64,000 nt of DNA, taken from NCBI GenBank assembly GCA_963786935.1, contig CAWBAN010000003.1, positions 81,790-145,789 of the forward strand, written 5' to 3'. The notes beneath the pieces are model-generated. The model searched no databases. It had not been told where the DNA came from and was given only the letters and a program-made list of their open reading frames with translations. The stretch comes from an uncultured bacterium. Its GTDB lineage: Bacteria > Krumholzibacteriota > Krumholzibacteriia > Krumholzibacteriales > Krumholzibacteriaceae. Numbering within the stretch: the stretch's first letter is position 1; each line of letters begins with the position of its first letter. Made by a program: the position numbers and the translations under genes. Below, in pieces: positions 1 through 64,000 of this stretch.

Positions 1-795
1 GATACGGTGAACCGGCTGATCGAAGCGCGCGTCGACGCGGAGAAGTTCAGCGTTGTTCGGGCGCAGCGGGAGACGATCGTCCGGGCGTTTCCGATCAGCA
101 TCGACGCGTCGTTCGCCGACGCACACGAGGCGGACGCGAGCGAGGTCGAACGGATCCGCGCGCGGCTCGGCCTCGAGGGGAAGATCACGGCAGTCGGCGT
201 CGACCGCGTTGATTACACGAAGGGCATCGTCGAGCGCATCCTCGCGGTCGACCGGCTCCTCGAGAAATACCCCGAATACCGCGGGAAGTTCGTCTTCATC
301 CAGTTGGGGGCGCCGAGCCGCACCAACATCAAGCGGTACCACGATCTCGGCGCCGAGATCGACGATCTGGTCCACCGGAAGAATCGGAAATACGCGGACG
401 GGGCATGGCGGCCCATCATTTACCTCAACCGTCACTTTTCGCCGGCGGAGATCAAGCCGTATTACGCGCTGGCGGATCTCTGCGTCGTGAGCTCACTCCA
501 CGACGGCATGAACCTCGTCGCGAAGGAGTACATCGCGGCGAAACGGGGATCGGGCGGGATGCTCGTCTTGAGCCGGTTCACCGGGGCGTCGCGCGAGCTC
601 GCCGACGCGGTGCTCGTCAATCCGTATTCGATCGAGGAGTTCGCGGATGCCATCAGGGCGGCGATCGAGATGCCGCCCGACGAAAAGCGCAGGCGCATGG
701 AAGCCATGCGGGGAGTGATTGCCGAAAATAACGTCTACCGGTGGGCGGCGAGCATTATTACGGAGCTCGTCTCGCTCAAGAGGAGCGGGGGCTGA
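1..795 (+). CDS. otsA: Trehalose-6-phosphate synthase (GT20), 5'-truncated by window edge
   Basis: GVDRVDYTKGI, HDGMNLVAKEY, LSRFTGA and LVNPY motifs; frame is open from base 1. Confidence 0.93.
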   Translation, partial: DTVNRLIEARVDAEKFSVVRAQRETIVRAFPISIDASFADAHEADASEVERIRARLGLEGKITAVGVDRVDYTKGIVERILAVDRLLEKYPEYRGKFVFIQLGAPSRTNIKRYHDLGAEIDDLVHRKNRKYADGAWRPIIYLNRHFSPAEIKPYYALADLCVVSSLHDGMNLVAKEYIAAKRGSGGMLVLSRFTGASRELADAVLVNPYSIEEFADAIRAAIEMPPDEKRRRMEAMRGVIAENNVYRWAASIITELVSLKRSGG

Positions 796-800
796 TCCGT

Positions 801-1604
801 ATGAAGCACCTTTTCGATCATCGGCGGGAGATCGATGCGGCGCTCGATGGGAGGCGCCTCCTCCTGATGCTCGATTTCGACGGCACGCTGGCGCCCATTG
901 CTTCGACTCCCGCCGAGGCGGCGATCCCCGCCGAGACGCGGAGCGAGCTCGTGCGGCTATCGAAGATCGCCTCGTGCACCGTCGCCGTCGTGAGCGGCAG
1001 GGCGCTCGGCGACGTGCGCGACAAGGTGGGGATCGAAGGCATCACGTACGTCGGAAACCACGGGCTCGAGGTTGCGCGGCCGAACGAGGAGCCGCGTCTC
1101 CTCGCGCCGCCGCCGGCCGCGGCGTCGATGGAGCGGTTGCGGGAGCGTCTCGCGGCGGCGCTCGCGCCGTTCGAAGGGGTTCTCATCGAGGACAAGGGCG
1201 TCTCGATCGCCGTCCACCACCGGCTGGTCGGGGATGAGGACCGGACGCGCGTCAAGGAGACGGTTTACGAAACGGTGCGGGCGTCGGCGGGGGAGGGAGA
1301 GATCGAGATCGGCGCGGGGGCGATGGTGCTCGAGCTCAGGCCGCCGCTCGGCCGCGACAAAGGGACGATAGTTTCCGCCATACTCGACGGGGAGGCGAAG
1401 CGGGGCTGCGCCGCGTCGTCGTTCGCGATGTATCTCGGCGACGACGTCACGGACGAGGACGCCTTCAAAGCGCTTCGGGGGCGCGGATGGCCGGTCCTCG
1501 TCGGTCGGCCTCGAATCTCGTATGCGGAATATTACCTCCGCGATCCGCGCGAGGTGGGGGAGCTGCTGGCGATGCTCGCCGGGCGGTTCCCGGAAGCGGG
1601 GTGA
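801..1604 (+). CDS. otsB: Trehalose-6-phosphate phosphatase (HAD IIB)
   Basis: LDFDGTL, VSGR, GNHGLE and GDDVTDED motifs; ATG at 801 just after the otsA stop. Confidence 0.93.
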   Translation: MKHLFDHRREIDAALDGRRLLLMLDFDGTLAPIASTPAEAAIPAETRSELVRLSKIASCTVAVVSGRALGDVRDKVGIEGITYVGNHGLEVARPNEEPRLLAPPPAAASMERLRERLAAALAPFEGVLIEDKGVSIAVHHRLVGDEDRTRVKETVYETVRASAGEGEIEIGAGAMVLELRPPLGRDKGTIVSAILDGEAKRGCAASSFAMYLGDDVTDEDAFKALRGRGWPVLVGRPRISYAEYYLRDPREVGELLAMLAGRFPEAG

Positions 1605-1607
1605 CCC

Positions 1608-2279
1608 ATGGAGGCATTGAAACGGGCGGAGAAGCCGTTCCGGTTCAGCACGAGGCTTCACCTGACCGAGCTCATGGGGCTCCGGGCGCGGAATTTGCGC
1701 GAGATGCTCGAGAAGCTCCACGAAGTGCCGGGCTCGTGCATATACCATCACACGCACCGGTATCTCCAGCAGCATCAGTTTCTCTCTCCCGAGCCGCCCA
1801 ACGACTTCGCGTACTGGGTCACCGAGATTCTCGGGGAGAGCGCGCTCGGGGAGAAGCTCGCGAGCATCGATACGGTCCGGCACCCGACGATCCGAAGCCT
1901 GCGGGAGAAGATCGTCGGCACAATCGAGGAACATCTCGCGGCCGAGCTGTCCTCACGGCGCAGATTCGCGCGCGAGGGGGAGGAGTTCCATTTCATTAAA
2001 TCCGTGAGCTTCATATTGCCGACCCCCTACGAGGCGTACGATCTGCGGGAACTGCACGATATACTCGGCAAGGTCACGGTCGACTCGATCTATTTTCATA
2101 TGTTCGAAGCGCGGTTGCGCCTCGAGCGGGGCGCCAACGATTTCTCCTTCTGGATCGAGACATCGCTGGGCGATACAAAGCTCGCCGCCGACATCGCGCG
2201 CCTCGATCCGTACACGCGGACCCTCGACAACCTGCGCAGGACGATCATGAAGCTCATCGAGCAAAGGATACCGGGATAG
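1608..2279 (+). CDS. DUF5752-like protein of trehalose clusters
   Basis: Two internal repeats (IYHH..NDFAYW / IYFH..NDFSFW); lies between otsB and treT. Confidence 0.75.
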   Translation: MEALKRAEKPFRFSTRLHLTELMGLRARNLREMLEKLHEVPGSCIYHHTHRYLQQHQFLSPEPPNDFAYWVTEILGESALGEKLASIDTVRHPTIRSLREKIVGTIEEHLAAELSSRRRFAREGEEFHFIKSVSFILPTPYEAYDLRELHDILGKVTVDSIYFHMFEARLRLERGANDFSFWIETSLGDTKLAADIARLDPYTRTLDNLRRTIMKLIEQRIPG

Positions 2280-2280
2280 C

Positions 2281-3495
2281 ATGCCGCGCATCGATGAATA
2301 TGCCCCCATCGTCGGTCAATCGATCGTCGACGATCTGCGTCTCCTCGGCCGGAAGCTCGAGGGGAAGATTGTCCAGCATATCAACTCGACCTCCGTCGGC
2401 GGCGGTGTCGCGGAGATACTGAACCGCATGGTTCCGCTCCTGCGCGATCTCGGTGTCGACACCCGCTGGGACCTCATCAAGGGAGGGGAGCAGTTCTTCG
2501 CCGTCACCAAGAAGTTTCATAACGCGCTCCACGGGCGGCCGCACGATCTTACCCCGCGTGACTTCGAGATCTTCCGCGAGACGAGCGCCGAGAACGTCCG
2601 GGACGTGGACATCCACGGCGATATCGTCTTTATCCACGATCCGCAGCCGATCGCCCTCGTCGAGCGCCGGAACGACAACAAATGGCTCTGGCGCTGCCAT
2701 GTCGACGTGTCGAATCCGGATCGGAAGGTATGGAGATTCCTCCGCGCGTACATCGACCGCTACGATTCGGCGGTCTTCTCGTCGCCGGCATTCTCCCCGC
2801 GGATTCCCATCAGGCAGTTCCTCATCGCGCCCTCGATCGATCCGCTCAGCGACAAGAACAGGGACCTGCCGGACGAGACGGTCGACGCCGTGCTCGTGAA
2901 GTACGGCGTTCCCCGTGACAAGCCGATCGTGACCCAGATCTCCCGCTTCGATCGCCTGAAGGATCCGGTCGGCGTGATCGAGGCGTACACGCAGGTGAAG
3001 CGGTACATCGACTGCCGGCTGATTCTCGCGGGGGGCTCCGCGACGGACGATCCCGAGGGAGCGATGGTCCTTCAAGAAGTGAACGAGCGGGCGGCGAACG
3101 ATCCCGAGATCCACGTGCTCCTCCTGCCGCAGAACGACCTCGAGGTCAACGCGCTTCAGCGCGCCTCGACCGTCATCGTTCAGAAATCGCTCAGGGAGGG
3201 CTTCGGCCTCACCGTGGCGGAGGCGCTCTGGAAGGGAAAGCCCGTCGTCGCCTCCAACGTGGGAGGGATCCCGCTCCAGGTGACGCACAAGTACTCGGGG
3301 CTCCTCTGCCATTCGGTCGAAGGAGCCGCCTTCGCGATCAAGCAGCTCCTGAGCAGCCCCGAGTATGCCCGCAGGCTCGGCGAGAACGGGCGGGAGCATG
3401 TGCGCAACAATTTCCTGCTCACGCGCCATCTGCGGGATTACATGCTGCTGTTCCTCTCGCTCTATCATCCCGGCGACGTCGTCCACCTCGATTGA
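2281..3495 (+). CDS. treT: Trehalose glycosyltransferring synthase (GT4)
   Basis: NSTSVGGGVAEIL, IHDPQP, WRCHVD, SRFDRLKDP and EGFGLTVAEALWK motifs. Confidence 0.9.
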   Translation: MPRIDEYAPIVGQSIVDDLRLLGRKLEGKIVQHINSTSVGGGVAEILNRMVPLLRDLGVDTRWDLIKGGEQFFAVTKKFHNALHGRPHDLTPRDFEIFRETSAENVRDVDIHGDIVFIHDPQPIALVERRNDNKWLWRCHVDVSNPDRKVWRFLRAYIDRYDSAVFSSPAFSPRIPIRQFLIAPSIDPLSDKNRDLPDETVDAVLVKYGVPRDKPIVTQISRFDRLKDPVGVIEAYTQVKRYIDCRLILAGGSATDDPEGAMVLQEVNERAANDPEIHVLLLPQNDLEVNALQRASTVIVQKSLREGFGLTVAEALWKGKPVVASNVGGIPLQVTHKYSGLLCHSVEGAAFAIKQLLSSPEYARRLGENGREHVRNNFLLTRHLRDYMLLFLSLYHPGDVVHLD

Positions 3496-3587
3496 CACGG
3501 CGCCTTCCGCCGATTATATTGATTTCGGGACACCACCACCAAACGCCTGTCGACAGAGGGCCTCCAATCGAGAAAGGGAGGGGAGTC

Positions 3588-4172
3588 ATGAAGACACTGC
3601 TCTCAGTCATGATCCTTGTCGCTATCATGGCCGGCAGCGCCTGCGCATGCGACGGCATGCTGTCGCTCTACGCGGATCAGTCGGCGACCCAGTGCTCCGC
3701 CGCGCTCGCATGCTGCCAGAGCCTGCCGATGTACCTCATGTACGTCCGGGGGGATGGGCCGGAGATCGCGCCCGGGATGGCCTTCAAGCTGGAGAAATCG
3801 TCGGGGGGTGTTGCGTTCCTCGAGCCCGAATGGCCCGGGGCGTTCATGACCTACGGCAGCCTCCAGGGGGGCATCGACGTCGTCGTCAGATGCGGCGAGG
3901 ATTGGTGCTCGGGCGCCGAGACCGTCTCCTACATGGGGACGATTCCGGTCGTGAACTTCTCCGAGACGGGCACATTCACCGTGAAGGTGGCGGATTCGCC
4001 GAACTATAACGGGGTGATCGTCCTGTTGTGCCAGCCGGCCTATCCGATGTATCACGCGATCGGCGGCACGTTCGTCTTCAACGGCGAATGCAGCACCGCG
4101 GACGATCCGTACGGCACGAAGCTCGCCGTCGAGACGACGAGCTGGGGCGGCATCAAGAGCCTCTTCGAGTAA
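3588..4172 (+). CDS. Secreted Cys-containing protein with C-terminal TTSWGGIKSLFE tail
   Basis: Signal peptide MKTLLSVMILVAIMAGSACA; purine-rich RBS upstream; tail shared with two other ORFs. Confidence 0.8.
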   Translation: MKTLLSVMILVAIMAGSACACDGMLSLYADQSATQCSAALACCQSLPMYLMYVRGDGPEIAPGMAFKLEKSSGGVAFLEPEWPGAFMTYGSLQGGIDVVVRCGEDWCSGAETVSYMGTIPVVNFSETGTFTVKVADSPNYNGVIVLLCQPAYPMYHAIGGTFVFNGECSTADDPYGTKLAVETTSWGGIKSLFE

Positions 4173-4296
4173 ACCTGCAGCCGCCCCGGGGCGATCCGGG
4201 GCGGCACATCGAATCGATCGCTTTCATCAAAATATCATGACAGAATCGCCCCACCTTCTTCGTCTTATTACCGCAGCACGGACGAGGGAGGAATCC

Positions 4297-4818
4297 ATGG
4301 ACATCGATCGACGGCTCGTCGACGCGTGTCGCGGCGGAGACGCCGAAGCGTACGCCGGGCTTGTGAAGCGCTACTCGAGGAGCGTCTTCGCGGTCTGCCT
4401 CGGCACCTTGGGGAACGTTCAGGACGCCGAGGACGTCTCGCAGGAGACCTTCATCAAAGGTCTCGCCCGCATCGGCCAGCTGCGGGACGGCGCTCAGTTC
4501 GGCCCGTGGCTCACGAAGGTCGCCCGCAACCTGTGCCTCGATTACGTGCGAAGGAAGAAGCGAGGCGCGGAGATCGTCGCCCTCTCGGGCGGCGATCGAC
4601 GGAGCCCGGGGGACGAGCACGCCGATCTTCGCGAGGCGATCGCCAGGCTGTCCGAAAAAAACCGGCTCCCTCTCATGCTGTACTATTTCGACGGCCGGAG
4701 CTCGGAGCACGTCGCCAGCGCCCTCGGGATTTCGACGGACGGCGCCCTCACGAGACTGAGCCGCGCCCGGAAGGAGCTCAGGAAATTGATCGATTCGGAA
4801 GAGGTGTCCCATGAATAG
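4297..4818 (+). CDS. ECF RNA polymerase sigma-70 factor
   Basis: DAEDVSQETFI, FGPWLTKVARNLCLD and region 4 (RLSRARKELRK); GGAGG RBS. Confidence 0.92.
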   Translation: MDIDRRLVDACRGGDAEAYAGLVKRYSRSVFAVCLGTLGNVQDAEDVSQETFIKGLARIGQLRDGAQFGPWLTKVARNLCLDYVRRKKRGAEIVALSGGDRRSPGDEHADLREAIARLSEKNRLPLMLYYFDGRSSEHVASALGISTDGALTRLSRARKELRKLIDSEEVSHE

Positions 4819-6235
4819 AGAATGCAAGAGAGCCAGGGGCGATATCGAGCGGTCCTCCATCGAGCCTCTCGCGCGGGAGCGGCAGAATGAAATCGACGCG
4901 CATGTCGAGCGCTGCGCCGCCTGCCGAGAATATCTCGAAGCGATGCGCGGGGACGAGCGGGCGCTGATGAATTTCACGAGCTCGATGGATCCTTCCGTTG
5001 AAAGGATCGAATGGGAGTCCATCCGCGCCGCGGCGTGCGGCGTCGCGGCCGAACCGGTCGAACGCGCGCGGGCCTGGAGGCGAATCACAGGATCAAGAAT
5101 CGCCGTTTATGCTGCTGCTGCGGTCGCTCTCGTCGCCGTGCTCTGGGGGCTCAACCATTATACCGGCGTCTTCGTGGGTGAGCCCGCCTTCGCCGACGTC
5201 ATGGCGAAGATCAATACGGCGGAGAACGTGACGTTCCGCCAGATCATGAGGATCGAGGGGGGAGAGCCATGGACGACGGAGAACATGGCGACGGATACGG
5301 GTGTCCTGCGCTGGACGCTCGGGGGGAACGTCAACATCATGGATTTCAATAAGGGGATCGATCTTACTATGAGTCCATCCGAGAAGCGGGCGACCCTCGT
5401 CCGCCGCGTTGGTCGACCGCCTCGCAAGGGATTATTCAACTACGTGAGCTTTATCTCGACTCTCCACAACGGTCCGTCGGGGAAATTCGTCGGCCGCGAG
5501 AAGATCGACGGCTTCGACGCGAACGTCTTCGCGGTCAAGGACGGTGATTTTCTGTCGATCCGGATATGGGCGGACCCAAAAACGAATCTCCCCCTCCGGG
5601 TGATTTGGACGATGAAGCACAATCCGGAGCTGGACGTCACCGTACCGAGGATCTCCGTGTACGAGCGCGATTTCGGCGGAGATGTAAGGGTCTCGTGCAT
5701 ACTAACCAGAAGCGGCACGGGCGGCATTGCGCAGAGTACGGAGATGACGTTCGAGAATTTCGAATGGAACGAGAAGCTCGATCCGGATCTCTTCAGCGTG
5801 ACGCCGCCGCCGGGCTACACCGTGAACGAGCAGGATCTCGACGATTCGTACGAGGGGGAGAAGGATCTCGTCGACGCTCTCTCCTTCTGGGCGTCGATGT
5901 CGCAGAAGAGCTTTCCCGAGCAGATCGCCGATTTGTGCGCGGAGGAGAAAGTTCGGCCGAAGCTCATCGAAGCGTACGACAAGCAGGGCGATCCGCATAA
6001 GGAATATCAAGAGGCGCTGACCGCGGCCGGGCTGCTGCTCGACGGTCTCTATTTTTCACAGGACATGAAGGGAAACGGGGACTGGCACTACGCCGGCTCC
6101 GGCGTGAAGCTCGGCGACAAGAGCACGTCCGTCTGCTGGTGGAAGCCAGAGGGCTCGTCGAAATACCGGATACTCTACGGCGACTTGCGTCTGGCCGACA
6201 TCGACGAGGCGGATTTGCCCAAGGAGTCCCGGTGA
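4811..6235 (+). CDS. Anti-sigma factor: ZAS zinc finger, one TM helix, LolA-like periplasmic domain
   Basis: HVERCAAC (HxxxCxxC); hydrophobic TM segment; WADPKTNLPLR and LDPDLFSVTPPPGY LolA-like motifs; overlaps the sigma stop. Confidence 0.8.
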   Translation: MNRECKRARGDIERSSIEPLARERQNEIDAHVERCAACREYLEAMRGDERALMNFTSSMDPSVERIEWESIRAAACGVAAEPVERARAWRRITGSRIAVYAAAAVALVAVLWGLNHYTGVFVGEPAFADVMAKINTAENVTFRQIMRIEGGEPWTTENMATDTGVLRWTLGGNVNIMDFNKGIDLTMSPSEKRATLVRRVGRPPRKGLFNYVSFISTLHNGPSGKFVGREKIDGFDANVFAVKDGDFLSIRIWADPKTNLPLRVIWTMKHNPELDVTVPRISVYERDFGGDVRVSCILTRSGTGGIAQSTEMTFENFEWNEKLDPDLFSVTPPPGYTVNEQDLDDSYEGEKDLVDALSFWASMSQKSFPEQIADLCAEEKVRPKLIEAYDKQGDPHKEYQEALTAAGLLLDGLYFSQDMKGNGDWHYAGSGVKLGDKSTSVCWWKPEGSSKYRILYGDLRLADIDEADLPKESR

Positions 6236-6244
6236 AGCGCGGTC

Positions 6245-9063
6245 CTATCGGAGCAGGACCAATTTGCGGGAACGCATTTCCTTTCCCGCCTGTAGACGGC
6301 AGAAGTAAATGCCCGAGGCAGCCGGTTTCCCGAGACTGTCCCGTCCGTTCCACATGAGCGTGTGATGGCCCGCCGGCTGATCCCGGTCGGCGAGAGTCGC
6401 GATCGTCCTCCCGGCCGCGTCATATATCTCGACCTTCACGCGGCATCTCTCGGGCAGGTAGTAGCGGATCGTCGTCGAGGGGTTGAACGGGTTCGGGACA
6501 TTCTGGGAGAGCGTGAGGGGGAGCCTCGGCGTCGAGAGAATCTCCGTTTCGAAGAGCGTGCGGCTTCCGTTTGCGTCCGATATCCGCACCTGGTAACGGT
6601 ACTGCGCTCCGGCTTCGACGGCATTATCGACGAAGCCGAACGAGAGACCGTCACGAGAAATCGCGGGAGTGATTGCTTCCCATATCGGATCGGCGGCGCC
6701 GCCATCGCGGGCGTCGGTGCGCGAGATTTCGAACGCGGCGCCCTCGTCGAGCTGCGAAAGCTGCCACGAAACCCTGATTCCGGTCTCGGTCGGGCCTGCC
6801 TCGAAATTCATGAGCTCCGTCGCGACGAGCGGCCCGCGGGAGATCGAGATCTTCCGCGCGAAGATGTCCCAATTTCCCGTCCGGCTGTCGCGCCACGCGA
6901 GGAGCGCGTTGCCCGAGACATCGGGGGCGAGGAACAGATTCGTTTGATCGTCGTTGCTGACCATGGCGTGCGCGCCATAATCGTAATCATTCCAGAGAGC
7001 GTTGCCCGTCGAATCGACCTTGCTCATGAATATGTCGCTGCCCAGCTGATTCTGCGTGACCAACTCCGATCCGTTGAAGTGCCGGATCACGTGAGGCTTG
7101 CCGGATATCCAGATGTCGCTTCCGGCCGTGCCCCACACGCCGTACAGCTTGTTCGTCGAGGCCGGTTCGACGGTCGCATAGGTGCCGTCCCAGTGGGCGA
7201 GGAAGCCGCTCTCGAACACGCCGTAGACATTGGTCGTATCCGTTCCCCAGAGACTGAAGCCCATCCCGACCGATCCGAGACTGATGGTTCTCCATCCGCT
7301 CCCGTAGCGGATGAGCAATTTGTCGGAGGCGCCCGCGAAAACGCGATTGTCCGGGCCCACCCAGACGCTGTGCAGTACCCCGGGCGTCGTCATGACGATC
7401 TTGTTCCACGTCGTTCCGTCGTAATGAAGGGTGAGGCAATAGCTGTCCTGCGTGCCGACCACGTAGATGTCGGAGCTCGAAGTGCCGTGAACGCCGTACA
7501 GGTCGCATGTCGTGCCATACGGGGATTGCACCCAAGAGGATCCGTTCCAGTGATACATCTGCTTGGCCGTGCCGACCGCCCAGACGTCGCCCGGTCCCGA
7601 GCCCCAGACGCCGTAGAGCTGCGTAACGGACTTTGTGTACGTCTCGAGGTGCCATGCAGCGCCGTTGTAGTGGATGATCGTGCAGTCCGCGCCGACTGCA
7701 TATACGTTGCCATGGCTCGTTCCCCAGACGCCGTGCAGATGTTTCGTCGTCGGTGAGCTCATCATCGTCCATTTCACGCCGTCGAAATGAACGATGAGCC
7801 CGTTATCGCCGACGGCGAAAATGTCGCTCGCCGAGAAGCCCCATATGCCGCATATGATGCTGTTCTGCGGCTGGGGGACGACCCGTTCCCACGCGAACAC
7901 GGCTCCGCCCTCTCCGTCGGGAATCGCGAGGGCGTTTCGGCACTGATTGCGGGCATCGGAGAGCCGCTTTCCGTTCATGTCCCAAACCGGCGCGCCCGCC
8001 TGATCGATGCGTTGGGCGAAGAGCGTCCCGACGCCGCCGACGGGCATGACCCAGTGGACGATCGCGCTCTTCGAAGGCCCCTCCGTGACGCGGATCTCGC
8101 TCTTCGTCCCGCCGGTCGCGCACACGGGGACTCCATCGGGCGCCCACACGGCGCCGCCCGATGCGTCGAGCCTCTGCGCATAGATGTACGTGCTCACCCG
8201 ATCGTCGAACCAGGCGACAAAAGCCCCCCGGCTCCGTCGGACGCGATGCGGGGGGTCGACTGGTTCGCCGTGTACGAGATGACGGTGGCGCCGCTGTCGC
8301 CCCAGAGGCGGTTCCCGCCGATATCCATCTTCTGGGCGAAGACATCGGAGCTCGCGGTTCTCCTGCCGGCCCATGCAACGATGAGATCGCCGGATTCGTT
8401 GCGGATCGCCGAGTAACTGCTCAATACGTCGTCCTCGAGGTATACGGCGGCCGGAGCAGGACCCCAGAGCCGGTTGCCGTCCGCGTCGATCCGCTGCGCC
8501 AGGACATGATAATCGCTCCAGTAATTGCAGCCCCACGGCTCCCAGTAGAGGGTGCCGTTCCTCCAGAGAAGGATCACGCCGCCTGCGCCGTCGGGGAACA
8601 TCCGAAGATCGAGCTCGCTCCCGTTGCCGGTTTCCGTCGTGATCCGCATGCTCCACAGGATCGAGCCGGCCGCGTCGAGCCTTTCGACATACATCCGCGA
8701 GCTGGCGAGCGGGCAATCGAACGTGCCGATCCCGACGTCTCTCCGGAACGCGACGAAGACGCCCCCCGCGCCGTCAGGCTGTATGGCTTCATCCACACCC
8801 GACACCGTCGCTTCGACGCCGTTGGCCGTCCAGAGCGGCGTCCCTTCCGAACCGAATTTCTGAGCGTATATACCTCTCCTGTAGTCCTCCCAGGCGACGA
8901 AGGAGCCTCCCGTGCCGTCCGCGACGATGACCGGATCCTGCTGATACTTGGGATCAGTGCAGACGGGGATATCCTCCTGCAGCCAGCCTGCGCGGAGCGA
9001 GGGCGTCCCGATGATGGATAGCGCGAGAATGAAAAGGAAGGGGAGTCGATACGGTCGTTTCAT
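6245..9063 (-). CDS. Secreted repeat/beta-propeller protein with C-terminal FlgD-Ig/T9SS-like domain; frameshift near 8224-8229
   Basis: Signal peptide and DGxGGxxVAW repeats in ORF 8194-9063 continue in ORF 6245-8716; ends LSQNVPNPFNP...YFCRL...KLVLLR; one extra G restores DGAGGAFVAW. Confidence 0.82.
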
Positions 9064-9266
9064 GGCGGCGCCTCCGCGCGCGGCACGTGGGCGGTTTCCG
9101 TTTCTGCCCGCGCGGAATTCGCCGGGTAACGGTTCGCTCGTCCGCTCGATGTGCCGAATGTTCGCTTCAATAGCAGAGGTGCCGGTATCTTCCCCTTATG
9201 ATGCGCCGGAATCCCGAGATCCGATGGAATCCGACCTTGATATTGTAGCAGATCGCCGCCGGCGCG

Positions 9267-9599
9267 TCAATCATGAACGTCCGGCTCCGGCGCGGCCGGT
9301 TCGAGCGTGACGACCGTCGCGCCCCAGCCCCCTTCGTCCTCCATCGCCGTTTTGTACGAGACGACTCCGGGGAGCTTCGAGAGGATCGAAAGGACCGAAC
9401 GCTTGAGGGCGCCGGTCCCCTTGCCGTGGATGATCCGCACCCGGAGAATCCCCTTCTCGCGGCACATGTCGAGGTAGTGGGGCACGAGATCCCTGACGTC
9501 CCCCGGCTGGAACTGATGCAGATCGAGAATGCCGTCGATCGGGATTTCCAACGGATCGCCTTCATCGCGCGGATTCTCTTCGTCGCCGTCCATGTCCAT
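9267..9599 (-). CDS. Stand-alone Smr/MutS2 domain protein
   Basis: LDLH, IIHGKGTGAL and GGWGATVV motifs. Confidence 0.9.
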   Translation of the reverse strand: MDMDGDEENPRDEGDPLEIPIDGILDLHQFQPGDVRDLVPHYLDMCREKGILRVRIIHGKGTGALKRSVLSILSKLPGVVSYKTAMEDEGGWGATVVTLEPAAPEPDVHD

Positions 9600-9749
9600 G
9601 CGGACAATTATTCATCTGGACTTCGCCGATTTCTAGTGCTAATTTCCCATGAAACGATGGGGGGAAGCGCCTCCCTGCACGGATACAAGGCGGGACGCCG
9701 GTCGCAGCGGCCAGCGTCTCATTTTTCTTTCAAATGGAGGGATCGACGC

Positions 9750-10781
9750 ATGAGATCTTTAGTGGCATTCACGATATTTCTCGCGATCGCGCTCGCCTTT
9801 TCGGTGACCGGCTGCTCGAAGAAGGGGAAGGGCGGCTCGGGGGCGGACAGCGTGGCCGCCGCCAAGGCGGAGGCCGCGAAGACGGTCGTCGCGAAGATCG
9901 GCAGCAAATCGGTCACGCTGCTCGACGTTCAGCGTCAGGAAACGATGCTCACGCAGCAGCTCCAGGGCTACGCCGACTCCGCGCAGATCATCGCGATGAA
10001 GCCCACGATCCAGAAGCAGGCGTTCAACAACGCGGTGAACAGGGTCCTCCTCGAGAACGCCCTCGCGACAACCGGCGCCAAGGCCGACGAGAAGACGATC
10101 GCCGAGCGGCTCGACTATTACCGCAAGAACTTCGTTTCGGACGAGGCGTACAACGCCGATCTCGCGAAGAAGGATATGACGCCGGAAGATTTCCGGCACG
10201 AGATCGAGATCGGTATCATGGCCGAGGAGCTCTTCAACAAGCGCACGGCGACTATCCCGGCGGTGAGCGACAAGGAAGCGCGCGCGTTCTACGACGCCAA
10301 CAAGGATCGTTTCATGCAGCCGGAGCGTGTGAAGGCGAGCCACATTCTCCTCACGGTGGACAAGGCCGCGTCCGATTCGCTCCGCGCGGCGAAGAAGGCC
10401 GAAGCCCAGCGCATTCTCGGCGAGCTCAAGAAGGGGGCCGATTTCGCCGATATGGCCCGGAAATACTCCGACTGCCCGAGCAAGCAGCAGGGCGGAGATC
10501 TCGGTTTCTTCCAGCGGGGACAGATGGTGCCCGAGTTCGAGAACGCGGCGTTCGCCCTCAAGCCGGGGCAGATGAGCGGCATCGTGGAGACGCAGTTCGG
10601 CTATCACATCATCAAGACGGCCGAGTACGCCAAGCCGAGCACCGTCCCCTTCGATGAGGCGAAGCAGAATATCGTGCAGTACCTGTCGGAGCAGAAGAAG
10701 CAGCAGGCGCTCACGGCGTATTTCGACAGCCTGCGCGCGGCGTCGAACATGCAGGTCATGGACTCGAGCTTCGTGCGCTGA
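9750..10781 (+). CDS. Parvulin-type peptidyl-prolyl isomerase lipoprotein (PrsA/SurA-like)
   Basis: Lipobox-like VTGC; VKASHIL, GGDLGFF, MVPEFE and TQFGYHII motifs; GGAGG RBS. Confidence 0.92.
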   Translation: MRSLVAFTIFLAIALAFSVTGCSKKGKGGSGADSVAAAKAEAAKTVVAKIGSKSVTLLDVQRQETMLTQQLQGYADSAQIIAMKPTIQKQAFNNAVNRVLLENALATTGAKADEKTIAERLDYYRKNFVSDEAYNADLAKKDMTPEDFRHEIEIGIMAEELFNKRTATIPAVSDKEARAFYDANKDRFMQPERVKASHILLTVDKAASDSLRAAKKAEAQRILGELKKGADFADMARKYSDCPSKQQGGDLGFFQRGQMVPEFENAAFALKPGQMSGIVETQFGYHIIKTAEYAKPSTVPFDEAKQNIVQYLSEQKKQQALTAYFDSLRAASNMQVMDSSFVR

Positions 10782-10808
10782 TTTTCGCGGAATCCGCGAC
10801 GCAATGCG

Positions 10809-10840
10809 AAGGCGCCCTCCCCGGGGGAGGGCGCCTTTTT
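10809..10840 (+). terminator. Rho-independent terminator
   Basis: AAGGCGCCCTCCC-CGG-GGGAGGGCGCCTT hairpin ending in a T run. Confidence 0.85.
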
Positions 10841-10887
10841 CGTCAGAGGCTGACCGCGGCCTGCGCGGGACGGCGCGAACGGATCGA

Positions 10888-11223
10888 TCAGATGCGGACC
10901 TTCCCCGGCGGGCGCCGCTCGGGCACGTAGACGCGGGGGACCGTTCCCTCGTTCCATGCGGCCGAGACGTAGAGGTTGCAGTAGCAGCTGCCGAATTCCT
11001 TCACGTCCGGTTCCCGGTAGGCGCACGGACACGTGATGTCCCGGTCCCATTCCCGGTCCCCCGAGGCGAGCCTGCAGGGGCAGGCCATATAGCCGTAGCG
11101 CTTCTTGTTGACGAGGAGCGCCTCGAGGAGCTCCTCGGTCCGCGCGCGGTCCGCGTTGAAGTGGTAACCTTTCGGCTCCTGCAGCTTTCTCAAACGCTCG
11201 TAAAGCTCGCCGGCTTCGCTCAT
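10888..11223 (-). CDS. Ferredoxin:thioredoxin reductase catalytic subunit-like protein
   Basis: CPCR, CPC and CYC motifs; ATGA overlap with the upstream glutaredoxin. Confidence 0.9.
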   Translation of the reverse strand: MSEAGELYERLRKLQEPKGYHFNADRARTEELLEALLVNKKRYGYMACPCRLASGDREWDRDITCPCAYREPDVKEFGSCYCNLYVSAAWNEGTVPRVYVPERRPPGKVRI

Positions 11224-11477
11224 CTCACACCCAACGCTTCCTTGATCTTGTCTTCCCTGTTCCCGACGATGACCGTGTCGCCGATCAGAATCGTCGGGAA
11301 GGAGCAGAGCGGATTGTACTTCTTGACCTCTTCGAGGACCGCCGCGCGGGCGCTCCCCTCGAGGAGGTCGACGTCGACGTAATCGTACTTGACCCCGAGG
11401 GAGCTCATGAGGGTCTTCGCGGCCCTGCAGTGGCTGCAGGTGCTCAGGGTATACATCTTCACGGGTTTGTGCTGCAC
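11220..11477 (-). CDS. Glutaredoxin/NrdH-like protein
   Basis: YTLSTCSHC and SFPT (cis-Pro) motifs. Confidence 0.9.
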   Translation of the reverse strand: MQHKPVKMYTLSTCSHCRAAKTLMSSLGVKYDYVDVDLLEGSARAAVLEEVKKYNPLCSFPTILIGDTVIVGNREDKIKEALGVR

Positions 11478-11671
11478 GTCCGTCCCCTTTCCGTCTCTGC
11501 GGTGTGGTGGCCGGCGCGCCGCCGAGCCGCGCGCGCGTGGGGCTATTCTCCCACACGAGCTGCGCCTCGTCGAGTCAATTGTGAACGGCGCGAATTCGAC
11601 GCGTTCGGCGCGGCGCGCCGCCGAATATTTTCCTCCATGATTCGCCGTTCCCGGGGGTATAATGCCCCGCT

Positions 11672-13180
11672 ATGGACCGATGCGCGGGCATTCTCCTCCA
11701 CATCACGTCGCTCCCGTCGCGCCACTCGATCGGGGACCTCGGCTCGGGCGCGTACGCCTTCGCCGATTTCCTCGCGAGCGCGAAGCAGAGCCTCTGGCAG
11801 GTGCTGCCGCTCAATCCCACCGACGGGGCGCACGGCAACTCCCCCTACAGCAGCGTGTCGGCCTTCGCGGGGAACGTGCTCCTCGTCAGCCCCGAGCTCC
11901 TCGTCGACGAGGGGCTGCTCCGTCCCGAGGAGGCGCCGCCGCCGGCGCGCTCCGCGCTCGACCGCGTCGACTACCGCGCGGCCGCGATCGAAAAGCGGCG
12001 GATCCTCGAGACGGCATACGAGCGGTTCCGGTCCACGGGACGGTGGCAGGACGAGTACCGGCGGTTCCGCGCCCTCAACGCCCGCTGGCTCGACGACTAC
12101 GCGCTCTTCCTCGTTCTCAAGAAACAGTTCGGCGGCGTCGTCTGGAGCGAATGGCCCCGCGAGTTCCGGGACCGCGACGAGATCGCCCTCGGCGACGCCC
12201 GGAGCCTCTACGCCGCCGACATCGAGCGCACGTGCTTCTATCAGTACCTCTTCTTTCGGCAGTGGGCGGCCCTCAAGGCGTACTGCGGCGGCAAGGGGGT
12301 GCGGATCGTCGGCGACATCCCGATCTACGTCGGCTACGACAGCGCGGACGTCTGGACCCGGCGCCGCTTCTTCAAGCTCGATGCCGACGGCAGGCCGAAG
12401 TTCGTCGCGGGCGTGCCGCCGGACTATTTCAGCGAGACGGGACAGCTCTGGGGCAATCCCGTGTACGACTGGGACGCGCTGGCGGCCGACGGGTTCGGGT
12501 GGTGGATCGACCGGTTCGCCCACAACCTCGGCCTGTTCGACTTCGTTCGCGTGGATCATTTCCGCGGTTTCGTCGGGTACTGGGAGGTGGGCGCGGGGGA
12601 GAAGACCGCCGTCAGGGGGCGCTGGGTCAAGGCGCCCGCCGACGAGTTCTTCGGCGCGCTCCGCGCGAAATTTCCCGGCTTCCCGCTCATCGCTGAGGAT
12701 CTCGGGATCATCACGCCCGACGTGAAGGAGCTCATGGCGCGGCTCGGCATCCCCGGCATGCGCGTCCTCCTCTTCGCCTTCGGCGAGGACAATCCGGAGC
12801 ATCCCTATCTCCCGGTCAACTACGTCGAGAACTGCGTCGCCTATACGGGTACCCACGACAACAACACGGCGCGCGGCTGGTTCGAGCACGAGGCGCTGCC
12901 GGAGGAGCTGGAGCGCCTCTCCCTGTATCTCGGAAAGGAGCTCGCCGCCGGCACGATCCACCTCGATCTCGTCCGGCTCGTCATGGAATCGATCGCCGGC
13001 GCCGCCGTCATCCCGATGCAGGACGTGATCGGGCTCGGCGAGGAGGCGCGGATGAACCGCCCGGCGATTCCCCACGGGAACTGGGAGTGGCGCTGCCTTC
13101 GCGATCAGATCGGCCGGCCGGCGGCCGAAGCGCTCGCCGCGATGGTCGAGCGCTGCGGGAGGGCGCCGCGCACGCCATGA
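11672..13180 (+). CDS. malQ: 4-alpha-glucanotransferase (GH77)
   Basis: GILLHITSLP, WQVLPL, GQLWGNP, RVDHFRGF, IAEDLG and YTGTHDN motifs. Confidence 0.95.
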   Translation: MDRCAGILLHITSLPSRHSIGDLGSGAYAFADFLASAKQSLWQVLPLNPTDGAHGNSPYSSVSAFAGNVLLVSPELLVDEGLLRPEEAPPPARSALDRVDYRAAAIEKRRILETAYERFRSTGRWQDEYRRFRALNARWLDDYALFLVLKKQFGGVVWSEWPREFRDRDEIALGDARSLYAADIERTCFYQYLFFRQWAALKAYCGGKGVRIVGDIPIYVGYDSADVWTRRRFFKLDADGRPKFVAGVPPDYFSETGQLWGNPVYDWDALAADGFGWWIDRFAHNLGLFDFVRVDHFRGFVGYWEVGAGEKTAVRGRWVKAPADEFFGALRAKFPGFPLIAEDLGIITPDVKELMARLGIPGMRVLLFAFGEDNPEHPYLPVNYVENCVAYTGTHDNNTARGWFEHEALPEELERLSLYLGKELAAGTIHLDLVRLVMESIAGAAVIPMQDVIGLGEEARMNRPAIPHGNWEWRCLRDQIGRPAAEALAAMVERCGRAPRTP

Positions 13181-14397
13181 GCACCGACGCGATCGTTGTC
13201 GCCGTTTTCGGCTTCGTCTACGCGGGCATGATCCTCGGCCGCATCCCCGGCCTCGCCCTCGACCGGACGGGGGTAGCCCTTCTCGGGGCGATCGCGCTCG
13301 TCACCCTCGGCCGCGTCACGGTGCCGCAGCTCTCGACCGTGGTGGACGTACCGACGATCGCGCTCCTCTTCGGCCTCATGGTCGTCTCGGCGCAGTTCCG
13401 GATGAGCGGCTTCTACACGCGGCTCGTGAGGGGCATCGCCCGCGTCGACGTTTCCCCCCCGGCTCTCCTCGCGCTCCTCGTCGCCGTCGCCGGAGCCCTC
13501 TCGGCGCTGCTCGCGAACGACATCGTCTGCCTCGCCGTGGCCCCGGTCCTCGTGGAAGGCTGCGCGCGCCGGCGCCTGAACCCGAAGCCGTACCTCCTCG
13601 CGCTCGCGTGCGCCGCGAACGTCGGTTCGGCGGCGACGCTGATCGGGAATCCCCAGAACATGCTCATCGGGCAGGTGCTGCGGCTCTCGTTCGGCCGGTA
13701 TCTCCTCGACGCGGGCGTGCCCGCGATACTCGGGCTCTTCATCGTCTGGGGCGTCATCTGCCTGTTCTATCGGGGGCGCTGGGAGCAGGACACCCGGATC
13801 CCGACCGTCGAGCAGACCCCCTTCGACACGTGGCAAACGGTGAAGGGAATCGCCGTCCTCGCCGCGCTCGTCGTCGCCTTCCTCGCGGCCCCCTGGCCGC
13901 GGGAGGTTCTCGCGCTCGCCGCGGCGGGCTACCTCCTCTGCTCGCGCCGCATGGAGTCGCGGGAGATCCTCGGGCTCGTCGACTGGCAGCTCCTCGTTCT
14001 CTTCATGTCGCTCTTCGTCGTCAACCACGCGCTCGCCGCCTCGGGGAGCATGGACGCGTTCACCGGCGCCCTCGCCGGGCGCGGCGTCGATCTCGCCCGG
14101 CCCCCGTGGCTCTTCGGTTCGAGCGTCGTTCTCTCGAACCTCGTCTCGAACGTCCCGGCGGTGATGCTGCTTCTGCCGTCGGCTTCGCATCCGCTCGCCG
14201 GCCCGATCCTCGCGCTCTCGTCGACCCTGGCCGGCAACCTCCTCATCGTCGGTTCCATCGCCAACATCATCGTCGTCGACCAGGCCCGCCGCCTCGGCGT
14301 TTCGATTTCGTGGCGCGAGCACGCCGCGATCGGCGTGCCGGTCACCCTGCTCACCCTCGCCGTCGCGGCGGGGTGGCTCGCCCTGCGGGCGTTTTAG
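13177..14397 (+). CDS. ArsB/NhaD/SLC13-superfamily anion transporter
   Basis: Multi-TM; LANDIVC, ANVGSAATLIGNPQN, SNLVSNVPA and GSIANIIV motifs. Confidence 0.88.
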   Translation: MSTDAIVVAVFGFVYAGMILGRIPGLALDRTGVALLGAIALVTLGRVTVPQLSTVVDVPTIALLFGLMVVSAQFRMSGFYTRLVRGIARVDVSPPALLALLVAVAGALSALLANDIVCLAVAPVLVEGCARRRLNPKPYLLALACAANVGSAATLIGNPQNMLIGQVLRLSFGRYLLDAGVPAILGLFIVWGVICLFYRGRWEQDTRIPTVEQTPFDTWQTVKGIAVLAALVVAFLAAPWPREVLALAAAGYLLCSRRMESREILGLVDWQLLVLFMSLFVVNHALAASGSMDAFTGALAGRGVDLARPPWLFGSSVVLSNLVSNVPAVMLLLPSASHPLAGPILALSSTLAGNLLIVGSIANIIVVDQARRLGVSISWREHAAIGVPVTLLTLAVAAGWLALRAF

Positions 14398-14593
14398 CGG
14401 CGAATGGCCCTTCTGGTCCGCATTATGCTATGCCGCTCACGGGAAGGTGTGCCGGAAAAACGGGGGGCGGCGGCGATCCGGGAGACGCCCGAAAGATTTT
14501 TTGAAAATCGTGAGATTGTCGCTTGTAATTTTTGAGGCCTTGTATATATTGCATCACGATTGATCGAAGAAACGCACAGGAGGAACCTGAAAA

Positions 14594-14812
14594 ATGAGGA
14601 CCAATATTCCGTGCATCTCGTTCGGATGCCTGGTTAAGCCGGTAGCGGCGGCGCATGGCGCGCTCCTCGGTTTGGCGGGCGACGGCGCCCGCGGTGAATT
14701 GGATTCGAGATTCGGATATTCAAGCATAGCGCGGCCACGGAGCCGCTGCAGTATGGAGGGACCGGTTGATGGAAACGCAAGCTTCAACGCATCACGCTAC
14801 CGATGTTACTAG
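14594..14812 (+). CDS. Possible upstream small ORF (72 aa) before kamA-like gene
   Basis: AGGAGG at 14578-14583 about 10 nt before ATG; no recognisable family; overlaps the kamA-like start. Confidence 0.25.
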   Translation: MRTNIPCISFGCLVKPVAAAHGALLGLAGDGARGELDSRFGYSSIARPRSRCSMEGPVDGNASFNASRYRCY

Positions 14813-16100
14813 CGGAGAACAAAGCGAGGATCATCCTCCGCATTTATCTGGCTGCCTCGGTCCATTGTTCGACGGACAGATTTCTCCCCAGACAAGCATC
14901 ATTCATCATTCGCGCGTCTCCGGCGCGAGACCGCTCGCGGGCAAGCGCCCGAGCTTGAGCTCGCGCGTCCGGCTGTTCCGCCGCGCGTTTTTCCCCGAGG
15001 TGAGCGACCGCGACTGGAACGACTGGCGCTGGCAGATACGGAATCGCGTGCAGGACATCGCCCAGTTCGAGCGCATGCTCTCGCTCTCGGGCGACGAGCG
15101 CACCGCCATCGAGAAGGGCGGATCGCTCCTTCCCGTCGGCGTGACGCCGTACTACATGAGCCTGCTCTCGTACGACAACCCCGCGCAGGCCCTGCGCCGG
15201 ACGGTCATCCCGAGCACCGGCGAGTTCGTATGCTCGCCCGGCGAGTCCGCCGATCCGCTCGCGGAGGAGGCGACGAGCCCCGTGCCGGGTCTCGTTCACC
15301 GTTATCCGGACCGCGTGCTGCTCCTCGTGTCGGATTTCTGCTCGACCTACTGCCGCTACTGCACGCGCTCGCGCGTCGTGGGGCAGGGCGTGCTCCATCC
15401 GGCGGCGGCCCGGCTCGAGAAGGCGTTCGAATACATCCGCCTCAATCCCCAGATCCGCGACGTCCTCGTGTCGGGCGGGGAGCCGCTCGCGCTGAGCGAC
15501 GACCGGCTCGACTGGATCCTCTCGGAGCTCAGGCGCATTTCGCACGTCGAGATCGTGCGGATCGGGACGAAGGCGCCCGTCGTGCTGCCGCAGCGGATCA
15601 CGCCGCAGCTCACGCGGATGCTCCGCAGGCACCATCCGGTCTGGATGAGCATCCACTTCACCCACCCCGACGAGTGCACGGCCGAGGCGAGCCGCGCCTG
15701 CGCGCAGCTCGCGGACGCCGGCATCCCCCTCGGATCCCAGACGGTGCTCCTCAAGGGGATCAACGACAACGTCGAGACGATGAAGCGGCTCGTGCAGCGC
15801 CTCATGGCGATGCGCGTCCGGCCCTACTACATCTACCAGTGCGACCCGATCTACGGCTCGTCGCATTTCAGGACGTCCGTCGAGACCGGGATCGAGATCA
15901 TCCGGGGTCTCCGGGGATTCACGAGCGGCTACGCCGTTCCCACGTTCGTCATCGACGCCCCCGGCGGCGGGGGGAAGACCCCCGTCATGCCCGATTACGT
16001 CGTCGGACGGGAAGGGGATCACGTCGTGCTGCGCAATTACGAGGGCAATCTCTATCGCTACTACGATCCCCAGCCGGGCGGGGCGCTCGCGCGCGTCTAG
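14769..16100 (+). CDS. KamA-family radical SAM/PLP amino-acid 2,3-aminomutase
   Basis: WNDWRWQ, GLVHRYPDR, CSTYCRYC, PYYIYQCD and DAPGGGGK motifs. Confidence 0.93.
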   Translation: METQASTHHATDVTSGEQSEDHPPHLSGCLGPLFDGQISPQTSIIHHSRVSGARPLAGKRPSLSSRVRLFRRAFFPEVSDRDWNDWRWQIRNRVQDIAQFERMLSLSGDERTAIEKGGSLLPVGVTPYYMSLLSYDNPAQALRRTVIPSTGEFVCSPGESADPLAEEATSPVPGLVHRYPDRVLLLVSDFCSTYCRYCTRSRVVGQGVLHPAAARLEKAFEYIRLNPQIRDVLVSGGEPLALSDDRLDWILSELRRISHVEIVRIGTKAPVVLPQRITPQLTRMLRRHHPVWMSIHFTHPDECTAEASRACAQLADAGIPLGSQTVLLKGINDNVETMKRLVQRLMAMRVRPYYIYQCDPIYGSSHFRTSVETGIEIIRGLRGFTSGYAVPTFVIDAPGGGGKTPVMPDYVVGREGDHVVLRNYEGNLYRYYDPQPGGALARV

Positions 16101-16123
16101 GAGGCGGGGCCGATTTCCGGAGC

Positions 16124-17131
16124 ATGAAGATAGGCCTCACATACGATCTCAGGTCGGAGTATCTCGCCATGGGCTACGGCGAGGAGGAGACCGCCGAGTT
16201 CGATCGGGAGGAAACGATCGACGAGCTCGAGGGGGCCGTTCGCCGGCTCGATCACGCGACCGACCGGATCGGCAGCGCCCGGCGGCTCGTCGAGCGGCTC
16301 GCCGCGGGGGACCGCTGGGATCTCGTGTTCAACATCGCCGAGGGGCTCCGCGGGCTCGGCCGCGAGGCGCAGGTGCCGGCGATTCTCGACCTCTACGGCA
16401 TCCCGTACACCTTCTCCGATCCGCTCGTCATGGCGCTCACCCTGCACAAGGGCATGACGAAGCACGTCGTCCGCGACGCCGGGATTCCGACGTGCGATTT
16501 CGCGATCGTCGAGAGCGAGGCGGATGCCGGGGCGGTCCGCTTCGGGCCTCCCTATTTTCTCAAGCCCGTCGCCGAGGGGACGAGCAAGGGGATCACGTCG
16601 AAGTCGATCGTGAAGGATCGCGCGGCGCTCGGGCCGCTCTGCGGCGAGCTCGTCCGGGAGTTCAAGCAGCCCGTCATCGTCGAGGAGTTCCTGCCGGGCC
16701 GGGAGTTCACCGTCGGCGTCCTCGGCACGGGGCCGCGGGCCGAGGCGATCGGAAGCCTCGAGATGGGCCTTCGGCCGGGCGCCGAGGACAACGTGTACTC
16801 GTACGTCAACAAGGAGCAGTGCGAGGAGCTCGTCGAGTACATCCTCGTCAGGCCCGACGGCGACGCCGCGGTGCGCGAGGCGGAGCGCATCGCGCTGAAG
16901 GCGTGGCGGATTCTCGGCTGCCGCGACGCCGGACGGGTCGACCTGCGGTGCGACGGGCGCGGGCGGCCGCAGTTCGTCGAGATCAATCCCCTCGCGGGGC
17001 TGCACCCCTCTCATTCCGACCTCCCCATATTGTGCACGAAGCTCGGCATACCGTACGTGTCACTCATCGACCGCATCCTGCGTTCCGCCGCCGAACGGGT
17101 GGAACGCGAAGCGGCTCACCCTCGCCCGTAA
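16124..17131 (+). CDS. Ddl-like ATP-grasp ligase 1
   Basis: VFNIAEG, KPVAEGTSKGI, EEFLPGREFTV, RVD and EINPLAG motifs. Confidence 0.88.
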   Translation: MKIGLTYDLRSEYLAMGYGEEETAEFDREETIDELEGAVRRLDHATDRIGSARRLVERLAAGDRWDLVFNIAEGLRGLGREAQVPAILDLYGIPYTFSDPLVMALTLHKGMTKHVVRDAGIPTCDFAIVESEADAGAVRFGPPYFLKPVAEGTSKGITSKSIVKDRAALGPLCGELVREFKQPVIVEEFLPGREFTVGVLGTGPRAEAIGSLEMGLRPGAEDNVYSYVNKEQCEELVEYILVRPDGDAAVREAERIALKAWRILGCRDAGRVDLRCDGRGRPQFVEINPLAGLHPSHSDLPILCTKLGIPYVSLIDRILRSAAERVEREAAHPRP

Positions 17132-17138
17132 GGTCGTC

Positions 17139-18203
17139 ATGCGCGTCGCGATTCTCTTCAATGCCGTGAGCGAACAGGCGAAGACGGACGAGCTCGACGT
17201 GCTCGTGCAGCTCGACGCCGTGCACGCGGCGCTCGGCCGGCTCGGGCACGAGGCGATCAAGGTGCCGTGCGGCTTCGACGTGAGCGCCGTCGTCGCCGAG
17301 CTCGACGCGTTCAGGCCCGACGCGGTGTTCAACCTCGTCGAGTGCCTCGAGGGGTACGGGCGGCTCATCTTTCTCGTGCCGGCCGTCCTCGACGCGAAGG
17401 GAATCGCGTATACCGGCTCCCCGGCGGAAGCGCTGTTCCTCACGTCCCACAAGGTGCTCGCCAAGGAGCGGATACGGGCCGGCGGGCTCCCGACGCCCGA
17501 TTGGATCGGCCCGTGGCCCGGCGGCGGAATGGCGCCGATCGTCGAGCGGCGCGCCCGCACGCGGCGCAAACCGAGCTACATCGTCAAGGCCGTCTGGGAG
17601 CACGCGTCCTTCGGCATGGACGACGACGTCGTCGTCCGGCAGGCGGACGAGGCGAAGCTCCGGCGGCTGATGGAGGAATGGTCGCCGCGCCTGCGCGGCG
17701 AGTGCTTCGCCGAGGAATTCATCGACGGCAGGGAATACAACATCTCCGTCATCGCGACCCCCGACGGGCCGCGCGTGCTGCCGGTCGCGGAGATCCTCTT
17801 CATCGATTACCCGAAGGACAAGCCGAAGATCGTGAGCTACAAGGCCAAATGGGAGGAGGATTCGATCGAATATCGCAGCACGCCCCGCAGCTTCGATCAT
17901 TCCCCCGATGACGCGAAGCTCCACGAGGATCTCCGCCGCCTCAGCAGGACCGCGTGGGACCTCTTCGCGCTGAGCGGGTACGCCCGGGTCGATTTCCGCG
18001 TCGACCGCAAGGGGCGTCCATCCATTCTCGAGATCAACGCGAATCCCTGCATTTCGCCCGATTCGGGGTTCATCGCCGCGGCGCAGCAGGGAGGCTTCGA
18101 TTACGACGCCGTCATCCGCGGCATTCTCGAGGACGCGGTCCGCAAGCCGCGCTGCGCGCCGTCCGTCGGGACCGATCCGAAGGCCGGGGAAGGCCGCTCA
18201 TGA
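17139..18203 (+). CDS. Ddl-like ATP-grasp ligase 2
   Basis: VFNLVE, IVKAVWEHASFG, EEFIDGREY, YARVDFR and EINANP motifs. Confidence 0.88.
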   Translation: MRVAILFNAVSEQAKTDELDVLVQLDAVHAALGRLGHEAIKVPCGFDVSAVVAELDAFRPDAVFNLVECLEGYGRLIFLVPAVLDAKGIAYTGSPAEALFLTSHKVLAKERIRAGGLPTPDWIGPWPGGGMAPIVERRARTRRKPSYIVKAVWEHASFGMDDDVVVRQADEAKLRRLMEEWSPRLRGECFAEEFIDGREYNISVIATPDGPRVLPVAEILFIDYPKDKPKIVSYKAKWEEDSIEYRSTPRSFDHSPDDAKLHEDLRRLSRTAWDLFALSGYARVDFRVDRKGRPSILEINANPCISPDSGFIAAAQQGGFDYDAVIRGILEDAVRKPRCAPSVGTDPKAGEGRS

Positions 18204-18228
18204 GCGAACACGACGGAGGTGCCGCGCG

Positions 18229-18744
18229 TTGAACGGGAAAGCCCCGGAATCGGGCTCGATGAGCGGCGTTTCGTTCCGCCACGACGTGCGTCCCGATGAC
18301 TGCGGGACGGTGCGTGATATCGTCGCGGCGACGGGCTATTTCACGCCGAGCGAGGTCGACGTCGCGGTCGAGCTCGTGCAGGAGAATCTCGCCAAGGGCG
18401 CCGCGGCGAGCGGATATCATTTCATTTTCGCCGAGCACGGGGGGAAGACGATCGGCTACCTCTGCTACGGGCCGATCCCGTGCACGATCTCGAGCCACAA
18501 CCTCTACTGGATCGCCGTTGATCCCCGCCACCAGGGCAAAGGGCTCGGCAAGGCGCTTATGCGCGAGGCCGAGAAATTGATCGGGGAGGCGGGGGGCACG
18601 CGCATCTACATCGACACTTCCTACAAGGCTCAGTATGAGGACACGAGGGCCTTCTACCTGTCGCTCGGGTACGAGCTCGACGCGCTCCTCAGGGATTTCT
18701 ACGCTCCCGGCGACGACAAGGTGATCTACCGGAAGCTGCTCTGA
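18229..18744 (+). CDS. GNAT-family N-acetyltransferase
   Basis: LYWIAVDPRHQGKGLG acetyl-CoA motif A; AFYLSLGY motif B. Confidence 0.9.
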   Translation: MNGKAPESGSMSGVSFRHDVRPDDCGTVRDIVAATGYFTPSEVDVAVELVQENLAKGAAASGYHFIFAEHGGKTIGYLCYGPIPCTISSHNLYWIAVDPRHQGKGLGKALMREAEKLIGEAGGTRIYIDTSYKAQYEDTRAFYLSLGYELDALLRDFYAPGDDKVIYRKLL

Positions 18745-18769
18745 GCGCCGGCCGGTATCAGCGGCGCGT

Positions 18770-20016
18770 TCAATCGGGGGAGACGAGCGCTCCCGCGCCG
18801 AGCGCGCCGATAAGGACCGTCCCGTACGAGCCGCGCGGCAGGAAGAATCTCACGAAACGCTTGAATCGTCCCGCGCCGGCGCCGGCGTCGTCCGCCTCGA
18901 CCGGGCCGAGCGTGAAATCCGTGGCGTCGACGAAGAGCGGCCGCTCGACCTCTCCGAACGGAAGGCCGCGAAGGCCCGGGACGCGCAGAGCGCTCAGCGC
19001 GACGCGTTCGCCGGCGAGCGCGGCCTCGGCGGCGCTTCGCCACGGATCCTCGAGCTTCGTCTCCGGCGAGAACAGCGGAACGAGCGTCCCGGCGAGTCCG
19101 GGAGGAATCGCCGAGGCGCGCGGCGTCGCCGGATCGCCGAAACGCGAGGGGATCCCGATCAGCGGCGGGGCGCACGCCTCCGCGACGAAGCGCCGCGCGA
19201 CGTCGTTCCAGAGCTTGGACTGGTACGCCTCGATCGAGATCCGGCGGATGAACGGCGGAAGCGCGCCGAAGCCGGCGCGGAAATCCCCGCCGGTCCCGGC
19301 GAGACGCTCGATGACCGCCCGCTCGGGGCAGGGGGGAGCTTCCGCGCGAGCGAGTCCCAGTTCCCCCACGCGGCGGCGATCGCGCGCTTGATCTCCTTGC
19401 GCTCCCGCGAATCCTTCCGGTCCGGGACGGCGATGAGCAGCTCGAGCGCCCCTTCGAAGTCCCCGTCGATGAGCCGCCGGGCGGCGAATCCCCTGCCGTG
19501 CCGCGCCGAGCCGAACCGCTGCTCGCCGAAGTAATTCACAAAACGCAGCGCGCGGCCCCCGGCGCCGGGAAGCGCGAGGAGCCGTCTCGCCTCCGTCATG
19601 CGCGCGCACTGGCGCCGGGTCAGGCCCCGCACCGTCACGCGGAACCGGTTGCCCGATATGTCCCCGGCGGAAAGGGGGGCATCGAGCGCCCCGATTCTCT
19701 CGATGCTCCATCCGGCCGTCCCGTCGGTTTCGGGAGCGCGCTCGGCGTCGCGGCGGGGGAACCGGACCGACACGTGCTGAACGGTGAGCGCGTGCCGGTC
19801 CTTGAGCCCGGCGTGGCCGATCCGCTCGAGCGGCACGCGAAGCCGCGCCGAGACGCGCTCGAGCGCCTCGAGAGTGCCGAGGTCGCGCTTCGTGAGCCGG
19901 TAGATGACGAAAGGGCCGGGGGACGCCGCTGCGCGCGCCGCGGCAACGCGCCTCGCCGCGGCGGGGGCGAGCACTTCCTCGACCATGAAATCCTCAGGGC
20001 GGCTCTTGATCTTCAC
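18770..20016 (-). CDS. truD: tRNA pseudouridine(13) synthase; frameshift near 19331-19336
   Basis: KIKSRPEDFMVEE, AGLKDRHALT, GNRF and NYFGEQRFG in one frame; AYQSKLWN and FFLPRGSYGT in the other. Confidence 0.88.
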
Positions 20017-21566
20017 GGCGGACCGTCCGGATCGAGCGCGTCGGCGGATCGCGCCGTCGCGGCGAGGTTCGACGAGGGCGAAACCGCGCGACACTCGAAG
20101 AGGACGTAGCGGGAGCCCGAGCTCGTGACGCCGAAGCTCATGCCCAGCTCGTCGAGCAGCTTCCTGAGCTCGTCCGCGCGCCGCCGATCGGCCGTGACGA
20201 GGACGTACGTTTCGTGCCGCGGCGCCGCGACGATCTCGTGGCAGACCGAATCGAGGCTCCGGCGGGCCCACGGGGGGAGCGGCGCGGCGGCGATCCTCGT
20301 CAGGCGCCCTTCGAGGTAGAACTGGAGGCCGAAGAGCTCCCGCGATCCGAAGAGGAAGTACCCGGTCTCGCCGCGTCGCGCGTCGAGGCACGCGCGGTGG
20401 AGCGCCTTCATGTCGAGATCGCTCCGGTGGCGCGCGCTCGCCCCCTTGAGGCCGACGAGGACCGCGGCGCTGACGGCCGCCGCGACGATCGCCGCGCGGG
20501 CGAGGTTCGGGCGCTCGATCGCGCGCAGCGTCATCCGGGCGGTCGCGAGCGCCACGGCGGGGAAGAGCGGGAGCACGTAGAACGGGAGCCTGCTCTTGGC
20601 GAGTGAAAAGATGAAGAGCGGCACGAGGATCCATATCGCGAGAAACGCGAGCCGCTCGTCCTCCCGCAGGAGCCGCCTGAGGCTCGACCATCCGAAGATC
20701 GTCCGTTCCCGCGCGAGAGCGACGATCCACGCGCCGATCCCGGCTCCCGTTCCGAAGAGGAGCGGCGGCACGAAGATAACGAGCGGTTTGTACCACTCCG
20801 GATTCCTTCCGTGCTCCGCGGTGGCGATCCTCGCGTAGACCTCGGTGCCGAGGAAGTAATGGAGGAGCCCCGGGGTCCGCGCGGCGACGGCGACGTACCA
20901 GCTCGAGCCGACGACGATCAGGATCGCGGCGCCGGGGAGCGGGAGGAGCCGCGGCCCTTTTCGGCCCGTGGCGGCGAGGTAGATCCGGAAGACGAGAATC
21001 GCGGCGAGCGCGACGAGCGCGGGCGGCCCCTTCGTGAGGAAGGCGACGCCGAGGAGTCCCCACATCCCGAGGATCCAGCGCTTCTCGCCCCGCGGCGTGC
21101 CGGCGCGATGCGCCTTCCACCAGCAGAGCACCGCGAGGAGCTCCCCGAAGGAGAGGAGGAGATCGGTGTGAACGGAGCTCGCCGCGAGGACGGCGAAGGG
21201 TGAGACGGCCCAGATGAGGCCCGCGGCGAAGCCGGTGCGGCGGTCCCACATCGCCCGCCCGAGGGCGCCGAGGGCGAGCGCGGTCAGGACGAAGACGGCG
21301 GCGTTCGGCAGGCGCGCTCCCCATTCGTTCGTCCCGAAGAGCGCCATGCTCCCCGCGATCGTCCAGTACGCGAGCGGCGGCTTCGTCCAGTGAGGCGCGT
21401 AGTCGAGCCGGGGGACGAGCCAGTCCCCCGTCTCGAGCATCTCGCGGGCCGATTCGGCGTAGCGCCCCTCGGTGGTTTCGTAGAGGCCGCGCGATCCCTG
21501 GAAGGCGAGCCCGACGATCGCCGCGACGGCGACGAGCACGAGGACGTTTCTTCGATCAGGCCTCAC
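20013..21566 (-). CDS. ArnT/PMT-like lipid-carrier-dependent glycosyltransferase (GT-C)
   Basis: EGRYAESAREM, TKPPL, FLTKGP and SKSRLPFY-like motifs; multi-TM. Confidence 0.88.
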   Translation of the reverse strand: MRPDRRNVLVLVAVAAIVGLAFQGSRGLYETTEGRYAESAREMLETGDWLVPRLDYAPHWTKPPLAYWTIAGSMALFGTNEWGARLPNAAVFVLTALALGALGRAMWDRRTGFAAGLIWAVSPFAVLAASSVHTDLLLSFGELLAVLCWWKAHRAGTPRGEKRWILGMWGLLGVAFLTKGPPALVALAAILVFRIYLAATGRKGPRLLPLPGAAILIVVGSSWYVAVAARTPGLLHYFLGTEVYARIATAEHGRNPEWYKPLVIFVPPLLFGTGAGIGAWIVALARERTIFGWSSLRRLLREDERLAFLAIWILVPLFIFSLAKSRLPFYVLPLFPAVALATARMTLRAIERPNLARAAIVAAAVSAAVLVGLKGASARHRSDLDMKALHRACLDARRGETGYFLFGSRELFGLQFYLEGRLTRIAAAPLPPWARRSLDSVCHEIVAAPRHETYVLVTADRRRADELRKLLDELGMSFGVTSSGSRYVLFECRAVSPSSNLAATARSADALDPDGPP

Positions 21567-21879
21567 GGCTCGCCCGTTTTTCCTTTCCGATGAGCATGAG
21601 GTTGCGGATGTAGATGAAGCCGTTGAAGAAGTTCGCGAGAATGAAGACCGGATCGGCGATGTGTATCGCATAGATGAGGAGGATCGCGCTCCCGCCGAGG
21701 CTCAAGTACCAGAACGCGACGGGGATCACGCTCTTTCCCTTCCGCTCCGAGGCGACCCACTGGAGGATGAACCTGCTGCCGAAGAGGAGCTGGCCGAGGA
21801 GCCCGAGCGCCACCCACCAGCTCGCGAATTTCTGAATCATTCCGTGCCAGAGCCCCTGGGAAAGGTCGGCGATGATCAT
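21556..21879 (-). CDS. Lipid A biosynthesis N-terminal (LAB_N) domain membrane protein
   Basis: GQLLFGSRFILQW..SE..GKSVIPVAFWYLSL..DPVFI..YIRNL. Confidence 0.88.
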   Translation of the reverse strand: MIIADLSQGLWHGMIQKFASWWVALGLLGQLLFGSRFILQWVASERKGKSVIPVAFWYLSLGGSAILLIYAIHIADPVFILANFFNGFIYIRNLMLIGKEKRASREA

Positions 21880-22604
21880 TCGATCTCCTCTTTCACGTCG
21901 TATGTCACGTAGCGGGACTGCATCCATCTCACGGCGAACAGGTCGCGGAGCCCCTTGAAGAGGCGGTTCCCGATGCCGTACTTGTTCGCGCCCTTCGTCC
22001 GCGGGCGATGGTTCACGGGGATCTCGACGACCCGGGCCCCCTCGAGCTTGAGGAGCGTCGGGAGGAACCGGTGCATTCCCTCGAAAAGCTTGACGCGCCG
22101 GACGTGCCGGGCCCGGCACGCCCTGAGCGTGCATCCGACGTCGCGGATGCTCTCGTGCGTGAGGCGGTTCCGCACCGAGTTGGCGATCACCGACGAGGCC
22201 TTCCGCACGAAGGAGTCGCGGCGCCCCGCGCGCACCCCGCAGACGACGTCCCATTCGTCCATCTTCTCGAGGAGCCGCGGGATGTCGGCCGGATCGTTCT
22301 GCATGTCGGCGTCCATCGTCACGATGATCTCCCCGCGCGCGTGCTCGAACCCGGCCGCCATCGCGGTCGTCTGTCCCCGGTTCCGCGCGAACCGCACCGC
22401 GCGCAGGCCCGCCACGTCCCGCTTGAGGGCGCGGAGCCGTTCGAACGTGCCGTCCGTCGAGCCGTCGTCGACGACGACGATCTCGTAGCGCCTGCCGAGG
22501 CGCGCGAGCACGCCGTCCGCCTCGCGCACGCACGGCTCGATCGATTGCTCCTCGTTGTACGCGGGGATCACGAGACTCAGCTCGATGCGGTCGCCGTTCG
22601 CCAT
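21876..22604 (-). CDS. GT2 polyprenyl-phosphate glycosyltransferase (ArnC/DPM-like)
   Basis: VIPAYNE, VDDGSTD, DADMQNDP and HRFLP motifs. Confidence 0.92.
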   Translation of the reverse strand: MANGDRIELSLVIPAYNEEQSIEPCVREADGVLARLGRRYEIVVVDDGSTDGTFERLRALKRDVAGLRAVRFARNRGQTTAMAAGFEHARGEIIVTMDADMQNDPADIPRLLEKMDEWDVVCGVRAGRRDSFVRKASSVIANSVRNRLTHESIRDVGCTLRACRARHVRRVKLFEGMHRFLPTLLKLEGARVVEIPVNHRPRTKGANKYGIGNRLFKGLRDLFAVRWMQSRYVTYDVKEEIE

Positions 22605-22638
22605 GGGACACATGATAGAACGAAGGGCGGCGCCGGCG

Positions 22639-23340
22639 CTACCCCAAAACCGGGAGGCCGAAGATGTAGGTGAGGGAGTAGAGGACGCCCACGACGACGA
22701 ACGCGGCGCCGGTGATCCGCCGCGCCCACCGATCGATCGCCGCGAGCCGATTGAACGCCGCGCCGACGCGCCGCGCGCCCGTCGCGAGGAGCACGGCGAA
22801 GACGAGCACGGGGAGCCCGGTCGCGATGCCGTATATCGACGGAATCGCGAAGCTCGAGTGGTGCGTGACGGCGAGGGGGATGAGGCTTCCGAAGAAGAGC
22901 GCCGCCGAAACGGGGCAGAAGGAAAGGGCGAAAAGCATGCCGAGGAGCCCCGCTCCCCAGAGGCCTCCCGACTCGAGGCGCTTCTGCGTCTTCTCGCTCA
23001 GGGCGGGACCGGACGAGGTGAATCCGAGCAGGCCGAGGAGGAACATCCCCGCGACGACGAGGATGGGGCCGAGGGCCCGGTTCATGTATTTCTCGAGAAA
23101 ATGAGAAACGGCGCTCATCGACAGGATGCTCGCCACGAGCAGGACGCCGAGCGCGAGGTAGGTGACGGTTCTGCCGAGCGTATAGGAAACGCCGGTAAGG
23201 AGGACCCGCCTCGGGCTCTCGAGCCGTCTGCCGATGTACGAGATGGCGGCGATGTTCGTCGCGAGCGGACAGGGGCTGATCGACGTGAGGATGCCGAGAT
23301 AGAACGCCGCCGCGGCGCCGGCGATGAATCCGCCCATCAT
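22639..23340 (-). CDS. ArsG/CcdA-like membrane protein
   Basis: SISPCPLATNIAA and ALSFCPVS motifs; about 6 TM; ars-type context. Confidence 0.8.
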   Translation of the reverse strand: MMGGFIAGAAAAFYLGILTSISPCPLATNIAAISYIGRRLESPRRVLLTGVSYTLGRTVTYLALGVLLVASILSMSAVSHFLEKYMNRALGPILVVAGMFLLGLLGFTSSGPALSEKTQKRLESGGLWGAGLLGMLFALSFCPVSAALFFGSLIPLAVTHHSSFAIPSIYGIATGLPVLVFAVLLATGARRVGAAFNRLAAIDRWARRITGAAFVVVGVLYSLTYIFGLPVLG

Positions 23341-23843
23341 GTGCCTTCCTGGAACGTCCTGATCTCTTCCTGGATATACGTCACGTACGCGGCCTTGTCG
23401 CCGACGAGCTCCCAGATCCGCGGCAGATTCCTCCAGCGGGTCTCCTCGCCGCCGCTCACGGCGGACAGCACCACCGATTTCGTGGTGAGCACGTAATCCT
23501 TCACGAAATGCTCGTTGCCGGGCTCGTCCGTGTCGATCGCCCGCCAGGCGATCGTCCCGGCATTCATGTCCTCGGCGAAAGCGGTCATGACCGCCTCGCG
23601 CGTGTATTCCTCGAGCTTGCGGCAGGTCGGGCAGCGTCTCGTTCCGTGGAAGTAGTATACGATCATGCCCGTCGAGACGGCCGGGACGGCGGCCGCGCCG
23701 TCGGTATCGCGCGCGCCCGCCGCGGGAGCCGCGGTCTCCGGCACCCCGGGACGGCGCTCCTTTATGACGAGAAACGCCACGCTCACGGCGACGAACGCGA
23801 TCAGGATTGCGGTGACGATGTGCCTCGGTTTCATGCGCGCCAT
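23337..23843 (-). CDS. ArsF-like exported thioredoxin-fold protein
   Basis: N-terminal anchor; YYFHGTRRCPTC motif. Confidence 0.78.
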   Translation of the reverse strand: MARMKPRHIVTAILIAFVAVSVAFLVIKERRPGVPETAAPAAGARDTDGAAAVPAVSTGMIVYYFHGTRRCPTCRKLEEYTREAVMTAFAEDMNAGTIAWRAIDTDEPGNEHFVKDYVLTTKSVVLSAVSGGEETRWRNLPRIWELVGDKAAYVTYIQEEIRTFQEGT

Positions 23844-23868
23844 TCTCCTTTGCCGCGATTCCGGTTCT

Positions 23869-24102
23869 TCACGCGATGTACTTCTTCAATTCATCGGCCG
23901 ACGGGGCCGCGCCGGAGATCTTGACCTTCCCGTCAACGACGAGCGCGGGGGTCATCATGACGCCGAAATTCAAGATCTCGTTGATGTCGGTGACCTTCTC
24001 GATCTCGTATTCGATCCCGAGCGCCTCGGCCGCCGCCTTCGCGTTCTCCGCGAGCTTCGCGCATTTCGGGCAGCCCGTGCCGAGTATCTGTATCTTCTTC
24101 AT
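23869..24102 (-). CDS. Small redox-active disulfide protein (MTH895/TM0996 type)
   Basis: IQILGTGCPKC and GVMMTPALVVDG motifs. Confidence 0.92.
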   Translation of the reverse strand: MKKIQILGTGCPKCAKLAENAKAAAEALGIEYEIEKVTDINEILNFGVMMTPALVVDGKVKISGAAPSADELKKYIA

Positions 24103-24117
24103 GGCGTCCTCCCGGGC

Positions 24118-25293
24118 TCAGAGAGCCCCGTAGATCAATCCCGTGACGGTGGAGAGAATGATCACGAGGAGAATATACGCGGCGGCCTTCCTCGTGCCCA
24201 TAATGCTTTTAATGACGATCATGCTCGGGAGCGAGAGCGCCGGCCCCGCGAGCAGGAGCGCGAGCGCCGGGCCCTTTCCCATACCGCTTCCGAGGAGGCC
24301 CTGCACGATCGGCACCTCGGTGAGCGTCGCGAAGTACATGAACGCGCCGGCGATCGAGGCGAAGAGATTCGCGCGGAGCGAGTTGCCCCCGACGGCGCCG
24401 CTCACCCAGTCGGACGGAACGATCCCCTCGTTCCCCGGGCGGCCGAGCAGAAAGCCGGAAACGAGCACGCCGGCGAGGAGGAGCGGCATGATCTGCTTCG
24501 CGAAGCCCCACGTCGCTTCGAGCCATTCGCCGGCCTCCTTCCGCGTCATGCGGAGGAGCAGGAAGATCGAAGCGCCGAGGCCGGCGAGGCACGCGAAGGC
24601 GACGATCCACTTCGCCGCGTAGATCGCGAACCACGCGCCCGACGTCTCCCGGGGCCGCGCCCAGTTCGCGAAGACGAGGAAACCGGCCATGGAGGCGAAG
24701 TACAGGGCGTTCTTCCAGAGAGGGCGCGGGACCTCGATCGACGGCATCGCGGCCTGCGCGCTCGCCTTGGCGTTTTCTTCCGCGCGGAAGAGAACGTGCA
24801 TGACGAGCCCGATGACGATGCTGAAGAGAACCGCGCCCGCCGCGCGGGCGACTCCGAGCCCCGGGCCGAGAATCCGGGCCGTGAGGACGATCGCGAGGAT
24901 GTTGATCGCCGGTCCCGAGTAGAGGAACGCAGTCGCGGGGCCGATGCCGGCGCCCATCCGGTAGATCCCCGCGAAGAGGGGGAGCACCGTGCACGAGCAG
25001 ACGGCGAGGACCGAGCCCGAGACGGACGCCACGCCGTACGCGAGGGGCTTGCTCGCGCGCGCGCCGAGGTATTTCATCACGGAGGCTTTGCTGACGAACA
25101 CGGCGATCGCCCCCGCGATGAAGAACGCGGGGACGAGGCAGAGGAGGACGTGCTCGCGCGCGTACCACTTCGCGAGGCTCAGGGCCTCGTTCACGGCGCC
25201 GTTGAATCGCGGCGCCCCGACCGGCAGGTAGAAGATCGCGAGAAAAAGGGCCGCGATCCAGAGAAACGGTTTCCACTCATTTCGCCAGGCCAC
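24118..25293 (-). CDS. ArsP-family (DUF318) permease
   Basis: VCSCTVLP, SGPAIN, YFATLTEVP and AGPALSLP motifs. Confidence 0.88.
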   Translation of the reverse strand: MAWRNEWKPFLWIAALFLAIFYLPVGAPRFNGAVNEALSLAKWYAREHVLLCLVPAFFIAGAIAVFVSKASVMKYLGARASKPLAYGVASVSGSVLAVCSCTVLPLFAGIYRMGAGIGPATAFLYSGPAINILAIVLTARILGPGLGVARAAGAVLFSIVIGLVMHVLFRAEENAKASAQAAMPSIEVPRPLWKNALYFASMAGFLVFANWARPRETSGAWFAIYAAKWIVAFACLAGLGASIFLLLRMTRKEAGEWLEATWGFAKQIMPLLLAGVLVSGFLLGRPGNEGIVPSDWVSGAVGGNSLRANLFASIAGAFMYFATLTEVPIVQGLLGSGMGKGPALALLLAGPALSLPSMIVIKSIMGTRKAAAYILLVIILSTVTGLIYGAL

Positions 25294-25597
25294 GCCGCGC
25301 CTCCTCCTTCGATCTGATCACCGTTTCGACGCAGGATATGAAATTGAGAATGCAGGGCGTTCCGAGAATATAGTAGACTTTCGAGCCGCGCTTCTCGTCC
25401 CGGACGATGCCCGCGTTCCTGAGCACCGAGAGATGTTTGGAGACGGTCGATACGTCGGACCCGACCATGGCGGTCAGTTCCCGGACGCAGCGCTCGCGGC
25501 GCGCGAGCTCCTCGACGATCATGAGGCGCGCGGGGTGCGCCATCGCTTTGATGATTCTCGCCCGGGCTTCGAGCCGGGCCCGTGATTTCGCGTTCAT
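25277..25597 (-). CDS. ArsR/SmtB transcriptional repressor
   Basis: KAMAHPARL, CVREL and VSKHLSVLRNAGIV motifs. Confidence 0.93.
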   Translation of the reverse strand: MNAKSRARLEARARIIKAMAHPARLMIVEELARRERCVRELTAMVGSDVSTVSKHLSVLRNAGIVRDEKRGSKVYYILGTPCILNFISCVETVIRSKEEARRGLAK

Positions 25598-25618
25598 GCG
25601 GGATCCCTCTCCTTCAGG

Positions 25619-25655
25619 TATTTGGCAATTTAGCCAAATAGCCAATAATTGTCAA
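25619..25655 (-). promoter_or_regulatory. arsR promoter with overlapping palindromic operator
   Basis: Minus strand TTGACA(25655-25650)-17 nt-TAAATT; the -10 lies inside the inverted repeat TATTTGGC-N6-GCCAAATA (25619-25640). Confidence 0.8.
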
Positions 25656-25804
25656 GGGGGGGGCATCGAAAAGGAACCGGCGGATCGTCGGCGGCCCGCC
25701 CCGGCGCTCGAGGCGAATCTGCCGGCACGCAAACGAAATTGTTGACAGTCAGCCGGCAAAACCGGTAAATCGAGATGTTGGCCGATGTTAAGGGAGCCGG
25801 AGGG

Positions 25805-26236
25805 ATGCCGACGCAGCGAAATAGAGTCGTAGCGCGCTTAAGCGACGGGAAGATGCTCAAGGGGTACACGCACGACTTCCTGCCCGGAAAGGAGCTATTT
25901 CACCTGATCGAATATTCGACTTCGGGGGCCGGCGACATCCATGAAATAGAGACATCCAGCCTCAAGGCGATATTCTTCGTCAAGACATTCGGCGGAAACA
26001 AGGATTACAACGAGAAAAAGAGATTTTCGGAGGTCGACACGGCGGCCCTTCACGGAATCAAGATCAAGGTTACGTTCAAGGACGGGGAGGTGCTGTGCGG
26101 TCTATCCCTCGGCTACAACAAGGAAAAGAAGGGCTTCTTTATCGTTCCCATCGATCCCTTGAGCAATAACGAAAGGATCTATGTGATCGCCGGCTCCACG
26201 AAGAGCGTCATCGTAGGGCCCGGGGCCGAGCAATGA
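25805..26236 (+). CDS. DUF6982-like protein (two repeated beta domains)
   Basis: NRVVAR..DG..LKGYT.DF, LKAIFFVK.F.G and GFFIVP.D..SNNERIYV motifs. Confidence 0.7.
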   Translation: MPTQRNRVVARLSDGKMLKGYTHDFLPGKELFHLIEYSTSGAGDIHEIETSSLKAIFFVKTFGGNKDYNEKKRFSEVDTAALHGIKIKVTFKDGEVLCGLSLGYNKEKKGFFIVPIDPLSNNERIYVIAGSTKSVIVGPGAEQ

Positions 26237-26306
26237 CCGGAGGACCGCCGTCCCGCCCGGTCGCCCCTTCGGCGATAATCGATAAAGACTTCGCTTCATC
26301 CCGCAA

Positions 26307-26336
26307 TTGACTTCGTTCCACGACGTATGATATAAT
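26307..26336 (+). promoter_or_regulatory. Sigma-70 promoter with extended -10
   Basis: TTGACT-18 nt-TATAAT, with TGn before the -10. Confidence 0.75.
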
Positions 26337-26341
26337 CCCCG

Positions 26342-26650
26342 CACCCGAACCCCAACATAAGACTGCGATCCGGCAGTCTGCCTGACGTGGAGGAAAGCCG
26401 ATCGGACCCGGTCGAATCGGGTCCGTCGGGAGCACGGTCGGAGTTTAGCTCTTTGTAGCTGTTGCGCCGATACTCCATGCGTCCGACATCCTCAGCTGAG
26501 CAAAGGGTAAACCTATATAAGCCCAAGTAATGCTCGTGGCATGTCCGGCTTCGCGCCGGGCATGAGAGGAGGTGACTGTCGCATCCGACTAAATCGTTTC
26601 AGCATCATGGCTCACCCGATCGAGCGGTGAGCCTGCAGATCAGGATAGGA
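26342..26650 (+). ncRNA. Candidate long structured 5' leader or ncRNA
   Basis: At least four hairpins (26360-26379, 26398-26429, 26540-26564, 26609-26633) between the promoter and the next start. Confidence 0.35.
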
Positions 26651-26660
26651 GGAAGTGAAC

Positions 26661-27407
26661 GTGAACTCCAAACTGAGCGCATTGCTAGTATGCCTCATAT
26701 GCCTGATTCTCGCGTCCACGATCAGCGCCCAGGATGAAATCGCGATACGGACCGACAACGTGGTTCGCCTGTATTCGCCGAACCTGCCCGCCGACGTCAA
26801 CGTCGCCGAGTGGGTAAGAACGGGCGAGCTCGGCGTTCTCGCGCCGATCGACAATCCGGGAAAGGCCACTCCCGGACCGGCGCCCGCTCCGTACCCGGTC
26901 GCGAGAATCTGGGAGAAGGGGATCGAACAGCTCGGCGGCTCCAACGCGACCTGCGACGGCATCTGCTTCGTCAACGGCCCGCTGTGGGTGCCCGGCAAGC
27001 ATGCGTTGATTCTCTGGACGATTCGAATCCCGAACCCGGGCCAGCGGCTGCAGAGCGAGTTCCTGAAGGATCTCACCCTGCAGCTTTGGGTGGATTGGAA
27101 CGAGAATAAGTCATGGGAGCAGAGGGAACGGATGATTGTGCAGAACATAAGCGTCCAGACCCTCCTGCCTTCCTCGGCGCCGTACCTCGAAGTCCAGTAC
27201 CTGACGAGCTTCGTCATTCCGCGGATGGCCGTCTTCACGGGCGGGTCCGGGGCGACGAAGTACACCGCCAAGCTCTGGGTTCGAGGCGCGTTGACGTACG
27301 ACGACAACGACGCGGCGCCCATGGGCGAGCTCCTGTTCGGTGAAACCGAGGACTACCTCGTGAACTATCAGGAGATTCAGACCGACACGAAGATCAACAA
27401 GGGATAA
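26661..27407 (+). CDS. Secreted GEVED-domain protein
   Basis: Signal peptide; WVDWNENKSW..E and GETEDYLV motifs; AGGAGG RBS. Confidence 0.75.
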   Translation: MNSKLSALLVCLICLILASTISAQDEIAIRTDNVVRLYSPNLPADVNVAEWVRTGELGVLAPIDNPGKATPGPAPAPYPVARIWEKGIEQLGGSNATCDGICFVNGPLWVPGKHALILWTIRIPNPGQRLQSEFLKDLTLQLWVDWNENKSWEQRERMIVQNISVQTLLPSSAPYLEVQYLTSFVIPRMAVFTGGSGATKYTAKLWVRGALTYDDNDAAPMGELLFGETEDYLVNYQEIQTDTKINKG

Positions 27408-27487
27408 CGGATGCAGAAGCGTAGTGGTGATTGTGCGCGATCAATAATCCTCTCGCCGAAAGCGGCGAGTCGGAGAAAGGATCAGTC

Positions 27488-30400
27488 ATGACACATCGGA
27501 AAGCATTATTGAGCTGCGCAGCGGCACTTCTTGCACTCCTTATCCTGCTCCCGTCGGTGCAGTCGGCCGATCCCGTCGAAGGGGTCAAGGCCAAGATCGC
27601 GCCGGCGCTCGGAGTGCAAATGGCCGCCGCCCAGCCGGGCGACTACGTGACGGCGATCGTGAAGTTGAACACCGTCGCGAACGTCAAGGCGATCCGCGGC
27701 GACAGGAAAGCGGTTTTCACCGAGCTGCGCGCCGTCTCAAAGCGGACGCAGGACGGCCTCGTACAGTATCTCGGGACGGCCGCCGTGAAACCGAAGGTCA
27801 AGTTGGTCCGGCAATTCTGGATCGACAACATCGTGCTCGTGCAGGCGACTCCGGACGTGATCAGGGAGATCGCCGCGCGGCCCGACGTCCGCGAAGTGTT
27901 CGATAACTATACGGTGACCATGCCGCCGCGTCCCGGCGACGGAGGTCACCCGGTGCTCCAGCAGGCGGCGCCCCTCTGGGATGCCCTCGGCAAGATCGGC
28001 GCCAAGCAGGTGTGGAGCACGTACGGGATCAACGGTACGGGTGTCAGGGTCGGCGGCCTCGATACGGGCGTCGATATCACGCACCCGGACATCGCCGGCA
28101 AGATGATCACGAACAATCCCTCCGATCCGACATACCCGGGGGGATGGGCCGAGTTCAACTCGACCGGCGGCATCGTGCCCGGATCGCTGCCCCGCGATAC
28201 CGACCAGCACGGAACGCATACGACGGGCACCGCGATCGGCGGCAGCGCGAGCGGGTACCCGATCGGCGTGGCCCCCGGGGCCCATTTCATGCACGGCCTC
28301 GTCATCCCGGGCGGGAGCGGAACGTTCGCCCAGGTGGCGGGCGGCATGCAGTGGATCATCGACCCGGACGGCAACCCGGCGACGAACGACGGCGCCCAGG
28401 TCGTCAACATGTCGCTCGGCGGAACGGGCACCTATTCGGAAATGGTCGCTCCGACCGACAACATGGTCGCGGCGAACGTGTTTCCGAGCTTCTCGATCGG
28501 CAACAGCGGACCGAACGCCTCGACGACGGGAAGCCCCGGCAACGTGCCGAGCGCCTTCGGCGTCGGCGCATCGGACAGCCTCGACGTGATCGCGTACTTC
28601 TCGAGCCGCGGTCCCGTGACGTGGAACTATCCGCCGTACGTCGGCACCTGGATCAAGCCGGACATCTCCGCGCCGGGCGTCGACATCTTCTCGTCCATTC
28701 CGGGCGGGGGATACGCAGGGGACTGGGACGGTACGTCGATGGCCGCGCCGCATGTGACGGGCACCGTGGCCCTCATGCTCCAGGCCAACCCGACCCTCAC
28801 CGTCGAGCAGACGAAGCTGCTCCTCCAGCAGACCGCCGTTGACCGCGGCGATCCCGGCATGGATAACACGTACGGCTGGGGCCGCATCAACGCCTTCGCG
28901 GCGGTGTCGGCCGCCCTCACGGGCATCGGCACCCTCGAGGGGCACGTGTACAGCAGCGCCGGCGGCCTGCCCGTGCAGGGCGCGAAGGTCCGGCTGACGG
29001 ACACCGGCCAGCAGGTGTACACGAACGCGGCCGGCTATTACATGCTGAAGGCGGTCGCCGGAATCCACAGCGTGCAGGTATCGCGCTTCGGCTTCGACGC
29101 GGTCACCGTGACCGTGAACATCGCGGCCGACGTGACGACCACGCAGGATTTCACGCTCACGCAGCTGCCTTCCGGAACGATCGCGGGATACGTGACCGAT
29201 GACGAGACGGGCGTCGGCATCGCCGCCTCCATCTCGGTCAAGTATCTCGGCGATCCGGTCTTGACGATATCGACGAATCCCGCGGACGGGTACTACAGCG
29301 TCACGCTCCCGACGGGGACGTACGATCTCGTCTTCAACCCGTCCTTCCCGTATCCCATGACGACGAGGAACGGCATCGCCGTCGCCGAAGGCGCGACGAC
29401 GACGCTCGACGTCGCCCTCGGACGCGCGCAGATCCTCATCGTCGACGACGACGCGGGCAAGGAGTACCAGACCTACTTCGAAACGGCCGTGGCCGGTTCG
29501 GGCAGGTCGTATCTGACGGTGAGTGCGCCGCCGAACGCGGCTACGATGGCCCTCTTCGAGTCGGTCATCTGGCTCACCGGTAACGACTACACGACGACCC
29601 TGACCGCGACCGACATGACCGAGATCGCCGCCTTCCTCGACGGTGGTGGACGGCTCTTCATGACGGGTCAGGACATCGGGTACGATATCGGCACGACGAC
29701 GTTCTATACGAATTATCTGCATGCGTCGTACGTGCAGGACGACGTGGGGCTCGGCGGCGTGCTCGGCGTCGCGGCGAGCGCCGTGGGCAACGGATTCACG
29801 TTCGAGATCAAGGGCGGATCGGGCGCCAACAACCAGGCGTATCCGTCCGAGATCAATCCGGTCGCCCCGGCGTCGCCGGCGTTCGTGTACGATCCGGCAG
29901 TCCCGGCTGCCGCGGCGACCGCGAACGACGTCGTGAAGAACGGCGTCTCGGCCGACGCGATCACCGGCTCGGGGACCGCGGGTCTCACGTTCGAGAACGG
30001 CACGTACAAGCTCGTCTACTTCGCCTTCGGCTTCGAGGCCGTGGCGGACGCGACGACTCGCACGATGCTCATGGACCGGGTTCTCGACTGGCTGCAGGGC
30101 TATCCGAAGATAGTCCATACGCCGCTCGGGGACACCGAGAACGCGACGAATCCCTACCGGATCGCCGCGGTCGTCACCTCGGATTACTTCGCGCTCGATC
30201 CCTCGACCATCGCGCTCGTGTACGACGCGGGGCTCGGGGACGTGACCGTGCCGATGACGGCGACGGGCGTGCCCGACGAGTACGAGGCGTTCATCCCGGC
30301 GCAGGCCATCGGGACGGAAATCGCGTACTACCTCACGGCGAGCGACGTCGAAGGACACGTCACGACCCACCCGATGGGGGCTCCCGCCGCGCGGCACATC

Positions 30401-33400
30401 TTCCACGTGATGTGGGACACCGAGGATCCCGTCGTGATTCACGTGCGGCACCACAACACGAACGATCTCGATGGTCCCTATCATATCTACGCCGGCGTGA
30501 CCGATAACATCGGCGTGGAATCGGTGTACCTCATGTACGCCAAGAACGGCGGGACGGCCCATCGCCTGCGGATGGAGCTCCTGCCCGACGGGCGCTTCCA
30601 TGGGGCGATCCCGGGACCGACGGCGGTCGGCGACTATTTCGATTACTGGATATACGCCATGGACGAGGCATACGCGGGGAACGTCACGCGCGTGCCCGCG
30701 ACCGGCGCGTACCGGTTCGAAATCGTCGAATACTTCCTGTGGGATTTCGAGCCTGACGACGGCGGCTTCGCGCAGACGGGCAACATCTGGGAGTGGGGCA
30801 TGCCGACGACGGGCCCCAACGCCGCGCATTCGGGCGTGAACGTCTGGGCGACCAAGCTCGCGACGACCTATCCGGCCTCGTCGAACGCGAAGCTCGACGC
30901 GCCGGAGATCACGATCGCGGCGAGCAAGCCGTACACGATTCTCTCGTTCTGGCACTGGTACGAAACGGAGAGTACGTACGACGGCGGAAACGTGAAGATC
31001 TCCGCGGACGGCGGGGCCACGTGGACGCTCGTCACGCCGATCGGCGGCTACGACGGAACGGCGAGCACGGCGAACGCGGGGATTCCCGGCGAGAAGTGCT
31101 TCATCGGAACGGCGAACATGTTCTGGCAGCAGGAGATGTTCGACCTCTCCGCGTACGTCGGGCAGTCGATCAAGGTCCGCTTCCACTTCGGGAGCGACGG
31201 CAGCGTCCAGAAATCCGGCTGGTACGTCGACGACGTCATGATCCGGAGCACCGACACGGACGACTACCCGCCGACGATCAGCGGAACGACCGTGCCGGGG
31301 AGCACCTTCGACACGGCCGGCCCGTACGCGATCACGACCCACGTGAACGATATCCTGTCGGGCGTGGGGGTCGTGTCGCTCTTCTACACGACGGATAACG
31401 GACTCACCTTCACGGAAGTGCCGATGGCGCACGGCGCGGGGGATCTCTACAGCGGAGCGATCCCGGGCCAGCCGAACGGCACGAAGATCAAGTTCTACGT
31501 GAAGGCCGTCGATTCGTCGGCCGAGGCGAACGAAACCGTCGATCCGGCGCTCGCGCCGGCGATGCTGTATTCGTTCGGCATCATGCCCTCCTCGGACATC
31601 CTCGTCGTGGTGAGCGGCTCGACCTCGGGCACCTCGCTCGCCATGTTCCAGGAAGCTCTGACGACGGCGGGCTATGACGCCGACTACTGGAACCGCACGA
31701 CCCAGGGCTGGCTCACGACGGACAAGCTGCTCCTCTACAAGTACATCTTCGTCGATGAGAACAGCGGGCTCACGGCGGCCCAGATGACCGGCCTCACGGA
31801 CTATCTGGCCGCGGGAACGCAGGGCGCCAAGAAGCGGCTCGTGCTCATGGGCCGCGATCTCGGCTACAACTCGACCACGCGTCCGTGGCTCGAGCAGTAC
31901 CTGCGCGCCAACTACGTGCAGGACAACCCGAACTACTGGCAGATCACCGGGTATCCGGGCGATCCGATCGGCGCGGGCGAGAGCTTCGTCATCTCCGGGT
32001 CGTATCCGGACGAATGGCAGCGCTCGACGACCTGGCCGGGCGGCGAGATCGTGTACCAGTACACGGGTACCGGCACCGCGAGGAACCGGAGCGAGCTGCA
32101 GGGCGAGTACGAGAAGGAAGGCAAGGAGTGGGACGGCATCGTCCCGAACACGCCGATCAGCCTCGATGCGGCTGCGGCGATCAAGTACAACGCGACGAAC
32201 TACCGTTCCGTCGCCTTCGCCTTCAACCTGTACTACATCCTGCAGGCCGATCGCCGGGCGGCGGTGATGGGTCGGACGATCGCGTGGTTGTCGGCGCCGG
32301 ATATTCTCCACACGCCGCTCCACGACACCGAGGATACGTCCAATCCGTATCCGATCGTCGCGAGCATCTATTCCGAGACGCTCGATCCGACGCGTCTCTA
32401 CATGACGTATGATAAGGGCTCGGGTCCGGTCGCGGTCCTCATGACGCCGACCGGCACGCCGAACGAGTACCGCGCGTACATCCCGGCGCAGCCGAACGGC
32501 ACGACGGTGCAGTACTACCTGAGCGCGGCCAACTTGGACGGCACGACGAGCTATCATCCGTCCGACGCTCCGGCGAACAAACACGTCTTCCGCGTGACGA
32601 CCGACATCACGCCGCCCGAGATCGTCCACGTGCCGCTCGGCAATTCGGCCGACGTCACGGGACCGTATCTCGTGAAGGCGACGATCACGGACAACATCGG
32701 CGTCAATCCGGCAGCCGTGTTCCTTTCGTACAACAAGAACGGCGGCGCCAGCTCGACGGTCGCCATGACCGCCATGGGCGGCGACGTCTATCAGGCGTCG
32801 ATCCCCGGCCCGGCCGTCGTCGGCGATGTGTTCAACTACTACATCACCGCGCGCGACGTGGCCTCGGTGCCCAACGTCGGACGCAGTCCGGCGGCGGGGT
32901 ACCACATGTTCATGATCGTCGATTACTACGCGTGGGACTTCGAGGCCTCCGGCGGCGACTTCGCGGCGGCCGGCACCGATTGGGAATGGGGCGCGCCGAG
33001 CTACGCTTCGGGACCGCCCGCGGCCCACTCGGGAACGAAGCTGTGGGGAACGAAGCTCGCGGGAACCTACTCGGCGAGCTCGAACTCCCGCCTCGAGACC
33101 CCGACGGTCACGGTGCCGACCTCGGCCCCGTACGCGACGCTGACCTTCTGGCAGTGGTACGCGAACGAGACCAACTACGACGGCGGCAACGTGAAGATCT
33201 CGACGGACGGCGGAGCGACCTGGACGCTGCTCAACGGGGATGTCGCCTACGACGGGACGTCCAAGTCGAACACGGCAGGCATTCCGCTCGAGTCGATCTA
33301 CACGGGAACGACGACCGGCAACTTCTGGAACAAGGTGACGGTCAACCTCACCGCGTACCGGGGCCAGCCGGTCAAGATCCGGTTCCACTTCGGAGCGGAC

Positions 33401-34855
33401 GGATCGTTCCAGTACGCCGGCTGGTACGTCGACGACGTCATGATCGCCGGTGTGCCGGCGGACGCGAATCCGCCGGTCTTCGTATCGACCACGGTGCCGG
33501 GCAGCACCTGGGATACCGTCGGACCGTACGTCGTGAAGACGAAGGTCAGGGACGCGCTCTCGGGTCTCGCCTCGGTGACGATGTACTACAGCGTCGACAA
33601 CGGCGTGAGCTGGACGACGGTCGCGATGACGCCGACGGGTGTCGCCGACGAATTCGGCGGCAACATCCCCGGCCAGCCGTCGCGCACGCGGATCAAGGTT
33701 TATGTCGCGGCGAACGACAACGCCGGGAATACGGGCCTCGATCCGGCCGGCGCGCCGGGCGCGACCTACCAGTTCGGCGTCATGCCGTCGGGCGATTACC
33801 TCGTGATCCTGGGCGGCAGCGCGCCCTCGCCCGCCAGCAGCTTCACCGACGCCTTCACGGCGATCGGGAAGACGTGCGACACGTGGAACTGGGACACCCA
33901 GGGTGTGCCGACGCTCGCGATGCTGAACGCCTACGTGGGCGTCATCGTGGACGAGAGCTCCTACTTCGACACGGCACAGCTGGCGCTGCTCACGAGCTAC
34001 CTCGATCAGAACGACGGCTCGAAGCAGCGGATCGTGTTCTGGGGACGGGATCTGTCCTACGGCTCGGGCGCACCGCGTACCTTCATGGAGAAGTATACGG
34101 GCATGGCCTACGTGAAGGACGATCCCGGCTCGACGTACCGGTGGCTGTGGAGCACTCCGGGCGATCCGATCGGAAACGGCGAGAGATTCGCGATCACCGG
34201 GACCTATCCCGATGAGCTGAAGCTCTCGACGCTCTATCCGGGCGCCCAGATCATCTTCAAGTACCACCTGTCGTCGACCACCGCGCTCGACAACGTCGGG
34301 AGCGAGGAAGAGCTCATTGCCTACTACTACAAGGAAGGCAAGGAATACGACGGGGTATGGCCGATGGTTCCCGCCGCGCCCGACTCGGCCGCGGCAGGAC
34401 GCTACGTCGGCACGTACCACGCGTCGGTCTACTTCGCGTTCCAGTTCAGCTACGTCACCGATGCCGCCCGCAGGGCCGCGGTGCTCGACCGTTCGCTGAA
34501 CTGGCTGACGACGGCGACGACGACGCTCGGAGAGACTGTATCGAAGGAAGATACGACTCCGGAGATTCCGGATCGGATCACCCTCGCGCAGAACTATCCG
34601 AACCCGTTCAACCCCGTCACGACGATCACGGTCGGCGTGCCCGCGAACTTCAGCGGCACCGCCGAGCTCCGGATCTACAACGTGAAGGGAGAGCTCGTCA
34701 GAACGCTGCATCAGGGCGCCATCAAGCCCGGCGTCCACACGTTCCGTTGGGAAGGCACCAACGACGGTGGGCGCAAGGTGACATCCGGTATCTACTTCTA
34801 CAGATTCGTCTGTGGAACTGAACGGATAACCAAGAAGATGGTGCTCCTGCGGTAG
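27488..34855 (+). CDS. Giant secreted S8 subtilase with carboxypeptidase-regulatory-like, Ig-like, immune-inhibitor/MAM-like repeats and FlgD-Ig C-terminal domain
   Basis: LDTG, HGTHT and GTSMAAPHV catalytic triad motifs; signal and propeptide; ends LAQNYPNPFNP...KKMVLLR. Confidence 0.92.
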   Translation: MTHRKALLSCAAALLALLILLPSVQSADPVEGVKAKIAPALGVQMAAAQPGDYVTAIVKLNTVANVKAIRGDRKAVFTELRAVSKRTQDGLVQYLGTAAVKPKVKLVRQFWIDNIVLVQATPDVIREIAARPDVREVFDNYTVTMPPRPGDGGHPVLQQAAPLWDALGKIGAKQVWSTYGINGTGVRVGGLDTGVDITHPDIAGKMITNNPSDPTYPGGWAEFNSTGGIVPGSLPRDTDQHGTHTTGTAIGGSASGYPIGVAPGAHFMHGLVIPGGSGTFAQVAGGMQWIIDPDGNPATNDGAQVVNMSLGGTGTYSEMVAPTDNMVAANVFPSFSIGNSGPNASTTGSPGNVPSAFGVGASDSLDVIAYFSSRGPVTWNYPPYVGTWIKPDISAPGVDIFSSIPGGGYAGDWDGTSMAAPHVTGTVALMLQANPTLTVEQTKLLLQQTAVDRGDPGMDNTYGWGRINAFAAVSAALTGIGTLEGHVYSSAGGLPVQGAKVRLTDTGQQVYTNAAGYYMLKAVAGIHSVQVSRFGFDAVTVTVNIAADVTTTQDFTLTQLPSGTIAGYVTDDETGVGIAASISVKYLGDPVLTISTNPADGYYSVTLPTGTYDLVFNPSFPYPMTTRNGIAVAEGATTTLDVALGRAQILIVDDDAGKEYQTYFETAVAGSGRSYLTVSAPPNAATMALFESVIWLTGNDYTTTLTATDMTEIAAFLDGGGRLFMTGQDIGYDIGTTTFYTNYLHASYVQDDVGLGGVLGVAASAVGNGFTFEIKGGSGANNQAYPSEINPVAPASPAFVYDPAVPAAAATANDVVKNGVSADAITGSGTAGLTFENGTYKLVYFAFGFEAVADATTRTMLMDRVLDWLQGYPKIVHTPLGDTENATNPYRIAAVVTSDYFALDPSTIALVYDAGLGDVTVPMTATGVPDEYEAFIPAQAIGTEIAYYLTASDVEGHVTTHPMGAPAARHIFHVMWDTEDPVVIHVRHHNTNDLDGPYHIYAGVTDNIGVESVYLMYAKNGGTAHRLRMELLPDGRFHGAIPGPTAVGDYFDYWIYAMDEAYAGNVTRVPATGAYRFEIVEYFLWDFEPDDGGFAQTGNIWEWGMPTTGPNAAHSGVNVWATKLATTYPASSNAKLDAPEITIAASKPYTILSFWHWYETESTYDGGNVKISADGGATWTLVTPIGGYDGTASTANAGIPGEKCFIGTANMFWQQEMFDLSAYVGQSIKVRFHFGSDGSVQKSGWYVDDVMIRSTDTDDYPPTISGTTVPGSTFDTAGPYAITTHVNDILSGVGVVSLFYTTDNGLTFTEVPMAHGAGDLYSGAIPGQPNGTKIKFYVKAVDSSAEANETVDPALAPAMLYSFGIMPSSDILVVVSGSTSGTSLAMFQEALTTAGYDADYWNRTTQGWLTTDKLLLYKYIFVDENSGLTAAQMTGLTDYLAAGTQGAKKRLVLMGRDLGYNSTTRPWLEQYLRANYVQDNPNYWQITGYPGDPIGAGESFVISGSYPDEWQRSTTWPGGEIVYQYTGTGTARNRSELQGEYEKEGKEWDGIVPNTPISLDAAAAIKYNATNYRSVAFAFNLYYILQADRRAAVMGRTIAWLSAPDILHTPLHDTEDTSNPYPIVASIYSETLDPTRLYMTYDKGSGPVAVLMTPTGTPNEYRAYIPAQPNGTTVQYYLSAANLDGTTSYHPSDAPANKHVFRVTTDITPPEIVHVPLGNSADVTGPYLVKATITDNIGVNPAAVFLSYNKNGGASSTVAMTAMGGDVYQASIPGPAVVGDVFNYYITARDVASVPNVGRSPAAGYHMFMIVDYYAWDFEASGGDFAAAGTDWEWGAPSYASGPPAAHSGTKLWGTKLAGTYSASSNSRLETPTVTVPTSAPYATLTFWQWYANETNYDGGNVKISTDGGATWTLLNGDVAYDGTSKSNTAGIPLESIYTGTTTGNFWNKVTVNLTAYRGQPVKIRFHFGADGSFQYAGWYVDDVMIAGVPADANPPVFVSTTVPGSTWDTVGPYVVKTKVRDALSGLASVTMYYSVDNGVSWTTVAMTPTGVADEFGGNIPGQPSRTRIKVYVAANDNAGNTGLDPAGAPGATYQFGVMPSGDYLVILGGSAPSPASSFTDAFTAIGKTCDTWNWDTQGVPTLAMLNAYVGVIVDESSYFDTAQLALLTSYLDQNDGSKQRIVFWGRDLSYGSGAPRTFMEKYTGMAYVKDDPGSTYRWLWSTPGDPIGNGERFAITGTYPDELKLSTLYPGAQIIFKYHLSSTTALDNVGSEEELIAYYYKEGKEYDGVWPMVPAAPDSAAAGRYVGTYHASVYFAFQFSYVTDAARRAAVLDRSLNWLTTATTTLGETVSKEDTTPEIPDRITLAQNYPNPFNPVTTITVGVPANFSGTAELRIYNVKGELVRTLHQGAIKPGVHTFRWEGTNDGGRKVTSGIYFYRFVCGTERITKKMVLLR

Positions 34856-34863
34856 CATGTCAG

Positions 34864-34896
34864 GGGGGCTTCCCGCGCGCCGCGCGGGAAGCCCCC
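34864..34896 (+). terminator. GC-rich hairpin after the subtilase (no T tract)
   Basis: GGGGGCTTCCCGCGC...GCGCGGGAAGCCCCC. Confidence 0.55.
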
Positions 34897-35013
34897 AACC
34901 GGAGCGGCGGGAACGATTCCCCATCGCCGCCCTCCCGATCAGCGCCCGGGCGAGTCCCCCCCGATTCTCACGTCATCGATCGCGCAGCAGCGGGTGCACG
35001 CCCCGGAAAAGGC

Positions 35014-35060
35014 TTGACAGCGCGCCGCCCGGGATTCATTATTAGTAATAGTTACTATTA
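35014..35060 (+). promoter_or_regulatory. Promoter with Fur/PerR-type 7-1-7 box
   Basis: TTGACA-17 nt-CATTAT, then TAATAGT-T-ACTATTA palindrome (35046-35060) in an AT-rich patch. Confidence 0.78.
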
Positions 35061-35081
35061 TTATTTAATGGAGCGCGGGGC

Positions 35082-35474
35082 ATGCGAAGGACGAAACAGA
35101 GGGAAGTGATCCTCGAGGAGCTCGCGAAGCTCTGCGCGCATCCGAGCGCCGACGAGCTGTACGGCCTCGTGAAGAAGCGGCTCCCCCGGATCAGCCTCGG
35201 CACCGTGTACCGGAATCTCGAGGTGCTCTCGCGCGAGGGTGTCATCGCGAGGATCGACACGGCGGGCTCGCAGATGCGCTTCGACGCGGAGACGGGGGAT
35301 CATCAGCACATCCGCTGCGTCGGCTGCGGGCGCATCGACGACGTGCCGGCCGGCGTCGCGCGGGCGAGGTGCGGCGGGCGCGTCGCGAAGGAGACGGGAT
35401 ACCGGGTGCTCGGCCGGCGTGTCGAGTATATCGGCGTCTGCCCCGCGTGCGGGAAGAAAACGAGGAGGAATTGA
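35082..35474 (+). CDS. Fur/PerR-family regulator
   Basis: TKQR, HPSADE, SLGTVYRNL, HQHIRCVGC and CPAC motifs. Confidence 0.93.
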   Translation: MRRTKQREVILEELAKLCAHPSADELYGLVKKRLPRISLGTVYRNLEVLSREGVIARIDTAGSQMRFDAETGDHQHIRCVGCGRIDDVPAGVARARCGGRVAKETGYRVLGRRVEYIGVCPACGKKTRRN

Positions 35475-35475
35475 C

Positions 35476-36351
35476 GTGCCTGCGCGAGTGAAATCGGCGG
35501 CGCTTGGGCGCGGCGAAACGCGGGAGCGGCCGGGGAGCCTCGACCGGCGGGAGCTCGAGCGCCTGTACCTGAAGTACAACGACCGCCGCTTCATCGCGAC
35601 GGACCCCGTGGAGTTCGTGCATCGCTACGAGAGCCCGCGCGACCGGGAGATCGTCGCGCTCGTCGCCTCTTCGCTCGCTTTCGGGAACGTGAAACAGATC
35701 AGGGGAAGCGTCGCCCGCGCGCTCGATATCCTCGGCCCCGCGCCCGCCGACCGCGTGGCGGGATCGTCGCGGTCCGATCTCGAGCGCGAATTTCTCGGAT
35801 TCAGGCACCGGTGGATCGCGGGGGCGGATGTGGCGGCGCTCCTCGGCGGCGCGCGGCGCGCGATCGCCGGATACGGTTCGCTCGGGGCCCTTTTCGGCTC
35901 GATGCTCGAGCGGGGGGACGCCGACGTCGCCCCGGCGGCGGGGCGGTTCGCGCGCGCCCTGCGCGGCGCGGGCGGCGGATACCGGCAGTGCCTGCTCCCG
36001 TCCCCGGAGTCGGGGAGCGCCTGCAAGCGATTGAACCTCTTCCTGCGCTGGATGGTCCGGTCGGACGCCGTCGATCCGGGGGGGTGGCGCGAGGTGCCGC
36101 CGGCGATGCTTCTCGTGCCGCTCGACACGCACATGCACCGCTTCGCCCTGCGGCGCGGGCTCACGAGGCGTCGCGCCGCCGATCTCGAGGCGGCGCGCGA
36201 GGTGACGGCCGCATTCAGGAAAGTCGCGCCCGACGATCCGGTGAAGTACGATTTCGCGTTGACCCGTCTCGGCATGCTGCGGGGCGAGGAAGGAGGAGAC
36301 CGGTGCGGGAATTCATCGTTGAGTTCGGCCGATCCGTCTGGTCGACGCTGA
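35476..36351 (+). CDS. TIGR02757/DUF2400-family protein
   Basis: DPV, SACKRLNLFLRWMVR, PLDTH and DPVKYDFAL motifs. Confidence 0.85.
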   Translation: MPARVKSAALGRGETRERPGSLDRRELERLYLKYNDRRFIATDPVEFVHRYESPRDREIVALVASSLAFGNVKQIRGSVARALDILGPAPADRVAGSSRSDLEREFLGFRHRWIAGADVAALLGGARRAIAGYGSLGALFGSMLERGDADVAPAAGRFARALRGAGGGYRQCLLPSPESGSACKRLNLFLRWMVRSDAVDPGGWREVPPAMLLVPLDTHMHRFALRRGLTRRRAADLEAAREVTAAFRKVAPDDPVKYDFALTRLGMLRGEEGGDRCGNSSLSSADPSGRR

Positions 36352-37580
36352 GCGAAATGTCGCCGTATCTCCTCTTCGGCTTCCTCGTCGCGGGGGTCCT
36401 CTCGGTGCTCGTGAAGCCCGAGACGGTCGAACGCCATCTGGGAGGGCGCGGCGTCTGGCAGGCGTTCAAGGCGGCGATTTTCGGCGTGCCGCTCCCGCTC
36501 TGCTCGTGCGGCGTCATCCCCGTCGCGGCGTCGCTCCGCAGGCACGGCGCGAGCCCGGCCGCGACGACCTCGTTCCTCATCTCGACGCCGCAGACCGGAG
36601 TCGACAGCATCCTCGTCACCTACAGTCTCCTCGGCCCCGTCTTCGCCGTCTTCAGGCCCGTCGTCGCCTTTCTGAGCGGGATCGCCGGCGGCATATTCGT
36701 GAACTTCTTCGGCTACGAAAAGGGCGGCGCGCCCGACGCTCATCCGGCCTGCACGGCGGAATGCTGCGGCGGCGCCGGGAGCCGTCGGGGCGGTCTCGCG
36801 CAGGCGCTCAGGTACGGATTCGTCACGCTCCCGCGCGACATCAACAAGGCGCTCATCGTCGGCATTCTCGTCGCCGGCGCCATATCGGCGGCGGTTCCGG
36901 AAGACTTCTTCGCGGGGGTGCTCGGCGGCGGCATCGTCTCGATGCTCGTCATGATGGCGATCGGCATCCCGATTTACGTGTGCGCGACGGCGTCCGTGCC
37001 GATCGCGGCGGCGCTCATGATGAAGGGCGTCTCCCCGGGGGCCGCGCTCGTGTTCCTCATGACCGGCCCCGCCACTAACGCCGCGACGATCACGACCGTC
37101 TGGAAGATTATGGGCAAGCGGATCGCGGGCATCTACCTCGGCACGGTCGCGGTCTCGGCGCTCGCGGCGGGCCTCGTCCTCGACGCCGTCACCGGGGGGA
37201 GCGCGGCCCATTCGATGGCGCACTCCCACTGGATGCTGCCCGGCATCGCGAACACGATCGCGGCGTTCGCGCTGCTCGCGGTCCTCGGGTACGCGTTCTT
37301 CAGGCCGGCGAAGGTCGGCGGCGTCGACGAAACGGCGGGCGCCGGCCGGACGGTCCGCGTCGCGATCGAGGGGATGACGTGCAACCACTGCGCGAACGCG
37401 GTCCGGCGCGCGCTCCTCGAGAGCGCCGGCGTTTCGTCGGTCGAGGTCGATCTCAAGCGGGGCGAGGCGCTCGTCGCCGGGAACGGCCTCGACGAGGCGC
37501 AGATCGCGAAGGCCGTCGAATCGCTCGGCTACCAGGTCACGGGGATCGTCGACGCGGGGCGGTCCGGAACGGTCGAATAG
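36303..37580 (+). CDS. SO_0444-type permease with C-terminal HMA domain
   Basis: PLPLCSCGVIP, STPQTGVDS, YVCATASVP and GMTCNHC motifs. Confidence 0.88.
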   Translation: MREFIVEFGRSVWSTLSEMSPYLLFGFLVAGVLSVLVKPETVERHLGGRGVWQAFKAAIFGVPLPLCSCGVIPVAASLRRHGASPAATTSFLISTPQTGVDSILVTYSLLGPVFAVFRPVVAFLSGIAGGIFVNFFGYEKGGAPDAHPACTAECCGGAGSRRGGLAQALRYGFVTLPRDINKALIVGILVAGAISAAVPEDFFAGVLGGGIVSMLVMMAIGIPIYVCATASVPIAAALMMKGVSPGAALVFLMTGPATNAATITTVWKIMGKRIAGIYLGTVAVSALAAGLVLDAVTGGSAAHSMAHSHWMLPGIANTIAAFALLAVLGYAFFRPAKVGGVDETAGAGRTVRVAIEGMTCNHCANAVRRALLESAGVSSVEVDLKRGEALVAGNGLDEAQIAKAVESLGYQVTGIVDAGRSGTVE

Positions 37581-37638
37581 AATGGAGAGGAATCGGCTCT
37601 GCCGAGGAGGAAGCACGTAGGCACGGAAGGAGCGAACG

Positions 37639-38211
37639 ATGTCGCTGAAGGGAACGAAGACCGAGAAGAACATCCTCACGGCGTTCTGCGGGGAGTCGCA
37701 GGCGCGCAACCGGTACACCTACTTCGCGAGCCAGGCGAAGAAGGAGGGATTCGAGCAGATCACGGCCATCTTCGAGGAGACGGCGAATCAGGAGCGGGAG
37801 CACGCCAAGCGCCTCTTCAAGCTCCTCGAGGGGGGAGAGGTCGAGATCCAGGCGAAGTTCCCCGCCGGCGTCATCGGCGCGACGGCGGAGAATCTCGGCG
37901 AGGCGGCGGGGGGAGAGCATTACGAATGGACCGAGATGTATCCCGGGTTCGCGAAGATCGCCCGGGCGGAAGGCTTCGGCGACATCGCGGCGATTTTCGA
38001 GTCGATCGCGGTCGCCGAGAGGCAGCACGAGAAGCGCTACCTCGCCCTCAAGGAGAACATCGAGAAGGGGAAGGTCTTCAAACGGGAAAAGAAGGTCGTG
38101 TGGCGCTGCCGCAACTGCGGCTATCTCCACGAAGGGACGGAAGCCCCCGAGATGTGCCCGGCGTGCGCGCACCCGAAGGCGCACTTCGAGCTGCTCGGGG
38201 AGAACTATTGA
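37639..38211 (+). CDS. rbr: Rubrerythrin
   Basis: GESQARNRY, EREHA, CRNCG and CPACAHP motifs. Confidence 0.96.
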   Translation: MSLKGTKTEKNILTAFCGESQARNRYTYFASQAKKEGFEQITAIFEETANQEREHAKRLFKLLEGGEVEIQAKFPAGVIGATAENLGEAAGGEHYEWTEMYPGFAKIARAEGFGDIAAIFESIAVAERQHEKRYLALKENIEKGKVFKREKKVVWRCRNCGYLHEGTEAPEMCPACAHPKAHFELLGENY

Positions 38212-38236
38212 TCGGGGCGTTTCCGCGGAGTATAAT
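38208..38236 (+). promoter_or_regulatory. Internal sigma-70 promoter before dfx
   Basis: TTGATC-17 nt-TATAAT. Confidence 0.6.
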
Positions 38237-38289
38237 GGCCCGCGAAAGCGGTCCGCGTTTCGGGGAATCAGGAAAGGGGGCAGATTGCA

Positions 38290-38667
38290 ATGGCGAAGAG
38301 GCTTGAAATCTACAAGTGCGAGAAGTGCGGCAACATCGTCGAGGTGCTCCACGAGGGGGGCGGCGAGCTCGTGTGCTGCGGGGGGCCGATGAAGCTCCTC
38401 ACGGAGAACACGACGGACGCGGCGAAGGAGAAACACGTTCCCGTCATCGAGAAGGTCGCCGGCGGCTACCGGGTGAAGGTGGGATCGGTGGCGCACCCGA
38501 TGGAAGAGAAGCATTACATCGAATGGATCCAGCTCGTCGCCGACGGCGAGTCGTACCGGAAGTTCCTCAAGCCGGGCGAGGCGCCCGAGGCGGTCTTCAA
38601 TATCGCGGCGAAGAGCGTTTGGGCCCGCGAGTACTGCAACCTGCACAGCCTTTGGAAAGGAATGTGA
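38290..38667 (+). CDS. dfx: Desulfoferrodoxin (2Fe superoxide reductase)
   Basis: CEKCGN, CCG, EKHVP, HPM...HYIEWI and YCNLH motifs. Confidence 0.96.
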
Positions 38668-38673
38668 TCGCGA

Positions 38674-39171
38674 ATGATCGGCACAAAGATCCACGCCGCG
38701 TTCAACGAACAGATCAACCACGAGATATACTCCGGGTATCTCTACCTCTCGATGTCCGCGTACTTCATTTCGCTGGGGCTCGACGGATTCGCGCACTGGA
38801 TGCGCGTCCAGCGGATGGAGGAAGAGGCGCACGCGATGAAGTTCTTCGAGCACCTGCGCGATCGCGACGCCCGGATCGAGCTCGGCGCGATCGACAAGCC
38901 GAAGCTGAAATGGACCTCGCCGCTCGACGCGTTCAAGGCGGCTTACGAGCACGAGAAGTTCATCACGAGCAAGATCAACGGGCTCTACAAGCTCGCCGAG
39001 AAGGAATCGGACTATCCGGCGAAGGTGCTCCTCGACTGGTTCGTGAAGGAGCAGGTGGAGGAGGAGGCGTCGACCTCGAAGATCGTCCAGCTCCTCGGAC
39101 GGATCAAGGATTCGGGTTCGGGTCTCGTCATGCTCGACAAGCAGCTCGGGAAGCGCGAATTTCACGGCTAG
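38674..39171 (+). CDS. ftn: Non-heme ferritin
   Basis: NEQINHE..S.YLYLSM, EEEAHA and WFVKEQVEEE motifs. Confidence 0.93.
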   Translation: MIGTKIHAAFNEQINHEIYSGYLYLSMSAYFISLGLDGFAHWMRVQRMEEEAHAMKFFEHLRDRDARIELGAIDKPKLKWTSPLDAFKAAYEHEKFITSKINGLYKLAEKESDYPAKVLLDWFVKEQVEEEASTSKIVQLLGRIKDSGSGLVMLDKQLGKREFHG

Positions 39172-39201
39172 GACGCGCCCGCGTCGCGCGGCGGAGGGAC
39201 G

Positions 39202-40887
39202 ATGGCGCCGCTCGGATCGACCAACATCGTGATCGGCGGAGAGGCCGGCCAGGGGCTCGTGACGGTCGGGGGGCTCCTCGCGAGGGTTCTCGCCGCGGAG
39301 GGCTACCGGTTCGTCGTCACGCAGGGCTATCAGTCGAGGATCCGCGGGGGGCACAACACCTACGAGGTGCGGGTGAGCCCCGACGCCGTCGAGGCGCCCG
39401 CCGAGGAGATCGACGTCCTCGTCGCCCTCGATGACGCGACCGTGGCGCTGCGCGCCGCCGATCTCGCCCCGGGCGCGCTCGTCATCGCCGACGCGTCCCA
39501 CTGCGGCGTCGAGCCGCGCTGCGTCGGCGTGCCGTTCAAGGATCTCTCTCCCCCTCCGTTCAGGAACATCGCCGCGCTCGGGGTGGTCTGCGGGATGCTC
39601 GGGCTCGACGAGCAGGCGGCCGCCCGGATCGTCGACGAGACCTTCGGCGCGAAGCATCCGGAGAAGGCCGCGGGAAACCGTGACGCGCTCGCGAAGGGGA
39701 TCGCCTGGTGCGCCGGGAGGGAATCGGCGTTCCGCCGCCTGCCGGCGGCGCCGCGGGGTCCGCGGCGGATCGTGCTCGCGGGGAACGAGGCGCTCGCCCT
39801 CGGCGCGGTTTCGGCCGGGCTCCGGTTCGTTTCGTTCTATCCGATGACGCCGGCGACGGGGATACCGCTCACGGTCATCGGGATGGCGGAGCGGATGGGG
39901 ATCGTGGTCGAGCAGGCCGAGGACGAGATCGCCGCTATCAACATGGCCATCGGCGCCTCGTTCGCCGGAGCGCCGAGCATGACCGCGACCGCGGGCGGCG
40001 GCTTCGCGCTCATGGTCGAGGGCGTGAGCCTCGCCGGGATGACGGAGACGCCGGTCGTGATCGTCGTGGGGCAGCGTCCGGCGCCCGCGACGGGGCTCCC
40101 GACGCGCACCGAGCAGGCGGATCTCGAGTTCGTGCTCCACGCGGGGCACGGGGAATTCCCGCGGGCGATCCTCGCGCCCGGCGGCGTCGAGGAGTGCTTC
40201 CACCTCGCGCGGAAGGCGTTTTTCCTCGCCGAGGCCCATCAGGGCCCCGTGTTCATCCTCACCGATCAGTTTCTCGCCGACAGCTACCGCGCCGTGGAGC
40301 CGTTCGATCTCGCCGGCCTCGACGCGGTGCGGCCGGGAGCCGATCCCGCCTCCATCGCCGCGCCCTACCGGCGCCACGCATTCACCGCGGGCGGCGTGAG
40401 CCCGCGGCTGCTGCCCGGCGCGAGCGACACCCTCGTCGTGACCGACAGCGACGAGCACACCGAGGACGGCCATCTCACCGAGGACCTCGGCGTGCGCGCG
40501 AAGATGGTCGAAAAGCGGCTCGCGAAGCTCGACGGCCTCAGCCGGGACGCGCTGGCGCCCGCGTACGAGGGAAGCGAGAGCCCGGAGCTGCTCCTCGTCT
40601 CGTGGGGCTCGACGCGCGGATCGGCCCGGGAGGCGGCCGCGGCGATCAGGGCGAACGGCGTCGACGCCGCCACGCTCCATTTCAGCCAGGTGTGGCCGCT
40701 CGTGCCGGAGCGGTTCCTCGGCCGGCTCGAGCGGGCCGGGAGCGTCGTCTGCGTCGAGGGGAACGCGACGGGCCAGCTCGCGCGGCTCATCCGCCGCGAA
40801 ACGGGATTCGAGATCGAGGAGCGGGTGTCGCGGTACGACGGTCTTCCCATCACGCCCGGATATATCGTGCGGGCGTTGAGCGTTTGA
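39202..40887 (+). CDS. 2-oxoacid:ferredoxin oxidoreductase alpha(+gamma) subunit
   Basis: GGEAGQG, SRIRGGH, YPMTPA, QAEDEIAA and GLPTRTEQAD motifs. Confidence 0.93.
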   Translation: MAPLGSTNIVIGGEAGQGLVTVGGLLARVLAAEGYRFVVTQGYQSRIRGGHNTYEVRVSPDAVEAPAEEIDVLVALDDATVALRAADLAPGALVIADASHCGVEPRCVGVPFKDLSPPPFRNIAALGVVCGMLGLDEQAAARIVDETFGAKHPEKAAGNRDALAKGIAWCAGRESAFRRLPAAPRGPRRIVLAGNEALALGAVSAGLRFVSFYPMTPATGIPLTVIGMAERMGIVVEQAEDEIAAINMAIGASFAGAPSMTATAGGGFALMVEGVSLAGMTETPVVIVVGQRPAPATGLPTRTEQADLEFVLHAGHGEFPRAILAPGGVEECFHLARKAFFLAEAHQGPVFILTDQFLADSYRAVEPFDLAGLDAVRPGADPASIAAPYRRHAFTAGGVSPRLLPGASDTLVVTDSDEHTEDGHLTEDLGVRAKMVEKRLAKLDGLSRDALAPAYEGSESPELLLVSWGSTRGSAREAAAAIRANGVDAATLHFSQVWPLVPERFLGRLERAGSVVCVEGNATGQLARLIRRETGFEIEERVSRYDGLPITPGYIVRALSV

Positions 40888-40897
40888 GGGGGCGCGC

Positions 40898-41764
40898 ATG
40901 GTTTCGATCGAGGATTACGGAACGTACGAAACGGCCTGGTGCCCCGGCTGCGGCAACTTCGCGCTCCTCGAAGGGGTCAAGAAGGGCCTCGTCGCGGCGG
41001 GGCTCGCCCCGCGGGACGTGCTCTTCGTGAGCGGCATCGGGCAGGCGGCGAAGGCGCCGCACTACCTCAACGCGAACGTCTTCGACGGGCTCCACGGCCG
41101 CTCCCTGCCCGTCGCCACGGGCGCCAAGCTCGCCAACCCGAATCTCGCCGTGCTCGTCGAGAGCGGCGACGGCTGCTGCTACGGGGAGGGGGGGAACCAC
41201 TTCCTCGCCGCGATCAGGCGCAACGTCGACGTCACGATGATCGTGCACGACAACCAGATCTACGGCCTCACGAAAGGGCAGGCGAGCCCCACGTCGGAGG
41301 AAGGCACGAAGACGAAGGCGCAGCCCGGCGGCGTCCTCCTCGAGCGCTTCAACCCGCTCGCCGTCGCCGTCGCGATGCGCGCCGGATTCGTGGCGCGGAG
41401 CTTCACGGGAGCGGTCGACCACCTCGCCGACATGATCAGGCAGGGGATCGCGCACCGCGGGTTCTCCGTGATCGACGTTCTGCAGCCATGCGTCTCGTTC
41501 AACAAGGTGAACACCTTCGCCTGGTACAAGAAGCGCTGCCGCGAGCTCGACGCCGGATACGATCCCGCCGATTGGGCGGCCGCCGCGAAGACCGCCGTCG
41601 AGTGGGGGGACACGATCCCGATCGGCGTGATCTACCGGAACGACCGTGCGCCGTTCGAGAGCCTCGAGCCCGCGCTCGCCGCGGGGCCGCTCGCGGGCCG
41701 CTCCGTCGATTTCGCCGCGCTCGGCGCCGAAATGATGCGCATCGGAGGCGCCGCCGATGATTGA
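40898..41764 (+). CDS. 2-oxoacid:ferredoxin oxidoreductase beta subunit
   Basis: WCPGCGN, HGR, GDG, DNQIYGLTKGQ and QPCVSFN motifs. Confidence 0.93.
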   Translation: MVSIEDYGTYETAWCPGCGNFALLEGVKKGLVAAGLAPRDVLFVSGIGQAAKAPHYLNANVFDGLHGRSLPVATGAKLANPNLAVLVESGDGCCYGEGGNHFLAAIRRNVDVTMIVHDNQIYGLTKGQASPTSEEGTKTKAQPGGVLLERFNPLAVAVAMRAGFVARSFTGAVDHLADMIRQGIAHRGFSVIDVLQPCVSFNKVNTFAWYKKRCRELDAGYDPADWAAAAKTAVEWGDTIPIGVIYRNDRAPFESLEPALAAGPLAGRSVDFAALGAEMMRIGGAADD

Positions 41765-42569
41765 CGCGCTGCGGGGGCTCGACCCGCTCGTCCAGACGCT
41801 CCTCGCCACGTCGTTCACGTGGGGCATGACCGCGCTCGGCGCCGCCGCGGTGTTCGCTTTCAGGACCTTCAATCAAAAAGTGCTCGATTCGATGCTCGGC
41901 TTCGCCGGCGGCGTCATGATCGCGGCGAGCTTCTGGTCGCTGCTCGCCCCCGCCATCGATATGTGCGAGGGGGGCGGCTTGCCCTGCTGGTTTCCCCCGG
42001 CGGCGGGATTCGCGGCCGGTGCCGCGGCGCTGCGCGTCATCGATCTCGTTTTGCCCCACCTCCATCCGGGGCTCTCCGTCGATCACGCGGAGGGCATCCG
42101 CACGACGTGGCGGCGGAGCACGCTCCTCGTGCTCGCGATCACGCTGCACAACATCCCCGAAGGGCTCGCCGTGGGCGTCGTGTTCGGGGCGGCCGCGTCG
42201 GGATTCGGACCAGCCTCGCTCGCCGGCGCGGCGGCGCTCACCATCGGGATCGGCATCCAGAATTTCCCCGAAGGGCTCGCCGTCTCCCTGCCGCTCCGCC
42301 GCGAGGGACTGTCGCGCGTGAGAAGCTTCTGGTACGGCCAGCTTTCCGGGGCCGTCGAGCCGGTCGCCGCCGTCGCGGGCGTGCTCGCCGTCGCTTCGGC
42401 CCGGGCGCTCCTGCCGTATGCCCTCGGCTTCGCGGCGGGCGCCATGATCTACGTCGTCGTGGAAGAGGTGATCCCCGAGTCGCAGACCGGGGGCAACTCG
42501 GACATCGCCACCATCGGCACGGTCATCGGTTTCGTCGTCATGATGATTCTCGACGTGAGCCTGTCCTAG
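41757..42569 (+). CDS. ZIP (GufA/ZupT) metal transporter
   Basis: HNIPEGLAVG, QNFPEG and EEVIPE motifs. Confidence 0.93.
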   Translation: MIDALRGLDPLVQTLLATSFTWGMTALGAAAVFAFRTFNQKVLDSMLGFAGGVMIAASFWSLLAPAIDMCEGGGLPCWFPPAAGFAAGAAALRVIDLVLPHLHPGLSVDHAEGIRTTWRRSTLLVLAITLHNIPEGLAVGVVFGAAASGFGPASLAGAAALTIGIGIQNFPEGLAVSLPLRREGLSRVRSFWYGQLSGAVEPVAAVAGVLAVASARALLPYALGFAAGAMIYVVVEEVIPESQTGGNSDIATIGTVIGFVVMMILDVSLS

Positions 42570-42594
42570 GACCCGCTCATCCCCGAAATGCCGC

Positions 42595-43740
42595 TCAGCC
42601 GGCCGGCCGGCGCGCGCCTCTCCTCATTCCGGTCAATCGAAGAGCGCCGAGCGCCGCGGTGACGCCGGCGAGCGAGCCGCCCGAGAGCGCGGCCGTCCAC
42701 TCGCGGGACGGGAGCGGGTAGCGCGCGACGAGCCAATGGAAGCTCGAGAGGAATCCGCCGGCGAGCACGAGCGCGACGAGGCCTCCGTTCGGCCACACGC
42801 AATCCTGGAGAATGAGCCCGACGAGCGGATAGAACACGAGGGAAGCGGGATTGAGCAGGCGCTCGTTGTTGTGCCCGAAAAAGGGCGTGGCCGCCACGAG
42901 CGCGAAGAACAGGACGAGATGGATTCGTCCCTTGAAGAACGCGCGCGTGCGTCCGAAGAACACGAACGGCACGAACGCGAGGGGGACGAACGGATTCACG
43001 AGCACGTGGTACATGCGCTCGAGCGACGTGATCTTGGTCCAGTGCGCCGCGACGGCCTCCGTCAGCGTGGGGCCGGCCGCCGGGTGGACGAGGAGACGGA
43101 TCGCCGCGAAGACGGCGAGGCCGGGGGCCGCCGCCGCGGCGAACTTCCGGCCTTCCCGCGCGAGCAGGCCGCTCTCGGCGAGATACAGGGCGCCGACGGG
43201 AATCATGATCATGGCCGTTTCCCGCGTGGCGGCGCCGAGCGCGAACGCGACGGCGAAACGGAGCCATCGGGCCTCCGCCAACGACAGAAGAATGACGACG
43301 AGCAGGATGTTCATGATGATGTCGTTGACGTGGAAGTAGTTCCAGGACGTGAAGCCGAAGAAATGCTTGTTGAATACGTAGAGCGCGGCCGCGACGCAGG
43401 CGAACGGCGGCCGGAGCCCGAACGAGCGCGCGAGGCGATACAGCAGATAGACGAAGAGCAGGGAGAGCGCGATGTTGACGGCGAGGAACGAGCGCTCGAG
43501 GGGGCCCGGGATGAGGCCGGTCAGGTACGGACCGAGGAGCCGGAACGCGAAGGGGCGCGGGGCGCTTGCGTCGAGGGAAGGCGCGTCGGCGGCCATCCGT
43601 ATGTAGATGAGGGAATCCCATTCGTGGAACGCCGCGTTCGTCGGGTCGATGCGGCCGTAGAGGAAGATCATCGCCGCGGTGACGAGCGCGAGGACGAGCA
43701 GCGGTTTCAGGTCGGCGCGATCGAAGTCGATTCCGTTCAT
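42595..43740 (-). CDS. Polytopic membrane protein, possibly GT-C-like
   Basis: About 10 TM; WD..IY..MA, PFAFRLL.P and TRE motifs. Confidence 0.6.
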   Translation of the reverse strand: MNGIDFDRADLKPLLVLALVTAAMIFLYGRIDPTNAAFHEWDSLIYIRMAADAPSLDASAPRPFAFRLLGPYLTGLIPGPLERSFLAVNIALSLLFVYLLYRLARSFGLRPPFACVAAALYVFNKHFFGFTSWNYFHVNDIIMNILLVVILLSLAEARWLRFAVAFALGAATRETAMIMIPVGALYLAESGLLAREGRKFAAAAAPGLAVFAAIRLLVHPAAGPTLTEAVAAHWTKITSLERMYHVLVNPFVPLAFVPFVFFGRTRAFFKGRIHLVLFFALVAATPFFGHNNERLLNPASLVFYPLVGLILQDCVWPNGGLVALVLAGGFLSSFHWLVARYPLPSREWTAALSGGSLAGVTAALGALRLTGMRRGARRPAG

Positions 43741-43927
43741 CTCGCGGGCAATTCTCGATTCAAACGCTCCGCAAGGCAAGACCATTTTTGCGGCGCGCCC
43801 CTCACCCCGGCCCCCGGGCCTCCGCGATGCGGTCTTGTCCGGTCGCCGCCGATATGCTATAAAGGCCGGACGAGCGCCCCGCCGGCGCGAATTATCGCGA
43901 TCGAACCCGAACACGAGGAGTCATGCC

Positions 43928-45529
43928 ATGATTTTCGAGAGACGAGCGACGCCGCTTCTGTTCGCCGCCCTGCTCATCGCGACGGTGAGCATGAGCGCGC
44001 CGGCGAGCCGGGCCAAGGACATTCCCGACGGCTGCACGACGATCACCGTCGGGCGCCTCGCCTCCGCCGACGGCTCGGTCATGACGTCGCACACGTGCGA
44101 CAGCCATGACGGGCGCCTGTGGCTGTATGCCGTGCCGCGGCAGAAGCACGCCCCCGGTTCGATGAACCGCATCTATCTCCATACCGAGGAGATGGCGAGC
44201 TACGGCGACACGACCGGTCTCGTCTACCGGGGATCGATTCCCGAAGTGCCGGAGACGTACTCGTACATTTGGGGCTTCTACGCGTGCATCAACGAGCGCC
44301 AGCTCTCGATCGGCGAATCCACGTTCGGCGGCAAGGAGGTCATGAAGAGCGATCGGGGGATGTTCAATCTCTACGAGCTCACGCGACTCATGGCCGAGCG
44401 CTGCGCGACGGCCCGCGAGGCGATCCGGCTCGCCGACGAGCTCCTCACGAAGTACGGCTATAACGACGGGGGGGAATGCCTCTCGATCGCCGACACGAAA
44501 GAGGTGTGGATGTTCGAGGTCGTCGGCCCCGGCCAGGGGAAGATCGGCGCGGTCTGGGCCGCCCAGCGCGTTCCCGACGACCATATCAGCGTGAACGCGA
44601 ACAGCGCCCGCATCCGCCGGCTCGACCTCGACGACAAAGACAATTTCATGGCCTCGAAGAACGTGTTCAGCACCGCGATCGAGATGGGGCTCTGGGATCC
44701 GAAGAGCGGGGAGCCGTTCGAGTTCTGCTACGCGTACGGCGACCGCGCCTCGATGTGGGCGCGTCGTCGCGAATGGCGCGTGTACGATCTGCTCGCCCCG
44801 TCGCGGAAGTTCGACGCGAACCAGGAGAACTTCCCCTTCTCGATCAAGCCCGAGAAGAAGGTCTCGGTCGAGGAGGTCATGAAGATATTCGAGGACACCT
44901 ACGAGGGCACCGAGTACGACATGACGAAGTTCATGCTCGTCAAGGACGAGAACGGGAAGTACGTCAAGAGCCCGTACGCGAATCCGTTCATGAACTACGA
45001 CCAGATGCCGCTCTGGAAGATCAACGGGTCTCTCGGGGAGATGGGGGAACGCACGATAGCCCGCTACTACTGCGTCTATTTCATCGTGACGCAGTCCCGC
45101 GCCTGGCTGCCCGACCCGATCGGGGGCGTCTGCTGGTTCGGCTGGGACAATCCGGCGACGACGTGCAACGCGCCGCTCTACTGCGGGATCACGGATCTGC
45201 CCGCCTCGTGGAAATTCGGGGGCCCGAAGGGGCGCCCCGCCTACACGGAAGAAAGCGCGTGGTGGGCGTTCAACCGCGCGAGCGTCATCGCCGCTCACCG
45301 CTGGGGGGAGATGCGGCATGACCTGTACGCGGTGCGCGATCCCTTCAGGCGGCAGGCGTTCGACGAGCAGAAGCGGATCGACGACGAGGCGTCGAAGCTC
45401 TATGCGGAAGATCCGCGAAAGGCGGCGGAGTACCTGACCAAGTACAGCTGCGATTTCTGCACGCGTATCACGGAGGCGTACTGGAAGCTCGGAGACGATC
45501 TGTTCACGAAATACGACGAGAAGTGGTAA
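43928..45529 (+). CDS. Exported C69 dipeptidase (Ntn hydrolase)
   Basis: Signal peptide followed by CTTITVG..ASADGS; INERQLSIGEST and WAAQRVPDD motifs. Confidence 0.9.
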   Translation: MIFERRATPLLFAALLIATVSMSAPASRAKDIPDGCTTITVGRLASADGSVMTSHTCDSHDGRLWLYAVPRQKHAPGSMNRIYLHTEEMASYGDTTGLVYRGSIPEVPETYSYIWGFYACINERQLSIGESTFGGKEVMKSDRGMFNLYELTRLMAERCATAREAIRLADELLTKYGYNDGGECLSIADTKEVWMFEVVGPGQGKIGAVWAAQRVPDDHISVNANSARIRRLDLDDKDNFMASKNVFSTAIEMGLWDPKSGEPFEFCYAYGDRASMWARRREWRVYDLLAPSRKFDANQENFPFSIKPEKKVSVEEVMKIFEDTYEGTEYDMTKFMLVKDENGKYVKSPYANPFMNYDQMPLWKINGSLGEMGERTIARYYCVYFIVTQSRAWLPDPIGGVCWFGWDNPATTCNAPLYCGITDLPASWKFGGPKGRPAYTEESAWWAFNRASVIAAHRWGEMRHDLYAVRDPFRRQAFDEQKRIDDEASKLYAEDPRKAAEYLTKYSCDFCTRITEAYWKLGDDLFTKYDEKW

Positions 45530-45569
45530 TCGCCGCCGGCGGCCGGCGGAAACGAGCGATCATAACGCG

Positions 45570-45602
45570 CCCCCGGAGAGTCAGCTTTCCGGGGGCTCTT
45601 TC
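45570..45602 (+). terminator. Rho-independent terminator
   Basis: CCCCCGGAGAG-TCAG-CTTTCCGGGGG followed by CTCTTT. Confidence 0.7.
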
Positions 45603-45810
45603 ATATGCGGAATTAAGGCCGCACTGCATTGGTAAAAAAATTCTGACATCTCGGAATAGATATCTGTTTATAATAATTCCACCTTCTAAATATGAAAATT
45701 GATTTTTCGTAAGTCTTTATTTTTTAATTGACAAACATGCTATTTGCGAATTAATATGAATATGATTATTAGCTTAGTTAATCATACAAACACTCTTTTA
45801 TGGAGGTATC
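45600..45810 (+). promoter_or_regulatory. AT-rich promoter region
   Basis: Sharp AT island; TTGACA(45728)-18 nt-TAATAT; GGAGG RBS. Confidence 0.6.
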
Positions 45811-46518
45811 GTGATGAGAATTCGGCGAACGATTATGGCAGCCCTTCTTCCGGCCGTCCTGGCGATGCCCGCATTCGCCGCCTGTCCGAACGCCCCGAGG
45901 GACGGCATTTATGCGACGTCGAACGGCACGATTCTCGGCGGCCGCTCCTCCGAAGCATGGTGCAGCGGAGCGGGCCCGGGGCGGATCGGCAACACCGAGA
46001 GCGCCATGTCGTGGGACGGCGTCAATCTCGGCGCGCAGTGGAAGGTGTACGGCATGACGAGCGAGGGAGCCGAGGAGACCGCGCGGTACTTCGACGCGCA
46101 CGGCAACGGCTGGATCGATTACGCGACGAACTACGTCGGGGGCAATTTCTGGCTGTCCGGCGCCGGCAATTGGGGAAACGGCGCCGCCGATTACTCGGGG
46201 ACCGTGACCTATTTCAACGTGGGCGCGCGGGTGACGTATGTCGGCGGCTCGCCGGTCGGCGTCACGTCGAACATCCTCCTGACGGGCGTGTTCGACGATT
46301 GCCCGAACTGCTCGATCGAGTACGCGATTTCGAACGCGATCCTCGTCTGGCAGACGGGCTACCCGACGGCGATGCCCGCGAACTATCCGCCGTTCCAGTG
46401 CAATGCCTCTTCCGGAGAGCTCTTCGACGCGTGCTGCATCGTCGCGAAGATTCATTGCACTCCCATTTCCACGAATCCGAGCACCTGGGGGGGAATCAAA
46501 TCCCTGTACCTGCAGTAA
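45811..46518 (+). CDS. Secreted 8-Cys protein with STWGGIKSLYLQ tail (paralogue A)
   Basis: Signal peptide ending AFA; collinear with 56202-56906. Confidence 0.85.
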   Translation: MMRIRRTIMAALLPAVLAMPAFAACPNAPRDGIYATSNGTILGGRSSEAWCSGAGPGRIGNTESAMSWDGVNLGAQWKVYGMTSEGAEETARYFDAHGNGWIDYATNYVGGNFWLSGAGNWGNGAADYSGTVTYFNVGARVTYVGGSPVGVTSNILLTGVFDDCPNCSIEYAISNAILVWQTGYPTAMPANYPPFQCNASSGELFDACCIVAKIHCTPISTNPSTWGGIKSLYLQ

Positions 46519-46554
46519 GCATCGCTTGAGGCATCAACTGGTGCATGGGAGACG

Positions 46555-46581
46555 GGGCCGGCCGGGATTCTCGGCCGGCCC
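46555..46581 (+). terminator. Hairpin terminator candidate
   Basis: GGGCCGGCCG-N7-CGGCCGGCCC. Confidence 0.5.
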
Positions 46582-46609
46582 TTCGCGTCTATGACGCTGA
46601 AGCCGCGCG

Positions 46610-46639
46610 TTGACAGCCCCGACGTTTCTGCATTACAAT
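46610..46639 (+). promoter_or_regulatory. Sigma-70 promoter for the kinase operon
   Basis: TTGACA-18 nt-TACAAT. Confidence 0.65.
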
Positions 46640-46688
46640 TGAAAATTATCCTCGGAAAGTCCCAAGAACCCCGGGGAGATCGCCGACC

Positions 46689-49184
46689 ATGGCGAAGGGG
46701 GATCGAATCTCGAAGGCGCCCGGTTCGAATCGTCGGCCGGCGCCTGAGGTTGGGAGCATGCACCGAGCCCCGTTTCGGATCACGATGCTGGCGATCGCCG
46801 CCCTTGCGGCGCCCGCCTTTCTTGCGGTCTTGACGCCGATGCCGGCGAGCGCGGCAAGCCGCGACGACAATCGCCGGCCCTTCCGGTTCAAGACGCTTGT
46901 CACGATGCACTTCGCTACCAGGACTCCGGCTCGTCCCAAGATACCCTGCTTCGTCGCCGACATCGATCTCGACGGCAACGACGATCTTCTCGTCGACGAA
47001 CCTGATCGGCTTCTCTGGTACGCGATTCGCGGCGATACGATGACGCTCGTGAGGGAGTGCGCCTACGAACACAGGGGCATCACACGCATGGTCACGGACG
47101 GCACCGGAGACGGACATCCCGACTTCTTCTCCCTCGAGCTGCATCCCGAGGGAGCGATGCTGTCCTTGCGCGACTGGTATTCGCCGGGCGGTCCCTCGAA
47201 ACCGCTCTGGACGATCGGCCCCCTCCTTCAACTGGGAACCGACGGCGCAAGCCCCGGGGCGAGGATTTTCATGTTCGGAAGCTTCATCGCCGAAAAGGGC
47301 AAAGCTCCCGCGATCCTGATAGGGCTCAATACGCTCAGGGCCGAGGCCCGCTGCCGTTCGCTTCTCGCGTACGACGTGTCGTCGGGGAAGAGGATGTGGA
47401 GCCGCGATATCGCATCCGCCAGCTGTGAGCTCGTATGGGATTATTTCGGCGACACCTTCCCGCGGATCGTATTCACGACCGCCGCTCTCGGGAACGGCGT
47501 CGTGTGCGGTGACATGGCTGACAGCCTCTCCCACGTCATGTGCCTCGATGGACGAGACGGCCGGCTTCTCTGGAAGAGTCCGTTGACCGGGCGGGGTGGA
47601 CGCGGATTCCTCGCTCTCGCCGACGTCAATGGCGACGGATCGAAGGAGATCCTCGTGGCCCGGTATTTCTCCAGATTCGATGCCGGGGCGTTCGTGATCG
47701 GACGGGATTGGGCGGTGGCCGCCCTGAATCGCGACGGCGATATTCTGGCGAGTGCAGCGATGCCGATGATTCCGAAGGGGATCCGAGCCGCGGATCTCGA
47801 TGGCGATTCGTCGCCGGAAATAATCGTGCGGGGAGCCGACGGAGAGATCGGAATCCTCGGAGCCGCTCTCGATATCAGGAGTCTCTTTCTCTGTCCGCCG
47901 AACGTAGACGGCTCCACGAACGAGGTTTTCGGAGTGGGCGATCTCGTGGGTGACGAGAGGCCGGAAATCGTCTGCCAGCTTGGCCGCGCGCTCTTGCTGC
48001 GAGATCGGAAGGGCAATGTGATCGCCAAGCGCTCGTTCGCGCGGCAAGCGCCGGACTCGGCCGCGACCCGGGCCGACGGGCCGATCGACGCGTGGATCGC
48101 CCGGTGCGACGGCGAGAATCGCGTCATCGCGGCGAACGGCGATTCGATCCAGATCCTGATTCTCGAGCGGACGCCCCTCGCGGCGAGAATCAGTGCTTCC
48201 CGGCGGCCGCTGGCCGCCTGGGCCGCCGCCGGCGCCCTCGCGACCGTATGGGCGACCTTCCACATGCGACGCCTGCTCAAGCGGCGGCGGGAGCGGTTTC
48301 TCTCGATGGACGAGGCGCACAACGAGCTCCTCAAGGCGATGGCGGCGTTCGGTCACGGGGGCTCTTCGCTCAAGGTCATCGATCGTCTCCGGCTCCATCT
48401 GAAGAACTGGGACCGGATACACGCCGACGGCGTGACGAGGGAGGAGCTCGTCGCGAGGCTTCGCGAAACCTACGTGGAAACGGTGGTGCCGGAAATCAAA
48501 CATATCGTGATGCTCGCCCGCCGCGCGCGCATTCCGGATGGTATCTGGAACTCCCTCCAGGCGGAGGCGGGATTCGCCGCGGAGGAGACGGAGGCGATTC
48601 TCGCCACGGGCTCCGAGGGGGACGCGTACCGTACGGAGCATATCGCGAAAGCGCTCGGGGCCCTCGACGGCGTGGACGGCTCGCTCGCCGGCATCCGCCT
48701 GCACTTGCGCTCCATTTTCAGGACTCCCGTCGCCGAAGCGCTCGGGCGCCTCGTGAAGCGGTTCCGGTACGAGCACGGCGCCCGCGGAATCTCGTTCGCG
48801 CTCGTATGCGATTCCTCGACGGCCTCGGACGTGTTCATCTCTCCCGTCACGTTCGACAAGATATTCGAGTCGCTGCTCTCGAACGCGGTCCGCGCGACCG
48901 AAAGCCGGACCGACGCCGAGATCGCGATCGCGGTGCAGTGGGAGGGGAACTACTGCCGGATCGACGTGCGCGACAACGGATGCGGGATTCCGCGCGACGA
49001 CTGGGAGCGCGCGTTCGAGAGGCACTACACGACGAAAGAGGGGGAGGGGGGCTTCGGCCTCTACTATGCCCGGGAGGAGCTCGCGAAGTTCGGGGGCAAG
49101 ATCTATGTCCTCGAGAGCTCCGCGGGCTCGGGAACGACCATGCGGGTCGTTTTCAGAAAATCGGAGAAAGCGGGGGGCGTGTGA
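46689..49184 (+). CDS. Sensor histidine kinase-like protein with extracellular FG-GAP/PQQ propeller (start uncertain, 46689-46785)
   Basis: DxDGxxDL/EI repeats; TM; HATPase boxes LLSNA, DNGCGI, FERHYTTK, GFGL and GTT. Confidence 0.85.
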   Translation: MAKGDRISKAPGSNRRPAPEVGSMHRAPFRITMLAIAALAAPAFLAVLTPMPASAASRDDNRRPFRFKTLVTMHFATRTPARPKIPCFVADIDLDGNDDLLVDEPDRLLWYAIRGDTMTLVRECAYEHRGITRMVTDGTGDGHPDFFSLELHPEGAMLSLRDWYSPGGPSKPLWTIGPLLQLGTDGASPGARIFMFGSFIAEKGKAPAILIGLNTLRAEARCRSLLAYDVSSGKRMWSRDIASASCELVWDYFGDTFPRIVFTTAALGNGVVCGDMADSLSHVMCLDGRDGRLLWKSPLTGRGGRGFLALADVNGDGSKEILVARYFSRFDAGAFVIGRDWAVAALNRDGDILASAAMPMIPKGIRAADLDGDSSPEIIVRGADGEIGILGAALDIRSLFLCPPNVDGSTNEVFGVGDLVGDERPEIVCQLGRALLLRDRKGNVIAKRSFARQAPDSAATRADGPIDAWIARCDGENRVIAANGDSIQILILERTPLAARISASRRPLAAWAAAGALATVWATFHMRRLLKRRRERFLSMDEAHNELLKAMAAFGHGGSSLKVIDRLRLHLKNWDRIHADGVTREELVARLRETYVETVVPEIKHIVMLARRARIPDGIWNSLQAEAGFAAEETEAILATGSEGDAYRTEHIAKALGALDGVDGSLAGIRLHLRSIFRTPVAEALGRLVKRFRYEHGARGISFALVCDSSTASDVFISPVTFDKIFESLLSNAVRATESRTDAEIAIAVQWEGNYCRIDVRDNGCGIPRDDWERAFERHYTTKEGEGGFGLYYAREELAKFGGKIYVLESSAGSGTTMRVVFRKSEKAGGV

Positions 49185-50548
49185 ACGAAGAGCGGATTCG
49201 CATTCTCATCGTGGACGACGACGAAACGTTCATGGGCGATCTCGGGCGGCTCATGACCGACCGGTACGAGATCGTGATGTCGCGGAACGCGAAGGAGGCG
49301 CTCTCGGCGCACGATCGGCTCGGCTTCGACGCCGTCCTCCTCGATATCGATCTCGGGAGGGGCGTCGACGGGTTCGAGGTGCTCGACGCGCTCCGCGCCA
49401 CCGATCCGAACATCCCGGTCATCATGGTGACGCGCGACACCTCGGCGGCCTCGGCGATCGCCGCCCTGAAGAAGGGCGCCGTCGACTACATCGACAAGCG
49501 CCCCGATCTCGGCGACCTCGAGCGGCGCATATCGCGGGCGATCGAGGAGCAGCGGATCACCCGGCTCAACGACGCGCTCCGGATGGAGATCGACGAGATC
49601 CACGGCCGTATGGTCGGCGAAGGCGCGAGGATGCGGGATCTGCGCCGGGAGATCGCCATCGCCGCCGAGAGCTCGAGCCCCGTTCTCATCGTGGGAGAGA
49701 CGGGAACCGGCAAAGAGCTCGTCGCGAGGGAAATCCACAAGCGATTCAGTTCCGCGAGCGCGTTCGTGCCGCTCAACTGCGCCGCGGTGCCGCGCGAGAC
49801 ATTCAGCCTGAAGCTCTTCGGCAGCCATCGGGGGGCGTTCACCGGCGCCGAGGATCTTCCCGGAGTCTTCGAGCTGGCGCACGACGGCGTTCTCTTTCTC
49901 GACGAGATCACGGAGGTCGATTCGTCGCTGCAGGCCGAGCTTCTCCGCGTCGTTCAGGAGCGGGAGTTCGAGCGGAACGGAAGCTCCCGGAGGATCCCGT
50001 TCCGCGGGAAGCTCCTCGCCTCGACGAACCGGCCGCTGAAAGAGAGCCTCGAGAGCGGATCGCTGCGGAAGGACCTCTATTTCCGCTTCGGCACGCACGT
50101 GATCCAGGTGCCGCCTCTCAGGGAGCGGCGGGAGGATATTCCGGATCTCGCCCGCTACTTCCTCGAGCGCAAGTCGGTCGAGCTCAAGCGGCCGAAGCGC
50201 GAGATCGACGATGCGATGATGACCGAATTGTGCGGGAGAGACTGGCCGGGCAACGTGCGGGAGCTCGAGAACGTCCTCGAGGCGTACGTCGTGCGCGGCG
50301 GCCTCGCCGTCCCGAATCCCGTCCACATCGATTCGCCGCGCGACCTCTCGTACGAAGAGCTGTACCGAATGCCCTATCATGAAGCGAAGGACTTCCTGCT
50401 CGACGAATTCAAGCGCAAGTACACCGATACGCTCCTGGCGGCGTGCGGCGGCGATATCGCGAAGGCCGCGGAGCGGAGCGGGCTCACGCGCTTCGGACTC
50501 CAGAAAATGCTGAACGAAATCGGGAAGCGACATGCGGAGCCGGATTGA
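49181..50548 (+). CDS. Sigma-54-dependent response regulator (receiver, AAA+, HTH)
   Basis: IVDDD, LLDIDL, GETGTGKE, GAFTGA, FLDEI and WPGNVRELEN motifs; GTGA overlap with the kinase. Confidence 0.93.
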   Translation: MNEERIRILIVDDDETFMGDLGRLMTDRYEIVMSRNAKEALSAHDRLGFDAVLLDIDLGRGVDGFEVLDALRATDPNIPVIMVTRDTSAASAIAALKKGAVDYIDKRPDLGDLERRISRAIEEQRITRLNDALRMEIDEIHGRMVGEGARMRDLRREIAIAAESSSPVLIVGETGTGKELVAREIHKRFSSASAFVPLNCAAVPRETFSLKLFGSHRGAFTGAEDLPGVFELAHDGVLFLDEITEVDSSLQAELLRVVQEREFERNGSSRRIPFRGKLLASTNRPLKESLESGSLRKDLYFRFGTHVIQVPPLRERREDIPDLARYFLERKSVELKRPKREIDDAMMTELCGRDWPGNVRELENVLEAYVVRGGLAVPNPVHIDSPRDLSYEELYRMPYHEAKDFLLDEFKRKYTDTLLAACGGDIAKAAERSGLTRFGLQKMLNEIGKRHAEPD

Positions 50549-50586
50549 TCGCCGCCCCCTCCTTTCGACGGCTCTAAAGTAAAAAA

Positions 50587-50696
50587 CCGCAACTGCCGTT
50601 GCGGCCAGGATCCTCCGGCCTCGATTGTTCTAATTGTCTCCTATTCAAGTGGTTGCGAGCGATTCCACTGATGTCTCATCCGCAACTGCAGTTGCG
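50587..50696 (+). promoter_or_regulatory. Two palindromic enhancer (UAS) candidates
   Basis: CCGCAAC-TGCC-GTTGCGG (50587-50604) and CGCAACTGCAGTTGCG (50681-50696). Confidence 0.7.
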
Positions 50697-50741
50697 CCAG
50701 AGCGACGGCGCCTCTGCGCGGCGCGGCGAGCAGCAACCGTT

Positions 50742-50754
50742 TAATATATTGATA
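50742..50754 (-). promoter_or_regulatory. IHF-binding site
   Basis: Minus strand TATCAA-TATA-TTA matches WATCAANNNNTTR. Confidence 0.65.
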
Positions 50755-50804
50755 ATAAATGAGTTAAAGCCTTGTTTGGGCCATTGTTGCGGTAGTTGTC
50801 ATAA

Positions 50805-50820
50805 TGGAATGTCAATTGCT
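50805..50820 (+). promoter_or_regulatory. Sigma-54 -24/-12 promoter
   Basis: TGGAATGTCAATTGCT = GG-N10-GC with TTGCT. Confidence 0.72.
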
Positions 50821-50992
50821 CTTTACACTATCGACGAACGAGAGTATCCGGAATAAAACTCGCACAACGGATGGATCTCGTTTGGGCACCGGAGGGGGCT
50901 AGGGCGGCTCAGTGCCGACGTCGGCTCCGCGCCGACGTCGGCACCCTAGGGGAAGAGACGAAGTGAAAGGACACCGTTGGGAGGGCGGGGTT

Positions 50993-51412
50993 ATGAACGG
51001 TACCGGAAAAGCGAGCGGTGAGCTTCTCATCGTCGAGGACGATCGCGACTTTGTCGATGATCTGTTCGCCATGTGGCGTCCGCCCCTTCCGGTCGCCCGT
51101 GCGTCGACCGGGAAAGAAGCCTTCGACTATCTTCAGAACAGCGTCCCCTCGCTTGTTCTTCTCGATTTGAACCTGCCCCATTATATCGCCGACGACGACA
51201 CGGCCGAAGGATTCGGAATTCTATCCTACATACGGAGCAGCGTCGGCTCGGATGTCCCCGTGATCGTTATCACCCGCGAACGCTCGGAGGCGACCCGCTC
51301 GCGCGCCGTGTCGCTCGGCGCGAACAGTTTCTTCCCGAAGTCGCTCGACATCGCGGATCTCGAGAAAGCCGTCTCGAGCGCGATGCATGAGCGCCGGCGC
51401 CTCGCTTCCTGA
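50993..51412 (+). CDS. Single-domain response regulator (receiver only)
   Basis: LIVEDD, LLDLNLP, VIVIT and FFPK motifs. Confidence 0.9.
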   Translation: MNGTGKASGELLIVEDDRDFVDDLFAMWRPPLPVARASTGKEAFDYLQNSVPSLVLLDLNLPHYIADDDTAEGFGILSYIRSSVGSDVPVIVITRERSEATRSRAVSLGANSFFPKSLDIADLEKAVSSAMHERRRLAS

Positions 51413-51547
51413 CAGCGGTTTTTATCCTACCTCTCGATCGATTCCTCCGCTATAATCCGCGAGGCTGTCCGGCTCGGCGCCGGAACACAGCACGCTCCCG
51501 CATCTTTCCGGTTGAATCTGCGTATTGAGATAGAAGGAGGACCGCCC

Positions 51548-52033
51548 GTGGCAAACATTCTGCAGCCCGCCGAGATCGTGGAGATCGGCATCGAGAAGGA
51601 GAAGAAGCGCCGCGATTTCTACGCGCTCGCGGCGGATCGGTTCAAGGGGGAGAAGGAGCTCGGCGAGCTCTTCGCGCGACTGCGCGATTGGGAGGTCGAG
51701 CACATCCGAAGGTTCGAGGAGATTCGGGACAGCGTGAAGAAGGCGCAGTATACGGAGTCGTACCCGGGGGAGACGGAAGGCTACATGGACGCCCTCGTCG
51801 ACAGCGATCTCTACGCGAAGATCACCCCCGAGCGGTTCGCCGAGATCGTGAAGACGCCCCTCGACGCCCTCGACCGGGGAATCGGATTCGAGAAGGACGC
51901 GATCCTGTTCTTCGGCCAGCTCGCCCGGTTCATCGATCCGGCGAGCAAGGAGATCGTCGATCGCCTCATCAAGGAAGAGCAGCAGCATATGCTGTATCTG
52001 TTCACCATGAAAAAGGGAATGAGCGGCAAGTAG
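51548..52033 (+). CDS. Ferritin-like/rubrerythrin diiron-domain protein
   Basis: EKE..FY, E.EH, FEKDAILFF and EEQQH motifs. Confidence 0.85.
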   Translation: MANILQPAEIVEIGIEKEKKRRDFYALAADRFKGEKELGELFARLRDWEVEHIRRFEEIRDSVKKAQYTESYPGETEGYMDALVDSDLYAKITPERFAEIVKTPLDALDRGIGFEKDAILFFGQLARFIDPASKEIVDRLIKEEQQHMLYLFTMKKGMSGK

Positions 52034-52079
52034 CCTCGGCCGGCGCCGCCCCCGATTATCTGCAAGGGAGGAATTCGGC

Positions 52080-53813
52080 ATGAGAGTATTCTGGAAATGC
52101 TTTTTCGCGACCATCCTCGCGTTCGCCGTCATGGTGCTCGTCGTCGCCGGCATGGTGGCGTCGAAGAGCGAGGGCAAGAAGAAGATCGAAGGCCATTCGT
52201 ACCTCGTCGTCGACATCTACGGCGAGATCGCCGAGTACGATGCGCCGAGCGGCGTCATGGCAGAGCTGATGGGCGGGAAGCCCGAGACGCTCCAGCGCGT
52301 GCTGGGCAATCTCGAGAAGGCCGCGCTCGACGATCGCATCGACGGCGTCATCTTCAAGATATCGTCGAGCAACACCGCCGGCCTCGCGAAGCTCGAGGAA
52401 ATGCGGGGCGCGATCAAGAAGGTGCGGGCGGCGGGGAAGAAGGTGTACGCCTACACCGATTCGATGGACCGGAACGCCTTCTATCTCGCCGCGGCGTGCG
52501 ATTCGATCTTCGCGCCGCCGCCGGCGAACGTCTCGTTCCTCGGCATGGCCGGCGGCTCGCAGCACGTCAAGAACACCCTCGACAAGCTCGGCATCAAGCC
52601 GAATCTCCACCAGATCCGCGAGTACAAGAGCGCGGCGGAGATGGTCACGCGCGCCGAGAGCTCTCCCGAGGCCCGGGAGAACAAGGAATGGCTGCTCGCC
52701 GAGCGCTGGGACATGATGACGCAGGCCTTCAAGGAAGACCGGGGCTTCACCGACGAGAAGATCATCGAGCTCATGAGCTTCGCCCTCTACACCGCCCCCG
52801 AGGCGAAGGACGCGGGGCTCGTGGACCGCGTGCTCTATTGGGATTCGCTCGAGAGCATGCTCAAGGGGGACGAGAAGAAGCTCCGCACGGTCTCGCAGGC
52901 GACCTACGCGGACGTAAAACCGGAGAAGCTCGGCCTCAAGGGCTCGAAAAAAATCGCGGTCATCCACGCGAGCGGGATGATCGGCGGGAGGAAGAGCAAG
53001 GTCGATCCGCTCTTCGGCGTCATGATGGGGCACGAGAGCGTCGTCGCCGAGCTTCGCCGCGCGAAAGAGGACAAGGACGTCGCGGCGATCGTGTTCCGCG
53101 TCGACAGCCCCGGCGGCGAGGGGCTCGCGAGCGACCTCATCGGGCACGAGGTCGAGCTCGTCTCCAAGGAGAAGCCCATCGTCACCTCGATGGTCGACGT
53201 CGCGGGCTCCGGGGGATACTACATCGCCTACGAGGCTTCGAAGATCGTCGCCGATCCGATGACGCTCACCGGCTCGATCGGCTCGATCAGCATGAAGTTC
53301 AACATGAAGGGGCTCTACGACAAGCTCGGCGTCACCTACGACTTCGTCGAGAAGGGGCCGAACGCGCTCTTCTACTCCGATTACGCGGACTTCACGCCCG
53401 AGCAGCGGAAGCGTTTCGAGGAGAACCACTGGGCCGGCTTCGACATGTGGATGAGGGACGTCGCCGAGCACCGCAAGATGTCGTACGAGCAGATCACGAG
53501 TCTCGCCCTCGGGCGCGTGTGGACGGGGCGCCAGGCCAAGGGAAACGGCCTCGTCGACGAGCTGGGCGGCCTCGACAGGGCGATCGAGGTCGCGAAGGAT
53601 CTCGCGAAGATCCCCGCGGACCAGAAGGTCACCGTCGTGCACTATCCGAAGAAGAAGGGGCTCCTGCAGACGGTCCTCGGCGGCGAGGGGGGCGGCATGG
53701 CGGCGACGGCCAACTGGGTGATCTATCGATTCATCAGGGGCGATCTCGCCGAGACGTGGAACGCGCTCAACTCCCGGAATCTCTATCTGATCGACGACGG
53801 GGCGATGGAATAG
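52080..53813 (+). CDS. sppA: Signal peptide peptidase SppA (long form, S49)
   Basis: YKSAAE, RVDSPGG, AGSGGYY, TLTGSIG and GRVWTGRQA motifs. Confidence 0.93.
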   Translation: MRVFWKCFFATILAFAVMVLVVAGMVASKSEGKKKIEGHSYLVVDIYGEIAEYDAPSGVMAELMGGKPETLQRVLGNLEKAALDDRIDGVIFKISSSNTAGLAKLEEMRGAIKKVRAAGKKVYAYTDSMDRNAFYLAAACDSIFAPPPANVSFLGMAGGSQHVKNTLDKLGIKPNLHQIREYKSAAEMVTRAESSPEARENKEWLLAERWDMMTQAFKEDRGFTDEKIIELMSFALYTAPEAKDAGLVDRVLYWDSLESMLKGDEKKLRTVSQATYADVKPEKLGLKGSKKIAVIHASGMIGGRKSKVDPLFGVMMGHESVVAELRRAKEDKDVAAIVFRVDSPGGEGLASDLIGHEVELVSKEKPIVTSMVDVAGSGGYYIAYEASKIVADPMTLTGSIGSISMKFNMKGLYDKLGVTYDFVEKGPNALFYSDYADFTPEQRKRFEENHWAGFDMWMRDVAEHRKMSYEQITSLALGRVWTGRQAKGNGLVDELGGLDRAIEVAKDLAKIPADQKVTVVHYPKKKGLLQTVLGGEGGGMAATANWVIYRFIRGDLAETWNALNSRNLYLIDDGAME

Positions 53814-53847
53814 GCCCCGCCGAACCGCTATTGGCGAGGAGGACGAA

Positions 53848-55917
53848 TTGTCTCGAACAAGCGCCCGCACGATCGCGTGCGCGGCCGCCCTTGTGTTGCT
53901 CGTTTCGACGGGCGCGCTCGGCGCGGCGCGCCCCATGACGGCCGATGATCTGTGGAAGATGAAACGCGTCGGCTCGCTCTCCGTTTCTCCCGACGGGAGC
54001 CGAGCGGCGGTCGTCGTGACCGAGTACGACGTCGCGAAGAACGAGGGGCAGGGGGATATCTGGCTCGTCAAAACCGACGGGTCCGGCGCGGTCCGCTTCA
54101 CGACCGGCGCGACGACGGAAAGCTCACCCGTCTGGAGCCCATGCGGCAGGAAGCTCGCGTTCGTCGCGAAGCGCGGGGGGGACGACAAGCCGCAGCTCTA
54201 CGTGATCTCGCTCGACGGCGGCGAAGCGGCGCGCCTGACCGAGATGCCGCTCGGCGTCTCGAACCTGCGGTGGGCGGGGCACAAGATATTCTTCGTTTCC
54301 GACGTGCTGCCCGGCTACGAGGGAAAGCTCGATTCGATGAAGGCCGAGCTCGACCGGCGCGAAGGGCGGAAGGTCTCGGCGAAGACGACCGAGGCGCGGC
54401 TCTACCGCTACTGGGATCACTGGCTCACCGACGGGACCATGCCCCACCTCTTCTCGATCGAATGCAAGAGCGGCCGCGGCGGCGCGCTCGTCGATCTCAC
54501 CCCCGGCTGGGACCGGTTCCTCACCGACTCGGGCGAGCTCGATTACGACGTCTCCCCGGACGCGAAGGAGATCGCCCTCTCGGCGCTCGAGTTCGGGGCG
54601 CCCTACGACTCGCTCGTATACGACATCTATCTGATCGACGCGGCCGCGCCCGGGCCGCCGCGGGACATCACGCCGGAGAATCCGGCCGACGATCTCTCGC
54701 CGCGATACACGCCCGACGGCAAGCACCTTCTCTACGGCATGCAGAGGATCCCCGGATTCTACGGCGATCGCGTGCGGCTCGTGCGCTACGACCGTTCGAC
54801 CGGCGAGAAGAAGGTTCTCACCGAAAGCTGGGACCGCTCCCCGTCGCGCTGGGCCGCGTCGAAAGACGGGAAGACCGTCTTCTTCTGCGCGGAGGACCGG
54901 GCCGCGACCTCGATCTTCTCGATCGGGCTGAGCGGCGGCGCGGTGAAGGAGGTATACCGGGGAGGAACGAACGCCCCGGTCGAGATCACGGACGGCGGGA
55001 AGCTCGTCTTACTCCACAACGATCTCTCGAAGCCGAACGAGGTCTATACCGTCCTCGCGAGCGGGAAGGGACTCCGCAAGCTCACCTCGTTCAACGACGA
55101 GATCCTCGCCGGCCTCGATTTCGGCCGCGTCGAGGACGTCTCGTTCAAGGGCTTCGGCGGAGCGGACGTGCAGATGTACCTCGTGTATCCCCCGGGATTC
55201 GACGCGGCGAAGAAATGGCCGCTCCTCATCCTCGTGCACGGCGGGCCGCACGGCATCTTCGGCGACGAGTTCCACTTCAGATGGAACGCGCACGCGTTCG
55301 CCGCTCCCGGCTACGTGACGGCGCTCGTGAACTTCCACGGCTCCTCGAGCTTCGGGCAGGATTTCACCGACGCGATCACGGCGGAGCACGGGCGCAAGCC
55401 CTTCGAGGACGTGATGAAGGCGGCCGACCTCCTCGTGGGCAGGGGATTCGTCGACGAGAAGCGCATGGCGGTCGCGGGGGGAAGCTACGGGGGATATCTC
55501 GTGAGCTGGATCGGGACGCAGACCGGCCGCTTCGCCTGCCTCGTCAACCACGCGGGGGTGTTCGACCTCTGCACGCAGTTCGGCTCGGACGTGACCTTCG
55601 GGCGCGAGCGCTCGTACGGCGGCACGCCGTGGACGAATCTGGCGGACGTCATCCGGTGGAGCCCCGCGCACAACATGGCGAACTACGTGACGCCGACCCT
55701 CGTCGTCCAGGGCGAGCGGGATTACCGCGTGCCGGTCGGCAACGCCCTCGAGGTCTACGGCATGCTCGGGGAGAAGGGCGTCCCCGCGAAGCTCGTCTAT
55801 TTCCCCGACGAGAACCACTGGGTGCTCAAGCCGCAGAACTCGATATTCTGGTACGGCGAGGTGCACGATTGGCTCGGTCGGTACATCGGCGCCGGGCCGC
55901 ATTCTATTGTAAAATAA
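53848..55917 (+). CDS. Exported S9 peptidase (dipeptidyl/acylaminoacyl peptidase)
   Basis: PD40-like propeller; HGGP, GGSYGG, DYRV and ENH motifs. Confidence 0.93.
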   Translation: MSRTSARTIACAAALVLLVSTGALGAARPMTADDLWKMKRVGSLSVSPDGSRAAVVVTEYDVAKNEGQGDIWLVKTDGSGAVRFTTGATTESSPVWSPCGRKLAFVAKRGGDDKPQLYVISLDGGEAARLTEMPLGVSNLRWAGHKIFFVSDVLPGYEGKLDSMKAELDRREGRKVSAKTTEARLYRYWDHWLTDGTMPHLFSIECKSGRGGALVDLTPGWDRFLTDSGELDYDVSPDAKEIALSALEFGAPYDSLVYDIYLIDAAAPGPPRDITPENPADDLSPRYTPDGKHLLYGMQRIPGFYGDRVRLVRYDRSTGEKKVLTESWDRSPSRWAASKDGKTVFFCAEDRAATSIFSIGLSGGAVKEVYRGGTNAPVEITDGGKLVLLHNDLSKPNEVYTVLASGKGLRKLTSFNDEILAGLDFGRVEDVSFKGFGGADVQMYLVYPPGFDAAKKWPLLILVHGGPHGIFGDEFHFRWNAHAFAAPGYVTALVNFHGSSSFGQDFTDAITAEHGRKPFEDVMKAADLLVGRGFVDEKRMAVAGGSYGGYLVSWIGTQTGRFACLVNHAGVFDLCTQFGSDVTFGRERSYGGTPWTNLADVIRWSPAHNMANYVTPTLVVQGERDYRVPVGNALEVYGMLGEKGVPAKLVYFPDENHWVLKPQNSIFWYGEVHDWLGRYIGAGPHSIVK

Positions 55918-56017
55918 TTAATTATGCTAATTGACGGCCGCGATCGCGTGGGGCGCCGCGTGCTTGTTCCCGCCTCGAAGAGCATACGTCTTCTGAGTGA
56001 AATACCTCATTACGGGA

Positions 56018-56047
56018 TTGACATTTTGCTCCGATTGGAGGTATAAT
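56018..56047 (+). promoter_or_regulatory. Consensus sigma-70 promoter
   Basis: TTGACA-18 nt-TATAAT. Confidence 0.8.
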
Positions 56048-56201
56048 CACCTGCGAAATAGTCCAACAAAGCCACGGGTTCGGAACACTGGTGCTTTTGC
56101 GGGCAGACTCGCTCAAACTGCCTTTCCGGGGGGGGTGCATCAATCGCTCAATTGGTATCGTCTGTCAACGTTGCTTTACCACGTTCCGGAAGGGGGATGA
56201 A

Positions 56202-56906
56202 ATGAGAGTATTGAGAATATTCGTCATATCGGCTGCCGCGATGCTCATCGCCGGCGCGGCCTACGCGGTGTGTGCGCATGCGCCCCTGCAGGGATCGTAC
56301 TCGACGACCAACGGCTCGATGATCGGCGGGCGCGTGTCCGAGGCGTTCTGCAGCGGCGTCGGCCCCGGCCAGCCGGGCAACATGCAGAACGCGATGTCCT
56401 GGAACGGCGCGGCTCTCGGAACGCAGTGGACCGTGAGCGGCATGACGATCGACGCCGCCGGCGCCGTCCTCAAGAAGGACGCGGTCGACGGCTCGGGCTT
56501 CGGCTACCGGGATTACGTCACCAACTACACCGGCGGAACGTTCTGGCTGTCGGGCGCCGGCGCATGGGGAGATGGGCTCGGGGACTTCACCGGCACGATC
56601 ACCTATTACAACGTCAGCACGAGGATCAGCTTCATGGGCGGCATGCCGATCGGAGCGACGTCCAATATCAGCTTCCGCGGCGCGTTCGCCGACTGCGCCT
56701 ACTGCTTCATCGACTACGCGGTGGCGAACTCGATGCTCATGTGGACGACCGGCGACGGCGCGATGCCCGCGAACTACCCGCCGTTCCTCTGTAGCGCGAA
56801 CGCCGGCGAGCTGCACGACGTCTGCTGCGTCACGATGCACATCCTCTGCGACGTGACGGCGACCGAAGACAGCGCGTGGGGAGCGATCAAGAGCCTCTAT
56901 CGCTAG
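56202..56906 (+). CDS. Secreted 8-Cys protein with SAWGAIKSLYR tail (paralogue B)
   Basis: Signal peptide ending AYA; collinear with 45811-46518. Confidence 0.85.
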   Translation: MRVLRIFVISAAAMLIAGAAYAVCAHAPLQGSYSTTNGSMIGGRVSEAFCSGVGPGQPGNMQNAMSWNGAALGTQWTVSGMTIDAAGAVLKKDAVDGSGFGYRDYVTNYTGGTFWLSGAGAWGDGLGDFTGTITYYNVSTRISFMGGMPIGATSNISFRGAFADCAYCFIDYAVANSMLMWTTGDGAMPANYPPFLCSANAGELHDVCCVTMHILCDVTATEDSAWGAIKSLYR

Positions 56907-56934
56907 ACGCCGCATCCTATTTCCTGTACGGTAC

Positions 56935-56966
56935 GGGGGTCGGCCCGATGTGGCCGGCCCCCTTTT
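56935..56966 (+). terminator. Rho-independent terminator
   Basis: GGGGGTCGGCC...GGCCGGCCCCC followed by TTTT. Confidence 0.7.
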
Positions 56967-56990
56967 CGTGCGCCAGCTGAGGAGGATCGG

Positions 56991-58691
56991 ATGAAAGGAA
57001 TGGTGCTCGTGATCTTCATGCTCGCCGCGCTGACCCCCGATTTCGCTTCGGCGTACGACAGGCCGGCGGGGAAAATGCACGCCTCTCGCTCCGAGACGAT
57101 CGCCGAGCACGGCATGGTGTGCGCGGCGCAGCCCCTCGCCGTCGAGATCGGCGTCGGGATTCTCAAGGCGGGCGGGAGCGCCGTCGACGCGGCGATCGCC
57201 GTGAACGCCGCGCTCGGGCTCATGGAGCCCGTCTCGTGCGGCGTCGGCGGCGATCTCTTCGCCATCGTGTGGGACGCGAAGACGCAGAAGCTCTACGGCC
57301 TCAACGCGAGCGGCCGGGCCCCGGCGCTGCTGACGATCGACGAGGTGAAGAAGCGGGGATTGTCCTCGATGCCGTACACGGGCGTCGTGCCGCAGACCGT
57401 GCCCGGCTGCGTCGACGGCTGGTTCGAGCTCCACACAAAGTTCGGGAAGCTCCCGATGAAGGATCTGCTCGCGCCCGCGATTAAATACGCGGAGGAAGGC
57501 TTCCCGGTGACCGAGGTCATCGCGCACTACTGGGCGATCGGCGGCCGGCGCCTCAAGGACGAGCCGAATTTCTCCGCGACCTATCTTCCCGGCGGCCGCG
57601 CGCCGTCGACGGGGGAGATCTTCCGCAATCCCGACCTCGCGCGGACCTACCGGATTCTCGCGAAAGACGGGCGCGACGCCTTCTACTGCGGCGAGCTCGC
57701 CCGGACGATCGACGCCTTCGAGCGCCGCATCGGCGGCTACCTGAGGCTCGGCGATCTCGAGAAGCACTCGTCGACATGGGTGCAGCCGGTGAGCGCCGGC
57801 TACCGCGGCTACGACCTCTGGGAGCTCCCGCCGAACGGGCAGGGGATCGCCGCGCTCCAGATGCTCAACATCCTCGAAGGCTACGATCTCTCGAAGCTCG
57901 GATTCGGGAGCGCCGAGGCGCTCCATCTCATGATCGAGGCGAAGAAGCTCGCCTTCGAGGACGCGGCACGATTCTACGCCGATCCCGATTTCGTGAAGGT
58001 GCCGGTCGAGCGGCTCGTTTCGAAGGAGTACGCCGCCGAGCGGCGCGCGCTCATCTCGATGGAACGCGCGCTCCGCGAGATCCCGCCGGGGGACGTGCGT
58101 CTCGAGACGGGCGAGACGACGTACCTCGTCGTCGCCGACAAGGACCGCAACTTCGTCTCGCTCATCCAGAGCAACTACGCCGGCTTCGGCTCGGGCCCCG
58201 TGCCCGACGGGCTCGGATTCTGCCTGCAGGACCGGGGCGCCCTCTTCAACCTCGACCCGAAGCACCCGAACGCGCTCGTTCCGGGAAAGCGCCCCTTCCA
58301 CACGATCATTCCCGCGATGGTCACGCGCGAGGGGAAGCCGGTATTCGCCTTCGGCGTCATGGGAGGCTCGATGCAGCCGCAGGGACACGTGCAGGTGCTC
58401 TGCAACATCATCGACTTCGGGATGAATATTCAAGAGGCGGGGGATGCCCCGCGGTTCAATCACTCCGGGTCGTCGGAGCCGACGGGCGAAATCATGCGGG
58501 ACGGCGGCGAGGTGGCGCTCGAGAACGGATTCGCGCCCGAGGCCGTCCGCTCCCTCATGGAGAAGGGGCACAAGGTCGTGGGGGACACCGGCGGCTTCGG
58601 CGGCTATCAGGGCATCTGGTGGGACTGGAAGAGCGACGTTCTGCGCGGCGGCTCCGAGTCCCGCAAGGACGGCTGCGCGATGGGGTACTAG
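56991..58691 (+). CDS. ggt: Gamma-glutamyltransferase
   Basis: GGSAVDAAIA, VPG, ETT nucleophile site, KRPFHTI and GVMGG..QPQ motifs. Confidence 0.93.
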   Translation: MKGMVLVIFMLAALTPDFASAYDRPAGKMHASRSETIAEHGMVCAAQPLAVEIGVGILKAGGSAVDAAIAVNAALGLMEPVSCGVGGDLFAIVWDAKTQKLYGLNASGRAPALLTIDEVKKRGLSSMPYTGVVPQTVPGCVDGWFELHTKFGKLPMKDLLAPAIKYAEEGFPVTEVIAHYWAIGGRRLKDEPNFSATYLPGGRAPSTGEIFRNPDLARTYRILAKDGRDAFYCGELARTIDAFERRIGGYLRLGDLEKHSSTWVQPVSAGYRGYDLWELPPNGQGIAALQMLNILEGYDLSKLGFGSAEALHLMIEAKKLAFEDAARFYADPDFVKVPVERLVSKEYAAERRALISMERALREIPPGDVRLETGETTYLVVADKDRNFVSLIQSNYAGFGSGPVPDGLGFCLQDRGALFNLDPKHPNALVPGKRPFHTIIPAMVTREGKPVFAFGVMGGSMQPQGHVQVLCNIIDFGMNIQEAGDAPRFNHSGSSEPTGEIMRDGGEVALENGFAPEAVRSLMEKGHKVVGDTGGFGGYQGIWWDWKSDVLRGGSESRKDGCAMGY

Positions 58692-58732
58692 GAGTCGTCC
58701 CGGGCCCGCGGAGCTTCCGGCGCGGCGCGGCG

Positions 58733-59290
58733 TCAGCCTCGAGACAAAAGCACCGCCCTGCTCCGCGCGATCTTCGGATAATCGACGATCTTGAAACCGG
58801 CCTTTTGTGCGGCGGCGATGGAGTCCGCGTAAGCGCACCCCGAGACGTGCATTTTCGGCTCCACGACGAGGAAGCAGGCGTCCGGGGCGAGGGTCGACCG
58901 CACGAGCGCAAAGAACGCCTCAGCGTCCGGCACCTCGTGCACCATGTAAAAGGCGAGCGCGAAGTCGACTTTCCCCGCGAGGTCCTTCGCCCAGTCGCCG
59001 TCGGATTTGACGAGGCGCGTCTCGATGCGGTGCAGAAGCCCCGCTTTCGCCGCGCGCTTCTCGATCTGAGCGAGCATCGGGAGCTGGACGTCCGCTGCGA
59101 TGACCCTGCCGTCGGCGCCGGCAAACCGCGCGAGATCGAGGGTGAAGGTCGCCATGCCGGGGCCGAGATCGAGCACGGTCATCCCCGGGCGCACGTGCGG
59201 CGCGATGATCTTCCGCGGATCGTGAACGAATCTCCTGAGGGGATTCGAGAGAAAATATCCGAACCACCAGGGACAGACGTGCGGCGACAT
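58733..59290 (-). CDS. Class I SAM-dependent methyltransferase
   Basis: HVCPWW N-terminus; VLDLGPGMA and HEVPD motifs. Confidence 0.88.
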   Translation of the reverse strand: MSPHVCPWWFGYFLSNPLRRFVHDPRKIIAPHVRPGMTVLDLGPGMATFTLDLARFAGADGRVIAADVQLPMLAQIEKRAAKAGLLHRIETRLVKSDGDWAKDLAGKVDFALAFYMVHEVPDAEAFFALVRSTLAPDACFLVVEPKMHVSGCAYADSIAAAQKAGFKIVDYPKIARSRAVLLSRG

Positions 59291-59468
59291 GGTTCCTCCT
59301 TCAAGGGGGCAGCGCCCCTCGGGGGCGTCAGGATAGGGGAGCATCGCCCTCGGGGCCGTCAGTATAGCCGATCAGCGGCAATTCGTATCAATTTTTTATT
59401 GCACTTCCCGGCAAGTTCGGCTAGCTTCGGATTAACGGTAAACTCGAACTCGAACCAGGAGGTCGAAC

Positions 59469-59615
59469 ATGAAGAAGGTAGTCCTCTGCAGCGGAAGCAA
59501 GTGCTGCCCCGAGGCCCTCATCGACGGCGATCTCGTGAAGATCACGGACGACGACGGCGGCACGGTCAAGTTGACCAAAGAGCAGGTCAAGATTCTCTGG
59601 GAAAACCTGAAGTAA
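59469..59615 (+). CDS. Small 48-aa Cys-containing protein absent from the ORF track
   Basis: MKKVVLCSGSKCCPEALIDGDLVKITDDDGGTVKLTKEQVKILWENLK; AGGAGG RBS; GC3-biased codons; TTGCAC-17-TAGCTT upstream. Confidence 0.75.
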   Translation: MKKVVLCSGSKCCPEALIDGDLVKITDDDGGTVKLTKEQVKILWENLK

Positions 59616-59618
59616 CCC

Positions 59619-60956
59619 ATGAGGGATGCGGGTTCGCATAGAGGCGCTCCGGAGCGATCCGGAGCGCCTTCTGGTTTTCGGGACACATCCGAAGAATGCG
59701 CGTTCGCGCTGGACGTCGATTGCCCGCTCGCCCCGTTTCGCTCGCGGTTCAGGATTCCCCCCGGCACCATCTACATGGACGGCAATTCCCTCGGCCTTCT
59801 CTCGCGGGACGCCGAGGAGTCGCTCGCCCGCGCCGTCGACGCGTGGAAGCTGCTCGGCATCCGCGGCTGGCTCGAGGCGGAGCCGCCGTGGTTCTATCTC
59901 GCGGAGCGGCTCGGCGCCCTCGCGGCGCCGCTCGTCGGGGCGTCCCCCGAAGAGGTGGTTGCGACGGGGACGACCACGCTCAACGTTCACTCCCTCGTCG
60001 GAACGCTGTACCGCCCCGCCGGAAGACGGACGAAGATCATCGCGAGCGCCCTCGAGTTTCCGACGGACATCTACGCGCTGCGCAGCTGGGTCTCCCTGCG
60101 CGGACTCGATCCCGCGGAGCATCTGGTGCTCCTCCCGCCGTCCGCGGACGGTCTCGTCGACGAGAGCGCGGTCATCGAGCGCATGACCGACGACGTCGCG
60201 CTCGCCCTCCTCTCGTCGGTGCTCTACCGGAGCGGCCAGCTCCTCGACATTGAGACGCTCGCGCGCGCCGCGCGGGAGCGGGGCGTGACGATCGGCTTCG
60301 ATTGCTCGCATTCCGTCGGGGCCGTGCCGCACCGCTTCGACGAATGGGGGATCGACTTCGCGCTCTGGTGCGGGTACAAGTATCTCAACGGTGGGCCGGG
60401 GGCGCCGGCGTTCCTGTACCTCAACCGCAGACACTTCGATCGCATGCCGGCGCTCGCCGGCTGGTTCGGCTGCGTCAAAGAGCGGCAGTTCGAAATGAGC
60501 GCCGGATTCGAGCACGCGCCAAGTGCGGGGGGCTGGCAGCTCTCGTCCCCCGGAATTCTCGCCTCCTCGGCGCTCCTCGGCGCTCTCGGGATCACGCTCG
60601 AGGCGGGAATCGATGCCATCCGCGCGGAATCGCTCCGCAAGACATCGTACTTCATATATCTTGTGGAAGAGCTCCTCGCCGGAGAGCCGTACCGCTTCCG
60701 CGTCGGCACGCCGCGCGAAGCGGCGCGCCGCGGCGGGCACGTGGCGGTCGAGCATTCGGAAGCGTGGAGAATGTGCGAGGCGCTCAAGAAGCGCGGCGTC
60801 GTGCCGGATTTCCGGCCGCCGAACGTCATACGGCTCGCGCCGATCGCGCTTTACAGCACCTACCACGAGATCTGGACCGTCGTGAGGCACCTGCGGGAGA
60901 TCGTCCAGCGGCGGGAGCACGAGTCGTTCGATCGCGCGCCGCGGGTCATTCCCTGA
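59619..60956 (+). CDS. kynU: Kynureninase
   Basis: YMDGNSLG, FPTD.Y, DCSHSVG and WCGYKYLNGGPG (PLP Lys) motifs. Confidence 0.93.
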   Translation: MRDAGSHRGAPERSGAPSGFRDTSEECAFALDVDCPLAPFRSRFRIPPGTIYMDGNSLGLLSRDAEESLARAVDAWKLLGIRGWLEAEPPWFYLAERLGALAAPLVGASPEEVVATGTTTLNVHSLVGTLYRPAGRRTKIIASALEFPTDIYALRSWVSLRGLDPAEHLVLLPPSADGLVDESAVIERMTDDVALALLSSVLYRSGQLLDIETLARAARERGVTIGFDCSHSVGAVPHRFDEWGIDFALWCGYKYLNGGPGAPAFLYLNRRHFDRMPALAGWFGCVKERQFEMSAGFEHAPSAGGWQLSSPGILASSALLGALGITLEAGIDAIRAESLRKTSYFIYLVEELLAGEPYRFRVGTPREAARRGGHVAVEHSEAWRMCEALKKRGVVPDFRPPNVIRLAPIALYSTYHEIWTVVRHLREIVQRREHESFDRAPRVIP

Positions 60957-61009
60957 TTCGCGTGGGCTTCTGCGGCGCATCCTTGCAGCGGGGCGCCGCT
61001 CGCAGTCCG

Positions 61010-62764
61010 CTACTCGAGGTTCAGCAGATACTCCTCCCAATCCCCCGGAAACTCGATCGTGTAGGCGATCCGGATCTCGATCTTCTGCTTCGGGGCGGGG
61101 GAGAGGTTCCACGTCAGGATGCCGTCCTCGCGCTCCTCGGCGGGCTTCGGCTCGAGGTCGACGTTCGTCACCTTGATCTCCTTGACCGCCGGGACCGGGA
61201 CGCGGTCCTGCAGCTTCACGCCCGCGGCGGCCTGCTTGAAGCTCTCGAGCGTGATCAGATAGCTGTACCGGATCTTCCGGACGGGGGCGCCTTCCTTCGT
61301 GATGTATTCCTTCTTCTCGAGCTTGTGCGTGACCTTGATGTCCTGATCGATCCCGAGGTGAACGGGGAACTCCTGACCGGCCGCCACCGTTTTGAGCATC
61401 TCCTTGCCGACGAAGCTCGAGGTCCTGCCCTGCGCGCCCGGGGCCGCGGATTCGATGTAGACGTCCGCGGGACCGGCGAGAAGAGGCGCTCCGAGCGAGT
61501 TCGTCGCGTCCCCCGTGACGTAGACGTTCTGCGAGAGGCGGGGCGCCGTGTACCGCGAGAGCTTCCCCGTGAGCGTGCCCTGGAGAACGAGCACGCGCCG
61601 CGGATCGCGGCCGCTCGGAAGATCGACCGCCTTCGGGATCGAGAAGCTCGCGGCGAACTCGGACAAGGCGAGCTCGGCCTCGGGAATCTCCGCCTTGTAC
61701 TCCTCCTCGGGGGGCGCCGGGGCGGGAAGCGCATCGGCGCTCGTTCGCGCAGTCCCGCTCTTCAAGGCGACGGCGCCCATGGCGCTCTCTTCCGCCATGG
61801 GCCGCATCCGCATTATTTGCTGCAGGTAGTGCGGTGCGATCTCGGGGGGTGCCGCGCCGATCTGCGGCCGCGCCGTGGAGAGCGTGACGGCGACGTTCTT
61901 CCAGTCTTCGCCGGTGAACTGCCTGATCCACGCGTTGTAGGCGAGATCGATCGACTCCTTCGCCGTGTCGTAGCGGACCTGGTATTCCGGGCCCCACTGC
62001 GCGCCGGCGACGTTGTAGGTGAGCGCGAGCTCGAGCGTTCCCGGGGAGGCTATCTCGCAATCGACGACGACGCGGCGGCTCCAGTCGCCCTTCGTCTGCA
62101 TTTCGTTGATCTGGCCCATGACCCAGTTGATCTCCTCGGTGATCTTCGCGATGCGTTTGCTGAGACCGTCGCCCTTTTCGCTCATTCTCATGCGCTCCGA
62201 ATGGATGAAATCGAGGACGCTCTTCCAGTCCTGCACGCGGAAGATCTCGGTCGCGAGCTTCGTGCTTCCCTTTTCGAAGGGGAACTTCGCGTAGTTGTCC
62301 AGAAACTCCGCGGAGCTCATGAGCGCCCCCTGCTCCATCTGGAGCGAGTCGCGCCGGGCCGTGAGCCTGTCGAGCTTTTCCTTGAGCTCTTTGTAGCGCG
62401 GGGAATCCGCCGCGAGCCCCTGCACCCGAACGACGTCGATCCCCATGATGCGCGCGCGGGCCGTGCCCGCGCCCTCGACCTGAAGGGAGGATTCGTCGAA
62501 CGTGCGCGGGAGGTCCGCGCAGACGAGCTTGTAGAGCCCCGCGGCGAGCTCGACCCGGCCGGTTCTCGTCACCTGCGCGCGGTCCGAATATACCGTGGCG
62601 GCCGCGATCCGCGTCGTGAGGGGAGTTTCTTTCGCATCGGACGCGCCGGCTGAGGCGACGCCGAGAAACGAAAGCGCGAGCGCGGCGAACGATAGGACGA
62701 TCGCGGCGCACCAAACGCCGATCGCGAGCGATCCGAATCGCGTCGGCCTGTCTCTGAAGCTCAT
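61010..62764 (-). CDS. DUF4139/DUF4140 (MuiA-like) exported protein
   Basis: TVYSDRAQVTR, coiled coil, QFTGEDW.NV..TLSTARP and LGIDQDI motifs. Confidence 0.88.
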   Translation of the reverse strand: MSFRDRPTRFGSLAIGVWCAAIVLSFAALALSFLGVASAGASDAKETPLTTRIAAATVYSDRAQVTRTGRVELAAGLYKLVCADLPRTFDESSLQVEGAGTARARIMGIDVVRVQGLAADSPRYKELKEKLDRLTARRDSLQMEQGALMSSAEFLDNYAKFPFEKGSTKLATEIFRVQDWKSVLDFIHSERMRMSEKGDGLSKRIAKITEEINWVMGQINEMQTKGDWSRRVVVDCEIASPGTLELALTYNVAGAQWGPEYQVRYDTAKESIDLAYNAWIRQFTGEDWKNVAVTLSTARPQIGAAPPEIAPHYLQQIMRMRPMAEESAMGAVALKSGTARTSADALPAPAPPEEEYKAEIPEAELALSEFAASFSIPKAVDLPSGRDPRRVLVLQGTLTGKLSRYTAPRLSQNVYVTGDATNSLGAPLLAGPADVYIESAAPGAQGRTSSFVGKEMLKTVAAGQEFPVHLGIDQDIKVTHKLEKKEYITKEGAPVRKIRYSYLITLESFKQAAAGVKLQDRVPVPAVKEIKVTNVDLEPKPAEEREDGILTWNLSPAPKQKIEIRIAYTIEFPGDWEEYLLNLE

Positions 62765-62788
62765 GACAACCTCCTTGGAATCGATCGA

Positions 62789-63886
62789 TCAAAAGACGAC
62801 GGCGACGGAGTCCCCCTGCACGCGCACGACATTCATCCGCGGGGCCCATTCCCGCTCCGCGTACGTGTAGTTGCCGCCGGGGCCGCTGAAATCGCCGATC
62901 TTCTTCATGGCGTTCGCGATGTTGATACGTTCCGCGCGCTTGATGTCGACCGCCTTCGCGACGATGCGCATCGCGTCGTACTCGAAGATGCCGGCCGGCG
63001 TCGGCGCCGCGTTGAATTTCTTCCGATACCGCTCGGCGAACTCGGGATTGCCCGAGAGCTCGAGGGCGGGGACGGCGTAGTAGCATCCGTCGCGCGACGG
63101 GCCGGCGAGCGCGGCGAACGCCGGATCCCCGAAATCGGGCGAGCCGACGATCGCTCCCTTGAATCCGGCCGCGCGGAGCCCGGCGAGAACGCCGGCCGCG
63201 GCCTTGCCGGCTCCGAAGACGTACACGGCGCCCGGATCCTGCGAGAGCGCCATGCTGACCGCCGATTTGATCGACGCGGCGTCGTCGATGAACGGCTCCG
63301 CGACGAGCAGCTTGATGCCGAGCGCCGGGAGCTCGTTCTTGAACGCCTTCGCGGCGTCGTTTCCGTCGTCGTCGTTGAAATAGAGCACGGAGGCCCGGTC
63401 GACCTTGAGCGGCGACGCGAGGAATCCCGCGGTCGTTCTGATATCGAGCATCGTGTTCGGGACGATCCTGAACGCGTTCAAATGCATCGTCGTGATGAGC
63501 GGATGCCTGCAGCCGGCGAAGACGGGGACGACCTCGATCTCCGCCTTCGGCGTGACGGCGAGGCAGGCGAATCGGGACACGACGAAGCAGACGAGGATCT
63601 TCTTGTCGAGGAGCTGGCTCTTGAAGGCCGCGACGGCCGCCCCCGGATCGTTCCCGTCGCCGTCGACGACGAGCTCGTACCGGACCGTCGGATTCGAGGC
63701 GTTGAGCTCCTCGATCGCGAGCTGGAGCCCGTGCAGGTGCTGGGCGCCGATATCGGCCCCCGCTCCGCCGAGCGGCAGTATCGCGCCGATCCTGATGATC
63801 TCCGGTTTATTGCCGCAGCCGGCCGGCAGCGCGAGGGCGCAGCAGGCGGCAACGACAGCGATGCGTCGAAGAAGCGACATGCTCAT
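62789..63886 (-). CDS. Type-1 periplasmic binding lipoprotein (LivK-like)
   Basis: Lipobox-like PAGC; IRIGAILPL.G, LAIEELN and YDA motifs. Confidence 0.85.
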   Translation of the reverse strand: MSMSLLRRIAVVAACCALALPAGCGNKPEIIRIGAILPLGGAGADIGAQHLHGLQLAIEELNASNPTVRYELVVDGDGNDPGAAVAAFKSQLLDKKILVCFVVSRFACLAVTPKAEIEVVPVFAGCRHPLITTMHLNAFRIVPNTMLDIRTTAGFLASPLKVDRASVLYFNDDDGNDAAKAFKNELPALGIKLLVAEPFIDDAASIKSAVSMALSQDPGAVYVFGAGKAAAGVLAGLRAAGFKGAIVGSPDFGDPAFAALAGPSRDGCYYAVPALELSGNPEFAERYRKKFNAAPTPAGIFEYDAMRIVAKAVDIKRAERINIANAMKKIGDFSGPGGNYTYAEREWAPRMNVVRVQGDSVAVVF

Positions 63887-64000
63887 CCCGCGACCTCCCG
63901 ATTGGAATTGCGCCCCTCATCCTATCAGATAAAAGCCGTTGAAAAGAACGCTTTTTCGATGCATATTAGCCCTGCCGAATTCATAAACCGCAAGGAGCCG

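Follow-up and report, generated by a model that had tools for sequence, protein, structure and literature searches.

Tailed proteins of the window

The window (the whole stretch of DNA that was analyzed, 64,000 nucleotides) encodes three proteins, T20, T21 and T22, that end in a common short tail, and two larger secreted proteins (Table 1). A sequence-only reading of this DNA had pointed out (i) the common C-terminal tail of three secreted proteins, (ii) the lack of any other relationship between the first protein and the other two, and (iii) the NPFNP/FlgD-Ig end of the two larger proteins, and all three observations were confirmed. ORFs and endings agree with that reading, and T20, T21 and T22 each start with a hydrophobic signal-peptide-like segment; T20 has no BLAST link to T21 or T22, and the folds differ, being cohesin-like for the T20 family (modelled on the paralogue T32) versus an unmatched beta fold for T22; both larger proteins were found with the terminal domain in question. 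In the AlphaFold model of T22 (pLDDT 93.5), a beta-rich body extends to Cys217 and is followed by a linker (residues 218-226) and a helix (227-234), and a Foldseek fold search with the body gave nothing at E<=0.001. None of the 67 sequences in the T22 family alignment (the query and 66 homologues, down to 33% identity) lacks the tail.

Table 1. Features of the window and further genes of the genome under study (G000) discussed in the text
Feature	Description	Position	Strand	Basis
T20	Tailed protein, 194 aa, signal peptide, family X	3588..4172	+	ORF call; BLAST + family-X HMM
T20 tail	LAVETTSWGGIKSLFE; ORF ending VETTSWGGIKSLFE	4122..4169	+	
T21	Tailed protein, 235 aa, signal peptide, T22 paralogue	45811..46518	+	ORF call; BLAST
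T21 tail	ISTNPSTWGGIKSLYLQ; ORF ending STNPSTWGGIKSLYLQ	46465..46515	+	
T22	Tailed protein, 234 aa, signal peptide	56202..56906	+	ORF call; AlphaFold model
T22 tail	TATEDSAWGAIKSLYR; ORF ending ATEDSAWGAIKSLYR	56856..56903	+	
Larger protein 1	Secreted protein, 823 aa, T9SS type-A / FlgD-Ig C-terminal domain	6245..8716	-	Own C-terminal-domain HMM
Larger protein 2	Secreted protein, 2474 aa, T9SS type-A / FlgD-Ig C-terminal domain	27431..34855	+	Own C-terminal-domain HMM
g2459	'T-type' C25 peptidase, divergent PorU paralogue	C5:152009-156100 (G000)		
T36	Tailed paralogue	C5:226097-226990 (G000)		
g1965	T9SS-domain paralogue of T36	C3:311631-312776 (G000)		

Tail motif in the genome

C-terminal sorting tags decide which proteins reach the cell surface. 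In G000 (3.26 Mb), the pattern [GA]-[VT]-E-x-[ST]-[STN]-W-G-x-[IV]-K-x-[LI]-[FY]-(R) closes 38 ORFs. The search of all six-frame stop-to-stop segments of at least 30 aa in the entire genome with the regular expression WG.[IVLM]K..[YF] yielded 40 matches, 38 of which lie at most 5 residues from the stop; since residue shuffles (n=20) yielded on average 0.5 matches, with a maximum of 2, chance does not explain the motif. Approximately five more tails are W-S or W-T variants. The tailed ORFs have a signal-peptide-like N-terminus in 35 of 38 cases, and their bodies form about 20 families with no BLAST link among them, with Pfam matches to the NosD beta-helix, LTD, FG-GAP, Temptin_C, PMP repeat and C-type lectin families. 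Both the suggestion that the tail behaves as a portable module and the expectation that a proteome scan would return many C-terminal matches on signal-peptide proteins are borne out by these counts.

The tail consists of a linker, [P]-[VI]-[GA]-[VT]-E-x-[ST]-[STN], and a helix of about eight residues, W-[G/S/T]-x-[IVL]-K-x-[LIM]-[FY], usually with a basic residue last. Its length is about 15-17 residues (19 aa in T36), and 0-5 residues follow the motif before the stop. W and K are nearly invariant: K is fixed in all 38 tails defined by the regular expression, which itself requires K, and at least 90% of the 67 sequences in the T22 family alignment have it. Conservation across phyla and on unrelated bodies extends to the P-V-E-x-S-T part outside the helix.

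Among the 37 tailed proteins scanned (the three window proteins against Pfam and NCBIfam at E<=1 and the other 34 against Pfam at E<=0.01), the tail gave no match. With the three window proteins, NCBIfam returned nothing relevant at E<=1, the CTERM models included, and the tail was rejected as a curated CTERM signal. A literature search outside subscription journals returned no account of the tail. The statement that no characterized machinery is known for the tail thus stands in the models scanned and the literature covered. Annotation pipelines are blind to the tag, which marks 20-40 exported proteins per genome across whole uncultured phyla.

Tail and T9SS C-terminal domain as alternatives

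The NPFNP/FlgD-Ig (T9SS) domain closes 88 proteins in G000. The tail was rejected as a type A domain of this kind (PF18962/PF13860/TIGR04183): none of the 37 tailed proteins had an HMM match, and the control g1965 matched FlgD_ig at 4.7e-12 and Por_Secre_tail at 3.3e-6 (Pfam). The two signals meet on one body in the paralogues T36 and g1965, which are 98% identical over 280 aa and differ only beyond this region, where T36 has the 19-aa tail and g1965 the FlgD_ig/Por_Secre_tail domain. This pair upholds the earlier proposal of two parallel C-terminal tags. A tail relic, 'WGGIKSLF', lies in frame three codons past the stop of the T9SS-domain gene g2077. We consider it established, or nearly so, that the tail is a portable, strictly C-terminal sorting tag, used by Sec-exported proteins with many unrelated folds as an alternative to the T9SS C-terminal domain of about 85 residues; it points to an undescribed protein-sorting route.

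The T9SS domains of G000 end in T-[RK]-K-M-V-L-L-R, with K (at -5) in 80 and the terminal R in 77 of the 88 proteins, and the conserved K of the tail stands 4-5 residues from the end. According to PMC10994853, type A domains have a Lys close to the C-terminus that is almost invariant and important for function, and its main role is said to be 'elsewhere in the transport process'. At the level of sequence, the Lys near the terminus of both the tail and the T9SS domain is a resemblance only. Tail genes are enriched near T9SS-domain genes in G000 (15 of 30 within +-3 genes vs 4.9 in random draws).

Structure of the tail

In the AlphaFold models of two unrelated bodies, T22 and T32, the tail is a linker with a loose helix of 8-10 residues (172-181 in T32), detached from the body and of low pLDDT, about 52-68. 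It had been read as a Ser/Thr linker plus a short amphipathic helix; the linker and the helix are retained, at this low confidence, but the amphipathicity is weaker than assumed. The mean helical hydrophobic moment of the tails is 0.41 against 0.34 for random 8-mers (95th percentile 0.69); this places the tails at roughly the 67th percentile of such peptides, and the helix is amphipathic only moderately. Two other assignments were rejected: a seven-stranded beta-sandwich, since the models show a linker and one short helix, and the beta-signal of outer-membrane proteins, since the strand-periodicity moment (0.23) is below the helical one and only 9 of the 38 tails end at an aromatic residue.

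Some penicillin-binding proteins have C-terminal anchors that are in-plane membrane helices, and the tail could be a similar anchor that weakly holds exported proteins on a membrane face with no dedicated machinery. Such an anchor would agree with the make-up of the short helix (Trp, Lys, one aromatic residue and a basic residue at the end), with the tolerance of up to five extra residues after the motif, and with the detachment of the tail from the body. Nevertheless, we consider it decidedly improbable: the hydrophobic moment is not exceptional among random peptides, the near-invariant W and K and the conserved P-V-E-x-S-T exceed the needs of lipid binding, and the bodies (lectin, LTD, FG-GAP, beta-helix) look extracellular.

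Distribution of the tail

A tail HMM found the tail in 200 of 201 genomes of the phylum, and it is present in 9/9 and 5/5 genomes of other lineages. In a collection of 185,579 species, a stop follows within 5 codons for 129 of 135 DNA-pattern matches. The lineages with the tag include Krumholzibacteriota, Eisenbacteria, Latescibacterota and others (names from record titles). Five genomes that seem tail-poor by the tail HMM (G005, G058, G089, G015 and G016) have 76-99 FlgD_ig matches each; they were rejected as a within-phylum contrast, since they carry W-S, W-T and other variant tails. F-G variants of the tail occur in a further sample of the phylum.

A divergent C25 peptidase linked to tail genes

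Three tail genes of G000 are followed, after 150 bp, by the start of g2459, a Peptidase_C25 protein (PF01364, 1e-57) that we refer to as T-type. Its scores are below the cut-offs of the NCBIfam models for PorU (NF033707; 172.7 bits, cut-off 420) and PorU2 (84.6 bits, cut-off 450). The true PorU of G000 is g0507 (557 bits), which is followed by a PorV-family gene; no PorV-like gene adjoins g2459. The catalytic His and Cys and the C-terminal PNPF motif are invariant in 53 sequences, g2459 has its own T9SS C-terminal domain, and its only PDB relative is PorU (6za2, E 4.4e-12). Reciprocal BLAST placed T-type apart from PorU-type proteins in every case tested, and in a FastTree phylogeny rooted on PorU all 27 T-type sequences group together, with a weak printed local support of only 0.49. 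In distant phyla, bit scores from single-sequence searches with g2459 did not separate T-type from PorU, but a family profile did: its scores in tail-rich genomes are 925-1064 bits for true T-types and 178-334 bits for PorUs.

Among the 39 phylum genomes with at least 1.5 kb of DNA upstream of the T-type gene, a tail ORF lies within 7 kb upstream on the same strand in 32 and on the opposite strand in none; variant tails in five more bring the count to 37/39. Outside the phylum, a tail-gene array precedes the T-type gene at 9 of 12 assessable loci, and the other three have no upstream tail ORF. A sample of a contrast phylum had tail matches in 0/41 genomes and one PorU-family (C25) gene per genome (141-379 bits with the T-type profile), although this presence/absence contrast covers few independent lineages. 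In the profiling for a partner peptidase that had been proposed, the single C25 gene of the tail-free genomes and the linkage count in favor of T-type. One genome, G203, counts against it: it has 27 tails and showed only a PorU-type C25, and no C25 lies within 2.8 kb of its four-gene tail array, in a highly fragmented assembly. A complex prediction for T-type residues 430-1130 with mature T32 (score 0.00, mark 0.32) speaks neither for nor against binding.

Besides the peptidase, the neighbors of 38 own and 20 foreign tail loci include no convincing recurrent non-cargo partner; the others are T9SS-domain cargo, GT4 glycosyltransferases, RND pumps, ECF sigma factors, histidine kinases, ABC ATPases and PMT_2-TPR proteins. 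The last might suggest that the Ser/Thr pair before Trp is an acceptor site and that the tail is recognized by membrane PMT_2-TPR glycosyltransferases, which lie within 5 genes of tail genes at three loci of G000 and four foreign loci. This is highly improbable: G000 has five or more paralogues with a PMT-region match, so that 3 of 228 neighbors is near chance, and three of the four foreign loci are one syntenic locus.

Since 71 of the 76 tail ORFs upstream of T-type genes belong to the cohesin-fold family X, the linkage is perhaps specific to this family and could concern family X and the dockerin-like gene of the operon, not the tail as such. The T-type peptidase would then be specific to the cohesin/dockerin operon without acting on the tail, and the tag would be read by other envelope machinery, for instance by the T9SS translocon or PorV/PorQ-type carriers, for which it would be a minimal signal, or by another export or anchoring system. 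Apart from the predominance of one family, this explanation draws on the K-x-hydrophobic-hydrophobic-(R) ending common to the tail and the T9SS domain (PMC10994853), on the enrichment of tail genes near T9SS-domain genes, and on 11 PorV/PorQ-family matches in G000, five of them above cut-off. We regard it as unlikely: the near-identical bodies of T36 and g1965 with different tags suggest different fates and not one route; the translocon, according to published structures, buries approximately 1,850 Å2 of the folded domain, a contact beyond the reach of a 10-residue helix; and no other non-cargo neighbor recurs at the tail loci.

Cohesin-fold family X

Family X is the largest tailed family, with 15 tailed paralogues in G000, T20 among them. 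The model of its representative T32 (pLDDT 88.8) gave 37 Foldseek matches in PDB at E<=1e-3, with cohesins in the top ranks (TM 0.5-0.7; best 4ums, 1.5e-5), and the family has no Pfam cohesin or dockerin match. The T-type operon contains a conserved dockerin-like gene without a tail, g2455 (NCBIfam dockerin_GC, 22.4 bits, cut-off 29), one of only four dockerin-like proteins in G000. Family-X domains are present also in four G000 proteins that end in a T9SS domain.

The cohesin fold raises the question of whether the tail is a mini-dockerin that docks into family-X domains for non-covalent assembly on a surface scaffold, and the X domains on T9SS-domain proteins, as well as the enrichment of tail genes near T9SS-domain genes, would accord with that. 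We find this improbable: the tail of T32 itself is undocked in the AlphaFold model (pLDDT ~52), the operon already has a tail-less dockerin-like partner, family-X proteins carry the tail themselves, and docking leaves the replacement of a secretion domain by the tail unexplained.

Proposed sorting pathway

Our main interpretation, to which we assign a probability of roughly 0.45, is that the tail is a sorting tag alternative to the T9SS domain and is read by a dedicated divergent PorU paralogue, the candidate T-type C25 cysteine peptidase. The tag is probably handled by a second PorU-like sortase; we infer both this handling step and the outcome of tagging, whether export, cleavage or docking. 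By analogy with PorU, the T-type peptidase would cleave in the Ser/Thr-rich linker of the tail, and the protein would then be either released or joined to a surface acceptor. Resident substrates of the T-type peptidase may be the tailed proteins with a cohesin fold encoded in its operon, much like the pilins beside a pilus-specific sortase. PorU works at the cell surface on proteins carried out by their T9SS domain, which argues against a T-type reader, since the 15-residue tail has no evident translocon route.

A further-reaching and doubtful version is that several uncultured Bacteroidota-related phyla possess a second type IX branch without the T9SS domain. In this branch, the 15-residue tail on about 1-1.5% of genes would be cleaved by the dedicated PorU paralogue and the proteins covalently attached either to the surface or to one another, including the cohesin-fold subunits, which would amount to a sortase-built scaffold or fibre in diderms.

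The candidate enzyme and the natural tag-swap pair make the 'unknown tail' experimentally approachable. If confirmed, the tag would widen the range known for PorU-family sortases, reveal how short a signal for secretion or sorting can be in this system, and allow the surface proteome of these lineages to be predicted from sequence by a rule.

Comparison with known sorting systems

The closest comparison is with the T9SS type A domain. Like this domain, the tail is C-terminal on Sec-exported proteins of many folds, is interchangeable with it on one body, and has a conserved Lys and a hydrophobic-basic ending; unlike the seven-stranded sandwich of about 85 residues, it comprises 15-17 residues with a single short helix. 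The candidate enzyme, g2459, shares its catalytic pair with its paralogue PorU and has a T9SS domain of its own, but it falls below the cut-offs of both PorU and PorU2. The putative second type IX pair PorU2/PorV2 (NF052324, NF052325) likewise comprises a paralogous PorU-family sortase for a second cargo class, whereas g2459 scores below the PorU2 cut-off (84.6 bits against 450) and has no adjoining PorV-like gene.

Tripartite C-terminal signals (LPXTG/sortase, PEP-CTERM/exosortase, GlyGly-CTERM/rhombosortase and MYXO-CTERM) consist of a motif, a hydrophobic stretch and a basic residue. The tail resembles them in its signature [VT]-E-x-S/T, hydrophobic stretch and basic residue and in its proteome-wide use on unrelated exported proteins, and it resembles the pilus-specific sortase systems in that the gene of the candidate processing enzyme adjoins some of the substrate genes. 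It differs in that its hydrophobic stretch, about 8 residues including K and S, is too short to span a membrane, and in that its candidate enzyme is a C25 peptidase and not a sortase, exosortase or rhomboid.

In the cellulosome, cohesin-dockerin pairs are combined with sortase-anchored scaffoldins. The system described here differs from it by occurring in diderm bacteria, with no glycoside hydrolases attached and no Pfam cohesin or dockerin match, and shares with it a cohesin fold in the largest tailed family, a dockerin-like protein encoded in the same operon as cohesin-fold tailed proteins, and a sorting tag on the cohesin protein with a sortase-like enzyme adjoining.

Identification of the C-terminal tail

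Analysis of the window confirmed that T20, T21 and T22 are real open reading frames, and that their ends are as the sequence-only reading had claimed. The window corresponds to C3:81790-145789 of the source genome G000 (3.26 Mb, 5 contigs, C1-C5). All six-frame stop-to-stop segments of the whole genome were searched with the regular expression WG.[IVLM]K..[YF]: 38 of the 40 matches are followed by a stop within 5 residues, and the chance level is a mean of 0.5 matches in residue shuffles. The tails of the 38 tail-bearing proteins (prefix T) follow the consensus x-[C/P]-x-P-[VI]-[GA]-[VT]-E-x-[ST]-[STN]-W-G-[ASG]-[IV]-K-[S]-[LI]-[FY]-[R or nothing]. An HMM built from them detected about five further endings in G000 with W-S or W-T instead of W-G, and no convincing internal copy. 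In 35 of the 38 ORFs the N-terminus is strongly hydrophobic, as is typical of signal peptides. The three ORFs lacking it, T14 (a 33-aa fragment), T17 (a shortened copy of the adjoining T16) and T38, are probably decaying, truncated or mis-started genes.

Coordinates of the tail-bearing ORFs and associated genes of G000
Feature	Coordinates	Strand	Description
T20	window 3588-4172	+	C-terminal end ...VETTSWGGIKSLFE
T21	window 45811-46518	+	C-terminal end ...STNPSTWGGIKSLYLQ
T22	window 56202-56906	+	C-terminal end ...ATEDSAWGAIKSLYR
ECF sigma factor	window 4237-4818	+	directly downstream of T20
Anti-sigma-like protein	window 4811-6235	+	474 aa, overlaps the ECF sigma factor gene
T14	C1:1443769-1443870		tail-ending, no signal peptide
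T17	C2:227440-227883		tail-ending, no signal peptide
T38	C5:294964-295470		tail-ending, no signal peptide
T36	C5:226097-226990		tailed copy (locus L032); C-terminal end GASAAVESGSWGAVKDLFR
g1965	C3:311631-312776		T9SS-domain copy (locus L035)
g1272	C1:1543467-1544408		third paralogue
g2077	C3:464822-467497		T9SS-domain gene
WGGIKSLF	C3:464465-464821	-	perfect tail core, outside the window, in frame, three codons past the g2077 stop
g2459	C5:152009-156100		T-type C25 peptidase, 1363 aa
g2455	C5:148997-149665		small tail-less operon protein
g1977-g1979	C3:328096-330192		g2455-like paralogues
PMT_2-TPR	C1:167950-169989		near tail genes
PMT_2-TPR	C5:170134-172320		near tail genes

Tail-bearing proteins and their predicted structure

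Once stripped of their tails, the 38 bodies fall into 20 groups unlinked by BLAST: one of 15 members (including T20), one of four (including T21 and T22), one of two, and 17 singletons. Pfam domains were found in six bodies (a NosD-like beta-helix, Temptin_C, a lamin-tail domain, FG-GAP repeats, PMP repeats and a C-type lectin); the other tail-bearing bodies have no Pfam match, and no Pfam or NCBIfam model reaches the tail. The tail is a strictly C-terminal, conserved tag on exported proteins with unlinked bodies, and the portable module proposed from sequence holds.

AlphaFold models of T22 (pLDDT 93.5) and T32 (88.8), which have unrelated bodies, share the same layout: (i) a folded domain, (ii) a 9-residue linker, and (iii) a short helix running from the Trp to the final [FY], predicted with low confidence and unpacked against the body. 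The hydrophobic moment of this helix is 0.41, compared with a mean of 0.34 and a 95th percentile of 0.69 for random 8-mers. By this measure the proposed amphipathic helix is only moderately amphipathic. The body common to T21 and T22 is confidently predicted to be all-beta with very long strands; a fold search of the PDB gave nothing at E<=0.001, and the weak top-ranking structures are small beta-barrels.

Distribution and variants of the tail

The tail is kept in all 67 sequences of the T22 family alignment (the query and 66 homologues), down to 33% identity. Within the window's phylum, a 25-residue profile built from 37 tails (A1) matched 200 of the 201 genomes sampled, with at least 41 matches in each of the richest; it also matched all nine genomes of a second, small phylum, and five of five further genomes (22-34 matches each). 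Genomes with low counts have variant tails, e.g., W-S-x-V-K-x-L-F or S-F-G-x-V-K-S-L-F-R; hence neither the Gly nor the Trp is absolute, and the Lys and the spacing are. Lineage-specific dialects occur at loci L259 (genome G017), L265 (G013), L267 (G008), L273 (G039) and L245 (G037): Trp is replaced by Phe in some (S-F-G-x-V-K-S-L-F-R), the final aromatic by Ile or Cys in others, and these tails are not picked up by the W-G-based profile.

When one genome from each of 185,579 species was scanned for an exact DNA pattern, at least 135 loci were recorded; among the matches listed, a stop lies within 5 codons in 129 of 135. The record titles of 80 among the matches listed name Eisenbacteria (18), Krumholzibacteria (6), Gemmatimonadota (4), Latescibacterota (3), Fermentibacteria/Aegiribacteria (3), and Zixiibacteriota, UBP1 and 'Fibrobacteraceae' (1 each), the other 43 reading only 'bacterium'. 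In the phylum of the Zixiibacteriota-titled genome, none of 41 sampled genomes gave a match at E<=1e-5.

Exchange between the tail and the T9SS C-terminal domain

In G000, 88 proteins, two of them within the window, terminate in a T9SS C-terminal domain of the FlgD-Ig form. T36 and g1965 are 98% identical over 280 residues (97.6% at the DNA level) and diverge directly after ...RLAGWD: T36 continues into the tail, whereas g1965 continues into an 85-residue domain matching FlgD_ig and Por_Secre_tail in Pfam. A third paralogue, g1272, has neither ending. The common body of these proteins is unnamed and enzyme-like, and the tailed copy adjoins polysaccharide-synthesis genes. The T9SS-domain gene g2077 ends with ...KAVLLR-stop, past which the frame continues as ARI-WGGIKSLF-D. 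No other strong motif match in G000 lies away from a C-terminus; this one looks like an old tail displaced when the T9SS domain was acquired. Four proteins ending in the T9SS domain also contain the body domain of the largest tailed family: all four have it at the N-terminus, and one has a second copy further in. Among the 30 of 38 tail genes retained by our gene call, 15 lie within three genes on either side of a T9SS-domain gene (4.9 expected from 2000 random draws). The tail and the T9SS domain exchange for one another, and the suggestion of two parallel C-terminal tags is upheld by the near-identical bodies of T36 and g1965.

The T9SS domains of G000 end in T-[RK]-K-M-V-L-L-R and the tail in I-K-S-L-[FY]-R. 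Passages of Lauber et al. (2024, PMC10994853) describe, for type A domains, an almost invariant Lys close to the end that is important for function, with its main role outside translocon binding. The likeness of the two endings, including the near-terminal Lys, may be of significance.

Genomes G005, G015, G058, G016 and G089, which belong to the window's phylum, have 76-99 matches to FlgD_ig-type C-terminal domains, even where the genome is only 2.2 Mb, many on ORFs of only 150-310 aa.

A divergent PorU paralogue linked to the tail genes

Clustering of the neighbours of tail genes at the G000 loci and at 20 loci from five other genomes revealed a C25 peptidase, whose best match in G000 is g2459. 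This gene starts 150 bp past three tandem tail genes, T31-T33. Its product has a Peptidase_C25 domain (catalytic region at about residues 430-1130) and a weak FlgD_ig end, and its sole PDB relative is PorU; however, it scores below the NCBIfam cut-offs for PorU (172.7 bits vs 420) and PorU2 (84.6 vs 450). The true PorU of G000 is g0507 (557 bits), which is followed by a PorV-family barrel. Reciprocal BLAST assigned each tested sequence clearly to either the T-type (g2459-like) or the PorU-type (g0507-like), and a PorU-rooted tree placed 27 of 27 T-types in one clade, with weak support. Across 53 aligned relatives, neither the catalytic His and Cys nor a C-terminal PNPF motif varies. Taken with the domain content of g2459, this makes the T-type enzyme probably active and probably a T9SS export substrate in its own right. 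Matches to the PorV/PorQ family number eleven in G000, with five exceeding the NCBIfam cut-off; two are only a few genes away from T26 and T37, both tail genes.

A g2459 match at E<=1e-40 was found in all 46 sampled genomes of the phylum. Upstream DNA of up to 7 kb was obtained for 40 of them, and counts were made on the 39 for which 1.5 kb or more was available. At least one same-strand tail ORF lies upstream of the T-type gene in 32 of 39 genomes and at least two in 27, the nearest usually 135-500 bp away; none of the 39 has an opposite-strand one within this DNA. By our own arithmetic (~40 tail genes per 3 Mb), the chance of a tail gene in a 7-kb same-strand window is ~5%. Five of the seven genomes without a regular upstream tail ORF have variant tails. 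Conservation of this gene order extends well past one lineage: outside the phylum, same-strand upstream tail ORFs occur at 9 of 12 assessable T-type loci. At four of these, in the second phylum, the tail ORF directly abuts the T-type gene, and Eisenbacteria-like genomes have arrays of 3-5.

A profile of T-type peptidases (A4) gave 925-1064 bits for T-type and 178-334 bits for PorU-type proteins in two tail-rich genomes, and 141-379 bits for the single C25 gene in each of the 41 genomes of the tail-negative phylum sample. In a Fermentibacteria genome with a single tail match, both C25 genes are PorU-type, and T-type genes are absent. The exception is G203 (27 tails, over 600 contigs in the assembly), where only a PorU-type gene was found. 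The tag and the PorU paralogue are co-distributed at the level of a few phyla.

Composition of the T-type operon

Of the 76 tail ORFs located upstream of T-type genes, 71 are members of the T20 family. The AlphaFold model for this family shows a cohesin fold, with 37 PDB matches at E<=1e-3 and the top ranks filled by cohesins. These tailed cohesin-fold genes are conserved in their linkage to a PorU paralogue whose catalytic residues are intact. The operon also encodes g2455, which has a dockerin-like end (22.4 bits against NCBIfam dockerin_GC, cut-off 29) and is conserved in at least 27 fetched loci. G000 has four such paralogues (~220 aa), g1977-g1979 included; in all four the C-terminal 70 residues are Cys-rich and dockerin-like (dockerin_GC, under the cut-off), and one copy is retained in the cohesin-fold/T-type operon throughout the phylum.

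Other neighbours of tail genes include the ECF sigma factor and anti-sigma-like genes downstream of T20, a second ECF-like gene flanking T10/T11, and histidine kinases flanking T10 and T21. In several genomes, membrane glycosyltransferases of the PMT_2 (GT-C) type fused to TPR repeats are encoded only a few genes from a tail gene (in G000 and at loci L211, L212, L218 and L224); the family is multi-copy, and this link is possibly due to chance.

Proposed role of the T-type peptidase

These results confirm the tail itself as real and support the earlier reading of it as a C-terminal sorting signal. The tag has no counterpart in Pfam or NCBIfam and no description in the literature searched. We propose that the T-type paralogue would read the tail, that its cut site would be the Ser/Thr-rich linker, and that it would act on all tailed families, beyond its operon partners. 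The sorting signal now has a candidate sortase that is open to testing. In Gram-positive pilus and scaffoldin operons, substrates with a sorting signal adjoin their sortase, and the gene order of the T-type operon resembles this arrangement.

Follow-up and report, generated by a model that had tools for sequence, protein, structure and literature searches.

Several described systems combine the enzymatic activities that are relevant to the locus analysed here. N-acetylated dipeptide solutes such as N-acetylglutaminylglutamine amide (NAGGN), made by Ngg, and NAAG arise from an acetyltransferase and an ATP-grasp ligase, which are sometimes joined in one protein. Beta-lysine is a constituent of several antibiotics, and the beta-lysylation of EF-P, which handles Pro-Pro motifs of the CCC/U-C/U type, is fed by enzymes of the KamA family. 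A KamA enzyme acting with an acetyltransferase is a known route to N-epsilon-acetyl-beta-lysine (PMC3543383).

Here we report the computational analysis of a 64,000-nt stretch of bacterial DNA (the window), in which four co-oriented genes on the forward strand (14769-18744) encode a KamA-family aminomutase, two ATP-grasp ligases (Lig1 and Lig2) and a GNAT acetyltransferase. We think it reasonably probable that these genes form a biosynthetic cassette that starts from free L-lysine and yields a small, amide-linked and N-acetylated compound of beta-lysine, likely a solute; the acetylated beta-amino-acid peptide chemistry and the order of the steps are what we infer. Literature searches returned no paper on the cassette.

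Genomic organization of the locus

The intergenic gaps within the cassette are 23, 7 and 25 nt, in agreement with an earlier note on this DNA that described four co-oriented genes separated by 25 nt or less. In the AT-rich stretch upstream, a candidate promoter-like site (14523..14550, +; TTGTAA, 16 nt, TATATT) was recognized by consensus match only. It is the sole sigma-70-like match within 14300-19000, where shuffled sequences gave a mean of 0.4, and the AT-rich promoter-like stretch is kept in six of nine aligned sequences from Krumholzibacteria-type relatives, the window being counted among them.

An upstream open reading frame of 72 aa (14594..14812, +), preceded by AGGAGGA, overlaps the ribosome-binding site and start codon of kamA in another frame. 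Both the open frame and its N-terminal motif, (I/V)(A/S)FGxL(V/L)KP, are kept in nine related loci with synonymous changes; the frame with this motif was found only in Krumholzibacteria-type loci, and its product has no Pfam match. A 297-nt contig from an RNA library matches positions 14577-14873 with one mismatch and gives a hint that this region is transcribed, a weak one because such libraries can contain DNA. The start codon of kamA is likely the ATG at 14769, since the in-frame TTG at 14766 is TCG in relatives and in the RNA contig.

According to Pfam, the gene two places upstream of kamA encodes MalQ, and a gene for a CitMHS-family transporter lies in between. The earlier note had mentioned nearby trehalose genes as a hint of osmolyte function. 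An OtsA fragment is indeed present at 7-795, the only such gene seen, but it is 14 kb distant and the hint is accordingly weak.

Candidate enzymes of the cassette

The first gene (14769..16100, +), the single kamA of the genome (96.5% complete), encodes a radical SAM/PLP lysine 2,3-aminomutase of the KamA family (Pfam Radical_SAM and LAM_C) with an N-terminal extension of about 70 aa. The protein aligns end to end with the Clostridium lysine 2,3-aminomutase 2a5h (E 2e-142), from which the extension is absent. The motifs CSTYCRYC (CxxxCxxC), YIYQCD and IDAPGGGGK are all present and aligned to those of 2a5h, which upholds the earlier assignment of the cluster cysteines, the PLP lysine and the Asp residues of QCD and DAPG; the Arg following the cluster motif is also kept. 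We take this Arg to bind the substrate carboxylate, the Lys of GGGGK to bind PLP and the two Asp residues to hold the substrate epsilon-amine. Both substrate Asp residues are retained in 37 of 37 scanned cassette KamA proteins. Among NCBIfam models, KamA passes TIGR00238 (346 bits, cut-off 199) and obtains its best score, 497.2 bits, with the AblA model TIGR03820, just below the cut-off of 525.4; the glutamate and arginine aminomutase models reach 445 and 381 bits, and the EpmB model 246.8 bits against a cut-off of 369.3. A basic substrate had been expected, and with this ranking (AblA, then glutamate, then arginine) the enzyme looks like an aminomutase specific for free lysine.

The KamA extension contains an acidic Pro-Pro motif, SEDHPPH, whose proline pair is encoded by CCU-CCG (14835..14840, +) and was recognized by codon conservation. 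The earlier note does not mention this codon motif. Its first Pro codon is CCT (CCU) in 48 of 48 loci. Of 1475 Pro codons further downstream in these genes, by contrast, 12.7% are CCT, and two control prolines vary. CCC/U-C/U sequences are slow and prone to +1 frameshifting, as stated in PMC8129111.

Lig1 (16124..17131, +) and Lig2 (17139..18203, +), about 30% identical to each other, are ATP-grasp ligases of the Ddl fold in which Pfam recognizes only Dala_Dala_lig_C; PF01820 (Dala_Dala_lig_N), present in the real Ddl of this genome, is found by Pfam in neither. Nevertheless, Foldseek searches with the AlphaFold models (pLDDT 92 for Lig1 and 89 for Lig2) point to a Ddl-like N-domain fold in both proteins. 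The best matches of each model are Ddl structures (TM 0.74-0.82 for Lig1), and the best listed matches of the two models consist entirely of Ddl and D-Ala-D-Lac ligase structures. As the catalytic K, R, D, E and N positions are kept in the alignments of Lig1 and Lig2, both enzymes look catalytically competent.

Ddl enzymes have a Lys-Tyr pair in the omega loop and a Ser-Leu pocket that takes the second D-Ala. Both non-canonical omega loops reported earlier were found, as VYSYVNKE in Lig1 and IVSYKAKW in Lig2; the Lys is kept, and the Tyr of Ddl is replaced by Glu in Lig1 and by Trp in Lig2, which also has a loop WEHASFG and the residue pair K237-W238. In the SL motif the Ser is kept and the Leu is replaced by an invariant Asp299 in Lig1 and by Gly310 in Lig2, the His in the HGG motif of the genome's own Ddl is Glu in both, and the GG.S.E motif of Ddl is absent from the alignment of the two ligases. 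Their best NCBIfam Ddl scores are 146 (Lig1) and 105 bits (Lig2) against a cut-off of 243 (NF002378), and all NCBIfam Ddl and Van cut-offs lie far above the scores of both. The genome has a canonical Ddl at another place; it reaches 328 bits, above the cut-off of 243, and carries both Pfam domains. Lig1 and Lig2 were thus rejected as D-Ala-D-Ala ligases on account of their sub-cut-off scores, their changed pocket residues and the presence of this canonical enzyme.

The fourth gene (18229..18744, +; alternative ATG at 18259) encodes a small GNAT N-acetyltransferase (Pfam Acetyltransf_7 and Acetyltransf_1). The AblB model TIGR03827 of NCBIfam gave no match to it at E 1e-3 or better, and no AblB was found in the whole genome (96.5% complete). 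RimI, its best named family, was discarded as an identity (45.9 bits against the TIGR01575 cut-off of 86.4), and streptothricin acetyltransferase matches faintly (E 6e-4). A full-length match (E 1e-43), roughly half identical as counted on the printed alignment, was obtained to PDB 2r7h, a "putative D-alanine N-acetyltransferase of GNAT family", which probably represents this component of the cassette in a different organism. We know of no published function for 2r7h, and its name may well have been guessed from "Ddl" genes next to it.

A search for EpmA in the genome (96.5% complete) found none over the cut-off; the best match, a 533-aa frame with 254 bits against 287, was taken as an ordinary lysyl-tRNA synthetase.

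Conservation of the cassette

Sixty-six loci from several phyla were collected by anchoring on Lig2 (at least 36% identity), and the presence of each gene was counted where the flank was sufficient. The neighbourhood comparison suggested in the earlier note, in which a lack of co-occurrence elsewhere would have spoken against a common pathway, found all four genes together in 39 of the 46 loci whose flanks are long enough, and their order is almost always the same. Taken singly, 57 of 60 testable loci have Lig1, 50 of 55 have KamA and 49 of 53 have GNAT. All these counts overstate independence, because the loci were collected through Lig2 and many of them come from close relatives of one another. 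The hosts are Krumholzibacteria-type genomes, Desulfobacterales, Planctomycetota, Gammaproteobacteria, Bacteroidota and Ignavibacteriota; since the identical order recurs in different phyla, the arrangement is not due to chance. The ligases lie between KamA and GNAT in nearly all loci, and gene fusions are frequent: 33 longer homologues comprise 29 Lig1-Lig2 fusions and one Lig2-GNAT fusion, the best 150 representatives include 26 Lig2-GNAT and 13 Lig1-Lig2 fusions, and fused ORFs also occur in loci L016, L018 and L020. The recurrent clustering across phyla and these fusions support the earlier proposal of a common function and, at the level of gene organization, indicate that KamA, Lig1, Lig2 and GNAT are one functional unit.

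The cassette has a patchy distribution and has moved horizontally, and each of the 14 further genomes of its genus has retained it. The surrounding genes are housekeeping genes that differ from lineage to lineage. In the flanks of the loci we found no conserved gene besides the cassette members, and no transporter, regulator, exporter, resistance or stress gene consistently linked to them. For the close relatives, record titles and sequencing runs point to freshwater sediment, peat, groundwater and soil as habitats, not to brines.

A fifth gene of about 577 aa, encoding a GNAT fused to a deacetylase of the acetylpolyamine-amidohydrolase type, lies beside the ligases in 28 of 53 testable loci. 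Each of 15 members has a GNAT as its N-terminal half, and the closest matches of the deacetylase domain are acetylpolyamine amidohydrolases (6phr, E 6e-69; also 3q9b), which favours small-molecule chemistry. No orthologue is present in the window or the genome, where only HDAC-family paralogues (28-41% identical) were found; being absent here, the gene had not been visible to the author of the earlier note.

Proposed pathway and alternative explanations

In the pathway that we favour, KamA would turn L-lysine into beta-lysine, as its conserved residues suggest. Lig1 and Lig2, probably working as a pair, would each form one amide bond in an ATP-dependent reaction via an acyl-phosphate, taking at least one cationic substrate, and would yield a di- or tripeptide or short oligomer that contains beta-lysine. 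The GNAT, which is fused to Lig2 in many relatives, would acetylate a free amine, either on the substrate or on the product of the ligases. This genome lacks the GNAT-deacetylase fusion, but in the lineages that have it, about half, it would make the acetylation reversible, and either a protecting-group role or product turnover would fit. The product would most likely be a solute of the cytoplasm, whether a compatible solute or one resembling polyamines. With no consistently linked transporter, regulator or stress gene, the osmolyte role lacks direct support, and the freshwater and soil-type habitats of the relatives, as opposed to brines, count against it. GNAT and HDAC-family enzymes also modify proteins, and the proximity of the GNAT to RimI, albeit far below the cut-off, is a further point against our reading.

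This last point bears on the possibility that the ligases, like EpmA or RimK, put beta-lysine on a protein such as EF-P or one of the ribosome, with protein lysines being the targets of the GNAT and the deacetylase. The established link of the KamA family to EF-P, the lack of an EpmA over the cut-off in the genome, RimI as the best named family of the GNAT, and the conserved Pro-Pro motif with its fixed CCU codon in KamA itself would all fit such a system. Nor is the patchy distribution of the cassette an argument against it, because patchiness and horizontal transfer are also features of EF-P modification systems. PMC12931083 appears to address this subject. We nevertheless judge protein modification improbable: the known members of the Ddl-fold ligases join small molecules, the deacetylase belongs to the acetylpolyamine type, KamA is nearer AblA (497 bits) than EpmB (247 bits), and efp, a small carrier protein and a target gene are absent from all 14 diverse annotated flanks.

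Similarly little weight is given to a storage or surface polymer, cyanophycin-like or of poly-beta-lysine, built by the two ligases and capped by the GNAT. Two differing ligases would be in keeping with a backbone-plus-branch or an alternating polymer, and lysine-derived monomers would be nitrogen-rich. Lig1 of locus L049 weakly matches the ATP-grasp region of cyanophycin synthetase (local, E 7e-12); however, the match is limited to the generic ATP-binding part, the cassette contains no Mur-ligase-like domain, primer gene or depolymerase, and the best listed Foldseek matches are Ddl and D-Ala-D-Lac ligases, enzymes whose products are dipeptides or depsipeptides.

A secreted bioactive beta-lysine peptide, self-protected by acetylation as in the case of streptothricin acetyltransferase and activated by deacetylation, appears no less doubtful. 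Several antibiotics do contain beta-lysine, the GNAT faintly matches streptothricin acetyltransferase (E 6e-4), an acetylase and a deacetylase fit a prodrug logic, and a patchy, horizontally moved distribution suits a secondary metabolite. Yet exporter, resistance and regulator genes are not consistently linked, the neighbours are housekeeping genes that differ between lineages, and retention of the cassette in 14 of 14 other genomes of the genus is more like physiology than a strain-level weapon.

Least probable is that KamA and GNAT alone make N-acetyl-beta-lysine next to unrelated ligases, for example spare cell-wall ligases: although a KamA-acetyltransferase pair is already described for this product in PMC3543383, the GNAT is outside the AblB family, the ligases sit between the two genes in nearly all loci, ligase-GNAT fusions occur in 26 of 150 best representatives, and the ligases fail all Ddl cut-offs in a genome with a true Ddl elsewhere.

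Comparison with known systems

The cassette ligases share with Ddl and Van D-Ala-D-X ligases the whole fold (TM 0.7-0.8), the C-terminal Pfam domain, the catalytic Lys, Arg, Asp, Glu and Asn residues and the omega-loop Lys; they differ in lacking Dala_Dala_lig_N, GG.S.E, the HGG His, the omega Tyr and the SL Leu, and in being a co-conserved pair. With EpmA/EpmB the cassette has in common a KamA-family aminomutase that would supply beta-lysine for subsequent amide joining, but its joining enzymes are ATP-grasp ligases instead of a lysyl-tRNA-synthetase paralogue, its KamA is below the EpmB cut-off and its genome has no EpmA over the cut-off. The resemblance to NAGGN and NAAG synthesis is one of pathway logic alone, not of membership, given that those routes use other ATP-grasp and GNAT families, have no aminomutase and join only alpha-amino acids. 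AblAB is like the cassette in having an aminomutase of the KamA/AblA type followed by a GNAT in one operon, and AblA is the top family score of the cassette KamA. The differences are that this KamA remains under the AblA cut-off (497.2 against 525.4 bits), that the cassette GNAT has no AblB match and that two ATP-grasp ligases, often fused to the GNAT, are inserted. If our reading is right, the pathway would extend the N-epsilon-acetyl-beta-lysine route by a ligation step.

Organization of the cassette and substrate of the aminomutase

The cassette comprises four plus-strand ORFs, KamA (14769-16100), Lig1 (16124-17131), Lig2 (17139-18203) and GNAT (18229-18744), separated by intergenic gaps of 23, 7 and 25 nt, which confirms the earlier note's description of four co-oriented genes with gaps of 25 nt or less. 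The KamA start is likely the ATG at 14769, since the in-frame TTG at 14766 is TCG in relatives and in an RNA-library contig. KamA carries the Pfam domains Radical_SAM and LAM_C and aligns over 363 residues with the Clostridium lysine 2,3-aminomutase 2a5h (E 2e-142). The residues previously pointed out in this protein, namely the CxxxCxxC motif, the PLP lysine and both Asp, are all present in that alignment; in lysine 2,3-aminomutase the two conserved Asp bind the epsilon-amine of the substrate. Among NCBIfam models the top score was that of AblA, at 497.2 bits slightly below its cut-off of 525.4, ahead of glutamate 2,3-aminomutase (445 bits), arginine 2,3-aminomutase (381 bits) and EpmB (247 bits). 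Together, this ranking and the alignment to 2a5h make free lysine the best reading of the KamA substrate.

Elsewhere in the window, the match to the TruD pseudouridine synthase (truD, 18770-20016, minus strand) is split over two overlapping frames, the frame changing at a C run at ~19325-19335, which is either a real frameshift or an assembly homopolymer error. A plus-strand ORF of 2474 aa (27431-34855) with subtilase, MAM-like and FlgD-Ig domains is unrelated to the cassette.

Two Ddl-fold ligases that are not D-Ala-D-Ala ligases

In both Lig1 and Lig2, Pfam detects the C-terminal Ddl domain alone, and the top NCBIfam Ddl model, whose cut-off is 243, gives Lig1 146 bits and Lig2 105. The top Foldseek matches of their AlphaFold models (pLDDT 92 and 89, respectively) are nevertheless Ddl structures, matched end to end with TM scores of ~0.7-0.8. 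The canonical Ddl of the host genome, encoded elsewhere (C2:374639-375652; 328 bits, both Pfam Ddl domains), served as the reference against which the two ligase families were aligned. Both look active, because the ATP-grasp catalytic Lys, Arg, Asp, Glu and Asn are retained in each family. In contrast to the host Ddl, both have lost the GG.S.E motif, and Glu takes the place of the HGG His (E73 in Lig1, E68 in Lig2). The omega loops, already flagged as non-canonical, bear this out, the Ddl Tyr being Glu in Lig1 and Trp in Lig2, and in the C-terminal Ser-Leu pocket, Leu has become an invariant Asp299 in Lig1 and Gly310 in Lig2. Lig1 and Lig2 are thus Ddl-fold enzymes but not D-Ala-D-Ala ligases, and the added acidic residues suggest cationic substrates. 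A structure-based prediction of a Lig1-Lig2 complex scored 0.02, which speaks neither for nor against binding. The Bacteroidales Lig1 homologue at L055:5959-6954 contains one in-frame stop codon within the coordinates chosen.

Conservation and distribution of the cassette

A Lig2 pattern scan with one genome per species yielded 70 loci, 66 of them with a Lig2 relative of at least 36% identity. This sample is anchored on Lig2 and rich in kin, so that the following co-occurrence counts are non-independent trials. Where the flanks were long enough, Lig1 was present in 57 of 60 loci (missing from L018, L053 and L054), KamA in 50 of 55 (not nearby in L026, L028, L029, L053 and L054) and GNAT in 49 of 53 (not nearby in L024, L045, L054 and L058). 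Neighborhood conservation across genomes, which the earlier note had proposed as a check, was found: all four genes occur together in 39 of 46 loci with enough flank and form one unit. Their order is KamA-Lig1-Lig2-GNAT in nearly all loci, KamA being last in L067 and L068, and the KamA-Lig1 gap is ~600 nt in the Planctomycetota loci. In L022, an extra 193-aa ORF between KamA and Lig1 (5418-5999) encodes a putative metal-binding CxxCxxCC domain (PF03692) that might serve the radical SAM enzyme.

By record title, the loci belong to Krumholzibacteria-type genomes, Desulfobacterales, Planctomycetota, Gammaproteobacteria, Bacteroidota and Ignavibacteriota, the gammaproteobacterial ones including Woeseiaceae, Lysobacterales and the cultured Dasania phycosphaerae (GY-19, locus L049). 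The relatives stem from freshwater sediment, peat, groundwater and soil, with marine groups as well. Within the host phylum, Lig2 is patchy and accessory: it was found in 56 of 201 sampled genomes, including 14/14 other genomes of the host genus, 1/27 further genomes of the host family and 39/87 genomes of another family.

The genes flanking the cassette vary between lineages. No further conserved partner emerged from all-against-all clustering of flank ORFs or from Pfam annotation of 103 flank ORFs at 14 diverse loci, and the MalQ and CitMHS-type transporter genes linked to the cassette here persist only in some close relatives. Isolated neighbors include an SLC12-type permease (L028) and VanZ (L040 and L043). 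In the gammaproteobacterial locus L031, a glutathionylspermidine-synthase-like gene (10239-12140; CHAP and GSP_synth domains) lies directly 3' of the cassette, a single case of a polyamine-conjugation enzyme adjoining a putative polyamine-like pathway.

Fusions and a fifth gene

The cassette proteins are frequently joined. Among 33 longer Lig2 homologues, Lig1-Lig2 fusions account for 29 and a Lig2-GNAT fusion for one; of the 1128 representative clusters that match Lig2 with an E of 1e-30 or better, the best 150 comprise 109 with Lig2 alone, 26 Lig2-GNAT, 13 Lig1-Lig2 and 2 split matches. Lig2 and GNAT likewise form a single ORF in L016 and L018. Although some of these fusions could be artefacts of assembly or gene calling, their numbers are large.

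The cassette GNAT is roughly half identical to PDB 2r7h, a solved but uncharacterized structure. A fifth gene of ~577 aa lies in or adjoins the cassette in 28 of 53 testable loci (at 8005-9738 in L049, and likewise in 27 others). A GNAT makes up its N-terminal 250 residues in 15/15 members, and the closest relatives of its C-terminal half are acetylpolyamine amidohydrolases (6phr, E 6e-69; also 3q9b). It usually sits between Lig2 and GNAT; in L040 and L061 it separates KamA from Lig1, in L020 it shares one ORF with the terminal GNAT (8056-10317), and in L044 it is found 3' of GNAT on the opposite strand. The host genome lacks an orthologue and has only HDAC-family paralogues, 28-41% identical.

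The 5' leader and a fixed proline codon

Upstream of KamA, a promoter-like site (14523-14550) precedes a plus-strand ORF of 72 codons (14594-14812) that has a strong ribosome-binding site and spans the KamA start in a different frame. Nine related loci retain both its frame and its N-terminal motif, with synonymous changes, and the ORF with this motif was found only in Krumholzibacteria-type relatives; it may encode a regulatory leader peptide. A 297-nt RNA-library contig covers 14577-14873, exactly the leader, which gives a weak hint that the leader is transcribed; the missing cover past 14873 is no evidence of attenuation. A search of 13000-19500 against Rfam gave no match with an E of 1 or better. 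In gammaproteobacterial cassettes (L027, L032, L037, L044, L047, L049, L052, L059 and L063), an inverted repeat, GCAGGTCGCCCA(A/T)CTGC, is conserved just upstream of KamA, ~20-35 nt from its ATG, and possibly serves as an operator or RNA hairpin.

Relative to 2a5h, KamA has an N-terminal extension of ~70 aa, whose sequence and length vary between phyla and in which an acidic Pro-Pro motif is always there (such as EDHPPH, EDEEPPG, EEPPG or DEPPS). The extension is absent from L067 and L068, the loci with KamA last, for which the codon scan listed no motif. The Pro-Pro codon pair lies at 14835-14840 in the window and was located in 47 related loci (e.g. L049:4654 and L020:4553). Across several phyla its first codon is CCT in 48/48 loci, against a background CCT share of 12.7% among 1475 other Pro codons of the same genes; the second Pro codon varies, the codon two positions ahead of the CCT is always GAN (Asp or Glu), and two conserved control prolines in these genes use all four codons. 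According to one study, translation of CCC/U-C/U sequences is slow and liable to +1 frameshifting, and such codons are generally avoided as the first of Pro-Pro pairs except at sites of possibly useful pausing, for instance near translation starts (PMC8129111). Because CCT is fixed at a place where a slow, slippery and normally avoided sequence results, we suspect that the motif has been selected as a pause or checkpoint for translation in the operon's first gene. No consistent +1-frame stop follows the CCU-C site across loci. A simple pairing of the invariant CCUCC with the ribosome-binding site of KamA itself was rejected: the pairing probability is 0.08 of 5 or less in 27/27 loci tested, and the minimum-free-energy partners of CCUCC differ between loci.

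Proposed chemistry and comparison with known systems

Most likely, the cassette would convert lysine into beta-lysine, after which the ligase pair would form one or two ATP-dependent amide bonds and GNAT would N-acetylate a free amine, the end product being a small N-acetylated beta-lysine amide or peptide. The fifth gene's deacetylase, predicted to act on small-molecule N-acetyl-amines, favors small-molecule chemistry and is consistent with acetylation as a reversible or protecting step. A compatible solute is a plausible product, although the genomic context gives no support: of the trehalose genes taken by the earlier note as an osmolyte hint, the only one seen is an OtsA fragment 14 kb away. 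Rival readings include a secreted antibiotic with acetyl self-protection, some antibiotics being among the few known bacterial fates of beta-lysine besides fermentation, the osmolyte N-acetyl-beta-lysine and modification of elongation factor P (EF-P); a polymer is another. Protein modification is a further rival. Membership in EpmAB, which beta-lysylates EF-P, fails, and a loop-motif search for the EF-P of the host genome gave no usable match. A plain AblAB-like pair fares worst, since GNAT has no match to the AblB model and no AblB was found anywhere in the genome.

At its fullest, our proposal is that Lig1 and Lig2 are a two-subunit, sometimes single-chain, amide synthetase for undescribed N-acetylated beta-lysyl peptides, used as a solute or polyamine substitute by bacteria from sediments and soils in at least five phyla, with operon output set at the ribosome by the acidic CCU-CCN Pro-Pro motif of the first gene, a deliberately slow and slippery site, and hence dependent on EF-P or tRNA-Pro status; taken as a whole we consider this unlikely.

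Each cassette enzyme falls in a known superfamily; for the gene combination, the paired non-Ddl ligases and the product, no characterization turned up in our literature searches. These searches, which did not cover the 2009 amidoligase survey of Iyer and colleagues, returned no paper on the cassette; that survey may mention or predict such neighborhoods. Published passages on Pelobacter and Halobacillus concern AblAB or unrelated genes only. If the proposed chemistry is true, the cassette represents an additional, widespread and ligase-dependent fate of beta-lysine, and thousands of genes labelled 'D-alanine--D-alanine ligase family protein' are mis-annotated as cell-wall-related. Dasania phycosphaerae GY-19 as a cultured host and the crystal structure of the GNAT relative 2r7h offer experimental footholds, and the fixed CCU codon lends itself as a natural system in which to test codon-level control at Pro-Pro motifs. 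The nearest known logic is the route by which AblAB makes N-epsilon-acetyl-beta-lysine; N-acetylated dipeptide solutes such as NAGGN are made by an acetyltransferase and an ATP-grasp enzyme, a logic close to that of the cassette.
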